64,000 nucleotides of DNA from Epithemia pelagica. Its lineage: Eukaryota > Protista > Bacillariophyta. A program made the position numbers and the translations under genes. This document shows positions 1-64,000 of this stretch, in pieces (the first letter of the stretch is position 1; every line of letters begins with the position of its first letter). The stretch is from contig OX337233.1 of the NCBI GenBank assembly GCA_946965045.2, positions 682,001-746,000 on the forward strand, in the 5' to 3' direction. The notes beneath the pieces were generated by a model. It did no database searches. It saw only the letters and a program-made list of their open reading frames with translations, and was not told the DNA's origin.

Positions 1-1
1 A

Positions 2-2674
2 ATTTGCCATGATATATGGCAAGGGCACAGGAAAGATATCCTGGGAATATGCATTTTCCTGGTCGACCCAAGGAACTGTGCAATGTACAGGATCCCTCTG
101 GGATTGTGTGAAGTAGCTGGGCATTCTGCGGCCGCTGTCGCAAAGCACACCCTGGATATACTCGGATCGGTTGGTTTCACACAACGGGATTTGTCTTCGT
201 CAGTGAACGATAATACGAATGCTGCTGTTTTAGCAGGAAAATATATCGTCGGTAATCAGACCGGCGGGAAATGTGACATGCACCGTGCTGAGTTGATCCT
301 GAAACACGGAACTGGTATTGCTGTGCGGCGCCGTGGTGGCTCAATTCAGGACGAGTTCCCTGACTTTGTCAAAGTCTACAAGGCCGCTCTCAAACTTGTG
401 GCATTGGTAATGAACAAGCGTACCAAAAAGTTCGAGGAAATTCGCCAATATGCAGCAAAGCACAACATGGTCGCAATCGAATTACCCATTCCAAATTCTA
501 CCCGTGTCAATGGTTGTGTGATCATGTTCCACGGTCTGTTGAGAATGAAGTTTGTTTTTGATTCTTACTACGCAAAGGAATCTCCTGACAATGAGTTTAA
601 GCGTGGTTATCTAACAAAGCAACAGTGGCAAGCAATTGCCGAATTTGAAGCAATACTGGCTCCTCTAAGGCATTGTGCCATGACTCTACAATCAGATGAC
701 CCATCATCATCTGCCGGTTCCTTGTTGGAGATTTTTGGATGCAAACATGGTATTGAATGCCATAAGAAAGAAGGTGTTCGAGTGCTTACTGTCAATCCAT
801 CGGATGACAACCTGGATTTCCAACGATGGGATGCAAAGCCAACCATAGAGAAGCTCAAGGGAAAGCGAAACAAGATCCAGTATGCAAATCTACTTGCCTC
901 TTCCAAAGTCTTAATCAATCGCCTACTAAGGGAGTTCCGAACATACATGATGGCCGGCGACGACGTCCATGCAGAGAATGCGATTTGCGGACACCCCTTC
1001 CTATGCGCAATGGCACCCAGTGTTCTACAGTCAATTTCTATTTACAACGCCAACGATGTTGAGAGGTTGAAGAAGAATTTTGTTACCGACATGGTGACAA
1101 AATTCTATGTTCCAAAGAGATCTGGGCAGCCAACAACCCAGTCTAACGTTGCAAGAGCGGTGGCAGAGGGTGAAAGCCATCCTGAATCAGAGTCAGATTC
1201 GGATGATGACAGTGTTGTTGGTATGTTTAGTATCTTTAAGAAGCATAACCAAACACAGGAGTTGGCTGCCACGGTACTGCAAACCTATCAAGCGGGACAG
1301 AATCCTACCCCTGCCCCTGCTACACCAGTCACTGACAAGGATAACTTGTACACCGAATGTGAGAAAGAATTCAACAGCTACAAAGACTTCTGCAATCGAA
1401 TGATTGCCAAGAATTGGGAGAAGTTGATCCGGGAATATCCAACGCCTTTGTTCTCAGAAGAAGAGCCCAAATGGACCCCAGCCGAGAAAAAGAAGTTCGT
1501 GAAAGCATGCAACTCAACCGAGTTCAATAGGGTGAGCAAGTATTTTGATGTTCTTAAATGGTGGTCCGTGAACAAGGGCAATTTCAGCAAAGTCTTCCCG
1601 AGTGCGGTAATCTGGTTGTCAAAGCCGTCCACAAATGCATTCCAGGAGAGGATTTTTTCTTCTTCTTCCTGGTTTGACAGCAACCGGCTAATGCGTCGTC
1701 AGAGCAAGAAGCACTTTGAGGTCCGAACAATGGAACTGGTCACGCGCAAGGTGAGAGAGGAAATCAAGAAAAATGAAGAACTATTAGAGGGGAACCAGTG
1801 GAATCCCATTACAGTCGATGACAATGAGAATGAGCAGGAAGAAGAACCCGCGTCGGTCCCCACTGATCAACAAACAAGTGCTGCTGCTGGGGCTGTGGAC
1901 AATGTAGCTCGTACCAATAATCAACAAACAAACAACGCTATTGCCATCGCTCCCATTGAGGAGGGTACTGCGGATGATGATGAGGTGGCAGTGGTGGAAG
2001 ATGATCGAGATTTAACAGATGGAACATTCAAGGGTGATATGAAACGACTTGAAAAACTGCTCAAGGGTGTTGAGACTATGGACAAGCATCATGAGTCAGG
2101 AACTGAAGGACTCGAGGGGGTCATAGGATGCGAGTATAAGTTCAAGTCAAGCGACACAGATATGGACAAAGAAGAGACTTACGATGAAGTGGAACTACTA
2201 GATCTCGTGGACAAGAATGATGTGGACCAAATGTCAGTCATGGGTAGATTGAAGAGAGACGATGACCCATTTGCTTGTGACGATGATTCCTGCATCATCG
2301 AAGAAATAGAAGAACAGCAGTTCTTCTTTAAGGCGACCATGAATGTCACAGATTCGTCATTGCCTGGAGCTTCGGGCCAGGTCACGACTATGTCCACAAC
2401 AGCTTCTAAGGGATCAAACTCGGGCCAGGACACAGGCAATCAATCTGTTAAAACTCCAGTAACAAAATCGTCCAAGAGAAAGGCAATCGGCAGTGGTACC
2501 AGGTCTGCAAGTTCCAAGAGTTCGAAACGGATGCGCCAGCAGTCCATTGGTACCATTACAACCAGTTCCGGTCCAAAGACGAAAGTATCTTCTAAAAAGG
2601 CACCTCCTGAACATCGAATGCAACAAGAGCAACAACAGGAACGACGAGTGAGTCCCCGGAAAAAGGACAAGTAA
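2..2674 (+). CDS. hAT-superfamily DDE transposase, N-terminus outside the window
   Basis: Frame is open from base 2: ICHDIWQG (first Asp), SVNDNTN (second Asp), CDMH (CxxH), NSTRVNG (TRWN-like), and dimerisation domain DVLKWW...PSTNAFQERIFS (catalytic Glu). Long acidic low-complexity C-terminal tail. Confidence 0.9.
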   Translation: MCHDIWQGHRKDILGICIFLVDPRNCAMYRIPLGLCEVAGHSAAAVAKHTLDILGSVGFTQRDLSSSVNDNTNAAVLAGKYIVGNQTGGKCDMHRAELILKHGTGIAVRRRGGSIQDEFPDFVKVYKAALKLVALVMNKRTKKFEEIRQYAAKHNMVAIELPIPNSTRVNGCVIMFHGLLRMKFVFDSYYAKESPDNEFKRGYLTKQQWQAIAEFEAILAPLRHCAMTLQSDDPSSSAGSLLEIFGCKHGIECHKKEGVRVLTVNPSDDNLDFQRWDAKPTIEKLKGKRNKIQYANLLASSKVLINRLLREFRTYMMAGDDVHAENAICGHPFLCAMAPSVLQSISIYNANDVERLKKNFVTDMVTKFYVPKRSGQPTTQSNVARAVAEGESHPESESDSDDDSVVGMFSIFKKHNQTQELAATVLQTYQAGQNPTPAPATPVTDKDNLYTECEKEFNSYKDFCNRMIAKNWEKLIREYPTPLFSEEEPKWTPAEKKKFVKACNSTEFNRVSKYFDVLKWWSVNKGNFSKVFPSAVIWLSKPSTNAFQERIFSSSSWFDSNRLMRRQSKKHFEVRTMELVTRKVREEIKKNEELLEGNQWNPITVDDNENEQEEEPASVPTDQQTSAAAGAVDNVARTNNQQTNNAIAIAPIEEGTADDDEVAVVEDDRDLTDGTFKGDMKRLEKLLKGVETMDKHHESGTEGLEGVIGCEYKFKSSDTDMDKEETYDEVELLDLVDKNDVDQMSVMGRLKRDDDPFACDDDSCIIEEIEEQQFFFKATMNVTDSSLPGASGQVTTMSTTASKGSNSGQDTGNQSVKTPVTKSSKRKAIGSGTRSASSKSSKRMRQQSIGTITTSSGPKTKVSSKKAPPEHRMQQEQQQERRVSPRKKDK

Positions 2675-2780
2675 AAGTCCAAGTAATTTCAGACATGCAT
2701 ACCCTAAAAATCCAACTCCATGACGAGGATTGATTAAAAGATAATGAAGTAGTGAGTAGTTCCATGAAGCAATTCTATTA

Positions 2781-4649
2781 TTATATGCTGTAGGACCTAT
2801 ATATACGAATGAAGTTGTTGTATAGGTTGTAGATTTGTTTTTTGTTCGGTAGACGGCGGTCCTTATCAAGGCGTCTGACGGTGAAATCCATATGAGCGTC
2901 AGTGCATTTCCATCTAGTAGCTGGATTTTGTAACAATTGGCCAAAGGAACCGAACATTGGATTGATGGATTGCCATTCGTCTTTCGGTAGCCAAGATTCC
3001 AGGATGCAAGAGCCGAGATCAGGGTCGCTTATCGTTTTTGGGATCCAACCAAGGGCAATGGAACATCTCAGCACATGGACATCTGTTGGTATGCCATCAT
3101 TGCGGTCAAAGGCAAAATCTAACGCGATGGTCGCTGTCTTGTACCCAATTCCATGAATTGTCACCAATTCATCCACGGTGATTGTAGAGGGGATAATCCC
3201 ATTGTGATTTTGTAAAAAGTAATCCGCTGCATTGACAATGTTCTCTGCATTCTGGAAATACCGACCAGATTCAGATAGCAGTGAGCAAAGCATATCCATT
3301 CCAAAGTTTTGGGCGATTTCAATGGTGGCCTTGCTGGAAACAAAACCAGATTGAAAAATCCGAGGAACCAAAGTAGCCAGTTGCCTGTCGCTAGTGCTGG
3401 AGCTCATCAATATCACTACAAGGCACATGAAGGCACGGTCACAGTCTGCTGTTAGGTTGTCATCAATCCAACACCTCCAACTGTCCCGTGGAGATGATAA
3501 TCCACAACTCAAGAAGTAGACATGTAAGGACTGCAAGTACCGAAGGTCCTCTGTCCATTTTTCAATTTCAACTGGCGTGTGAGAGGGTATTTTGGATTTG
3601 TTGTATCTCGGCATTCCTCCAGCCTTTGTCTTGGGTTTTTCGCCAGGCATATGCCTACCAGTGTTAAGATAACTAGTGGCCTGTCGAGCCTTTGAAGATT
3701 GTTGTATTAACGCTGCAGTGTGGGCATGTTGTCCACGTGTACAAATCCGGGGAGGAAAGTTTGGAGATTTTGGTGTTGAAGGGGGGTTGCATAGAACAGA
3801 TTTGTCGGAGTTGTCGGCATCTGCTTGGGTGGGTGGGGAAGGGGAAGTGACAATAGTGTCATCCATAGCATTTGCTTGGTCATTGTTCGCACAGTCAGGT
3901 TGATTTTCACAGGTATGGTCATTATCCTCCAGGGTGGGATGCATTTCACGGGCAACTTGTTGCAGGAGATATGATAGAGAGGGGGGATAAATAGGTTGTC
4001 CTTCAAGCATTTTGTTGTGTACCGAAATGGATGCATCCTCGCGAATCAGCCAGACAAGGAGAGCATCTGAAACATCTGATTCGGTAATTTCACTCTGATT
4101 GTTATGTGACAGATGATCCTCTACAAAAGAATGAGCGGCATCGTATGAATGGTCTTGATTTATAAGAAACGTAGGAGAACAAGAGCATAGAAGGGAAAGA
4201 TAGGGAAGATCATCCTGTGGGGGAGAGACGTGATATCGTCGGGATATGTTGGTTGAGTTTGCTTGTGGAGAGTTGAGATTGGGCAATACACTGTGGTCAA
4301 CCAGTAGCGACATAAGATGCAGGAAATGTCCCATGGAAATGGTTTGTTTGACTGCACATGTATGACTGGAAAGTTTGTTGAGAGGACCGGTGGAGTATCG
4401 GACATCTGCGTCTTCTCGAATCATCCATACAAGAATTGTGTCCTTTATGGCTTCGATTCTTGATTCAAAGGACTCCGAATCTGGTATAGAAATCTCTTGA
4501 GTGATAAATTCAAAAAAGGAAAAGGGAGCGTGTGTCAATGCAACAATTGGTTGACAGGTAACTTCAAGAGAGATGGTTTCTTTGTCCATTCTTCCCAACT
4601 CTTCGGCATGATGGTTGCTTCTGTTTTTTGGTGTGTAGCCTGCAGCCAT
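2781..4649 (-). CDS. Endonuclease III (Nth)-like HhH-GPD DNA glycosylase/AP lyase with a long N-terminal extension
   Basis: C-terminal domain FMCLVVILMSSSTSD...GIIP...ELVTIHGIGYKTATIAL...GIPTDVHVLRCSIALGW...LESWLPKDEWQSINPMFGSFGQ. HhH Lys and catalytic Asp are both present. No C-terminal 4Fe-4S Cys motif. Confidence 0.88.
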   Translation of the reverse strand: MAAGYTPKNRSNHHAEELGRMDKETISLEVTCQPIVALTHAPFSFFEFITQEISIPDSESFESRIEAIKDTILVWMIREDADVRYSTGPLNKLSSHTCAVKQTISMGHFLHLMSLLVDHSVLPNLNSPQANSTNISRRYHVSPPQDDLPYLSLLCSCSPTFLINQDHSYDAAHSFVEDHLSHNNQSEITESDVSDALLVWLIREDASISVHNKMLEGQPIYPPSLSYLLQQVAREMHPTLEDNDHTCENQPDCANNDQANAMDDTIVTSPSPPTQADADNSDKSVLCNPPSTPKSPNFPPRICTRGQHAHTAALIQQSSKARQATSYLNTGRHMPGEKPKTKAGGMPRYNKSKIPSHTPVEIEKWTEDLRYLQSLHVYFLSCGLSSPRDSWRCWIDDNLTADCDRAFMCLVVILMSSSTSDRQLATLVPRIFQSGFVSSKATIEIAQNFGMDMLCSLLSESGRYFQNAENIVNAADYFLQNHNGIIPSTITVDELVTIHGIGYKTATIALDFAFDRNDGIPTDVHVLRCSIALGWIPKTISDPDLGSCILESWLPKDEWQSINPMFGSFGQLLQNPATRWKCTDAHMDFTVRRLDKDRRLPNKKQIYNLYNNFIRIYRSYSI

Positions 4650-4796
4650 TGCACTTTTGGGTGTCGTAATCAAATACACTTTCTTGAAGGAATTATATTC
4701 TTAAATACAGAATGATATCACACAAGCAGGGGTGTGTGGGAGATGAGGAGTGGGCGATGGGTCGATACATGTATCGTAAGGAACGCTTAATTTCGT

Positions 4797-5205
4797 TCAT
4801 TATTCGGGAATTGAAATGAAATTGAAGAGGGAATTGAGAATTCCATTGCAGGATAAACGGGAATTGAGCATTTCCATTCAATTTCCATATGGTGAGATTT
4901 GGGAATTGAGAATTCAATTCCATTCCGTGTGTATGTAGATCCGAAATTGATGATTCAATTTCATTCCTAAGATTCCATGGGAGGACTTGACCATTTCAAT
5001 TCAATTTGAAATAATATTGTCGGTGAAATTTAATATTCTAATTCAATTGAATGGAAGTGCTATTCTGGAATTTTGTATTCTATTTTATTCGCATGCTTTG
5101 GAGAGAGAAATTATGAATTCAAATTTCATTGCACAGTTTCCACGATTAGGAATTAATTATTTTAATTTCAATTCAAATACTTCATTTTGGAAATTCCAAA
5201 CCCTG
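4797..5205. repeat. hAT subterminal repeats and right terminal inverted repeat
   Basis: GGGAATTGA at about 4806, 4829, 4859 and 4901, plus many AATTC/GAATT variants in both orientations; terminal AAACCCTG at 5198-5205. Confidence 0.65.
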
Positions 5206-5741
5206 CTCCGCTTCAAGCGGATAGAATAGGAGGTATTAGTAGTCATAAGATGGAGTTTGGACGGTTGATTGCTGATCGACGACAAAAGGTTGTTGTTAAG
5301 CCAAAGATCATAGGCGAGCTGAAACTAGTTTTAGAATTACAGAAATACCTAGCGGATATGCAAAGATACCCCATTTCCTGGTCGCCTTTGCAACCCAAGC
5401 CCACAATAGAATTCTCAGTCTCCGATCTTTGTAATTCAACCACTGTACGTGGGGGTCCCATAACCCAGAAGAAGGGTCAATGGGTTATTCATGCGTCTTT
5501 TTTTGGACGGAGGGAGTACATGGGATGGTTCTCCGTCCGGTGAGAAGTCCCTTGGGAAGTCCCTTGGCAAGAGCAACAAAGAAGTTTGCCTTTGTACCAT
5601 CCCTCCATTCTTTCTTGTGAAGTGCATTGAAAGAGGACAGGAGAGACAAAATCAGAACACCCTGGATAGAAACAAGACTTTGATCATTGGTGCCTTTTCC
5701 AGGTCGTGATTGAAGAAAAGAGAGAGAGGTTTTATACTAAC

Positions 5742-6806
5742 TCATTCAATGTCCAGCTGCTCATCGTATAATTCCCACTTTTTTGTCGTATCTGCGTATT
5801 TCCAATTAACACACTCTTCAAATATCTCCTTGTTTCGCACATGAACTGTAACTTCCCAATTCTTGTTGTCAACTTGAATCCCTCCCTCTGGGCACTGATA
5901 GTTTTGGGCTAAAGCTTCGTCCTTGAACTCAATTCCCAGTGTGACTGCATACCGGTTGTCATTGTCTGCTTGTCTGCGCGCTGAGGACGATTTGAAACTT
6001 AGTCGAAGCAAAGGGATTTTTTCATCGGTGTTGAGACCGTCCAACATTTGATGGAATGGCCAAGAAGCTGCGATCATGTTGTTTTCGTCGTTTTGGTACG
6101 CTTTGTTCTTTGCTTTGTCGTGAAGATGACATTTGTAGTGTTTCAAACCAAGTTGCCGGATGTCGACCGATTGATACATAACAAGAGGCGAGTTGTCCTC
6201 AACCGCCTCCGTGATTGGGACAGATATGCGATAAGATCTCAGCATGTTGAGATCACCACATGGAGACTCTGACGCGCTGGGGTCGTAGTCCAGCAGAGTG
6301 AACCGTTGAAAATCACGGGGCAAAACAACCTCCAGGGGCTCTTTTGGGGCAACGTTGACACCAGCAAGATTCACCAGCTCCTTGTGCATTTCCCAGGAGT
6401 TCAATTCGTTTTGAAAATCGCACGCCTTGTCGTAGCTTCTAAAATAGGCCTTGATTGTCAGATCGTTGTTCGAGTAAGTCACGCTAACACCATGACCCTC
6501 CGCTTCGGAGTAGCCTCCATGGTGACGCTCCAGCAACTTGTAAATGTTCCCTCTGGCACCCGCACAGGACAAGGCTCCAAAGACGGAGGCTCTGACCTCG
6601 TATCCAACAGCCGCAACCTTCTTTTTAATGAACCTGTACCTGCCTTTAGGAATAATTTTATCCTGCGCAAAAACGACGGAATTGTCTTCTAAGTTTCGCA
6701 GATACCCAGGACCGTAGAATTGAATAATATCCGACAGCTTTTCGCCATGCTCGAAGTTCACGGCATCACCGTCTTCAAATTGAACACTGGCTTGAGTGTT
6801 TCCCAT
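5742..6806 (-). CDS. Crinkler-like protein (small header domain plus HNH-like nuclease); may also be an independent gene starting at 6806
   Basis: The header ending IIPKGRYRF resembles the header of the CR gene at 58694 (LIPGGSYRL). C-terminal HNH-like motif. Abrupt composition change from the upstream low-complexity sequence. Confidence 0.55.
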   Translation of the reverse strand: MGNTQASVQFEDGDAVNFEHGEKLSDIIQFYGPGYLRNLEDNSVVFAQDKIIPKGRYRFIKKKVAAVGYEVRASVFGALSCAGARGNIYKLLERHHGGYSEAEGHGVSVTYSNNDLTIKAYFRSYDKACDFQNELNSWEMHKELVNLAGVNVAPKEPLEVVLPRDFQRFTLLDYDPSASESPCGDLNMLRSYRISVPITEAVEDNSPLVMYQSVDIRQLGLKHYKCHLHDKAKNKAYQNDENNMIAASWPFHQMLDGLNTDEKIPLLRLSFKSSSARRQADNDNRYAVTLGIEFKDEALAQNYQCPEGGIQVDNKNWEVTVHVRNKEIFEECVNWKYADTTKKWELYDEQLDIE

Positions 6807-8021
6807 ACGATTGCCCAAGACAATGCCCTTGTTGGAAATTTGCGTCCTCAAGTCTTCACTAAAGTGCGAATGAAAGGGCGGTTCTCGCGGTGTACTGCTG
6901 TTGTTACTTGTGGCTCCTCCTTCGCCGGCGGTCCCTTCACCTTCGGCACTACTATTGGTTCGTCGATTGCCTCCATTGGTGCGTCGATTGTTGTTGCCGC
7001 CGCCGGGTCCACCGCGCGACGAACGACCCCGTCCTCGTCCCCCATTCTTGGCATCTGTTGGGGCACTGCCTCCTTCGGGTTCGGCGGCCGCCGCAGCCGC
7101 ATCGTCAGCGGCATCACCCTCGCCCGACGTTGGTCGATTGCGTCGAGGTTGACGAGGCGGCGGCACAATGGGACTTCCATCCCGATTGGTCACATTGACC
7201 GCCTTGAGACGACCGGAATCGGCTTCTTTTTCCACATCAAATTTCACTTCGGAATCGTCCTGGAAACAATGAGCGAACGAACCAAACAAACAACACAGAG
7301 GTGAGTACTTCTAGCCTGGAGAAAGCACAGTGTTGCTGTTGCTGTTTCATGGGGCATCACAGAACGACACAATCCACGAACGACGCCACACAATTTACAA
7401 TCGAGCCATGGTCAACACGAAACCAAGCAGGCCGTTGCATCGAGCACAATTTAACGGTACTGCTTCCAGAAACCAAAGAAATTGTAGTTTCTTGGTCGCT
7501 TCCAACTTGATAGGCAGATATATTTCTTCCTTATTCCATTACGAAGATTTCTTTTTTTCTCCTTTCCCCATTGCTTCATTCATCCCCACACAAGAGCAAT
7601 TTGGCAGGTCTTGATTTGTCGCTTGTCGTCGAAACGATTTGGAAGGTATAAACACCATGTTCCTTGGTATCTTTCCTTGATTCGTTCTTGACAAATTATA
7701 CAGTCTCTTGCCTTGGCCGACGAAATGCGTTCCGGAATGGTTCTCACGCTCCCAGGGCCCACCGCAACACACTCACAGACATTTACTTCTCTCATGCGCG
7801 CGAGACAAACACACACACGCATGACGACACGTATTATGACTCACCGCCAAGGTTCGAAATTGTCCATTGGTGACAATGCCCGTTTGATGGACAAAAATTT
7901 CTTCCGTCAAGGTCGAATTCATGGGTGTCAAGAATCCAAAGCCTTTGCGATTGGAAAACCACTTGACCGTCCCTTCGACACTGGTCATGTGAATCGTATT
8001 AGTATTGTTGGAATCGGTCAT
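5742..8021 (-). CDS. Spliced cold-shock-domain protein (exons 8021-7845 and 7259-5742) running in frame into a CR-like HNH protein, about 564 aa
   Basis: Exon 1 has GTVKWFSNRKGFGFL and IFVHQTGI (RNP1/RNP2). A phase-0 GTGAGT...TTTCCAG intron joins it to DDSEVKFDVEKEADSGRLKAVNVT. An RGG/Gly-rich region follows, then no stop before MGNTQ... and an HNH-like CHLH...NNMIAAS..FHQMLDG motif. Confidence 0.8.
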
Positions 8022-8600
8022 GATTGCAAAAACTGACTAAAAATGACTACCAACCAAAACTCCAAAACAATGTAGATTGAGGAACAAGGGTGCCGGTAGA
8101 GACGAGACTGGAGCAAACAAGGGCACAAAAGTAAGACAACAGGAACCAGAGAGAGGAACCAAAACTTGTGTTGGCAGCAGCAGCAACAACAACAGCAACC
8201 ACTAACGACTCACTTGAAAGAACGCCACCAGAAGAAAAAATAGATCTTTTGTCGAAGAAAAGGTGTGCGGGGAAACAAGATGCTGCCACCACACCACGCC
8301 GTGTTGTGCTGCGTGGGCGTTTGTGTGTGTTCGGGTTTGCTCAATGGTTGGATGAGAGCGTGACAAGCAGTCCCGGTTCTGGCCCCGAACTCCACAGAGG
8401 ATGACCGATCTGCGACCATTCATGGGTTTCCCCGGAACGAACGTCCGCTACCCCTTCCTACCGACATGCAGAGGCATAGGTATCGTTCCATTTGCCGTGT
8501 GAGACCGCAATCTCTGTGTCATCCACCCAATATTATGGAATGAACAACGCCGTTCTAACTGGGGCTCTATGAGTATTATGTACAAATGTCTATGGAACGA

Positions 8601-9413
8601 TTAGGAACTGTCGGGCACAGTCGTGGTGGTTGGTGGATCGGTTGTTCCAAAAAAGTCTTGTTTCCACGCCGCTGGATTGCGCGACTGCCATTGCCGACAG
8701 ACATGGCGTCGCACCGTTTTGCTGGCGGTCGTTTCGACCAATCGTCCATAGCGTTGGTCGGGCGACAAGCGCAATTCTTGTAGGGATCGACGATGACGAT
8801 GACGTTCATACTCGTGCACTGCGACGCAGGGGCCCTGACAATAGGTCCAGCCCAAACTCAAACAATACCCGCCCACCAAACAAGCCGGTGCATCACCCAC
8901 CACGACCGGATAGGACCGAATTTGCAAGGTGGAAAAGGAAACCTGACGATTCGTATTCGTACTGCGATTGGACGTGGAAGCCAGGCAACTGCGACGACGA
9001 CCACACGTCGAATCGGGAACCAAGCCGTCCGGTATTCTGTGTGGTTCCCCAGCTGGAGCAGCAGCAACCGTGGATTCGGAGCAAGGCGCAACGGGTGTCG
9101 TTACCGTCCCACCAGAGGCAGAATCTTGTGGTGGTGGTTCTTGTGGTTGTTCCTGGCCCTCCCTTTGCGTGGATCCAAGAGAAGCATGCTGCGCCTCCGA
9201 CTCGGATTCCGTGGTTGGGTCCATTTCGGGCTCGTCGTCCACGAATTGGCTCGTGCCAACTTCCTCACTGTGTTCCACCATTACCGGACAGGGAGGATCT
9301 GAAGAGGGAATCTTTTTCTCCTTCTGGAAGTCCTTTTGGTCACGGCTGCTAGTGTTGCTGGTGGTTCGTACCAAACACCGATGGACCAGCATGCTTCCTC
9401 GACGACGTCCCAT
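8601..9413 (-). CDS. Hypothetical protein with an RVxF-like motif and a GDxPxC...LSLGW motif (family I associate with diatoms)
   Basis: RQVSFSTLQIRSYPVVVGDAPAC...LSLGWTY; paralogous motif at 26709-27302. Start codon uncertain. Confidence 0.6.
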   Translation of the reverse strand: MGRRRGSMLVHRCLVRTTSNTSSRDQKDFQKEKKIPSSDPPCPVMVEHSEEVGTSQFVDDEPEMDPTTESESEAQHASLGSTQREGQEQPQEPPPQDSASGGTVTTPVAPCSESTVAAAPAGEPHRIPDGLVPDSTCGRRRSCLASTSNRSTNTNRQVSFSTLQIRSYPVVVGDAPACLVGGYCLSLGWTYCQGPCVAVHEYERHRHRRSLQELRLSPDQRYGRLVETTASKTVRRHVCRQWQSRNPAAWKQDFFGTTDPPTTTTVPDSS

Positions 9414-10116
9414 GATTCCGACAATTCCGAGTGATGAAATATTCGTATATCGTCGTGTGACCTGGCGTGCATGGGCTTGTTGTTGTTGTTGTTGTTTGTG
9501 GGACGACGGACGCACAAACCAAACGGCAAGGAACCACAACCAACCACAACCACAACCAACCCAAACCAACCAACCAACAAGGAAACGACCCAACCAAACA
9601 AGGAAACCACCAAGCTCAAACAAACAGCCAAGGATGGGAAGCCCGCTTTGTGTGGTTGATCGTTGTGTCTTTGGATGGGTGTCGCTCTTCCAAGGACACA
9701 CACGAAACGCAAAAGTTGGCGTTGAGGAGGTTTGCGCCTTGTGTTCCAAAATGACCACACAACGAACAAAACGAATGGAAGGAAGGAAGGATGGATAGTT
9801 TTGGATGCGTCGTCAGTCCTCGCTGGTGGCACGCCGAGCTGCTCTAAGTGGAAGGAGTATTCCACATACAACTAGAGACCAGACGAATTTGGCCGGCGCT
9901 CTCCTCGTCCGTTGAAGCCGGACCGTATTCGATTCTCTAAGTATTTGTGAATATGGATCTACAAAATAGATTCGACGGACGAGGAGCGTCCGTTGCATCC
10001 GGGATCAAAGATCAAACCTACTCTTGTATTGTAGGTAGCAGCAACTGCTGCCGGCGGAACACAACGAACCAGAATGGAACTGCAAAAAGTGTCAATGGTC
10101 ATTCTCCCAGCGGCCA

Positions 10117-10194
10117 CGACGTGCTTCCGAGTGTTAAACGCGAACAACTTGGTCGCGGAAGCGCGCACGTCGGTCGACTCAATGTTCCAGTCCA
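10117..10194 (+). promoter_or_regulatory. Conserved ~77-bp palindromic module upstream of a gene (copy 1)
   Basis: Near-identical to 13020-13095. Internal inverted repeats GACGTGC/GCACGTC, GCTTCCG/CGGAAGC and CGCGA/TCGCG. Confidence 0.45.
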
Positions 10195-10272
10195 GCGCGG
10201 GACCCATAGCTGCTCCAACTCCAAAGGACACTTGCAAGCCATACAACAGCACCCAAACCCCAAACAACCACC

Positions 10273-11482
10273 ATGACAAAGGCAGCTCGGCTTCAAGAGA
10301 TCAAGGCCTTCCTTCATGGTCTTTCCCCGGAAGAGAAAGATGCGAGAAACAAAGGAACCTTCTTTTCCAACCTGGAGGAACTATGGGAACCAGTGGCAAC
10401 CGTCATTGACCGTCGTTGGTACCATGCCATGGTCCGGACTCGGAGTCAAGCACGGGCGTTGTGTGGACGATTCGAATTTCCACAACGACCCAATGGCTCC
10501 GACCGAGACGACATCCGATGCCACCAACACGACAAGTCAGTCCAACACGCGGTTTGATTTGTTTCGGAACTTTGGGGCGGAAACGGCACATTTACTGTCC
10601 AACGACGACAAGTTGAGTTCCAAAGCCTTTGGTTACATGGCAGGTGCAGCCACCGGAAAAGTAGACGGCACCAAGGAAACTCGATTAAAGCTCTTAAATG
10701 GTGTCAAACCTACCAGTTCCTCAAAAAAGATAAGTCACAGCGGCATTCAAAACCACAAGTACAACAAGTTCTACCTGTTTCGGCAGGGGACTCACTATGA
10801 CTCCCAACCGCCGTCCATGCTCACGATTCCCCTCCTCGACCTGGAAGATGTTTTGGGTTGGAATGGTACAGACGAATACGATGTCATGGCAATTACGTTC
10901 GGAGAGGATGCTCCTTTCTGCCAAATGCAAGTTTTGTCCACGGCCGATGCGATTTCCGGTAGCAATGGCCCAGTCCAGGCGCACGTTGAAAAAGGGCGGC
11001 ACCTGCTAGAGGCATTCATCAAGGGGCTCGCTTCCTCCAATTTGCAGCACCCAGTCGAGGAGAATTTTGGACCTGACGAGGGCCGAACCAATCCACCGTA
11101 TCAGCAATGGCTACGACTTTTGGCGGAAATCAGGAATTCCGAACGTCCGAAATCGATCCACGTGCCAGAGCCAAAAAAGGACGTGGATTGGAGCAAAATA
11201 AAGATTGCCATTGGAAGGGCCGACCTCACAAGCAGTCTGCCAGATCCTTTTTGTATGGCTGTCAAAGCAGCGATGAACTACCCGTCGTATCGTGGCATGG
11301 CCCTTCTTCCATCATGCCCGCCAGCAGCATCGGAAACCTCGTCGTCGAATGAGCAAGTCAACACTCTGCAGGGCCAGGACGACGACCGCATTGCTGGAAA
11401 CAGCGGACGTGATTTTTCGGCGGTAGCCAAATCGTTCCAAAATCCCAATCGCAGGCTTGTAGAACTGTTCAGCTCGGAATAA
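10273..11482 (+). CDS. Hypothetical protein, probably one gene with a frameshift near 10430
   Basis: 388-aa ORF 10316-11482 with globular-looking composition, plus an overlapping coding-like ORF starting at 10273. No motif recognised. Confidence 0.45.
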
Positions 11483-11716
11483 TGGACTGTCATGGCATTG
11501 CAGGTTGGACTCTGCAGAATCCTACGTAGTTTCCGTACTACAGTACCATTTTGGCCGAGTATGGTACCCCCGGAACCCCCAACACTCACGACCATCATTC
11601 GGAGAAACCCTATTTTCGAGTCTCGTCGCTTCTTCTTGAACGCATACAAGCTACTACGAGAAAGATCAAGAGGGTCGAAAAAGAAAGATGTGTGAAATAC
11701 AATGGCAGCGTCGCGC

Positions 11717-12439
11717 TTACCGGAACTGTGTCGAATCCATAGTCTGCAAGGGAATGAAGTATCGTTGGGGGCTTGTGGTGGAGGAGCGTTCCCCGACGGG
11801 GACAAGACGAATGCACTGTAGGTTGGTATTCCAAAATACTACTCGAGGGAAACGATGCGACCAAGAACCAGCGAGGTTGAACCGTAAATTTTGGTCGGAA
11901 ATTGGGGAAGAAACCAAATGCTGCTGCTGCTGCTGCGGTTGCGGCGAACGAGTTGTGATGGGGTTGGTGGCTGGGGGGGGAAGCGCACCCGTCGTCCTAG
12001 TGTCGTTGTGGTGTTTTGTGTCAGAATGGACGGCCCGAAGAAAAGGCAAACGATGATACGAGGACGAGGATGCGTCGTCCATCCTCCTTGCCGTGTTGGT
12101 TCTGGTCCAGTGGACGAGTCCGGTAGTATGGAGAAATTGGGATTCCCAAAACATGACAACAAAACGATTCTTCTGGGGATTCTCCAAGAAGAATCGTTTT
12201 GTTGTCATGTTTTGGGAATCCCAATTTCTCCATACTACCGGACTCGTCCACTGGACCAGAACCAACACGGCAATGGCCAGCCACGAGCCGCATGTCACGA
12301 CACGACGACAACGATGACGGCTGCTGCTCGAATACCAAAAGCACCACCCTTGTTGGTTCGGTTTCGTCGTCGTTTGGAGTGTCGTTCTGACAGTGCGCTG
12401 TTGTCCAACACCACCCAACGAGAAGGAATCAATCCACAA
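11717..12439 (-). CDS. Divergently oriented paralog of the sulfotransferase N-terminus, containing an in-frame inverted duplication
   Basis: PNQQGWCFWYSSSS...WLAIAVLVLVQWTSPVVWRN is nearly identical to the N-terminus of the 13249 gene. The 240-aa frame stays open across the palindrome. Confidence 0.5.
   Translation of the reverse strand: MWIDSFSLGGVGQQRTVRTTLQTTTKPNQQGWCFWYSSSSRHRCRRVVTCGSWLAIAVLVLVQWTSPVVWRNWDSQNMTTKRFFLENPQKNRFVVMFWESQFLHTTGLVHWTRTNTARRMDDASSSSYHRLPFLRAVHSDTKHHNDTRTTGALPPPATNPITTRSPQPQQQQQHLVSSPISDQNLRFNLAGSWSHRFPRVVFWNTNLQCIRLVPVGERSSTTSPQRYFIPLQTMDSTQFR
12088..12273. repeat. Perfect inverted repeat: 87-bp arms (12088-12174 and 12187-12273) with a 12-nt loop
   Basis: Arms read directly as exact reverse complements (TTGCCGTGTTGG...GATTCTTCT / AGAAGAATC...CCAACACGGCAA). 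Confidence 0.95.
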
Positions 12440-13019
12440 GTGATGCCTATAGAATTTTCAAGATCTCTACCGTTATTACGGTAGACCGAGGACCGAGTTT
12501 GAGCGACCAGGCCCAGCTCCATGTTGTCTTGACGAGGCCTTGTGTGTGTGAGAGAAGTCCAGTAGTGTAGAGCCTACGTAATTTTTCCTAATACATGACG
12601 TCACGTTTGGCATCAAGTTTGTCGCGGTGTATCGTGGCTCAATCTGTTTTGGGTCGTTACCATCGTCGTTTTTCCTACCCTCACAGATATCCATTCCATT
12701 TGTTCTATTTGAGTGATTGCTACGAGGGTAGGGAAAAACTCCCTGTCCTTCTGGCACAAAGCCTGATCGTAAAAGGTCCACGCTCTCAGAAGCGCAACAA
12801 AAGCGCAACGAGAGCGCAAGGAGCGCGCAACACCACCAATCGAGTGAACCGAGTCCCTCGCACTAGTGACTAACCTAGATCTACCGTTCTAATAGAAATG
12901 GAGAGATGAAAATCGTCCAGAAAAATCCGCCATGGTCCAATTAGTCTGATGGTAATGTTCATTTGCACCAGTGCAATGGTTGAAATTCCACGTGTAAAGC
13001 ACGGCGTTGGGACGTCTAT

Positions 13020-13095
13020 GACGTGCTTCCGAGTGGTAACGCGACCGAATTGGTCGCGGAAGCGCGCACGTCGGTCGACTCAATTTTCCAGTCCA
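13020..13095 (+). promoter_or_regulatory. Conserved ~77-bp palindromic module upstream of a gene (copy 2)
   Basis: Near-identical to 10117-10194; lies between the divergent 12439(-) and 13249(+) genes. Confidence 0.45.
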
Positions 13096-13248
13096 ACGGA
13101 CTCCTCACACGACGGTGGATGGATGGTTGGTTTCGTTCTTGTTGTGTGTGTTTCACAGAATCCAAGAAACGGGCCTCCTCCTCCTCTTTCTTTTGGTGTG
13201 GTTGTTCCGTCGGAAACACGCCGTTCCTTGTCTCGCTTTGGAAGGATC

Positions 13249-14811
13249 ATGACACTCCAAAAAACGACCCAACCGAACCAACAAGGGTGGTGCTTTTGGT
13301 ATTCGAGCAGCAGCCGTCGTCATTGTCGTCGTGTCGTGACGTGCGGCTCGTGGCTGGCCATTGCCGTGTTGGTTCTGGTGCAGTGGACGAGTCCGGTAGT
13401 CTGGAGAAATGGGACTCCATCCAACAACAACCACCACAACACTGCAAGACTCTTGCCAGTGGCACCCTCATTCTCCACCCGCGTCTGGATTCCACCAAAC
13501 GACACGGTCCCGACATCCTCCTCCTCCTCCTCGAACAAGCACAACCACAAGCACAATCACACAACTGGAGGGGTGGTCCGTCACGGCCGCTGGAGCGACC
13601 CCCGGATTCCACCTCCGATCCCCGATCCGCAACGCTGGGGACCTCATGCCGAACAACTCGACTGTCTGGTCGACGACGACGACGCGTCACGGAGGACCAA
13701 TGCATCTCAATCACTACCGGTACAAGTGCCCCACGCCATTTTGCTGGGCGTCATGAAGGGGGGAACCCAAGCGCTGACCATGTACTTGTCGGAACACGCT
13801 CACGTCGCCACGGCCCGTGGCTTTGTCGAACCCCATTACTTTGATCGACGCTTGATTCAAACGGCGCAGGGCATTCCCCAAGGCCTCAATCGACACGTGT
13901 ATCAACGACAGTTGGAACAACGCTATCATGATAGTTTCTCCAACAACAAGAATCGCCACAACAAAATTGTCATTGACGATACTCCCTACTTGTTGGCCGG
14001 GGGTGATCGCATGGCGCGGGCCATTTTGTGCATTGCACCCTGGACGAAATGGATCGTCTTGTTGCGGAACCCCATGGACCGCATCGAATCGCAATATCGC
14101 TATTACATTCAAGGACAATACAATCAACGACAACGACAACACAAACGACAACAGCAACGAGAACAACGAGAACGGCAAGAACAAGGTCGTTCCGAGACTC
14201 GTTCTACCCATTACAACACTACGACATGGACCCAAGCCGTGTCCCAAGCTGGAACAACCACAACCACAAAAGCAGCAATGTCACAGGACTTTGTCGATTG
14301 GGAAACGTGGATTCAAGCCGATTTGCAACTCTTGTACGAAACGGGTGTCTTGCGACATTCGTGGACGAACCAAGCCGAATTTGACGCCTTTGCGGGATCG
14401 GACGCAGAACGCAAGGCCTGGCGCCGGTACATTTTGCATCCCCGAGGGTGTCAATTGATTGTGGGCAAGTCCCTCTATGCCATTCAGTTGGATCTGTATT
14501 GGGCCGCCATGGATCAGGCCGGCAAACCGCGCTCCGACTTGTTGATTTTACAATCCGAAACCCTCAAAACCAATACACAAGCCGTCTACCATCAAGTCTT
14601 GGAGCATTTGCACTTGGCGCCGCATACCCTCCACAATCCCCAACCGCGCCATGTCACGCGATCGCCCGTATTCATACCACCCATGCCACGAGCGTTGCGA
14701 CACAAACTCGAGGCCATTCTCCAACCCTACCAGGATCGATTGCTTCGACAGCTAGGGTGGAATGCCACTGTGTGGACGACAACGACGAACACAACAACAA
14801 CAACTTCATGA
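13249..14811 (+). CDS. Type II membrane (Golgi-type) PAPS-dependent sulfotransferase, heparan-sulfate 3-O/N-sulfotransferase-like
   Basis: 5'-PSB loop ILLGVMKGGTQAL, EPHYFD, 3'-PB motif VLLRNPMDRIESQY, and an N-terminal hydrophobic anchor WLAIAVLVLVQW. Confidence 0.88.
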   Translation: MTLQKTTQPNQQGWCFWYSSSSRRHCRRVVTCGSWLAIAVLVLVQWTSPVVWRNGTPSNNNHHNTARLLPVAPSFSTRVWIPPNDTVPTSSSSSSNKHNHKHNHTTGGVVRHGRWSDPRIPPPIPDPQRWGPHAEQLDCLVDDDDASRRTNASQSLPVQVPHAILLGVMKGGTQALTMYLSEHAHVATARGFVEPHYFDRRLIQTAQGIPQGLNRHVYQRQLEQRYHDSFSNNKNRHNKIVIDDTPYLLAGGDRMARAILCIAPWTKWIVLLRNPMDRIESQYRYYIQGQYNQRQRQHKRQQQREQRERQEQGRSETRSTHYNTTTWTQAVSQAGTTTTTKAAMSQDFVDWETWIQADLQLLYETGVLRHSWTNQAEFDAFAGSDAERKAWRRYILHPRGCQLIVGKSLYAIQLDLYWAAMDQAGKPRSDLLILQSETLKTNTQAVYHQVLEHLHLAPHTLHNPQPRHVTRSPVFIPPMPRALRHKLEAILQPYQDRLLRQLGWNATVWTTTTNTTTTTS

Positions 14812-15055
14812 ATGGACCAAAAGGAGAAACAACCACATATTCGAACGACGAGGCAAAAACACGCGCAAACGAGTCTTTTGGTGGTCAACCGAAAGCTATG
14901 TAACATTTTACAATACTAGTAGTCTTGTGGAAGAAACAGATTCTCGACAGTTCCAAACATTGCCCAAAAAATAAAAAGTTCTCCGTTGCATGGCTCTCTG
15001 GTGTCCGACAAGTTGACTTCTTTCGTGCCACATTGTGGTGTTCCTTTTGGAGAGC

Positions 15056-16357
15056 TTAGAGAATGCTACGGCGACGCCGTTGTGTTCGATCGACGCGTCG
15101 TTTCGTCAATGGGTCTTCTTCGCGTTTGTCGAGAACGAATCCACGAAACCCCGGTTTTTTCTTGTTCTTGTTGTTGGTGGTGGTGAGGTTATCTTTGGAC
15201 AGGCTCTGGGTAAATCGTTGGTTCACTTTGTCGTGTTCCTGTTTCGCACGTTGCTGCTTCTGTTCGGTTTCAAGCCGTTGCACTTGTTGACGAAGGTGTT
15301 CCACTTGTTTTTCGTGTTGCGATTCGAGTCGTTGGCGTTCCTGTTCCCATTCGGTTCGTTCCGCGTCCCATTTCGTTTGTCGACGGTCCCATTCCAATTG
15401 GTGTTGTTGTTCCTGTTCCTCCCAAATCAAGGACAAGTTATACAATTGCAGTTCCCGGTACAATTCGGAGGTGGAGTACTGCAGGTTGGTGGAAAAACAG
15501 GCGTGTCCACGAGTCTCGTACAATGCCTTGGCCGACAGCGAGACCAGACAGGTCGTCGTCGTGCATTCTCCATCTTCCTCGTTGTCGTCGTCCTGGTTGC
15601 TCGTGGCTGGGACCAGTCCACAGTCTTCCCATTCGGGATCCTGGACGGCATGGGCAATACAAGTCAAGCTTTCGACGACTCCCTCCAGTAATTGGTCCAG
15701 TTCGGAATCGTTGAGAATGGTTTCGAGCGGCGAACCATTGGATTCCAAGACTCGTTTCATCAGTTTCATCATCATCATGACTGTACTGCTATCCTCCTCG
15801 CCGTCGTCCTGCTCCATGTCGTCCTCACCATCCTCCGCCTTTTCGGGACAACTATCGGCAATGCGTTGTGTCAAGGCCGATACCAACTGTCGTTTCAGAT
15901 CCAGGGTGGCATTCAATCGTGCTTCCAATCCATTCCTGCGGTCGTCCAATGGTCCAGCAGTTTCCAACACTGGTCACAGTGGAAGATTGGTACAGTGTCC
16001 CACCGCCAAGGCGGCGGGTAAAATGTGCAACCCAAACACCATGGCCGGACCCAACGTTTCGATCCAATCCTCGTCGTCGGATGATAGTTCCAGTTTGTGA
16101 TTTGACAGGGGCGTTCCTTCGTGGTCCACAGCCACGGTGAGTGTGACGGGACAAAGGAAATAAATGTGAACCGTTCCGGGGGAAGAAGAATGGCACAGTC
16201 CATCCCACCAACTCGCCCCAGTATTACTTGTCGTACCCAGTGACTGCGGCACAAAGATGCAATAGTACGGTAGTGCTCCCGTAAAGGGAACCATGGTTTG
16301 AAACATTTTGGAATGAAACAAGAGCTGGTGAGACAAAAACTCGAGGGTCGTGTCCAT
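15056..16357 (-). CDS. Hypothetical coiled-coil protein interrupted by one in-frame TGA at 15974-15976
   Basis: ORFs 15974-16903 and 15056-15970 are in the same frame. Glu/Gln-rich heptad C-terminus. Gene boundaries uncertain. Confidence 0.35.
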
Positions 16358-16499
16358 GGCTGCGGCACACATTTGGTACGACGACGTGTTTTTCGAGTGC
16401 TGTGTGGTGCACTCTTGTCGTTGGCTGTCCTTGTGGGTGTCCTTGTCGCATGCGTCTCCTTCATGTTGTTGTTGTTGCTGCTGTTGGTTTTGGGTGACA

Positions 16500-19245
16500 T
16501 GCTTTATGGCATCACTGTCATTTGTACTAGTGGTCCCTGTTGCCGTTGGGCGAATGGCTTTTTCCATGGCATGCTTCAAGGATGGCGGTGCGACCTGTAG
16601 AGCCGTTTTTCCTTGATTATTTTGAGCATGGACCAAGGTATGGATCATTGGAGACTCCAATCTCATTGTGTTGTTGTCTTTGCGTTTGGCTTTGTCGTTG
16701 CTGGGACAAAACCAGGCCACCACACGTTGCACCAGTTTGTGCCGTACCGTGTCACGGACCGCTGCCGCGGTATCTTCTTCTTGTGGTTCCTGCAATTGCT
16801 GGACAAAGTGAACCCAGGCATGTTGTTGAGCTACGGCTTGGTTCGGCTGGGCCATGGAGACCAGAAGCGTGTCCAGATATCCATGGGCCAATTGACCCAA
16901 CACTTGTTGTCGTTGTTGTTGCTGGGATGTGGTCGTTCGTTTTGTTCTTGTTGTTGTCGACGCGGTACTGCTGCTGCCAGTCGAACCAACGTTGGTGGGC
17001 GTCGATTCCGTGCTGGTTCGGTTCTGGTTGTGGTTGTCCTTGCTGCTCCTTGTACTGGTTTTGACACGACTTTGGTTCTTGTTGTTGTTGTTCTTCTTGC
17101 TAGGTCGTGCGTCGTCTCGTTTGGGCAGCTTTTTCTGTGGTCCCGTGTCTCGTTTGGGTTGCTTAATATTCTTTGGTTGTACAGTCCTCTTGGTGGTCGT
17201 GTTGTCGTCGTCGGACGCGACGGCGGCTGCTGCTGGTCCTTGTCGTCGTCGTCATGGTTGTTGTCGTGGGGCACGACGGGATGGTAGTGGTACAACCATT
17301 GCAGCAAGTCCCACCAATACGACAATGATGACGACGACGACCGGGGATCCCGGGAGGATGCGGCGGCTGTTATTGTTGCTGTGGATGATGATGATGGTGG
17401 TGGTTGTTGATGCACGTATTGTTCCAAAACGAGATCCAAGGGCAATTGTCCATGAGCATCCTGCATACTCATGGCCGTGGTCTTCCTGCCACCACCATCA
17501 CGAGTCGTCGTCGGTGACTCGTCGTCCGCTCCGGCCAAACGTTGGATCCACTCCATGCGTGTCGTCGTGTCGTCGGTTCCCACTTCCATCCTGCTGCTCC
17601 ACCACAAGGCCGGATTGATGCAGGCATAATGCAAGGGAGTACGACCCCACACATCGGGGTGGGTGGTCCAGTCGTCCTTACTACGGGTGGTGGACCAGCC
17701 GCCGCACGCATGGGTTTGGGGGGATGCGCCCTGCAAGGCCCGAAAATGCAGGGGATTGCGTCCCGTGACGGGATCAATGGGCCACTGGTTGTTGTTGTCG
17801 TCCTTGTCATTCTTGTTGTCACGCTTACTACTACTACCATTCGGATTCCAGGGACACGTCCAGTGAGATTGCTGCTGCACGACAGAGTCCACGAGTTGTT
17901 GGTCGGAGGGTGGCCACCGTTCGGGACGAATTGTTGTTGTTGTGGTGGTGGTGGTGGTTTGGTGGACGAAGCGTTGATACAAAAAGTGCAAGGCCGTACA
18001 CTGATCCAAGACGTGGTGGCCTTCGAGTGTGACAACCGTGTTGTTGGTGGATAGAGTCAATAAGGACAGGGAATGACAGCCTTGCAAGGCTTGGGAGTGC
18101 AACGTCACTGATGTGGTGTTGGCTGCTGTTGGTCCATGGTCGGGTAGGACCAAGGACAAGAGGGAGGCACATCCGGCAAAGGCGGATGGACCAATCACAA
18201 ACGACGACGACGAGGATGGTGCAGTGTTGTGATTGTTGTTGGTGTTAGTGGTAGTAGTGGTCGTCGATTTTTGGGACGACGACGACAGGTCGATCGTGAG
18301 CAAGGCGCGACACTGGGCAAAGGTGGAGGCTGGAATGCCCCCCGTACGACAACACGACGGCCACCCGCGCACATGGACCAATCGCGTACACCCTTGAAAG
18401 AGGCCCGGTCCCACTTCCATCTCGGGCGGTGGTACAGTGGTGGCCGTCGCAAACGAGACGCCGGACAAGCGAGTACAGTGCGCCAAGGCCCGCGCTCCCA
18501 GGCGTGTCACGGTTGGTGGTAGAATCAAGGGACCCGTGCAGGCGGTACAATGCACAAAACATTCCTCGCCAATCTCGGTCAAATTGGGTGGCAATGTAAC
18601 GTTCACGAGGACGGTACAATGCGACAAGGCGTGCGACGGCAATTTGGTAATGGTACTAGTACTCTCGGACAGATCGACCCGCGTCAAGGTACTCTTGTGG
18701 TCCATGGACGACCGAGACGACCAGAAATCCTCCATGGAACAATAAGGAGGATTGGTGGAGGATCCAGTTTCGGAACCAAACGGAGGAGGATCATTGTGGG
18801 TGGAAGTGTTCTTGTCGTTGTGCTCTTGTTGTTGTTCATGTGGTTGTGGATCTGCTTGCAATGGTTGGTTCGTGGTGGTCGTAGTGGCGCCTGTCGTTGT
18901 TGCTTTGGCAGCACTGGGTAAGCATGACTCTTCCACTTACAACGATTCGGCCGACGACGAGGGAGGAACCAAGACCAAGGGTCGTGGAGCAATCAGACCG
19001 GCCAAGGCCGTTCGACGAGAGGGTTGTCGTCGGCGTTGTTGTTGTCGTGGTTGATTGGCAAACGTGGTGCTCATGACTGTCTTGCGGTGGTCCTTGTCGG
19101 CTGGAGTGTTTGCGGCTGGATTGTTTCTGGAAACTGTCTTGAGGTGGTCGTCTTGTCTTGATGAGGTCTTTGTCGTCTTAACTTTTGTTCCGTTTGTCGT
19201 ACCACTTGGTTGGGTGTTTCGAGATGCCGGAGACAATTGACGCAT
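16500..19245 (-). CDS. BspA-type leucine-rich-repeat (LRR_5) protein with ankyrin-like repeats; frameshifted near 16900
   Basis: Repeats such as LPPNLTEIGEECFVHC, LPPTVTRLGARALAHC and IGPSAFAGCASLLSLVLP. Ankyrin-like GRNPLH, GRTPLHYAC, GQLPLDL and NQGKTALQVA. Exact 5' exon structure unresolved. Confidence 0.72.
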
Positions 19246-19741
19246 ACATTGTGGAGAGTGGTTGGATCATGTGGATGGGCCACACAATCCACACAACGAG
19301 GATGACGACGACGACGACGACGACGAGCAGTGTCGTTCTTTGCTGTGCAACGATTCGTTCTCCGTGCGGCTTTCTGGAATGTGTGTACGAAGATTTTGTG
19401 AGGAAACCGAGAACCCCTTCGTTTCGGAGCGCGCGCGCCCGACCGAGAACCCCGAATGTCGTGGTCCCACAACCACAAGCGGGGCGAGTAGGAGTCCCGC
19501 GTGATCGAGCGCAATCTCGTTTCGTGGACCTCCGACTCCGACATGTCATCCAGTCCATTCTTCTCATCGCAAAAGTCTCATTCCTTGTGTGCTCTTACGA
19601 ATTGCATTCCATCGACTTATCAGTAGAGAGACGTACAAACCAACAACGGCCCGAGAGCCCGAGACTCGCACACGTTTTGTCCTAGGAAGAAAGCACAAAA
19701 GGTCATTGCACACAACAAACGCAAACAGACATCAAGAGATC

Positions 19742-21772
19742 ATGGCGGATCAGCAAGAGTCACCATTGGAAGCACGGCTTGAGAAGGCTCGCAACGACGA
19801 GTTGAGTCTAGAAGCACTCTCCGAGCTTTCCGATGCATTGGCAGATGCCGGTCGCTTTCGTGAGGCCTATGAAGTTTTGCAAAAGGAATTAGCTGCGTTG
19901 GAACAAGAAAGAGCTGCGTTGGAGCAACGGGCAGCTGCGGCGAAGCAAGAAAGAGCTGCGTTGGAGCAACGGGCAGCTGCGGCGAAGCAAGAGAGAGCTG
20001 CGTTGGAGCAAGAGAGAGCTGCGGCAAAAGCGTGGCTCCATGAACGCCGATTTGGCTTCCAAAAGGCCATTCAACATGTGTATTTTCGCAACCATGACGC
20101 AGCATTGCCAGAGTTGGCGTTGAACAGCAGCGTGGAACCAAGCATGGGACGTTTCAACGGGAGGAACATGAATCCGCAGAAGGCGTCCTACCTCGCTCAC
20201 ACCTTTTCCGTTAGTAATCTGTGGAACGACGACGACATGGTGGTACCCACGTACTTTATCCCCGCGCCTGGTGAAGACCGTGCCCTCATTTTTAGCGGTT
20301 TCAGTCCCCAACACTTTCCACTCAAGTATCACAATGAACTCGAAATTCTGGTTCATGTTCGTTTGCTCGTCGAGGATGCCATTGTCTGTATCGGCTGTCG
20401 GACACTACTCGATTTGTACATGGAGAGTTCCTTTTATGGTATGTCACCAGACATGGTCTTCCTCCGCCATGAGCGCACCCGTCAAATCGTCTTTGTGATT
20501 CAAGTCAAGTCTCCCAATCGACCGGGAACCGACGACAATGTGTTGGAAGATCTAGTGGTGGGCGGGCAACTCTGGTTGTATTTAATGTCCATGAAGCAAT
20601 CGGGTAACCCAAAACCAATGGGGGCCATTTGTACTTTTAATGCGCTACGACTGGTCTCCTTGGACTCCTTTGAGACGCACATGTTTGAAGATGCGAAACA
20701 AAAACTCAACACTACGACGGTAGATATATGGCCAGAGGAACAACCTGACATCAAGAAACAGGCATCAAGTCCGGATTCGAAGAAGCAGAGTGCATCGGAG
20801 AAAAGCAAAAAGTTGAGTGTCAATGATCCCCCTGATTCGTTTGACACACAAGTTTGCGATGGAGTAGAAGTCAATGTCTTTCGTCCTTTGTTGTATGGGA
20901 GCGAGGCTGTACAGGGCGGCAATGTGTTCCGCATGCTGTTGGTAGCATTGACGACAGCAATGTTGGAAAACGACCACCTAGACGCTTCTTGTGAAATGAT
21001 GACGGAGGTCCAGAAAGGCAATGACATTGGAAGCCGTCTCTTTGCCTTTGCCAAGCCAGGCATGCTAGGGTTTGCCAGGACACCCCCAAAACTTGTCGTG
21101 CAAGCAGAACATCCTCACACAGCGGAAAACTTTTTCATACTCGATATCTTTGGTCCAGAAACGCAAGGTGAAGTGCGATTGATTGTGAGCACGGCAGGAA
21201 TGCCTGCGGCCGTCAAGTTTTATCGCTTCAAGCCATCACGTTTGGCGACCCCCGATGAGCGAAAACAGGACAATGAAAGCCGATTCGAAGAGGTGGAGAA
21301 GGCTCGGGACAAGGAGTGGGACTTGTGGCAAATCTTGTATCACGATCGAGGGGCTCGAAAAATTACACTGGGAGGGTTTCCATGTTTGCTCATGCCCTAT
21401 GGAACTCAGATCCCCATGCAAGACCGAAGCGCATCCCTGAGCTATATCGAAAGCGAACTTGTCAGGTTATGCCAGAAAGGGTTTGCCTACCCAGAAACGG
21501 ACTTGGATTGGCACCATGTGTTCAAGGATATGCATGGAACGCTCTTTCTATCGAACCTAGGTTCTCTGGAACGAATACCAGATGAAGAGGACTGCTCGGA
21601 CACTGTGCAACAACAATTGCAACGCCTAAAGGTGGATGCAACGCCGGCGGATGCGGTAGCATCGTCCATTGAAACTGTTGCAGGGAGCAGTCCAACCAAG
21701 CGAAGCGCTCCCGGAGGTGAATCGACGCCTACACAGCGACTGAAATCCAATGAAACGACACAGATCTCGTAG
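19742..21772 (+). CDS. CR-effector-like protein, copy 1: coiled-coil header + PD-(D/E)xK REase-like domain + kinase-like domain, degenerate active sites
   Basis: SPDMVFL...FVIQVKSP (E to Q), AAVKFY, ETDLDWHHV, LSNLGS (DFG Asp to Asn). Confidence 0.75.
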   Translation: MADQQESPLEARLEKARNDELSLEALSELSDALADAGRFREAYEVLQKELAALEQERAALEQRAAAAKQERAALEQRAAAAKQERAALEQERAAAKAWLHERRFGFQKAIQHVYFRNHDAALPELALNSSVEPSMGRFNGRNMNPQKASYLAHTFSVSNLWNDDDMVVPTYFIPAPGEDRALIFSGFSPQHFPLKYHNELEILVHVRLLVEDAIVCIGCRTLLDLYMESSFYGMSPDMVFLRHERTRQIVFVIQVKSPNRPGTDDNVLEDLVVGGQLWLYLMSMKQSGNPKPMGAICTFNALRLVSLDSFETHMFEDAKQKLNTTTVDIWPEEQPDIKKQASSPDSKKQSASEKSKKLSVNDPPDSFDTQVCDGVEVNVFRPLLYGSEAVQGGNVFRMLLVALTTAMLENDHLDASCEMMTEVQKGNDIGSRLFAFAKPGMLGFARTPPKLVVQAEHPHTAENFFILDIFGPETQGEVRLIVSTAGMPAAVKFYRFKPSRLATPDERKQDNESRFEEVEKARDKEWDLWQILYHDRGARKITLGGFPCLLMPYGTQIPMQDRSASLSYIESELVRLCQKGFAYPETDLDWHHVFKDMHGTLFLSNLGSLERIPDEEDCSDTVQQQLQRLKVDATPADAVASSIETVAGSSPTKRSAPGGESTPTQRLKSNETTQIS

Positions 21773-22169
21773 GAGAATGGGACACACAGACCAAGCAGGA
21801 AAATGTGTTTTTGTCCCATTCTCCTGCTAAATCTGTGTCGTTTCATTGGATTTGGTTCGTTCTATGTTTAGAATACCGCCATCACTGGATGCAGCAACGA
21901 GTTTCCAATGTTCTTTCCTGCCGGGATATATACCGACTTTCATTTCTAGGAAGTTTCCGTCACTCTTCTTATAGCTCATTTCTTCAGCAAATGTCGTAGG
22001 TAGAAAAGGTTCATTCTAGTACAGTGAACTTGGGCGTTCCGTCACCACGGCAAATGTCACAAAAGACCGGTCTACGCTTTGGTGCCGCCAATAGTAAACA
22101 CTATGCCTGCTTTAGTTCCTGGATGTAGAAAAGTGGTACGATAATGACAGGTAGCATTGCCATCATCGT

Positions 22170-22600
22170 CCAGAGAAAATGTTTCTGGGGACAGTCCAAC
22201 CAAGCGAAGTGCTACCGGAGGTGAATCGACGCCAACACAGCGACTGAAATCCAATCAAACAACACAGGCTTTGTAGGAGAATGGGACGCACAGACTTAGC
22301 GGCAGATTGTGTTTGTTCCATTCTCCTGCTAAATCTCTGTCGTTTCATTCGATTTGGTCGGCTCACTGTTTACATCATCACCGTCACTTGATGCAACAAC
22401 GAGTTTCCAATGTTCGTTCCTTCCTGGATAGATACCGACTTTCATGGGTTCTATTTGTTGCTAGGAAGTTTCCGTCACTCTACTTGTAACTTATTTCTTC
22501 AGCAAATGTAGTAGGTACAAAAGGTTCATTCTAGTACAATCAACTTGGGCGTTCCGTCACCACTGCAAATGTACAAAAGCCCGGTCTACGCTTTGCCGAA
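22170..22600 (+). repeat. Tandem re-duplication of the 3' end and 3' flank of kinase copy 1
   Basis: CAGTCCAACCAAGCGAAG...GGAGGTGAATCGACGCC and the downstream flank (21690-22080) recur here; a further degenerate copy lies near 22670-22840. Confidence 0.75.
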
Positions 22601-22849
22601 GTCATCTTGCACTATGCTTACTTTAGTTCCTGGATATAGAAAAGTGGAACGACAATGACAGGTAACGAAGCGAAGCACTCCAGAGGAGATTTTTTCGAGG
22701 CCTTCACATTGACTGAAATCCGATAAAATAACACAGCTTCACCAGGACAATGTGCTTCTCTCTTTCTGCTGCTTAATCGGATTTGGTCAGCTCTATGTTT
22801 ACATTTCCACCATCACTGGATGCAACAACGACTTTCCGATATCAATAGT

Positions 22850-23200
22850 ACTACTAGTGGTCCCCTTTGATGTTTTGTGCTAATGATTTTTCCATGGCTT
22901 GTTTCAAGAATGGCGGTGCCACCTGGGGAGCCGTTTCTCCTTGGTGGCAGTATGAGGTCCACCAATGCGGTTCAATGACACAAGGCCTGCGACGGCAATT
23001 CCCGAATGACAATATCAACGGTTGGACTCGTCATGTTGAGGTCGTCGTGGGATCGGTTGTGGTCCATTCAAGGATTGGTTCCTTTTGTCCTCAACCAAAA
23101 TTGACGCATGCATTGTGGAGTGTGGTTTGATTTTGAATGGGCCACACAATTCAAACAAAGATGATGGTGATGACGACGACGACGGTGTCATTCTTAGCGA
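22850..23200 (-). pseudogene. Deletion remnant of the LRR/ankyrin gene (unit 2)
   Basis: Blocks matching 16525-16600 (TACTAGTGGTCCC...GGCGGTGC), about 18610-18650 and 19235-19330 are joined together. Confidence 0.7.
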
Positions 23201-23569
23201 TATGCAGGATCGTTCGTGTTTCGTGTCCGCTCTTTCTTGGTTCTTGGGGAAACAAATTTTGTGAGCAAAAAGAAATTGGAGTGCGCGCGCCCGATCGAGA
23301 ACCCCTAAAGTCGTGGTCCCATTATCACAAGCGGGAGTCAAGTACACGATCCATTCCCGGATCAACTCACGTAAATCGCAAATGAATCCTCGTCCATTCT
23401 TATCGCATCAAAGTCTCATTGCTTCTGTGTGCTCTTACGAATCGACTCATTATTCGAGAGGCGTACAAAACAAACAACGGCCCGAGAGCCCGAGACTCGC
23501 AGACGTTTTTCCTAGGAAGAAAGCATAAAAGGTCATTGCACAAAACAAGCAAACACACATCAAGAGATC

Positions 23570-25639
23570 ATGGCGGATCAGCAAGAGTCACCATTGGAAG
23601 CACGGCTTGAGAAGGCTCGCAACGACGAGTTGAGTCTAGAAGCACTCTCCGAGCTTTCCGATGCATTGGCAGATGCCGGTCGCTTTCGTGAGGCCTATGA
23701 AGTTTTGCAAAAGGAATTAGCTGCGTTGGAACAAGAAAGAGCTGCGTTGGAGCAACGGGCAGCTGCGGCGAAGCAAGAAAGAGCTGCGTTGGAGCAACGG
23801 GCAGCTGCGGCGAAGCAAGAGAGAGCTGCGTTGGAGCAACGGGAAGCTGCGTTGGAGCAAGAGAGAGCTGCGTTGGAGCAAGAGAGAGCTGCGGCAAAAG
23901 CGTGGCTCCATGAACGCCGATTTGGCTTCCAAAAGGCCATTCAACATGTGTATTTTCGCAACCATGACGCAGCATTGCCAGAGTTGGCGTTGAACAGCAG
24001 CGTGGAACCAAGCATGGGACGTTTCAACGGGAGGAACATGAATCCGCAGAAGGCGTCCTACCTCGCTCACACCATTTCCGTTAGTAATCTGTGGAACGAC
24101 GACGACATGGTGGTACCAACGTACTTTATCCCCGCGCCTGGTGAAGACCGTGCCCTCATTTTTAGTGGTTTCAATCCCCAACACTTTCCACTCAAGTATC
24201 ACAATGAACTCGAAGTTCTGGTTCATGTTCGTTTGCTCGTCGAGGATGCCATTGTCTGTATCGGCTGTCGGACACTACTCGATTTGTACATGGAGAGTTC
24301 CTTTTATGGTATGTCTCCAGACATGATCCTCCTCCGCCATGAGCGCACCCGTCAAATCGTCTTTGTGATTCAAGTCAAGTCTCCCAATCGACCGGGAACC
24401 GGCGACAATGTGTTGGAAGATCTAGTGGTGGGTGGACAACTCTGGTTGTACTTAATGTCCATGAAGCAATCGGGTGTCAAAAAACCAATGGGGGCCATTT
24501 GTACGTTTAATGCGCTACGACTGGTCTCCTTGGACTCCTTTGAGACGCACATGTTTGACGATGCGAAACAAAAACTCAAGACGACAACGGTAGATATATG
24601 GCCAAAGGAACAATCTGACAGGAAGAAACAGGCATCAAGTCCGGATTCGAAGAAGGAGATTGCATCGGAGAAAAGCAAGGAGTTGATTGTCAATGATCCC
24701 CCTGATTCGTTTAACACGCAAGTTTGCGATGGAGTAGAAGTAAATGTCTTGCATCCTTTGTTGTATGGGAGCGAGACTGTACAGGACGGCACTGTCTTCC
24801 GCATGCTGTTGCTAGCATTGACGACAGCAATGTTGGAAAACGACCAAGAAGGCGCTTCTTGTGAAATGATGACGGAGGTCCAGAAAGGCAATGACATTGG
24901 AAGCCGTCTCTTTGCCTTTGCCAAGCCAGACATGCTTGGGTTTGCCAGGGCACCCCCAAAACTTGTCGTGCAAGCAGAACATCCTCACACGGCGGAAAAC
25001 TTTTTCATACTCGATATCTTTGGTCCAGAAACGCAAGGTGAAGTGCGATTGATTGTGAGCACGGCAGGGATGCCTGCGGCCCTCAAGTTTTACCGCTTCA
25101 AGCCATCACGTTTGGCGACAGCCGATGAGCGAAAACAGGACAATGAAAGCCGATTCGAAGAGGTGGAGAAGGCTCGGGAGAAGGAGTGGGACTTGTGGCA
25201 AATTTTGTATCACGATCGAGGGGCTCGAAAAATTACACTGGGAGGGTTTCCATGTTTGCTCATGCCCTATGGAACTCAGATCCCCATGCAAGACCGAAGC
25301 GCATCCCTGAGCTATATCGAAAGCGAGCTTATCAGGTTTCGCCAGAAAGGGTTTTCCTACCCAGAAACGAACTTGGATTGGCACCATGTGTTCAAGGATA
25401 TGCATGGAACGCTCTTTTTATCGAACCTCGGTTCTCTGGAACCAGTACCAGATGGAGAGGACTGCTCGGACACTGTGCAACAACACTTGCAACGCCTGAA
25501 GGTGGATGCAACGCCGGCGGATGCGGTAGCATCGTCCATTGGAACTGTTGCGGGGAGCAGTCCAACCAAGCGAAGCGCTTCCGGAGGTGAATCGACGCCT
25601 ACCCAGCGTCTGAAATCCAATGAAACGACACAGATGTAA
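23570..25639 (+). CDS. CR-effector-like REase+kinase, copy 2 (pseudo-enzyme)
   Basis: Highly similar to copy 1 with one extra heptad repeat. IQVK, ETNLDWHHV (catalytic Asp to Asn), LSNLGS. Confidence 0.78.
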   Translation: MADQQESPLEARLEKARNDELSLEALSELSDALADAGRFREAYEVLQKELAALEQERAALEQRAAAAKQERAALEQRAAAAKQERAALEQREAALEQERAALEQERAAAKAWLHERRFGFQKAIQHVYFRNHDAALPELALNSSVEPSMGRFNGRNMNPQKASYLAHTISVSNLWNDDDMVVPTYFIPAPGEDRALIFSGFNPQHFPLKYHNELEVLVHVRLLVEDAIVCIGCRTLLDLYMESSFYGMSPDMILLRHERTRQIVFVIQVKSPNRPGTGDNVLEDLVVGGQLWLYLMSMKQSGVKKPMGAICTFNALRLVSLDSFETHMFDDAKQKLKTTTVDIWPKEQSDRKKQASSPDSKKEIASEKSKELIVNDPPDSFNTQVCDGVEVNVLHPLLYGSETVQDGTVFRMLLLALTTAMLENDQEGASCEMMTEVQKGNDIGSRLFAFAKPDMLGFARAPPKLVVQAEHPHTAENFFILDIFGPETQGEVRLIVSTAGMPAALKFYRFKPSRLATADERKQDNESRFEEVEKAREKEWDLWQILYHDRGARKITLGGFPCLLMPYGTQIPMQDRSASLSYIESELIRFRQKGFSYPETNLDWHHVFKDMHGTLFLSNLGSLEPVPDGEDCSDTVQQHLQRLKVDATPADAVASSIGTVAGSSPTKRSASGGESTPTQRLKSNETTQM

Positions 25640-26049
25640 CAGGAGAAACTCTGTGTTGTTTCATTGGATTTCAGTCGCGGTATCCGTGGAATGTCACCTT
25701 GTTGGAAAGTTTGTAGGTACTACGATTTGGATATCGTGGCTCGAGGCTTTGCCCATCATGAACGCTTATTTGCAACACATTCAATGTCAACCCTATTTCT
25801 CACCTTGTTCTTGCGTCGCTATCCACATGCGAAGCCAGGTTCCTGTCGGGAGGGTTTTTAATTCGAGAAGAGAAAAATGATTCGGTAATTCAGACTATAA
25901 ATGTGGTACCCACAGGTATTAACTAATCGAAAAAACATTCAATCTTGTGTGCAGGATCTCGCGAAATGACGTATTCCAAGTCCTAGGTTCGAAGGAGTGG
26001 GGTATTCATTGACTGGGACTTGTCCCTCTGCTGTTGCTTTTTCGTTTGT

Positions 26050-26150
26050 TGAAAGGAATTTTGTGAGCCAATCCACAAAAAAAGAACCCGTTCTTTTCGG
26101 AGCGCGCGCGCCCCATCCTACGTTTGTGGAAAGGTCGTGGTCCCACGTAA
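26050..26150 (+). promoter_or_regulatory. Copy of the conserved upstream module of the kinase units (GAGCGCGCGCGCCC...GTCGTGGTCCCA)
   Basis: Matches about 19395-19470 and 23260-23325, but here it precedes an unrelated gene. Confidence 0.45.
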
Positions 26151-26708
26151 ATCTTTATCTCTTTGAGACGCCCAAGACGTTTGGTCCTGATTTGATCCCG
26201 AACACTACCGAATGACGCATGGACACGAACGTGCAGCCGTGTCAGAAGGCAGATGCCCGGGGGTGTCATTGGAACCACTGACGTAGTAGACACGACACCA
26301 TCTTTGGTTGGTCGGGTTCCAATGACAGTTTGTCGCACAAGCTGTCTGCAGTTTCGGACAACATGTTGTATGGTCCCCATTCGGTACACAATGACCCACA
26401 GTCGTGTGTGGACGGCGCTGCAGTTGCACCGCACTGCCATTGTATTCCGGCCTGTTTGGCAGGAACGAACAAAGACGTACCACACAAACGCAGTCGTACC
26501 ACGGTGTCTCCACCAATCATCTCATCGTAGAGAGTCACACGACACAAAAAACACGCTCAGCTTCCTTTTTTTTGTCACGCTCGTTGCTTCCTTCGCCCTT
26601 TTGCATCTCACAAAACAGACAGCGTGTCAAACACAACCACAACAAACAAACCAAACCGTGTGTCTTTCTTGTCCTTGTTCCACAATATAACAACACAAAC
26701 CTCCGACC

Positions 26709-27302
26709 ATGCCCATTTCCTCTCGTCGATTGTTGCGCCAACGGTCCATTCGTTTGAGTGCCGCCACACACCAAGAACAAGGTGTGCTCCCCGAGCCACA
26801 CACTTCCCCCCAACACTTGCAATCTTCGTCTTCCCCGTCGTCGTCCTCCTTTTCCCTCTCGACGGACGAATCCTCCACCATTGCCGTCCAATCCACCCCT
26901 ACGACCAAACAACAACAACCACAAACCAAGAAGAAGCACGTGTCGTTTGATCAAGTGCACGTCCGATCCTACAGTTTGGTCATGGGCGATCATCCCTATT
27001 GTGCCACGGGATGTCCTCTCAGTTTGGATTGGACCTATCAACCCCAAGTGTCGCAATCCCTGTACGACTATGAATTGCAGCACGAACGCCGTGGATTGGT
27101 CCGATCCACCTGTCACGAACGACATGCCCGCTTGTTGGACCAACAACAACAACACCAAAACAACGACGCGGAACAACGAGACGACGATTCCCCCACGGCA
27201 GTGGTCGACTCTCGACAGTTGCGACATGCCTGTCGACGACAAGCGCGCTGTCGCGATCGACGCATTCAACAAGCCGAACAAGTGGCCTTTTTTCAGCATT
27301 GA
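26709..27302 (+). CDS. Hypothetical protein with an RVxF-like motif and GDHPxC...PLSLDW motif
   Basis: KHVSFDQVHVRSYSLVMGDHPYCATGCPLSLDWTY; paralog of the 8601 gene. Confidence 0.65.
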   Translation: MPISSRRLLRQRSIRLSAATHQEQGVLPEPHTSPQHLQSSSSPSSSSFSLSTDESSTIAVQSTPTTKQQQPQTKKKHVSFDQVHVRSYSLVMGDHPYCATGCPLSLDWTYQPQVSQSLYDYELQHERRGLVRSTCHERHARLLDQQQQHQNNDAEQRDDDSPTAVVDSRQLRHACRRQARCRDRRIQQAEQVAFFQH

Positions 27303-28849
27303 TTGCCGCATAGTTTCTAGTCATATTGTATAAATTGTACAAAGGTATCCTACATGGCCATTCGCTTTGGGACGCGTGAATCGCTGGTGCGTCGCTTCTA
27401 CGAGGATGGATCCGGGAACTCTTGGGCCTTTTTCGTCTACGAGTAAGATACAAATGACCCTGCACGAGGGCTTTTACGATTGCCCGTTGCACTCCCCGTT
27501 CGTGGAGTCCGTGACCGGAAAATTACATCTGCCGGCCATTGTCTCGAGAGAATGACCGAACATACCAGCCGCCGAATGAAGTTGGAACTTGGGGGTCCGA
27601 CCGGGAACGAGGCAATTGCAGTCTCATCCACGAAATGGATTCAGCGAGCCAGGCAATAACGTTCCAGATTCAAATAAGGTTTCAAACATATAAGCCAAGG
27701 AAAACAATTATAAGCCCTCCTTTCAAGGGCGTATCAAAGTGTTATTGGATATCTTCGAACCAACTGAGTTTTGGGGAGCGAGAAAGGTCCACGCTCCACG
27801 GCAGAGGCGGCGAGAATTCTTTCGCTCCACACCACACACCACACACCACACACACCCTCAACGAGAAGCATCCCTCCGTTTTGGGTTTGGGGTGTCGTCG
27901 TTCCACAACGTGGCCCCTTGTCCTTGTCAACCCAACTGTCTCACTCTCCATTGTCCATCCACAGCGTTCTTGATCCACGCTCCATTTGGTCGAACCGGAT
28001 CGATTTGGTTGTTTCTGGATTGCGGACTGATTGATCGAAACGGTTCACTCCAATCCACGTCCCTCCGCACACTCACGGGAACAACGACTCGAACAGTTTC
28101 ACGCTCTCACGTGGTGGAACAACAGCGTTCCACAAACGACCGGTCCCCTACTTTCTCACGTTCGAGTATCAGTGGGAACGCCTCCTTCCAAACCGTCTTG
28201 TCGAGTCGGAACATTACGTCCCCCCCAAAAAGCCTTGTGACAGCGACTCCCAAACGACAAGGATCGATTGTGGACCACAACTGACAACGCTCCAAGCCCG
28301 CAAATCATTCCAACCGAGACGATATCCCAATTGACAACAACAACACACTCAACAGGTAGGTTTCGAAAAAGGAGGACAGATCATGAGTTGCAGAATTGTT
28401 ATCGCGCTGCGACGGCAAGAAATTCTCTTATGGCGGAGAGAGCGTTTGGGAATATCCAAACGAATGAAGCGCCTGTTGACACGCAGCAAAATGGCCATGG
28501 GCGAATATAGTTGGGGCTAGAGGGTTGTTGTGGTTGTGGTTGTTTGGATTGTCATGAGTCGACCTGGCCTGGAGGACGTTCCATCCAACGATGGAACCCC
28601 AAATTTTGTGTGAATCGTGTGACGAGTGGGGACGAAAAATTTGTGGTCCCCAAAAATGTTGCTCACGCCAAAGTCTCTTCCCGTCGTTGTTGGTTTGTTC
28701 CAGTCTTGTTGTTGTTGTTGTCGTTTGTTCCGATTTCCGATACTCCGCTTCAGGACGAATTGGTTTCGTAACCAAAATTCTGGGACAGTTTCACAAACCC
28801 TTGGATTGCAACAATCACCAACCAACGCCATTGTGAAAAAAAAACGACC

Positions 28850-29704
28850 ATGGCACCGCAAGAACGCTACACGACAACCACACGGACGACGCGCACCCGG
28901 CGGCAACGGCCCCTGCTGCATGCGTCCTTTTCGGAATACGATGAGTCGAGTGATTCCTTTCAACCGGACGAACAAGACAAGGCCATGGTGGTGTGTACGC
29001 CCGCCAAGGAACCCACCTTTTTGCCTCGCACTACGACTGGCTTGTCGTTGGTGGAGTTGGCCCGGGCCGAAATTCAGGAATTGCGGCACCGCCAAGCCGT
29101 CCATGCTGCGCACTTGGTGTCGTCGTCGTCCTCTCAACCCCGTATTCCCCCTCCCTCCTATTTGGGTCGATTTCCGACGGCTTGTGCCGCCTTGGTCCAA
29201 AGCATGCCCGGCAATCACTGCTGTGTCGATTGTGGCGCGCGACACCCGACGTGGGCGGCGGTCAGTTATGGCGCTCTCTTGTGTTTGCACTGCAGTGGCC
29301 ATCATCGATCCCTCGGCGTGCGCGTGTCGTCCGTCTGTTCCCTCGACCTGGATCATGTCAGTGTCCAGCAAGTCCTGTCCTTGTTGGAAGGTGGCAATGA
29401 TCAATGGCGCGCCTTTTTGGAACGACACTTGTTGACCCCCGAAACGTTGCCGCCCCAATCGTCGTCGCGGTTGACGGCCGAAACCGTCGTTCGACTCCGG
29501 TACAAGACCAAGGCGGCCCTCTTTTATCGACAACAATTGCAATTGCATGTTCAAGGCATTTTGCAACACGAGGGACCCTATCAAGGACGACGACGACAAC
29601 CACAAGGACCACCACATGTGGAACCAAGTAGTAGTAGTGCTACGGCCCGTCCGTCACCCGAACGACGAACGCCTCCCGGTCGCTCGGTATCGCAACAGTG
29701 TTGA
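28850..29704 (+). CDS. ArfGAP-domain protein
   Basis: CVDCGARHPTWAAVSYGALLCLHCSGHHRSLG: CxxC-x16-CxxC zinc finger with the catalytic Arg; also GGNDQWRAFL and YKTKAALFYRQQL. Confidence 0.9.
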   Translation: MAPQERYTTTTRTTRTRRQRPLLHASFSEYDESSDSFQPDEQDKAMVVCTPAKEPTFLPRTTTGLSLVELARAEIQELRHRQAVHAAHLVSSSSSQPRIPPPSYLGRFPTACAALVQSMPGNHCCVDCGARHPTWAAVSYGALLCLHCSGHHRSLGVRVSSVCSLDLDHVSVQQVLSLLEGGNDQWRAFLERHLLTPETLPPQSSSRLTAETVVRLRYKTKAALFYRQQLQLHVQGILQHEGPYQGRRRQPQGPPHVEPSSSSATARPSPERRTPPGRSVSQQC

Positions 29705-32105
29705 GTGTGCCTGCTACAATTGTGTTGTCGTTGTTGTACACGTGTGATTCTTGTGATTGTGAATGTCATTTTGTGTGCTACCTTGGAATGAAAGAGTGTG
29801 TGTCCTGGAAGAGTGTTATAGGAGGGGAATATGCTACTACTAGAAACATAAAAGATAATACAAATGCTCCATCGTCTAGCCTGTAGTACGTTGTACGATG
29901 AAAGTCCGAAACTGGAACGCTTTCCATGTCAAGTTATGATAGCACAATCCTCTGGAACGAACGTTTGCGAATCATTCGCAAAACACGATTTGCGGGTAGT
30001 CGTTCGCTCCACAACAACAACAACAACAAGATCTATTTGTGCTTTCTTGGGATGGAGCAACTCCCTCTTGTGTGGGGCTCTTTCTTTGCATGTCTGGAGA
30101 AACGGTGGAACTAGTACGAGCTAGAGATCAGCGTCCCAGTATTCGCAGCTTTGTGGTAAGGAAGAGAAACACTCTAGCAGGCAGTGTTTGCGGAACGTAC
30201 CCTACCTACCCAAGTTCTCTCGTTTGCTCTTTCGATCATTCTATTATATCATGGATCTCACAGTGGAGTGACCTCTCCCCCCCCCCCCAAATACTAGGTA
30301 GGTAGAGAGGTAGGGGATAGGGATAGGGGGAAACTCGTGTATGACGCACGACCAGGGAACCAATTCCATCCTCTTCTGTCATCGTGTTGGTCTTGAGAAT
30401 CTCGTTCAATGGTACGAGTCCGTACTCGTAGAGTCTTACTCGTACTTGTACTTGTGTACTCGTACGAGTAGAAAAGAGTCATTGAGACATTCCAAGACAG
30501 AGAGTTGAACTTTTTTACTTATGCTGGTCATTGTCCCAATGGGACTACGAACGAGTACTCGTACGCACTACCATCCATCGCCAACATCGGTTCATGCAGA
30601 ATTTGGGGGTCTTCCTCTCACAAAATCTCTACATTAGGACCTCTCTCTCTCTCTCTCTCTCTCTCTTTGGGCGAGAAGCCATTATTTTGTATGGACGCTT
30701 CCGGGAATCGAAACGAGCAAAAAGTCGTGTAAATGATGGTTCCGAACCACCACGAATCGAGCTGCTCCTCGTGAGAATGTTACACACAATGCTGTATGGC
30801 TCCATCCTGGAATCCTAATCCTCCTTCTTCCATCCCAGTGGGCTCCGAATGATGGGTGGCATCCTTGAGTAGTACCGGAATGAACACCATGTTCTAGGGA
30901 GGCAACCATGCGTCCACGGAGAGGAGTGGGGAGATAGATATCTCCACATTTCCACCAGGATTCTCTCTACAAGTCCGTACTGCTTTTCTGGTGCATCCAC
31001 CCAACGTGGAAAGACCGCAACAAAACTGGACCGCCGTGAATGGAATCCATCGATGTAGGAGACACATTGGTGAGCGATTGGCTGTGATCGAAAACAACAA
31101 GGCCGTGGTGGAGGAATACATGTGATCAACAACCAGGAGGACAAGGAATCCATCGACCGCATGTGGAATGGAATGGGAACTACCTAGCTATGTACTAGGT
31201 TTGTTGGCTGGACGAACATGACATGATTGGGATTGCAATGATTCGGTAGTATCATCAACAGGAGGAAACCATGGCCCCTTTTCTATTGGACGAGGTATTC
31301 CATGGACGATCTATCTCGCGGTCCGTTGGTGCTGCGGTTCATCGTCTCGACCCATCACCTTGGAGGAGGAGATTCGCGCTCTTGTGCTCAGTCTTTCCAA
31401 GACTCCATCGGGCCGTTGGTGGGGAGTCGGACCACCATCTGGCGGCACGAGTTCGCTCGAACCCCTTCGTCGTGATCGCCGGCCGGAAACGAATCCGACA
31501 TGACTCGCAGATGTCGTCTTCTCTGGTATTCCTTAGGTTCGTCGGCTTGCCCGGCGCGGTACTGTTGGAGGGAGACTCTCGTCCACCTTGAACGTTTCGG
31601 ATTGGTCGGGACCTGACGTTGCAACGTCACCAGCTGTCACCCAAACACCTTTGTGTCGGTTTCTTACAAGAGTGTTCTTTGTAATAAGTATAATCCGTCT
31701 TGTTGGCTGAGGTCAGCTCCATCCGGTACTTGGATCTGCGCCACGTGGTGGAATGGACCAATGGGACGGGGGGTGGAACCATTGCCTCCAAGCGTTGGGG
31801 TGTTGGGGAACAAGGAAGATAGAGTATAGATATAAACTATACAACTATAGTGTTTTTTGTACTGTTCGGGTGCAACGTAGACCCCATGGCGTATTGTATG
31901 GTACGAGTGCGTGTGTGTGTGTTTGCACCAAAGCTACTACAACATTATGGCAGGTTTTACGATTGGCCCCACAAATTGGTTCCAACAAATTGATTGGTTT
32001 GATACCATTGCTCTCTTCTTGCAGTAGTATCCAGAGCAAAGAGCCTCTTTTTTGGATCATTGTATTGTCCCCATTCGTCGCTGAAAGCAACCAACGAGTG
32101 ACACC

Positions 32106-32924
32106 ATGGACTACATTACCAATACAATCTTGTCGTCTTCCGGCATGGAGGCTCCCTTTTGGATCAAGGCCCGGCACCAAGTCATGAAACAACGACTTGT
32201 CCAAGGCTCATCCAAGCACTGGAAGAATGAAGTGCAGGTTCTGCCCGCACTGCGAAACAGAACGACCAGCAATGAGTCATCCTCTTGTTTGTTGGACATT
32301 CCTCCCATTTCGTCCTTGGTCTTGGAGGATTTGCCCCCCTCGCCACGCTCGCCTCGAAAACGAGTGGTGAAGGACCGTACGGACGATCACACGTTGGAAA
32401 CGGTCAATTCGGACGAGGATGAATCCTCCCTTTCCTTTTCCAGTTCCTCCAACAATTTGTCGGTATCCTTTGCCGAACCCTTGGTCACGGCCGTGTGGTA
32501 TCGTCCCATGGTGGAAACGTTGGAGGAGAAGGACTCGTTGTTTTATGGGGAGGAGGATTATCACGCCTTTCGGCAAGACTTTTGCCGTGTCCAACGCGCC
32601 TTTTGGAGACGACGGCAACGACAGCAATTGCAGTCGCAACCACAGCAGCAACAACGGCGCGTGCAGTTTCCGCGCGACAGTGTCGTGACCCAGGTGCACG
32701 AATACACTGTGCCGTCACCACACAACAAGCACGACTTGTTTTATTCCGAACAAGATTTGGAGCGGTACGTAAAACACAATGAGAGTTTGTAGAACTTTCG
32801 TCATTAAGAGTCCTGACATGTCTTTTTCTTGGTTCGTTTCAGATTTTTGGACGACTTTGTCACTTCCTTGAACGGAGTGTTGGTTGTTTCCGAACCCGCA
32901 CAACCACAATCCTCGACTGCCTAG
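32106..32924 (+). CDS. Hypothetical protein with two VxF modules; predicted intron 32765-32842
   Basis: VSFAEPLVT...SLFYGEEDY and RVQFPRDSVVT...DLFYSEQDL. The GTACGT...TTTCAG intron gives an in-frame last exon FLDDFVTSL...*. Confidence 0.6.
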
Positions 32925-33576
32925 CCAGGGATTGTGGTTTGGGGCTGGAGCGCCGGGAGGCTGCGCCGCCACCAATTTTGAACCCACTTATTGTTGCTAT
33001 CTCCTCATGCGTGTGAATACGCATTCTCACTCGTGTGTCTGTCCTGTCCCATTAGTATAGTAGAGTATGAAACAATAACTTAACGCGCTAATACTATCAT
33101 TGTTTCCCTCGAACTACTGCTGTCATTGATGGATCCACCATGCATTTTGTACTAGATCTCAATAGTTATGAGAAACAGTTAGGTCGTTGGCATCCTACCT
33201 CTCTATCTAAGAGCTACATAGGTACAGATAGTGTGCCTAGAAAAGCATGCGGACAAGACAGTATTGGCGGCACGCGTTTGTTGGAGCGCTACAACCTGCC
33301 GAGCTTTTGTGGCATTTGCCATGGTGACGAAACGCCCAAGAAGTTCATTGTACTACTCCTAGAATGAACCTTTTGTACCTACTAGATTTACTGAAGAAAT
33401 AAGCTATTAGTAGAGTGACGGAAATCCTAGCAACCAATAGAACCTACTCCATAAAAGACGGTATATATCCAGCAAGGAAAGAACATTGGAAACTCGCATC
33501 CAGTGATGGTGGTAATGGTAACAAAGAACTGACCAAATCCTGTTCAGCAGCAGAAAGAGACAAACACATTCTCGTG

Positions 33577-35579
33577 CTAAATCTTTGTCGGATTACCGAA
33601 TTTCCGCCGCTGTTTAGGAGTCGATTTACCTCCTGGAGCGCTTCGCTTCGTTGGACTGGCCCGCGAAAGATTTGCCTCAACCCGCGTTCCATCCAGGGTC
33701 TCCCTCAGGTGGCGCATTTGTTGTTCCACAATCTTCGACCGGTCATGGCCATCTGGTATTAGTTCCAGAGAAGCTAAGTCTGATAGAAAGAGCTTTCCAT
33801 TTTGATCCTTCAAAACATGGCGCCAACGCAAGTCCGTTTTTTTGTAGGCAAGCCCTTTCTTGCTAAACTTGATAAGGTCGCGCTCAATGGACTTTAACGA
33901 TGTGCTTCGGTCTTCCATGGGGATCCGAGTTCCATATGGCATGAGTAAACATGGAAACCCTCCCAATTCCACTTCTCGAGCCCCTCGATCGCCATACAAG
34001 TCCTTCCAGAACTTCAACTCCTCATCACGATCCTTCCTCGCCGCTGCTATTCGGCTTTTATTTTCCTTTTCTCGGTCATCAGGTGTCGCCAAGCGCGATG
34101 GCTTAAAGTGGTAAAACTTGACAGCAGCAGGCAGCCCCCAAGAGCTAACAACCAATCGTACTTCGCCTTGCTTTCCCCTACCAACGGCATCGAGTACGTA
34201 AAAGTTTTTGGCTTTTTTGCCAGGATGTCCTTTTTTCACAAGGAAGTTTTTTTCTGTCCTTGAAAACCCAAGGCGGTCTGGCGTGGTGTAAGCGAACAGA
34301 CGGCTTCCGATGTTATCGCCTTCCTTGACTTCTGTGATCATGTCAGAAGAGTCTTGTTGGTCGTTGTCCAACATTGCTGTCGTCAATGCCAGCAACAGCA
34401 TGCGAAAGACATTGCCGCCCTTTACAGTCTCGCTCCCATACAAAAAAGCCTTGAACATCTTTCCTTTTACTTCCACGCCGAACGAACCAGCTGGATCGTC
34501 GTAATTAAACTCTTTGTTTTTTTTCGATGCTCTCTGTCGCTGGGGATCTGGACTTGTTGTTGACTGTTTCTTGTTGTCAGTTTGTTTCGCTTGCCACGTT
34601 CTCACCATTGTCCTGTTGAGCTCTTTTTTCGCATCTTCAAACTTGTGCGTATCAAAGGGGTCCAAGGAGACCAGTCGTAGCTCATTGAAAGTACAAATGG
34701 CACCCATTGGATAGGGTACGCCCATTTGTTTCATTGACATCAAATACAACCAGATCTGGCCAGCCACCAAGGGGTGTTGAAATACATTTTCCGCTTTTCC
34801 CGGTCGATTCGGAGATTTAACCTCAATGACAAAGACTATAAGACTGTTTTTGAGGATGAGAACAATGTCAGGAGTCACGCCATAAAATGAAAACTCCAAG
34901 GACGACTCAAGAAATCCATCACAGCCCATACATGCAATGGCATCCATCACCAGCGAATGAACATGAAGTTGAACTTCGATTTCATTGTTATACTTGAGTG
35001 GAAAGTGTTGGGGATTGAAACGACTTGGAATGAGGGCACGTTCTTCACCTTCCTTTGGGATGAAATAAGTTGGTACGACCATGTCGTCGTCGTTCAACAG
35101 ATTATCAAAGGAAAATTTTTACTGATGTATTGCGCTTCCTGCGAACCCATTCCCTTCAAGCGGTGACCTTCAATGCTTGGGTGAACACTGCTGTTCAAAG
35201 ACAACTCTGGCAATCTTGCGGCACCGTTGCGAAAATGCACATCTTTAATAAATGCCCCATATCTCTTGTCGTTGTTATCTTGCCTCAAATTCTTGTTCTC
35301 TTGCCTCAAATTCTTGTTATCTTGCCTCAAATTCTTGTTATCTTGCCTCAAATTCTTGTTATCTTGCCTCAACGCAGCTGTCTCTTGCTCCGCTGCAACT
35401 TTCCCTTGCTCCTCCGCAGTTTTCCAAGCCTGTTTTTCCTTTTCCGAAACTTCATAGGCCTCACGAAAGCGACCGGCATCTGCCAATGCATCGGAAAGCT
35501 CGGAGAGTGCTTCTCGACTCAACTTGTCGTTGCGAGCCTTCTCAAGCCGTGCTTCCAGTGACTCCTGCTGTTCCGCCAT
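33577..35579 (-). CDS. CR-effector-like REase+kinase, copy 3: intact catalytic motifs, one frameshift near 35112
   Basis: MAEQQESLEARLEKARND header, (LRQDNKN)n heptads, TPDIVL...FVIEVKSP, AAVKFY, TDLRWRHV, LSDLAS. Adding one T restores alignment to copies 1 and 2. Confidence 0.78.
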
Positions 35580-36004
35580 GATTCCTTCTGGGTGTGTTTG
35601 CTGTTTGCTTGTTGTGTGCAATTACCTTTTGTGCTGTCTTCGAGTCTCGGGCTCTCGGGCCGTGGTTTGGTTTGTTCGTCTCTCGAATGATACGTCGATG
35701 GAATGCAATTCGTAACAGAGCATACAAGGAATGATGAGAATGGACTGATGGGAGAGGATTTGCGATTTGCCATGTCGGAGGTGTCAAACGAAAAACGAGC
35801 CGGGAATCGGGAATGGATCGTGTACATCTCGAACTCGATCAAGTATAAACCGGTTTGCACCACAAGATCATACAACCCGAACAAAAAACTTCATAGGAGT
35901 AATTCATAACGTCATTCCAAACTGCTCATACGAGCACTCCAGTAGAAAAGGCTCGTTCGAGTCATATGATGATGGTTGGGCAGGTTACACTAATATAAAT
36001 GAAG

Positions 36005-36250
36005 CGTGAAGGGTGAGCCCATACTCACAAGTTACAGGGTTGGAGGCATGACTCAACATTAAAATAATCATCGCTGAGTATAAGCTCTATATACTTAACC
36101 GTTTGATCAACGCTCATTTTTAACCATTTGTACTTCTTATTTGATAGTACTTCCGATTTTGGTACAGCTGGTCATTCTGGATTTTCCCACCCCACACCCC
36201 AAGACTAACGTCCTACCCATCCCGTTCATACTGAATTCAGACGAATTGGT
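36005..36250. repeat. Interspersed ~250-bp repeat, inverted copy of 53783-54045
   Basis: Shared ATTCGTCTGA.TTCAGTATGAACGGG...CCAGCTGTACC...AACGGTTAA...CTCACCCTT. Absent at the equivalent place in units 1 and 2. Confidence 0.75.
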
Positions 36251-36293
36251 TCCCCAAGAAAACGAGCGGACACGAAACACGAACGATCCGTCG

Positions 36294-36352
<59 letters not shown>
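36294..36352 (+). repeat. (TCA)n microsatellite, about 19 units
   Basis: Direct reading; the paralogous positions in units 1 and 2 carry shorter (GAC/GAT)n runs. Confidence 0.9.
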
Positions 36353-36359
36353 TTTGTTG

Positions 36360-37510
36360 GAATGCGTCAATTTTGGTTGAGGACAAAAAGAACCAATCCT
36401 TGAATCGACAGCAACAACAAGACGATCCCACGACCTTAACAGGACGACTCCAACCGTTGATAGTATCCTTCGGGAATGGCCGTCGCAGGCCTTGTGTGTC
36501 ATGGAACCGCCCTAGTGGACCTCACAGTGCCACCCACTTGGACCAAGCAAGATTGACGAGGAATGGTTTGTGCCGTGCACGGCTTGGACGGGTCCCTTTG
36601 TTTGGTACTGCCACTGACCGTGACACACGGATAGGAGCTCTCGTGCCTTTTGCGCAGCAGTGTCCTCAGTCTCCTTTCTTTATGCCACGACCACGGCCGT
36701 TTCAGCAGAGAACCAACGGAAACTGGCAATTGCCATTGGATCTTGTTGTTCTAGAACACTACTTGCGCGCGCGCATCAACCACCACCACCACTCACCGCA
36801 GCAGCATCCTCCCAGGATCCACAGCGGTCGTCGTCATGGTCTTTTTGTTGGTGGGACTTGTGCCAATGCATGTGCCACTCTCATCCCGTCGTGCCCCAAG
36901 ACAAGAATGACAATGACAAGGACGACCGCAAGACCACAACCAAAAAAGCAACCAAACGACCACAAGACCACAACCAAAACAGCAACCAAAACGAGACGAT
37001 GCACGACCAAGCAACAACAACAATACGAAACAAACTCGCGCCAAAGCCAGTACAAGAAGCAGCAACAAGAACCGAACCAGCACGGAATGGACGTCCACAA
37101 AACATGGTTCTACCTAGAAGTACGACTTCTTCTACCGCATCTACACAAAGAAGAACCCCCCATCACAGCAACAGCAAAAACGACAACAACAAGTGTTGGG
37201 TAACTTGTGCCAGCACATGGATATCTGGAATCTGGACAAACTTGTTCTCTCCAGCATTACCCAGGACCAATGGTCGTTTTCGGATGCTCAGCAATTATAG
37301 GAACCACAAGAAGATGTCACAGCGCAACTGTGCAGGACAAGGTAATGAACTGCTGGTGCAACGTTTGGTGGCTTGGTGTTGTCCCAGCCATGACACTGAC
37401 AATGACACCAACAACACTGTGAGATTGGACATTAGAGATGGTCCATACCTTGGTCCATGTGCAAAATGATCAAGGAAAAACGGCTCTACAGGTGGCACCG
37501 CCGTCCTTGA
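36360..37510 (+). pseudogene. Degenerate LRR/ankyrin gene (unit 3)
   Basis: Pieces align to the 16500-19245 gene: the LPP...EE.FV.CTA.TGP LRR, SSQDPQRSSSWSFCWWDL, and LVQRLVAWCCPS...NDQGKTALQVAPPSLK. Multiple stops and deletions. Confidence 0.75.
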
Positions 37511-37599
37511 AACATTCTCAGTAAAAAACCAAATGATATCGGAAACTCGCTGTTGCATCCGGTGATGGTGGTACTGTAAACATATAGAGCTGACCAAAT

Positions 37600-38160
37600 C
37601 CGATGTAGCAGCAGAAAGAGACAAGCACACTCTCGTTCTATCCACCTTGAGGCGTTGCAGTTCTTGTTGCACAGTGTCCGAGCAGTCCTCTCCATCTGGT
37701 ATTCGCCTAGGTCCGATAAAAAGAGCTTTCCATTTAGATCCTTGAACACATGGTTCCAACTAAAGTCCGTTTCTGGGTAGGCAAACCCTTTCTGGCGAAA
37801 CCTGATAAGTTCGCTCTCCATGGACTTGAACGATGCCCCGTGGAATTTTTCGAGCGCCTGGATCGTGATAGACGATATTCCACAAGTCCCATTCCTTGTC
37901 CCGAGCCTTGGTCACCGCTTCGTTTCGGCTTTTGATTCTCCGCCTCTTGGTCATTGCCAGTGACCAAACGCAATGGCGGAAAGCGGTAAACCTTGGTGGC
38001 CACAGGCATTCCTGCCGTGCTCCCAATCAATCGTACTTTTCCTGGCGTTCCTGGACCAAAGCGATGGAGTATGACAAAGTGTTTGGCTGTGGGAACATGT
38101 TCTGCTTGTACAAGGAGGAGTTCTTGGCGGGTGTCGTGGCAAACCCCAGGCGGTCTGGCT
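37600..38160 (-). pseudogene. 3' fragment of a fourth REase+kinase copy
   Basis: LLVQAEHVPTAKHF...KVRLIGSTAGMPVATKVYRF, ARDKEWDLWNIVYHDPGARKI and ETDFSWNHVFKDLNGKLFLSDLG occur in shifting frames. Confidence 0.8.
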
Positions 38161-41087
38161 AGGACTATACTGTTGGATGGATCCGTGGATTTCCTGTTTG
38201 GTTTGTTTGTTTGTTTCTTGGCCCCATCTACGACACCTGTTTGACACACACACACACACGCACAACGGCAAAGGGGGACAGACGCTACCCAAACTGTCAT
38301 GGCCGTTCTGCTGGACTTGCGAGCAGTGTCATTTCACAAGAGTCTCGGGTACCGACACTATCTCCAAGTCTAGTAGGGAGACTGTGGTGCCAATGCTCCC
38401 CAGCCCATCAGCCTCGATGGACTTGGATAGTGTCGGGACCCGACTTGAACGACACCTTGGCCAAGTGGTGGGCGCCACACCACCAATGCTCGGGCCAACG
38501 CTGCCCCATACGAACGACTGTTTCTGGATTCGTTCCTACCACCATTCCTCCGTTCACACTCATGTATCAAACGCCGGGTCCGAGAGAAATTGGAACCCAT
38601 AGGATTGCTGGAGAGAGCACGGGGTTTTCGTCCGCGGTGGTGGTTCTTCCATTCCCGGCCGCTCGAATCCAAGTGCCCTACACACTAGCCACTACTACTA
38701 TTGTAGGACTGTCGGGACGCCACGAGCGCGTTCTTGGAAACAGTGAGCCTGGCTGTGCATCATCCATGGACTCGCGCGACTTTTAGGAGCCTCTTGAATC
38801 GTCTATTGCAATGGCGAACTGGGCACAAACCATTCTCTGTTGGTGCCCAGTTCTCAATTTCCAAAGTCGATCCAAAAGATCATCATGACACTCTCAGGAG
38901 AGAACCATGGGTCCGTTTTCTTCTTCCTCTTCCCTGAGACGTACCTCTACATTAGGTGTGTCAGAAGATCCGAGGACGACGACAGCTCATGGCGTTGGCT
39001 GCATTTCACGGCGCCCAAAACAGCCACCCGGATGTGAGGCCTCATGTTTCCATTCTCGTGTGGAACGTTCGTTCGCGGTTTCGTCGCTTTGAATCCTTGC
39101 GCTTCTGGGTCTCGCGTTATTCGATGTCTGTCCATCGCATATTCTATTCCTTCAACGGCAACGGAAGCCGGAAGGAGCATTCGCTAAGCTCCGCTACCAA
39201 CTTTTAACTTTTAGCCTCCTGGTGACCACGCCCTATCGCTTCTAAGTTCCTTGACTTTTTTGTTTGTCTATCTTTAATACTCAATATGAATGCTCGTTTG
39301 TATGTTGCACCGACTTACGACTCCGACATGGAATAGGATGGAACCCTCGGTATCAGTGTCCACTGCTTAGCTGTTTTTTGTCTGTGCCACCTTCACAGGT
39401 TCCCAAGTGGACACAGCCAGCATTTTATGTTTTTCGTCTGTCTGTCTACCCAATAAAATTCCTCAGGGTTGGAGCAAGGCCAGCGTGCATGTGACAGTTG
39501 ACGGTTGGTGGTTGTCCTCTGGTCACCACGATTCAAATTTTTTGGGCGACCCTCCCGTCCTCGTCTGTCACAAAACACCAAAAACCGAGCCAAATGGTTG
39601 ACCATGACGTGAGGTGAGAACAATGGATGCAACATGCTGGGCTGAACCTGAACTGCTTCTCACTTCTCACTACTGTGGCTTATTTCTAATCTTCTTGTTT
39701 CTTTTTCTTTCTTCTCACTCATCACTGCTGCACTCTTTCCTCTTGTTCATGCATGATCCTTTGGCTTGTCTCTTGTTGAACGAGTAGACTAGGAACAAGC
39801 CGCTTGATGTCAACTGGAGTATCTTACCCGTCTCATTTGTTGATGTAGGAGTAATTGTTTTGTTGTTTGATTGTTGGTTGGTTGCTTTCATGTCTTCTGT
39901 AGGATAGATGATTCACTATCGTCAATCGTCATAGGTCGTAGCATCATCTCATTTCTCAATGACCGAACACTTTGCTGTTTTTGCTTCAAATAGATGGGAA
40001 GCCCTCTTGCTCTTGCCACACCCTACTTTCCATGTCTATCAGTTCATAGAGTCAAAAGTTGTAGCTGTAGCGTGTGAGAGCTGCTTGTGTTCATGGTGAA
40101 ACTGAGAGTCATTGCCATGCTCAAAACAGAAAAGAGATCTGCAACGAATTCAGAATGCACTGAACTCTACGAATGAATAGCACTTGAGTTCTATTTCTAC
40201 TCCTAGTATATAAAGAAAACAATGTCTGCAGTCTGTTTATGAATCGAATGAAAGTTATCAAAAATCCGTCATTTCGACATGTAGTGTAGAATGGCACGTA
40301 ATGAGCTACCCAGAGACACAACAGATGATCGCCTCTCTTCCCATGAGCAGAGCAAACAAAAGTGACAAGTGTCAGTGATCAGTGAGCATGAGCTATGTAA
40401 TTGTCATGGCAATTGGCAACGGATCACACTCACCTGGAATGCCATTCGTACGATGTGCTTCGGCAACAAGAGAAAAGAATTGTGTGCTTGTCATTATGAA
40501 TTATGGAGCAACCAGCAGTTATCCACGCACGGCCGCTTGCTGGGCATGCGTCTGTTTCAAACTGTGAAAACTCCAGCTGGGTATGCGTGCCAATTTGCCA
40601 TTTGATCATTTCTATTTGTCTCAAAAGCAAAAAATGCTGTCTGTGTCCACCTGGGAACCTAAAATGATGGCACAGACAAAAAACAGCTAAGCAGTGGACA
40701 CTGATACCGAGGGCTTCGAAGCTCGAACCGCAAGCAAAAAGTGAGGGAGCGACTGGCTTGCTCGCGAAACAATTAACAAACCATTGCTTCTCACGGAGCA
40801 AAATTTCGCAGCGCAATCGTGCCAGAATACCGGACGGAGCAATGCTTCGCGGAGACTTCAACACAGCCTATCTAACTCAGAACAGCACAAACTGCACAGA
40901 GAATCCCACTTTCGTGCTTTCTGCTTTCCTCTCGTCTCCTTCCTCTTGCCGGGTTGTCTGGAGTCTGGATTGAAACGAATGCTCACAAAACCGAAGCAAT
41001 CGACGTTTGGTGCAAGAGGCAACAAACTCCTGCACACACACGCTCCACCCTAGAAGAAGACCAACCATCCAAGTAACTACTAGTACA

Positions 41088-41828
41088 ATGGGCTTGACCA
41101 TTTATCATTCGACCGTCGTGGCTTGTCGAGGGTACATTTGCAGTGGACATGTCTTGGTCAATCATGAACGACAACAACGCAAAATTCCCAAATTGCAACG
41201 ATCCGAAGCCTTGGATCTCGTCGCTCGCCAAGAGGCGGAACAAATTGCTCAATCCTACTCCTCCTCTTCCAAGACATGTAGCAGCAGCAGCACGGACGAC
41301 CAGACGACAAGTACTTCCACAAACCACGACAGCCGCACAGGTCAAGTCGAGGCCTCTTTGGTGACCTTGGCACACAAGAGTGCCTACGATGAAATGGTGG
41401 CATCCATCCAACAACAAAATTCTGCTGCGTCGGGAAACCGACCACAAGTGTCAGTGGCCGAAAATGTCGTTGTGGGGGATCCATCCACCAGCACTTGTGT
41501 TCAGCAATTGCATGTGACCGCCATGAAGGAATCCATGAAACCCAATTGCAGTGACATTCATAAAGAATTCCGTCTCAACATTCTCTCCACGTCCTTTACC
41601 GAACTCGGAGTGGGTACCGCCAAGGCGGCCGATGGCTCACTCTGTTTGGTCCACATCTTTCGAGGCACCACCAATGACCATTTGGACGACAGAACTGTTC
41701 CAAACACAAACTACCTCTCCAACAACCAAGAGGCAGAGCCTGAACAACGGTTTACCCTCTCCAGATCGACATCTACAAGAAGAACAATAGCAACAGAACC
41801 AACCATGTCCGATGCACGGCAAGAGTAA
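41088..41828 (+). CDS. CAP/SCP-superfamily domain protein
   Basis: HVLVNHERQQRKIPKLQRSEALDLVARQEAEQIA...AENVVVG...NILSTSFTELGVGTAK...LVHIFRG. The usual His in AR.HA is replaced. Confidence 0.65.
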   Translation: MGLTIYHSTVVACRGYICSGHVLVNHERQQRKIPKLQRSEALDLVARQEAEQIAQSYSSSSKTCSSSSTDDQTTSTSTNHDSRTGQVEASLVTLAHKSAYDEMVASIQQQNSAASGNRPQVSVAENVVVGDPSTSTCVQQLHVTAMKESMKPNCSDIHKEFRLNILSTSFTELGVGTAKAADGSLCLVHIFRGTTNDHLDDRTVPNTNYLSNNQEAEPEQRFTLSRSTSTRRTIATEPTMSDARQE

Positions 41829-42175
41829 AATATTATAGAACCCCAAACGATTTTGTTCATCAACGACTCCTAGACAACATAGCTGTCCTAAATTATTTTT
41901 GGGGGAATTTGCATACCCAAGAAGATATGTGTGGTCGTCGTGGTGGTCGATGGCAGAGTCTTGAAACCATCCACAACCACGAATGGACACACCACTTTCC
42001 CAACAGAAGTACTGCGAAACGCCATGTGGTACCATGCGAACACTTCTTCTCCTCGTATTCGGACCGAACGGTTGTTGGTTTGCTTTTGTCCCACTGCTAC
42101 ATCGAATGGTTCCGGGTGGGACAAGAACAAGATGACGACCGAGATTGTTCGAGGCGTCCACCAAAGAGGACACCT

Positions 42176-43838
42176 TCATCTCTTGTGTTTGTTTCCTGAC
42201 ATGCTTTTGGTTTCTTTCTTTCCTCGGTTTGAAATCTTGATACACTTTTTCTTATTTCGCGGGTTCTTCTTCTTTTTTCCTGAAACCTCATGACTGACCT
42301 TCGTCTTCTTCTTCTTCTTCTTCTTCTTCTTCTTCTTCTTCTCTTTCTTACCACCCTTGCTCGAATCATGGTTGGATCCGCTCTTGGGTCCATGCTCATG
42401 ATGGTTCGGTGGTGGCTCGGTGGGCGGCGTATTGGTGGGAGCTGTAGTAGTCGTCGGAGAGTCTGTAGTAGCGTCGGGTCGAATGCGGGCAAAGGGACAC
42501 GTCAAGGCGGCTTGTGGATCAAAGGGATCCAGCGTTGGATCAAAGGGAGGTGTCACATTGGCCAACAAGCCGGCGGCCCCCGACACCGAGAGGCAGTGGT
42601 CGCGAAAGTCAAAGGTCTCCCACCATTCGGGATGAAAGGCCAAGTCTTCTTCAAAGGCCACGTGACGAAAAAACAATTGCCGATCTCAAAATTGCGATGG
42701 CACAAACCGTGAGCGAGTCACCAAGTCCCCCAGATAAATAGTGTCGGTACTCGACGGATCTTTGCGTGCGTAGAGTCGAAAGAGGACTTGATTGACCGGA
42801 ATCCGTCGCTTAAAGTCGACAAAAACTTGAGGAGTGAATCCACCTTGAGGAAATTCCAACCCCTCAAACAGGGTTGGCTCAAAAATGAGTTCAAAGGGAA
42901 GCTTCACGTCTTGCTTGGGTGTATCGACAGTCCCCAGGGGATGCAACCCCACAAGGTTGGGACAGGTGGAGGCTTGTCCAAACTTGGCCAGGAGGGCGGG
43001 TACCAACCCCAATTCCGGACCCACGAGCGTGTCTTGCAGCAGTCCATGTGTGGAATAATTCGAACCCGACACATCAAAGTCTCCAAACCGTGTCGCATGA
43101 ATAAAATGAATGCCAAACGTATTGACCGACGGCAAACCATCCAGTAGAAATTTGACGGCAAACGACGGACCAAAAGTGCCAAAGGGGCCAGGAAATTCAT
43201 TGGTGGAGGAAAAGCGCAACAAACCATGTTTGGATTCGGTCTCAAAAAGACCGTAAAGGATGAGGATCAGCCTCGTCTACGACCCATTCGATTTGTGCCA
43301 CGGATCCATAGGCCCCATGAATGGGTTTGCGATGCGAGGCTGGCCAAAAGTCTCCCGTGGCAAGAAAGGGATCCACCACGACACTGGAAAAGAGTTGCGG
43401 TACAATCGGTTCCCATTCACTCGTGATATTTTCGGTCGCCACCATTTGGTGCCACAAATACTCCATCTTGTCTTGGGCCGACTGGGCTTCATAGTCGACC
43501 GGGTCTCCCACGGGCGGCAAGCAGGGACAACCTTGTGTCGTGTTGCAGTAGCGGCGAAAGTTGCAGTCCAAATCGATCGTGACACAACTGGTCGAGCACG
43601 TGCAGTACTCTGTCAACGATGGAGGGTTGGTATACTCTGGAAGAACGCGATGACGCCTATCGCTCGGCGTGTCCGTCTTGGAATGGCCCGCACCAGTGTC
43701 TGGTGTCTTGTCTTGTTGTTGTTGTTCCGGTTTGCCATTGGACTCGACAATCAAATAGCTAAACCACCAGAGAACTAGCAGCCTGGCCAGACTCTGCGGA
43801 GGAGATTGGAATGGTTGGTGGCCTCCCATTGCTACCAT
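42176..43838 (-). pseudogene. Secreted catalase-like (heme-binding fold) protein, paralog A, with frameshift (~43240) and in-frame TGA (42686)
   Basis: Hydrophobic N-terminus, Cys-rich YCTCSTSC...C...C...CPC, RKPIHG, LLRFSS, FAVKFLLDG..SVN, GD/DRQLFFRH, Pro/Thr linker and Lys-rich tail. Lesions may be sequencing errors. Confidence 0.6.
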
Positions 43839-43839
43839 G

Positions 43840-44060
43840 ATAACCGGAGGATGATCACTTTCCTTTGAGGCACGACAGGGGAGTCTGAAATTTTTTCTTC
43901 TGTTCTGTCACCTGTCACATGTCACATCAAAAATCGAAACCAAAGAACTGAATGTCGAATAGCCAATGAATGACTCCTTTCTCCTTTCCTTAGGTAGCCG
44001 AATCACTGTAGATCAATGTGTACACCCCGTTGCTCCCCAATATCATCCAATGAGGATGAG
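43840..44060 (+). repeat. Upstream cassette duplicated at 46650-47850; this copy is the MITE-free empty site
   Basis: GATGATCACTTTCCTTTGAGGCACG...CTGTCACCTGTCA...ATGTGTACACCCCGTTGCTCCCCAATATCAT is shared. Confidence 0.85.
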
Positions 44061-44143
44061 GACGCACATGGGTCGCATATCAGTCGGATCGGGGCAGACG
44101 CAAAGAAACGAATTAGGTACCCCCTAGCGGGGGTGGCTTATAG

Positions 44144-56226: not shown

Positions 56227-56853
56227 ATGGCATTACAATTCCATCACAACAGTAAGGATCCTGACACGGCCGACGATCAAACCACTACCAACGATTCAGT
56301 TTCGGCCAGACACACTTGACAACAACAACAGCAACGGCCTCTGGAACATGGTGTGTCGGATCCGAGTAATGGCTTCTTGTCGATGTCATTGTCATCACAC
56401 GGTGGAGATGAAAGTTCAACCACCGCAACCGAGAGGGGCAGTTTGCACGAATCCGACCCCCCCCCCCCCCAAAAAAAAACACCAACACGATTGCGGCACG
56501 ATTTCTACGAGTGCCTCCTTGCCCTTGTCGTTCTCTGGATGGGGCGTGGCACCCTTTGTATTGGCACGCACCAAAAGTGCTCGACTCAAACTGCAACGAC
56601 AACAAAAAGAACAGCTGCAGCAGCGGCAACCAAACAAAGAAGGTCCACAGCACCAGGACGATGATGGCGTTCCCCAACAGTCGCGGAGAAAGGTAGGGTT
56701 GTGGACTGCCTCGTGACGATGACCAAAGTTGGACCGTGAATGCTACAATCAATTAATCGAGCATCAGCAGTTCCGTTCCATCCTATTCGTCCCTTTCCTA
56801 CACCTCCTCGTACACGACATCTCATAATAGTACACGAATGACACGACGGCGCT

Positions 56854-57569
56854 ATGTCAATGCCCCCACCACACTCCACGACGACAACGAGACGGTTGCG
56901 ATCAAAACATGCAGGACCCGTGGAGGAATCACTGGCCGACAACAACGAGAGCATGACCGAGTCGCCCACAGCGCCAGCACCAACCCATAGTAAAAGACTG
57001 TCAACGAATACAACCAATGGTGGAGTGGGGGCCAGTGTCTACAATTTGCAAGACGATGGTCAACTACAACTCTTGGCGGACGAAGTATCCTTTTTGTGTG
57101 AGGGATTCTGGGAAAATATTGAATCAGGATCCATCCTAGAATTGGCCTGGCTCTTGAGTCTGGAACGCAACCGGAAACTGTTGTGTAAGTCAAACCATGT
57201 GGAGGCGTGTGCTGGTGCTGCTGCCACCTTCAAGCTATTTTGGATTTGATGGGGCAATTGCCTGTAACTCTCCTTCACCAACAACAGCAACAAGAACCAT
57301 CCCTTCTCACCAATACGCCGGAGGATGCCTTGCTTCCCCTGTCTTGTGAAACGACACCAGATGGAGTACCGAATCGAAATGACTCCGAATGCAACAATTA
57401 TACGAGGCACATCGGAAACAAGCGGCGACACCGACAACAACAACAACACCATACTCAACAATCCACTCCTCGTTTCGGCCGAACGAAACAACATCAACAC
57501 CAACACCACACTCAACAATTGACAACCAGACGCAAGCTATCCAAAAGAGCAGCATACCAGCGACAATAG
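56854..57569 (+). pseudogene. WAPL-like domain fragment
   Basis: YNLQDDGQLQLLADEVSFLCEG...SILELAWLL...RKLL, continuing after a one-base shift as LQAILDL, resembles the start of the WAPL domain. The rest of the domain is not evident. Confidence 0.4.
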
Positions 57570-58693
57570 CACCCAAAACAACAATCCACTCCTAGTTTCG
57601 GCCGAACGACAACAACACCCAACGCAACCCAAACGCAACAATCAAAAGCTGACAACAAGAGATGAGGATGGAGGAATGACAGATCCATGGACCAACCAAC
57701 GCAGCAATCAACCTCTTTGACGAGCAGCGACAACCACAACTAGCAACGACAAGGAGGAGCAACAAGACCAAGAGAAATGACTATACGAGTACGATGATGC
57801 ACAAACAAACTACTAGTCTAGACTTCCTACTGTGAAAGCGAGCAGCGCATATGGAAACCAACCCCCCACAACGATAGCCTCAACCGACGATCCTCCCAAA
57901 GCAGCAGTAAAGCAAAATGGAGAAGGAAAGCAACAATCAACTACGGTCAACTAGACAGAATAAGATGAGAAAGACATGTAATAATCAAACCAGTTCCCTT
58001 TCTGATTCCACTTTCCCGTCTGGTTCAAAATTCTCCCTCTCTTGCACGCATGTGGCCATAAGTACCATGAACATCAGCAAACCAGTCCTCGTTTGGGGGT
58101 ATATCTTGGGTAATTTTTGGATCCGAGTGGCGAAAAAGGGAAACTATCATCACGATCATCATGTTCGTCCAGTTCCTGTTCCATCCTCATTGTCAGTTTT
58201 TGAACAACAACACGGGTTTATGAAATGAAGGTCTCTTACTTAAAAAAACCGTTGGAAGCAGACAAATGCAGCGGAATGTCTGCTTAGTGATAAGAGTTTC
58301 ATGTTCATTTCAGGCCCGCCAAGCATCCACCAGAAACACGTCTCTTTAATTCACTCGTACTCCTAAATAATAGACCTATGGCCGCTACCCATCATGTAGA
58401 GAAAACTACTGCTCCTGAATACGGATACTGAACTCAGCCGTCCTTTACCGCCTTGGCGGTTTCAATTTTACCGTAGACACCCTCGTAGCGAAAATAGACC
58501 CCCGGGCCCCGAGAGAGCAAAACGGCCCCTGATGAGTGATGAGGGGGTATATTATGGGGTGTGTGGACCATATATGCGATATGGGCGCGATCCGTTCACT
58601 GATAAACTTCATAATTGTTGTGTCGGTCGCGTATGTCCTGCGGGACTGCCACGGCAGCTGAAATAGACTATCACTTTTAAGCACAACAACACC

Positions 58694-60462
58694 ATGACGT
58701 CCAAGAAGCAAATCACTGTTGATGACGAGCATTTGATCCTCGCCAGCCACCAGGAATATGAGGACTATTTACAAGATGGGGGCGTGAAATTCCTAAAAGA
58801 TAGTAATGGGAGAAGAATAGGTCGCTTTGAATCCCTCATACCCGGCGGCTCCTACAGGCTGGGTCCGCCTGTCCAGGCGGCACTGGCACCAGTGAGTTTG
58901 AATTTGTGATTGTGTATCTGTATTCGATTTTGAGATTCTAGTCTTTTTGCCATTTCATCAATTATCTGGACAAGCCGGTATGGAGAAGGGATGGTCCGTA
59001 TGTCGATGTCATGACACATTTGTTTTTCTAAACATAGTTTGTTGTGTATACCACGGTACCTAAAAATCAATCCTCCGCCTCTGGTTTCGCCGCGCGTCAG
59101 CTGGACCAAGTCAACATCCGATCTGCGGAAATACTGGATGCTTGGTGTCAAAATATCCCGCCTGTTCCTGGAATCGACGATCTGGCGCGTGTCGTGCAGG
59201 CACCATTACCTAGGGCATTGCCCTCCATACACCCAGTCCCTATGACCGACCGTCCGATAGATGACGTTATTTCATCATGTTCGGCGCTAGAGGATTCTGT
59301 ACTTATTCCTGAGCTTGGTTTTATCAGAGATGCTGTCCATTCTCTCCAAAAATATGGTGAAAATGAAGACAGCGTGCACATTCTGATTGATAGCCTCGTC
59401 TTAAGGATAATGTCTACCATCGGCAACAATGCAAGGTGCTCTTTCAGAGTGAATCGAAACAGAGCTGACTACAGTGGTACTACAGTATCCAAGTTGCTGC
59501 CAGACGTGCTTGTCTGGTTGCCCTCGGGCGTCTTGGCTTTCAAGGGAGAGGACAAGGCGACCCCAGGCGAGATACAGGCGGCCAGAGATGAGCTCGGGAC
59601 AAAACTAAGTTGTTTTTCTGACGCCTATTTCGGAGGTGTGCCATATCTGATCTGTTATGCTTGTGGGGGATACATGCTGGAATTCTGGGTCATCAATCGG
59701 GCCGGCAGAAAACTTATTTCTATATCACCGCAGGTGGATCTGTCCACGATTGGGGGGAGAAGCCTCTGCGTAAGGTACGCCGTGAATATCTCGCGAGTTT
59801 TGCTGTCCTTGCAGAAGACGTATCCCGAGAGAACTATGATACAACTTGGAGACCGAATTAAGACGCAGTACAGCGAGGTAAACATTCTTGGTTTCTTTGT
59901 GGTGAAGAAAACTTGTCACTTTACTAATGACGTTGTCCTGGAAGAAGTGTACGGACAAATTCAAACAATGCAGGTGCCTAGTTTGATATCAATCGAGAAG
60001 TGGAAATTTTCCAGGGGAGTCTTGACGTTGCAGACTAGTCCTGTTGGATTTTGTGGCAAATCGCCTGGAAATGTTGCAGAGTTAAAGACTGCTGGACGCC
60101 AAGTCCTTTCAGCCCTTCGTTGGCTCCACGAACATGGATGGGTCCATAGAGACATTCGACCCGCCAACATGATGTTTGCGGACGGTAGATGGTACTTGAT
60201 GGACCTAGAATGGGCAAACAGGGTTGATTTAGATTTGGAAAACTACAACCCCAACGGGTATTTTCTTCCACCAGAGCTTGATGTATTCGAATCAGGGAGG
60301 TCTTGGACGAAAGCATGTGATATGTGGCAATTTGGAAAGGTAGTTGAGCAGTGGAACCAGCTGGACAATGATGGCCATCGTTACGTACAGACACAAACGC
60401 ATGACGATCCAGCGAAGCGCCTGTCTGCAGAAGAATCTCTGGGTCACGATTTTTTTCGCTGA
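58694..60462 (+). CDS. Crinkler-like effector: header exon (58694-58891), intron, REase + protein kinase exon (59038-60462)
   Basis: LLPDVLV...FKGEDK REase motif; kinase HRDIRPAN, LMDLEWA, DMWQFG. Phase-0 GTGAGT...CATAG intron. Confidence 0.85.
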
Positions 60463-60735
60463 GTGTTGGATGAGCATGGCGATCAATTTGAGTGATACTT
60501 AGATGTTTTGTATCGTCGATGTCTTCCCTTAAGCTGAGGTTCAAAAAGGAGCACCGTTCATCGATGGTCGTCACGGGTGGCACGCCTAGATATTCCTCCC
60601 ATAACACCATAATATGTTCACATAATGAGAGTCTTACCTCATTGTTATTCAAAAGACAAAGATTCTCCAAAGCTGGTTTGCGTAGTTTTGGTCTTGGCCT
60701 TCAACAAGAAACAAATCAACTAGGACGATTGCTGA

Positions 60736-62473
60736 CTAGGATCTCGTTGCTGTTGGCGACCTTCCGTACTCCAACACCTTACCTTGCTGTTCATCGTAAG
60801 CGAACAAAATACCCGAAGCCAAGTCGTCAGAAACAAAGAAAAGTGCGTGGTATCGTTTTCGAGTAGGCGTAAGTCTTTCAAAGTAGTTTTCCACGACCTT
60901 AATTCGGTCATTGTCCGGCGTCTCCAGTAATGTAGGCGTATTGGCCCATGGCTTGATATCTACCACCAAGTATGTTCCACTTAGAGCGAGAGAACGATAT
61001 GGTGTCATTTCGAAGAACAAAATCTACTTGGTTTGTCGTTTCTGCAACGAACTCTTTGCAAAACACAAGGTTTCTTGGAATGAACTCCCCGATAGCTCCG
61101 TAAAACTCTGTCTGCCATACATTTTTTATGGGAAAGCCAGGGTATGATGAAGAGCCAGACATTCGAAGTTGATGCCATGAAATTTCTTCCAAGCCTTTCT
61201 TGGCTAGATCGAGTTCGCAAGGAAGAGTATTAATGCTGTCCCTGAACAACTCTTCACTCGGATATGCGCAATGAAAAATGTCGCGGAAGTATCTCCGACG
61301 AATGTAGTCGCACGACCACGACCCGTCAGATTTGAGCAAACCATACGGGACAAGTCTTCCCTTCTCTTCCAAACTGGCTTTTCCCTCCCACAATCGCTTC
61401 ATCAGCATCGATAAGTTCGTGTCCAAAGCCGGGACGAAACGTGCCGAGCCTTGGTCTTCCATTGTAGCTGCAGAGTAGAAGGCATTAAAGATTGTTGCTT
61501 GTGACCTGATTTTCCTCATTTCAGACCACCTTTTCAATAGTGGGGGGATCAAGATATGATAGCGGCCATAAACGTCGCCAAACCAAGATTGCATGATCTT
61601 TCTATGCTCCTGTTCAACACCGAGTCTTTCGAGAAGATCTTCGATTTCACTTTCAAGCAGATTGCTTGTCTCTTTGTACTGAAAGCTGACAGGAGTTTGG
61701 GCATTGATTTGCGCCACAGAAAATGTCGCTGCAGCGACAAGTATACGGTGTGAACCCTTGAACAGCAAGCAAAAATCCTTGAAATTGTACCAGTCATGCG
61801 CGTCGTCGAGCAAAACGACACAACTCGGAACGGAGGCCAACGCGCTCACCACATCATCACGTCGAGTCATGTGCTCGCCAGTCCGCACGTAGAAAACTGG
61901 CGTCCCTTTGTAGCGCGCTTGAAGTTCAGTGTAAAGCTTGCCCAGGATGGAAGTCTTCCCTGAAGCAGGTGGGCCGTAGAGCAGGATTCGTGACACTGCT
62001 TCATCTGCGAGGACGCCCTCAATCATGGTTGGCAATTTTTTTAGGATGGTACTTGCAGGTATTCGGTCGTGGAATCTGGCGGGTTCGACACCATTCCTTG
62101 CACCATGAGAATAGACTAGACGTTCCAAAACCTTTTGTAGCTCTTGGGCGACTGTCTGTAGTCAGTGGATAGGACACAATTCATTGTGAGAACATTGCTG
62201 CCTTATATTCCGATACAAATCGAAGACAGATACAAAATCACAAATTCAAACTTACCGGTGATGTTTGAACTTGAATACGATAGCGTGTCTGCCTTATTGT
62301 CAGGATACCGCCATTGTAATGGAGAAGGCTTCCGAAAGTATGTACGAGCGGCTCAGCTCCGAACGAATCACAAACCGAAAAAAAATAGGGAGCAGTTGCG
62401 TAAATGGTTTCGTAAAGCGCGGTCGTTCGTTGCGCTCCACTTTCGCCCCATTTGAGGGTCACAGACTTTTCAT
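60736..62473 (-). pseudogene. Crinkler-like NTPase + REase gene: header exon, intron 62255-62156, internal deletion near 61000
   Basis: Walker A LYGPPASGKT, Walker B VLLDDAH, QVDFVLRN; the C-terminus YLVVDIKPW continues in another frame. The start at ATG 62473 needs one extra A. Confidence 0.75.
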
Positions 62474-62521
62474 CGCCGTCAGTGGAGAGGGAACAATGTA
62501 GGCCTTGTTCCTCTAAATACA

Positions 62522-63109
62522 GTGATAAATGATGCTACCCAACTTGAGCTTGCAACCTTTTTGCAAACCAAAAATGACACGGATTTTGTATTTTCAAGTG
62601 ACTCCCTCCGATACACTTTGAATGCCTTTTCCCCAGGAGACCCCATCCTGTCTAATTTTGGCTATCGCATAGTCCTAGTCGACTTTTCGATTTCCGTAAC
62701 GATACCAACGTCGTGGACACAAACTGAGGTGGAGCAATCACAACAGACTTTCGTGACGCAAACGCGCGAATTTTTGGAACAATTCTGGTCCGTGAATCAT
62801 GTGGAAATGCGTTCTCTCATTTTCACGTACAGCGTATTTGGAGAACCCTGTATTCCACCCAATAACAATAAGAAGGAGACCGTGTACTTTTCCTTTGCCA
62901 GTGCTTTGAAGGTGGACGCGGAGGCTCTTCAAGCCTATGAGGATCCAGTCGTTTTGTTCGAAGCGCTTCGTCAGACGTTTGAGGACCTTGACACTGTCTA
63001 CCTAGCCGACTATATCCGAATGACTGGAGGTCCGTTTTCCGAGACGGATCAATTTCTGTTTGGTACAAGTGGATCCTCACTACTCGATGATTGTATCGTC
63101 ATTTGCTAA
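62522..63109 (+). CDS. Hypothetical protein fragment
   Basis: 195-aa ORF with globular composition and no recognised motif; appears N-terminally incomplete. Confidence 0.35.
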   Translation: MINDATQLELATFLQTKNDTDFVFSSDSLRYTLNAFSPGDPILSNFGYRIVLVDFSISVTIPTSWTQTEVEQSQQTFVTQTREFLEQFWSVNHVEMRSLIFTYSVFGEPCIPPNNNKKETVYFSFASALKVDAEALQAYEDPVVLFEALRQTFEDLDTVYLADYIRMTGGPFSETDQFLFGTSGSSLLDDCIVIC

Positions 63110-63399
63110 AGTGCACACACCAGAAGGAGAAAGGATCACCGCTCATTGAAAAGAGATCCATGCATAGATCCATGGTGAATCTTTATGGAGAAACGGCAAG
63201 TCAATCCTGGTTTTTTCATGCAAAGTACAGTTTCCGCCGGTGGAGTCCATGATCTGAGCAACAACGGTAGGCATGGACAATGGTCAAGTATCCTATCGTG
63301 GTTCTGTCTCATTGAATGATATGGAGGAGGAGTCAGACGAGGAACACTAGACCCCAATGGTTGGAAAATGGATGAGGATCTGATCAAGGCCTTGGCAAC

Positions 63400-64000
63400 A
63401 AACAACGCGGTACCATTCGCGGAGGACATGTATTTCCAGCACCAAGAAGATTCTTGCCTTGTCACCCGCATGTGTTGCGTGTCTTATTATCTCTGTAGTA
63501 GATTCTCATCCACCTTGTCCAGAAATCACACTTCCAAAGGTAATCGGATCTTCGTAGAATGGATAATGTCCCCAGTCCACCGATTCATAAACTTGAAGGT
63601 GATGCGACAGCAGCGGAGACCAGACCTCCTTGTTGGAAGTGGGGTAACCAAAGTCACGCCATCCCGACAAGAGAAGGACGGGCGGCGGAACTGGAATCAT
63701 GGTGGAAGAGGAGGAGGAAGAGTCCACTGCTGGTGGAGGTGAAACAAGGGGTTGTGCCACATAGTCCCCGACAGCATCCATGCCGCCCCAAAATGTTCCC
63801 GTGTTGCGCAGAGCATCTTGGAGGGCCGGCGGAATACCCGTACGAGAACAATGGTTCCGCCAAAACTGGTCCTCCGAACCCGCTTCACGAGCCAGACGGT
63901 CATAATTGTCGTTGGCCACCGCCATGTTGGCGATTGCATTGCACAAGACCACCGAACGACACTTCGTCGTCTTGGCACTATGTCGTGTTGTGGAGTGTCG
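63400..64000 (-). CDS. C-terminal part of an alpha/beta-hydrolase; gene extends beyond the window
   Basis: PVLLLSGWRDF (acid residue) and WGHYPFYEDP (catalytic His) motifs. Confidence 0.6.

Follow-up and report, generated by a model that had tools for sequence, protein, structure and literature searches.

Repeated LRR/nuclease-kinase gene pairs in a diatom genome: probable block copies of a single head-to-head pair

In plants, the sensor and executor genes of paired NLR immune receptors (e.g., RGA4/RGA5) stand head-to-head. In the Crinkler/RHS-type (CR) effectors, a restriction endonuclease (REase) followed by a protein kinase is one class of C-terminus, as in CRN8 of Phytophthora, according to a passage in PMC5289972 that cites Zhang 2016. 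The SPOK proteins of Podospora and other ascomycetes (Vogan et al., 2019) contain a coiled coil with a variable-length repeat, an HsdR-type PD-(D/E)xK nuclease, and an ELK-like kinase, and the SPOK family duplicates and diversifies, nuclease-dead variants included (PMC6660238).

The window (the whole 64,000-nucleotide stretch of Epithemia pelagica DNA that we analyzed, part of contig C6) contains three units in which an LRR_5 gene or its remnant stands head-to-head with a gene for a nuclease-kinase protein, as well as a fourth kinase fragment. A sequence-only reading of this DNA had described three divergent LRR/kinase units with a tail-to-tail fourth fragment, and we confirmed both the coordinates and the homology of these elements; chance matching is ruled out. 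The features are:

16831–18936, minus strand: unit 1 LRR_5 gene, a 701-aa open frame with LRR_5 repeats, a poly-Thr linker, and, at the C-terminal end, a divergent ankyrin-like part
18937–19245, minus strand: possible 5′ exon or leader of the LRR gene, low-complexity, 102 codons
19246–19741: unit 1 intergenic region (497 bp); the kinase-proximal ~140 bp is conserved and holds a 22-mer at 19646–19667
19742–21772, plus strand: kinase 1, 676 aa (header, coiled coil, REase fold, DUF5898 kinase), with VIQVK at 20495–20509, the Gly-loop GPE at 21149–21175, and LSNLGS at 21548–21565
21660–22664, plus strand: two tandem ~502-bp repeats (83–91% identity) in which the 3′ end of the kinase (residues 654–688) is repeated
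22852–23109, minus strand: unit 2 LRR stub, a 260-bp remnant in which a 3′-end piece is fused to a 5′-end piece and the entire repeat region is deleted
23477–23498, plus strand: 22-mer of unit 2
23570–25639, plus strand: kinase 2, 689 aa (header 23570–23704, coiled coil to about 23920, REase 23921–24604, kinase 24752–25519), with Q268 in VIQVK, the Gly-loop GPE, TNLDWHHV, and LSNLGS
33577–35579, minus strand: kinase 3, inverted; 169 N-terminal codons (35579–35112) and a 506-codon frame (35097–33577) in different frames, with all catalytic motifs retained (VIEVK, GRGKQG, AAVKFY, TDLRWRHV, LSDLAS)
35642–35663, minus strand: 22-mer of unit 3
36362–37531, plus strand: unit 3 degraded LRR gene, with weak matches to LRR residues 68–191 (30%) and 504–699 (41%) in two frames
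37634–38163, minus strand: kinase fragment 4, part of the kinase domain alone (residues about 465–648), 78–84% nucleotide identity to copies 1 and 2

The block at 19235–21777 (unit 1) is 90% identical at the nucleotide level to 23099–25647 (unit 2), and the proteins of kinases 1 and 2 are 93% identical; kinase 3 is 56% identical in amino acids to kinase 2. Fragment 4 lies tail-to-tail with LRR remnant 3, just as kinase 1 does with LRR stub 2, but in mirror image. Transposable elements are abundant around the locus.

The nuclease-kinase protein and its relatives

In the product of the kinase gene, a helical header of 45 residues and a variable coiled coil precede a PD-(D/E)xK nuclease fold and, after it, a DUF5898 kinase fold. 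(DUF5898 is placed in the PKinase clan of Pfam, PMC9758233.) The kinase fold was matched by Foldseek to RIO2 and CaMKII (E = 5e-6, probability 1.00). The nuclease fold was matched to BpuSI (Z = 8.7) and HsdR (3H1T, Z = 5.7) in a list of almost entirely PD-(D/E)xK proteins, and its Atlas matches were BpuSI_N, HSDR_N, and PDDEXK_9. The proposal that one effector gene joins an REase fold to a kinase fold thus holds. The protein also has coiled-coil-type Pfam matches, and a sequence profile search of the PDB returned coiled-coil noise alone. Word-based protein searches found only 6–7 close relatives, while an exhaustive profile search revealed a wider family with over 1,200 clusters at 50% identity. 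The protein is a member of this large protist family, which is unnamed (DUF5898) and abundant in diatoms.

The family motifs are E..PD..(E/Q)VK in the nuclease and GxGxxG..AxK in the kinase. In copies 1 and 2, the nuclease Glu (E in 57 of 63 relatives) is Q, the second Gly of the Gly-loop (G in 62 of 63) is E, and the DFG-like Asp (D in 59 of 63) is N. As near-invariant residues are missing from both active sites, kinases 1 and 2 are, judging from their sequences, probably pseudo-enzymes. Their dN/dS of 0.4–0.55 indicates some constraint, so they are not simply dead. The near-invariant catalytic residues of kinase 3 are intact, but the gene is frameshifted in our assembly: compared with copies 1 and 2, it has a 1-nt gap at an A5T4 run close to 35112. 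In a second assembly, kinase 3 does not have this frameshift, but it has another one further on. Motif-intact and motif-dead versions are also found side by side among the paralogs.

The diatom protein matches the Crinkler-type REase+kinase layout, and the likeness is one of domain layout: the kinase domain comes after an REase-fold domain, and a short conserved N-terminal header precedes the enzymatic part. The genes are likewise multi-copy, fast-evolving, and located in repeat-rich DNA. However, the diatom header is not of the Ubl-type Crinkler kind but a helix of 45 residues with a coiled coil after it, the host is a free-living diatom, and copies 1 and 2 do not have key catalytic residues. 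No Pfam Crinkler or Ubl domain was matched in the window proteins or in the 63 relatives. CR proteins have headers of the Ubl/LxLFLAK type or alternative alpha-helical ones; the conserved diatom header is helical and 45 aa long. An Oomycota kinase cluster (0.96) and a Mucoromycota cluster (TM 0.53) in the Atlas are leads only.

The protein also resembles SPOK proteins. The domain order is that of SPOK3, and the N-terminal coiled coil has a variable-length nucleotide repeat: copies 1 and 2 differ there by one 14-residue repeat unit, and the spacing of the direct repeats shifts from 3828 to 3870. The PD-(D/E)xK domain, which matches HsdR as noted above, has the catalytic Lys (K270 in copy 2) and a QxxxY motif (Q290-x3-Y294 in that copy), with the Glu of ExK replaced by Gln in copies 1 and 2. 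This family, too, duplicates, diversifies, and includes nuclease-dead variants. On the other hand, the catalytic Lys and QxxxY are about 20 residues apart in the diatom protein and about 54 in SPOK3, the Cys/His cluster before the kinase is absent (the linker has no invariant Cys in alignments of the diatom family), and the two families belong to different kingdoms. No SPOK-family Pfam match was obtained in the window proteins or the 63 relatives with a copy of Pfam that may hold no SPOK model; an Atlas feature search (Pfam 38.1) gave a SPOK2_N cluster (0.92), which is a lead only. By analogy with Crinkler-type and SPOK proteins, the nuclease might do the harm and the kinase, built into the same protein, might regulate it or act as its antidote. 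If so, a separate antidote gene would not be required.

The LRR gene

The protein of the unit 1 LRR gene matches Pfam LRR_5 (E = 7.9e-17, 61.8 bits against a gathering threshold of 27.7) and LRR_8 (E = 3.2e-6), and LRR_5 matches on the genome DNA score 40–46 bits. It is therefore a BspA-type LRR protein, as had been claimed. The ankyrin part that was claimed along with it is weakly suggested by Atlas matches to diatom ankyrin clusters (0.94–0.95), with the Pfam Ank matches under the cut-off (E of 0.09–0.15). An in-frame TAA (18937–18939) that precedes the main open frame sits within GTAAGT, so the gene model is provisional at its 5′ end. A 27-nt GT..AG interval between the leader (18937–19245) and the main open frame would preserve the frame. 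The leader and the main frame were searched as separate pieces, as were the two frames of kinase 3.

Only unit 1 has a full-length LRR frame, and its dN/dS is 0.38. The same ATG is retained in units 2 and 3, where it is followed in both by a stop after 13 codons. The two pieces of stub 2 can be traced: 22852–22943 corresponds to 16525–16615 (82%), and 22943–23109 corresponds to 36534–36362 (84%). A Pfam search with LRR remnant 3 (36362–37531) gave no match.

Among fragmented unitigs over 16600–22500 (four contig sets from a single study), which bear on neither expression nor splicing, there is a weak joint from 17807 to 19034, with a 20-nt side. In the same sets, a loose end at 19594 matches the end of a transposon on contig C5.

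Copies elsewhere in the genome and their descent

The header occurs five times in the 60.5-Mb genome: in the three units of the window and in two tandem units on C5. The C5 units sit inside a ~20-kb segmental duplicate of the C6 locus, and their kinases are truncated. (We rejected whole-chromosome homeology of C5 and C6, as the homology ends after about 20 kb.) The genome has 34 matches to the kinase family and about five detectable LRR_5 loci, three of which are at these units, and an LRR_5 gene is near a kinase only in the clade from C6 and C5. In a tree, copies 1, 2, and 3 group with the C5 copies in a clade (100/100) that leaves out the orthologs from other diatoms. A search for the header, which had been suggested as a check on the pairing, thus finds all five copies beside an LRR gene or remnant, but all of them belong to one duplicated clade.

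Head-to-head pairing with an LRR gene was not found at nine independent paralogs or at one ortholog. The nine paralogs (26–30% identity) have as neighbors genes for Methyltransf_7, FAD oxidoreductases, Tra1, PP2C, DDE_Tnp_4, Pkinase, and DUF6604 proteins; the sole LRR gene nearby is of the plant-type LRR_8 kind, on the same strand and downstream. The ortholog (P0006, from another diatom) is the only foreign one with known neighbors, and it is head-to-head with Utp14. As a control, a 5.4-kb block that consists of the kinase and a head-to-head methyltransferase is common to two paralogs on C4 (L033 and L035), with 92.7% identity. A scan of metagenome loci gave two short contigs with unusable upstream context.

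We propose, with a probability of roughly 75%, that the repeated pairing reflects the shared descent of one duplicated pair, with the LRR gene as a passenger and with kinases 1 and 2 probably being pseudo-enzymes. A single head-to-head pair, of an LRR_5/ankyrin-like gene and a header/coiled-coil/nuclease/DUF5898-kinase gene, would have arisen in this diatom lineage and would then have gone through at least four block duplications. The steps would include an older inverted duplication (in mirror image, fragment 4 corresponds to the 3′ part of kinase 1, LRR remnant 3 to LRR stub 2, and kinase 3 to kinase 2), the ~20-kb duplication between C6 and C5, and one tandem duplication on each of these contigs. 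After each duplication the copies would have decayed, with LRR frames lost, the C5 kinases truncated, and active-site residues replaced. The repeated pairing would then be identity by descent. The birth-and-death evolution that the sequence-only reading envisaged is apparent in these nested tandem, inverted, and interchromosomal duplications and the decay that followed. A point on the other side is that the head-to-head orientation persisted through four duplications and that each of the five kinases with the header has an LRR gene or remnant beside it.

That reading had also taken the LRR/ankyrin protein and the nuclease-kinase to be a co-regulated pair (sensor and executor, or antidote and toxin) kept head-to-head by selection, with the extra units as products of birth and death. 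Like plant paired NLRs, the diatom genes are divergent, share a short intergenic region, and include one partner with a repeat-type recognition domain. The 497-bp intergenic region of unit 1 could serve as a bidirectional promoter, selection for co-regulation might have kept the orientation of the units, and both the scarcity of LRR_5 loci away from them and the constraint on the LRR gene fit a functional partner; the single full LRR gene could even serve every kinase copy in trans. But neither diatom gene encodes NB-ARC or NACHT, and the pairing is restricted to one young clade in which the "sensor" decays while the "executor" frame stays. An intact antidote does not accompany each intact toxin frame, as the full frame of kinase 2 persists beside the 260-bp stub and the motif-retaining kinase 3 is beside a degraded LRR gene. 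Conversely, the best LRR genes adjoin a kinase with degenerate catalytic sites (copy 1) or truncated kinases (C5). The other assembly has a shorter LRR frame (568 aa) with a different C-terminal tail, followed by a Copia element. Conservation between the genes is on the kinase side only, and on C4 an unrelated methyltransferase was co-duplicated in the same way. The nine distant paralogs and the ortholog lack LRR linkage and the linked copies descend from one pair; this is the outcome that the sequence-only reading itself had named as refuting a functional pair, and a selected pair is very unlikely. The repeated units are almost certainly not an assembly artefact (collapsed or duplicated haplotigs). 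Homopolymer frameshifts are not the same in both assemblies, which makes some consensus errors likely, and the units lie about equally far from the contig ends on C5 and C6. However, the copies differ by 7–44% in protein sequence, the C5/C6 homology is confined to about 20 kb, and the independent assembly has the same order (LRR, kinase 1, kinase 2, kinase 3).

Another explanation is that the nuclease-kinase genes are SPOK-like selfish elements, each a single-gene killer and antidote. Drive or mobility would then explain their amplification, copies 1 and 2 would be burnt-out drivers, and the LRR gene would be irrelevant. The SPOK3-like domain order (PMC6660238), the SPOK2_N cluster in the Atlas, the mixture of motif-intact and motif-dead paralogs, and the many transposable elements nearby are consistent with this. 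We nevertheless consider it unlikely: no SPOK match was obtained at the sequence level or in Pfam, the SPOK cysteine cluster is missing, the Atlas score of 0.92 is only a lead, and the duplications are ordinary segmental blocks that drag along unrelated genes. That the whole diatom family is the protist counterpart of fungal SPOK, with self-contained killers (nuclease) and antidotes (kinase) that spread selfishly, is quite unlikely. If it were true, the locus would show a full life cycle (amplification, homogenization of the 5′ ends, decay, and, before it, the loss first of the killer residues and then of the antidote ones), and single-gene meiotic or cell-cell killers would extend to diatoms, whose sexual cycles allow laboratory crosses. 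More generally, if the resemblance to SPOK or Crinkler proteins reflects function, then diatoms would be a tractable system for nuclease/kinase conflict genes beyond fungi and oomycetes. With respect to the pairing, block copying of one pair makes this locus a clean case of a seemingly recurrent functional cassette, and it cautions against over-reading repeated head-to-head units.

The conserved 5′ ends of the units

The three units had been said to share an intergenic module. This is correct for the kinase-proximal ~140 bp, which aligns among all five units, three in the window and two on C5, but the LRR-proximal half of the intergenic region of unit 3 fails to align with the other units. The 22-nt promoter-proximal word listed above has exactly five copies in the genome, one for each of these units. 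The ~125 nt that encode the header and the promoter-proximal ~140 bp are near-identical among copies that have diverged elsewhere: between copies 1 and 3, synonymous divergence is 0.07 in the header and 0.47 in the remaining gene. Gene conversion is the most likely cause of these near-identical stretches.

Layout and decay of the LRR-kinase units

Every element named by the sequence-only reading of this stretch was found again by repeat finding, self-BLAST, and tblastn. Each unit is an LRR_5 gene or its remnant, head-to-head with a nuclease-kinase gene:

18936-16831, minus strand: LRR gene of unit 1, 701-codon frame, Pfam LRR_5 match (7.9e-17)
19742-21772, plus strand: kinase 1, 93% protein identity to kinase 2
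22852-23109: LRR stub of unit 2, 260 bp, the gene's 3' end fused to its 5' end
23570-25639, plus strand: kinase 2, full open reading frame (ORF)
35579-33577, minus strand: kinase 3, 56% identity to kinase 2
36362-37531: degraded LRR gene of unit 3, ~1.2 kb, weak matches, in different frames, to LRR residues 68-191 and 504-699
38163-37634, minus strand: kinase fragment 4, part of the kinase domain only

ORFs here are long and mostly unbroken, and repeats and transposons abound in the flanking DNA. Kinases 1 and 2 lie in a duplicated block (19235-21777 and 23099-25647, 90% nucleotide identity). The order of fragment 4, LRR remnant 3, and kinase 3 mirrors that of the 3' part of kinase 1, LRR stub 2, and kinase 2, which indicates an inverted duplication of an already tandem array. 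(An in-frame TAA, inside GTAAGT, precedes the main frame of the unit 1 LRR gene.) Two proposed features were recovered in part. The putative ankyrin part of the LRR gene has sub-threshold Pfam matches and feature matches in the Atlas (a resource of protein-cluster features and structures). Of the shared intergenic module, the kinase-proximal ~140 bp aligns in all units, but the remainder does not align across all of them.

Two tandem repeats of ~502 bp lie at 21660-22664, with a partial third copy to ~22840, and each holds the last ~35 codons of the kinase gene and its 3' flank. Repeated unequal crossing-over at the edge of the unit probably left them behind.

The nuclease-kinase protein

Pfam finds DUF5898 alone in the window kinases (20.7-30.2 bits); PMC9758233 assigns this family to the PKinase clan of Pfam. 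When aligned with orthologs and paralogs, the protein divides into a 45-residue header, a coiled coil whose length varies, a nuclease block (E..PD..(E)VK and QxxxY), and a kinase block (GxGxxG, AxK, the alpha-C Glu, DLRWRH, and DLG). In AlphaFold models (pLDDT 64 and 79 for the two blocks), the C-terminal block resembles kinases such as RIO2 and CaMKII (Foldseek E 5e-6, probability 1.00). Structural matches of the N-terminal block are almost wholly PD-(D/E)xK proteins and include the BpuSI nuclease domain (Z 8.7) and HsdR (3H1T, Z 5.7); for this block, the Atlas gives BpuSI_N, HSDR_N, and PDDEXK_9 clusters and one Mucoromycota cluster. As both folds were recovered, the original call of a restriction endonuclease (REase) and a kinase domain was correct.

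An exhaustive profile search gave 1,236 cluster representatives at E ≤ 1e-3 (115 at E ≤ 1e-30). Among 63 sampled relatives, 59 carry DUF5898 and none carries the Crinkler Ubl header. The closest named relative is from a Bacillariaceae metagenome-assembled genome. Diatoms do express members of the family: of ten relatives that we looked up, two are MMETSP transcripts (one from Nitzschia).

Catalytic residues in the family and in the window copies (frequencies over 63 relatives)
Nuclease Glu (ExK): family E 57/63; copies 1 and 2, Q; copy 3, E
Nuclease Lys (ExK): family K 62/63; copies 1 and 2, K; copy 3, K
Gly-loop second Gly: family G 62/63; copies 1 and 2, E; copy 3, G
VAIK Lys: family K 63/63; copies 1 and 2, K; copy 3, K
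DFG-like Asp: family D 59/63; copies 1 and 2, N; copy 3, D
Catalytic-loop Asp: family D 46/63; copy 1, D; copy 2, N; copy 3, D

The nuclease-site Q is also present in two close relatives, P0001 and P0002, and the DFG-like N in P0001 (P0002 does not include that region). Thus, the active-site substitutions are not confined to the present assembly. Kinase 3 retains every motif, but compared with copies 1 and 2 it lacks 1 nt in an A5T4 run, which breaks its frame. An independent second assembly (98.4% identical) is unbroken at this point and has another break farther along; either may be a consensus error. Every kinase comparison gives a dN/dS of 0.4-0.55, and the LRR gene gives 0.38.

The layout equals that of the "REase + kinase" C-terminus of Crinkler-RHS (CR) proteins, for which toxicity is ascribed to the REase and a regulatory role to the kinase (PMC5289972). 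It also equals that of the fungal spore killer SPOK3, which has a variable-repeat coiled coil, an HsdR-like PD-(D/E)xK nuclease with QxxxY that is required for killing, and a kinase that is required for resistance (PMC6660238). The SPOK cysteine cluster is absent from the diatom protein. (An Atlas feature search listed a SPOK2_N cluster at 0.92, which is a lead only.) By this likeness of layout, and claiming no membership, we propose that the diatom protein might work like these families. If the analogy holds, the protein would bear its own antidote, and an LRR antidote would not be needed.

Descent of the pairing

The sequence-only reading took the LRR and kinase genes to be a co-regulated sensor-executor or toxin-antidote pair. 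Across the whole genome (60.5 Mb, 23 contigs), we found 34 kinase-family matches and five LRR_5 loci, and the two co-occur only at the window units and at two units on another contig, C5. On C5, the two units are arranged as a tandem repeat of 4,348 bp; LRR identity is 94%, the second copy being cut at residue 370, and kinase identity is 83-88%, with truncation at residues 505-525. Both units sit within a collinear ~20-kb duplicate of window 6.8-21.2 kb, unrelated genes included; no collinearity between C5 and C6, the contig of the window, was found beyond it. The header peptide occurs five times in the genome, all at the five units, as does an exact 22-mer ~75 bp upstream of the ATG. A maximum-likelihood tree places kinase 3 as sister to a clade of kinases 1 and 2 and the C5 copies (100/100), with orthologs from other diatoms outside. 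Therefore, all five units trace to one pair.

Elsewhere, on C4, C1, and C7, nine distant paralogs have neighbors from unrelated families, the only LRR gene beside them being a plant-type LRR_8 gene, downstream on the same strand. Utp14 is head-to-head with the one foreign ortholog that had usable context. As a control, two distant paralogs (within C4:331500-341499 and C4:312000-321999) share a 5.4-kb block (92.7% identity) of a kinase and a head-to-head SAM-dependent carboxyl methyltransferase, which is the same pattern of co-duplication with an unrelated neighbor. (A third paralog faces this duplicated pair at C4:341574.) Absence of LRR linkage at homologous kinases elsewhere was named beforehand as the observation that would refute the functional pair. 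It was observed at these nine paralogs and one ortholog, and with the descent from one pair it leaves that reading unsupported. Also counting against it, the full ORF of kinase 2 adjoins an LRR stub, and the conserved upstream element is kinase-proximal. Birth-and-death evolution of the locus, which had also been proposed, is supported.

The header-coding segments of kinases 1 and 3 (19773-19892 and 35436-35560) are 92-97% identical (96% over 125 nt), versus ~72% for the remainder of the gene, and synonymous divergence is 0.07 in the header (only 44 codons) versus 0.47 in the rest. This pattern and the invariant 22-mer suggest that the promoter-header module has undergone gene conversion or is very strongly constrained. 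A conserved header with a variable body recalls Crinkler genes.

Transposons and structural variation

Two further observations count against a functional pair. At C5:685011-685972, a ~960-bp insertion with perfect ~26-bp terminal inverted repeats and a TTA target duplication is a Harbinger/PIF-like non-autonomous element; it lies between the LRR and kinase genes in both C5 units, at the counterpart of window position ~19594. The second assembly matches the window at 98% identity; on its contig ctg1292l, the LRR ORF has only 568 aa and ends in another C-terminal tail, and a Copia-type polyprotein (RVT_2, 1710 aa; 1-2971 of the extracted locus) is directly downstream. Such a difference suggests that haplotypes or strains vary in structure here.

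A contig end at window position 19594 in a sequencing run bears the same terminus as the C5 element. High-copy repeats are dense at 40000-56000, and their ORFs have no Pfam matches. They include a ~714-bp element with at least 25 copies genome-wide (97-99% identity) and ~2.3-kb elements (44162-46536, 47993-50335, and 53783-56000) with many copies at 92-98%. Other ORFs encode a CAP/cysteine-rich secretory protein (41007-41828, 2.5e-7) and a partial Pkinase match (59044-60462, 1.4e-12).
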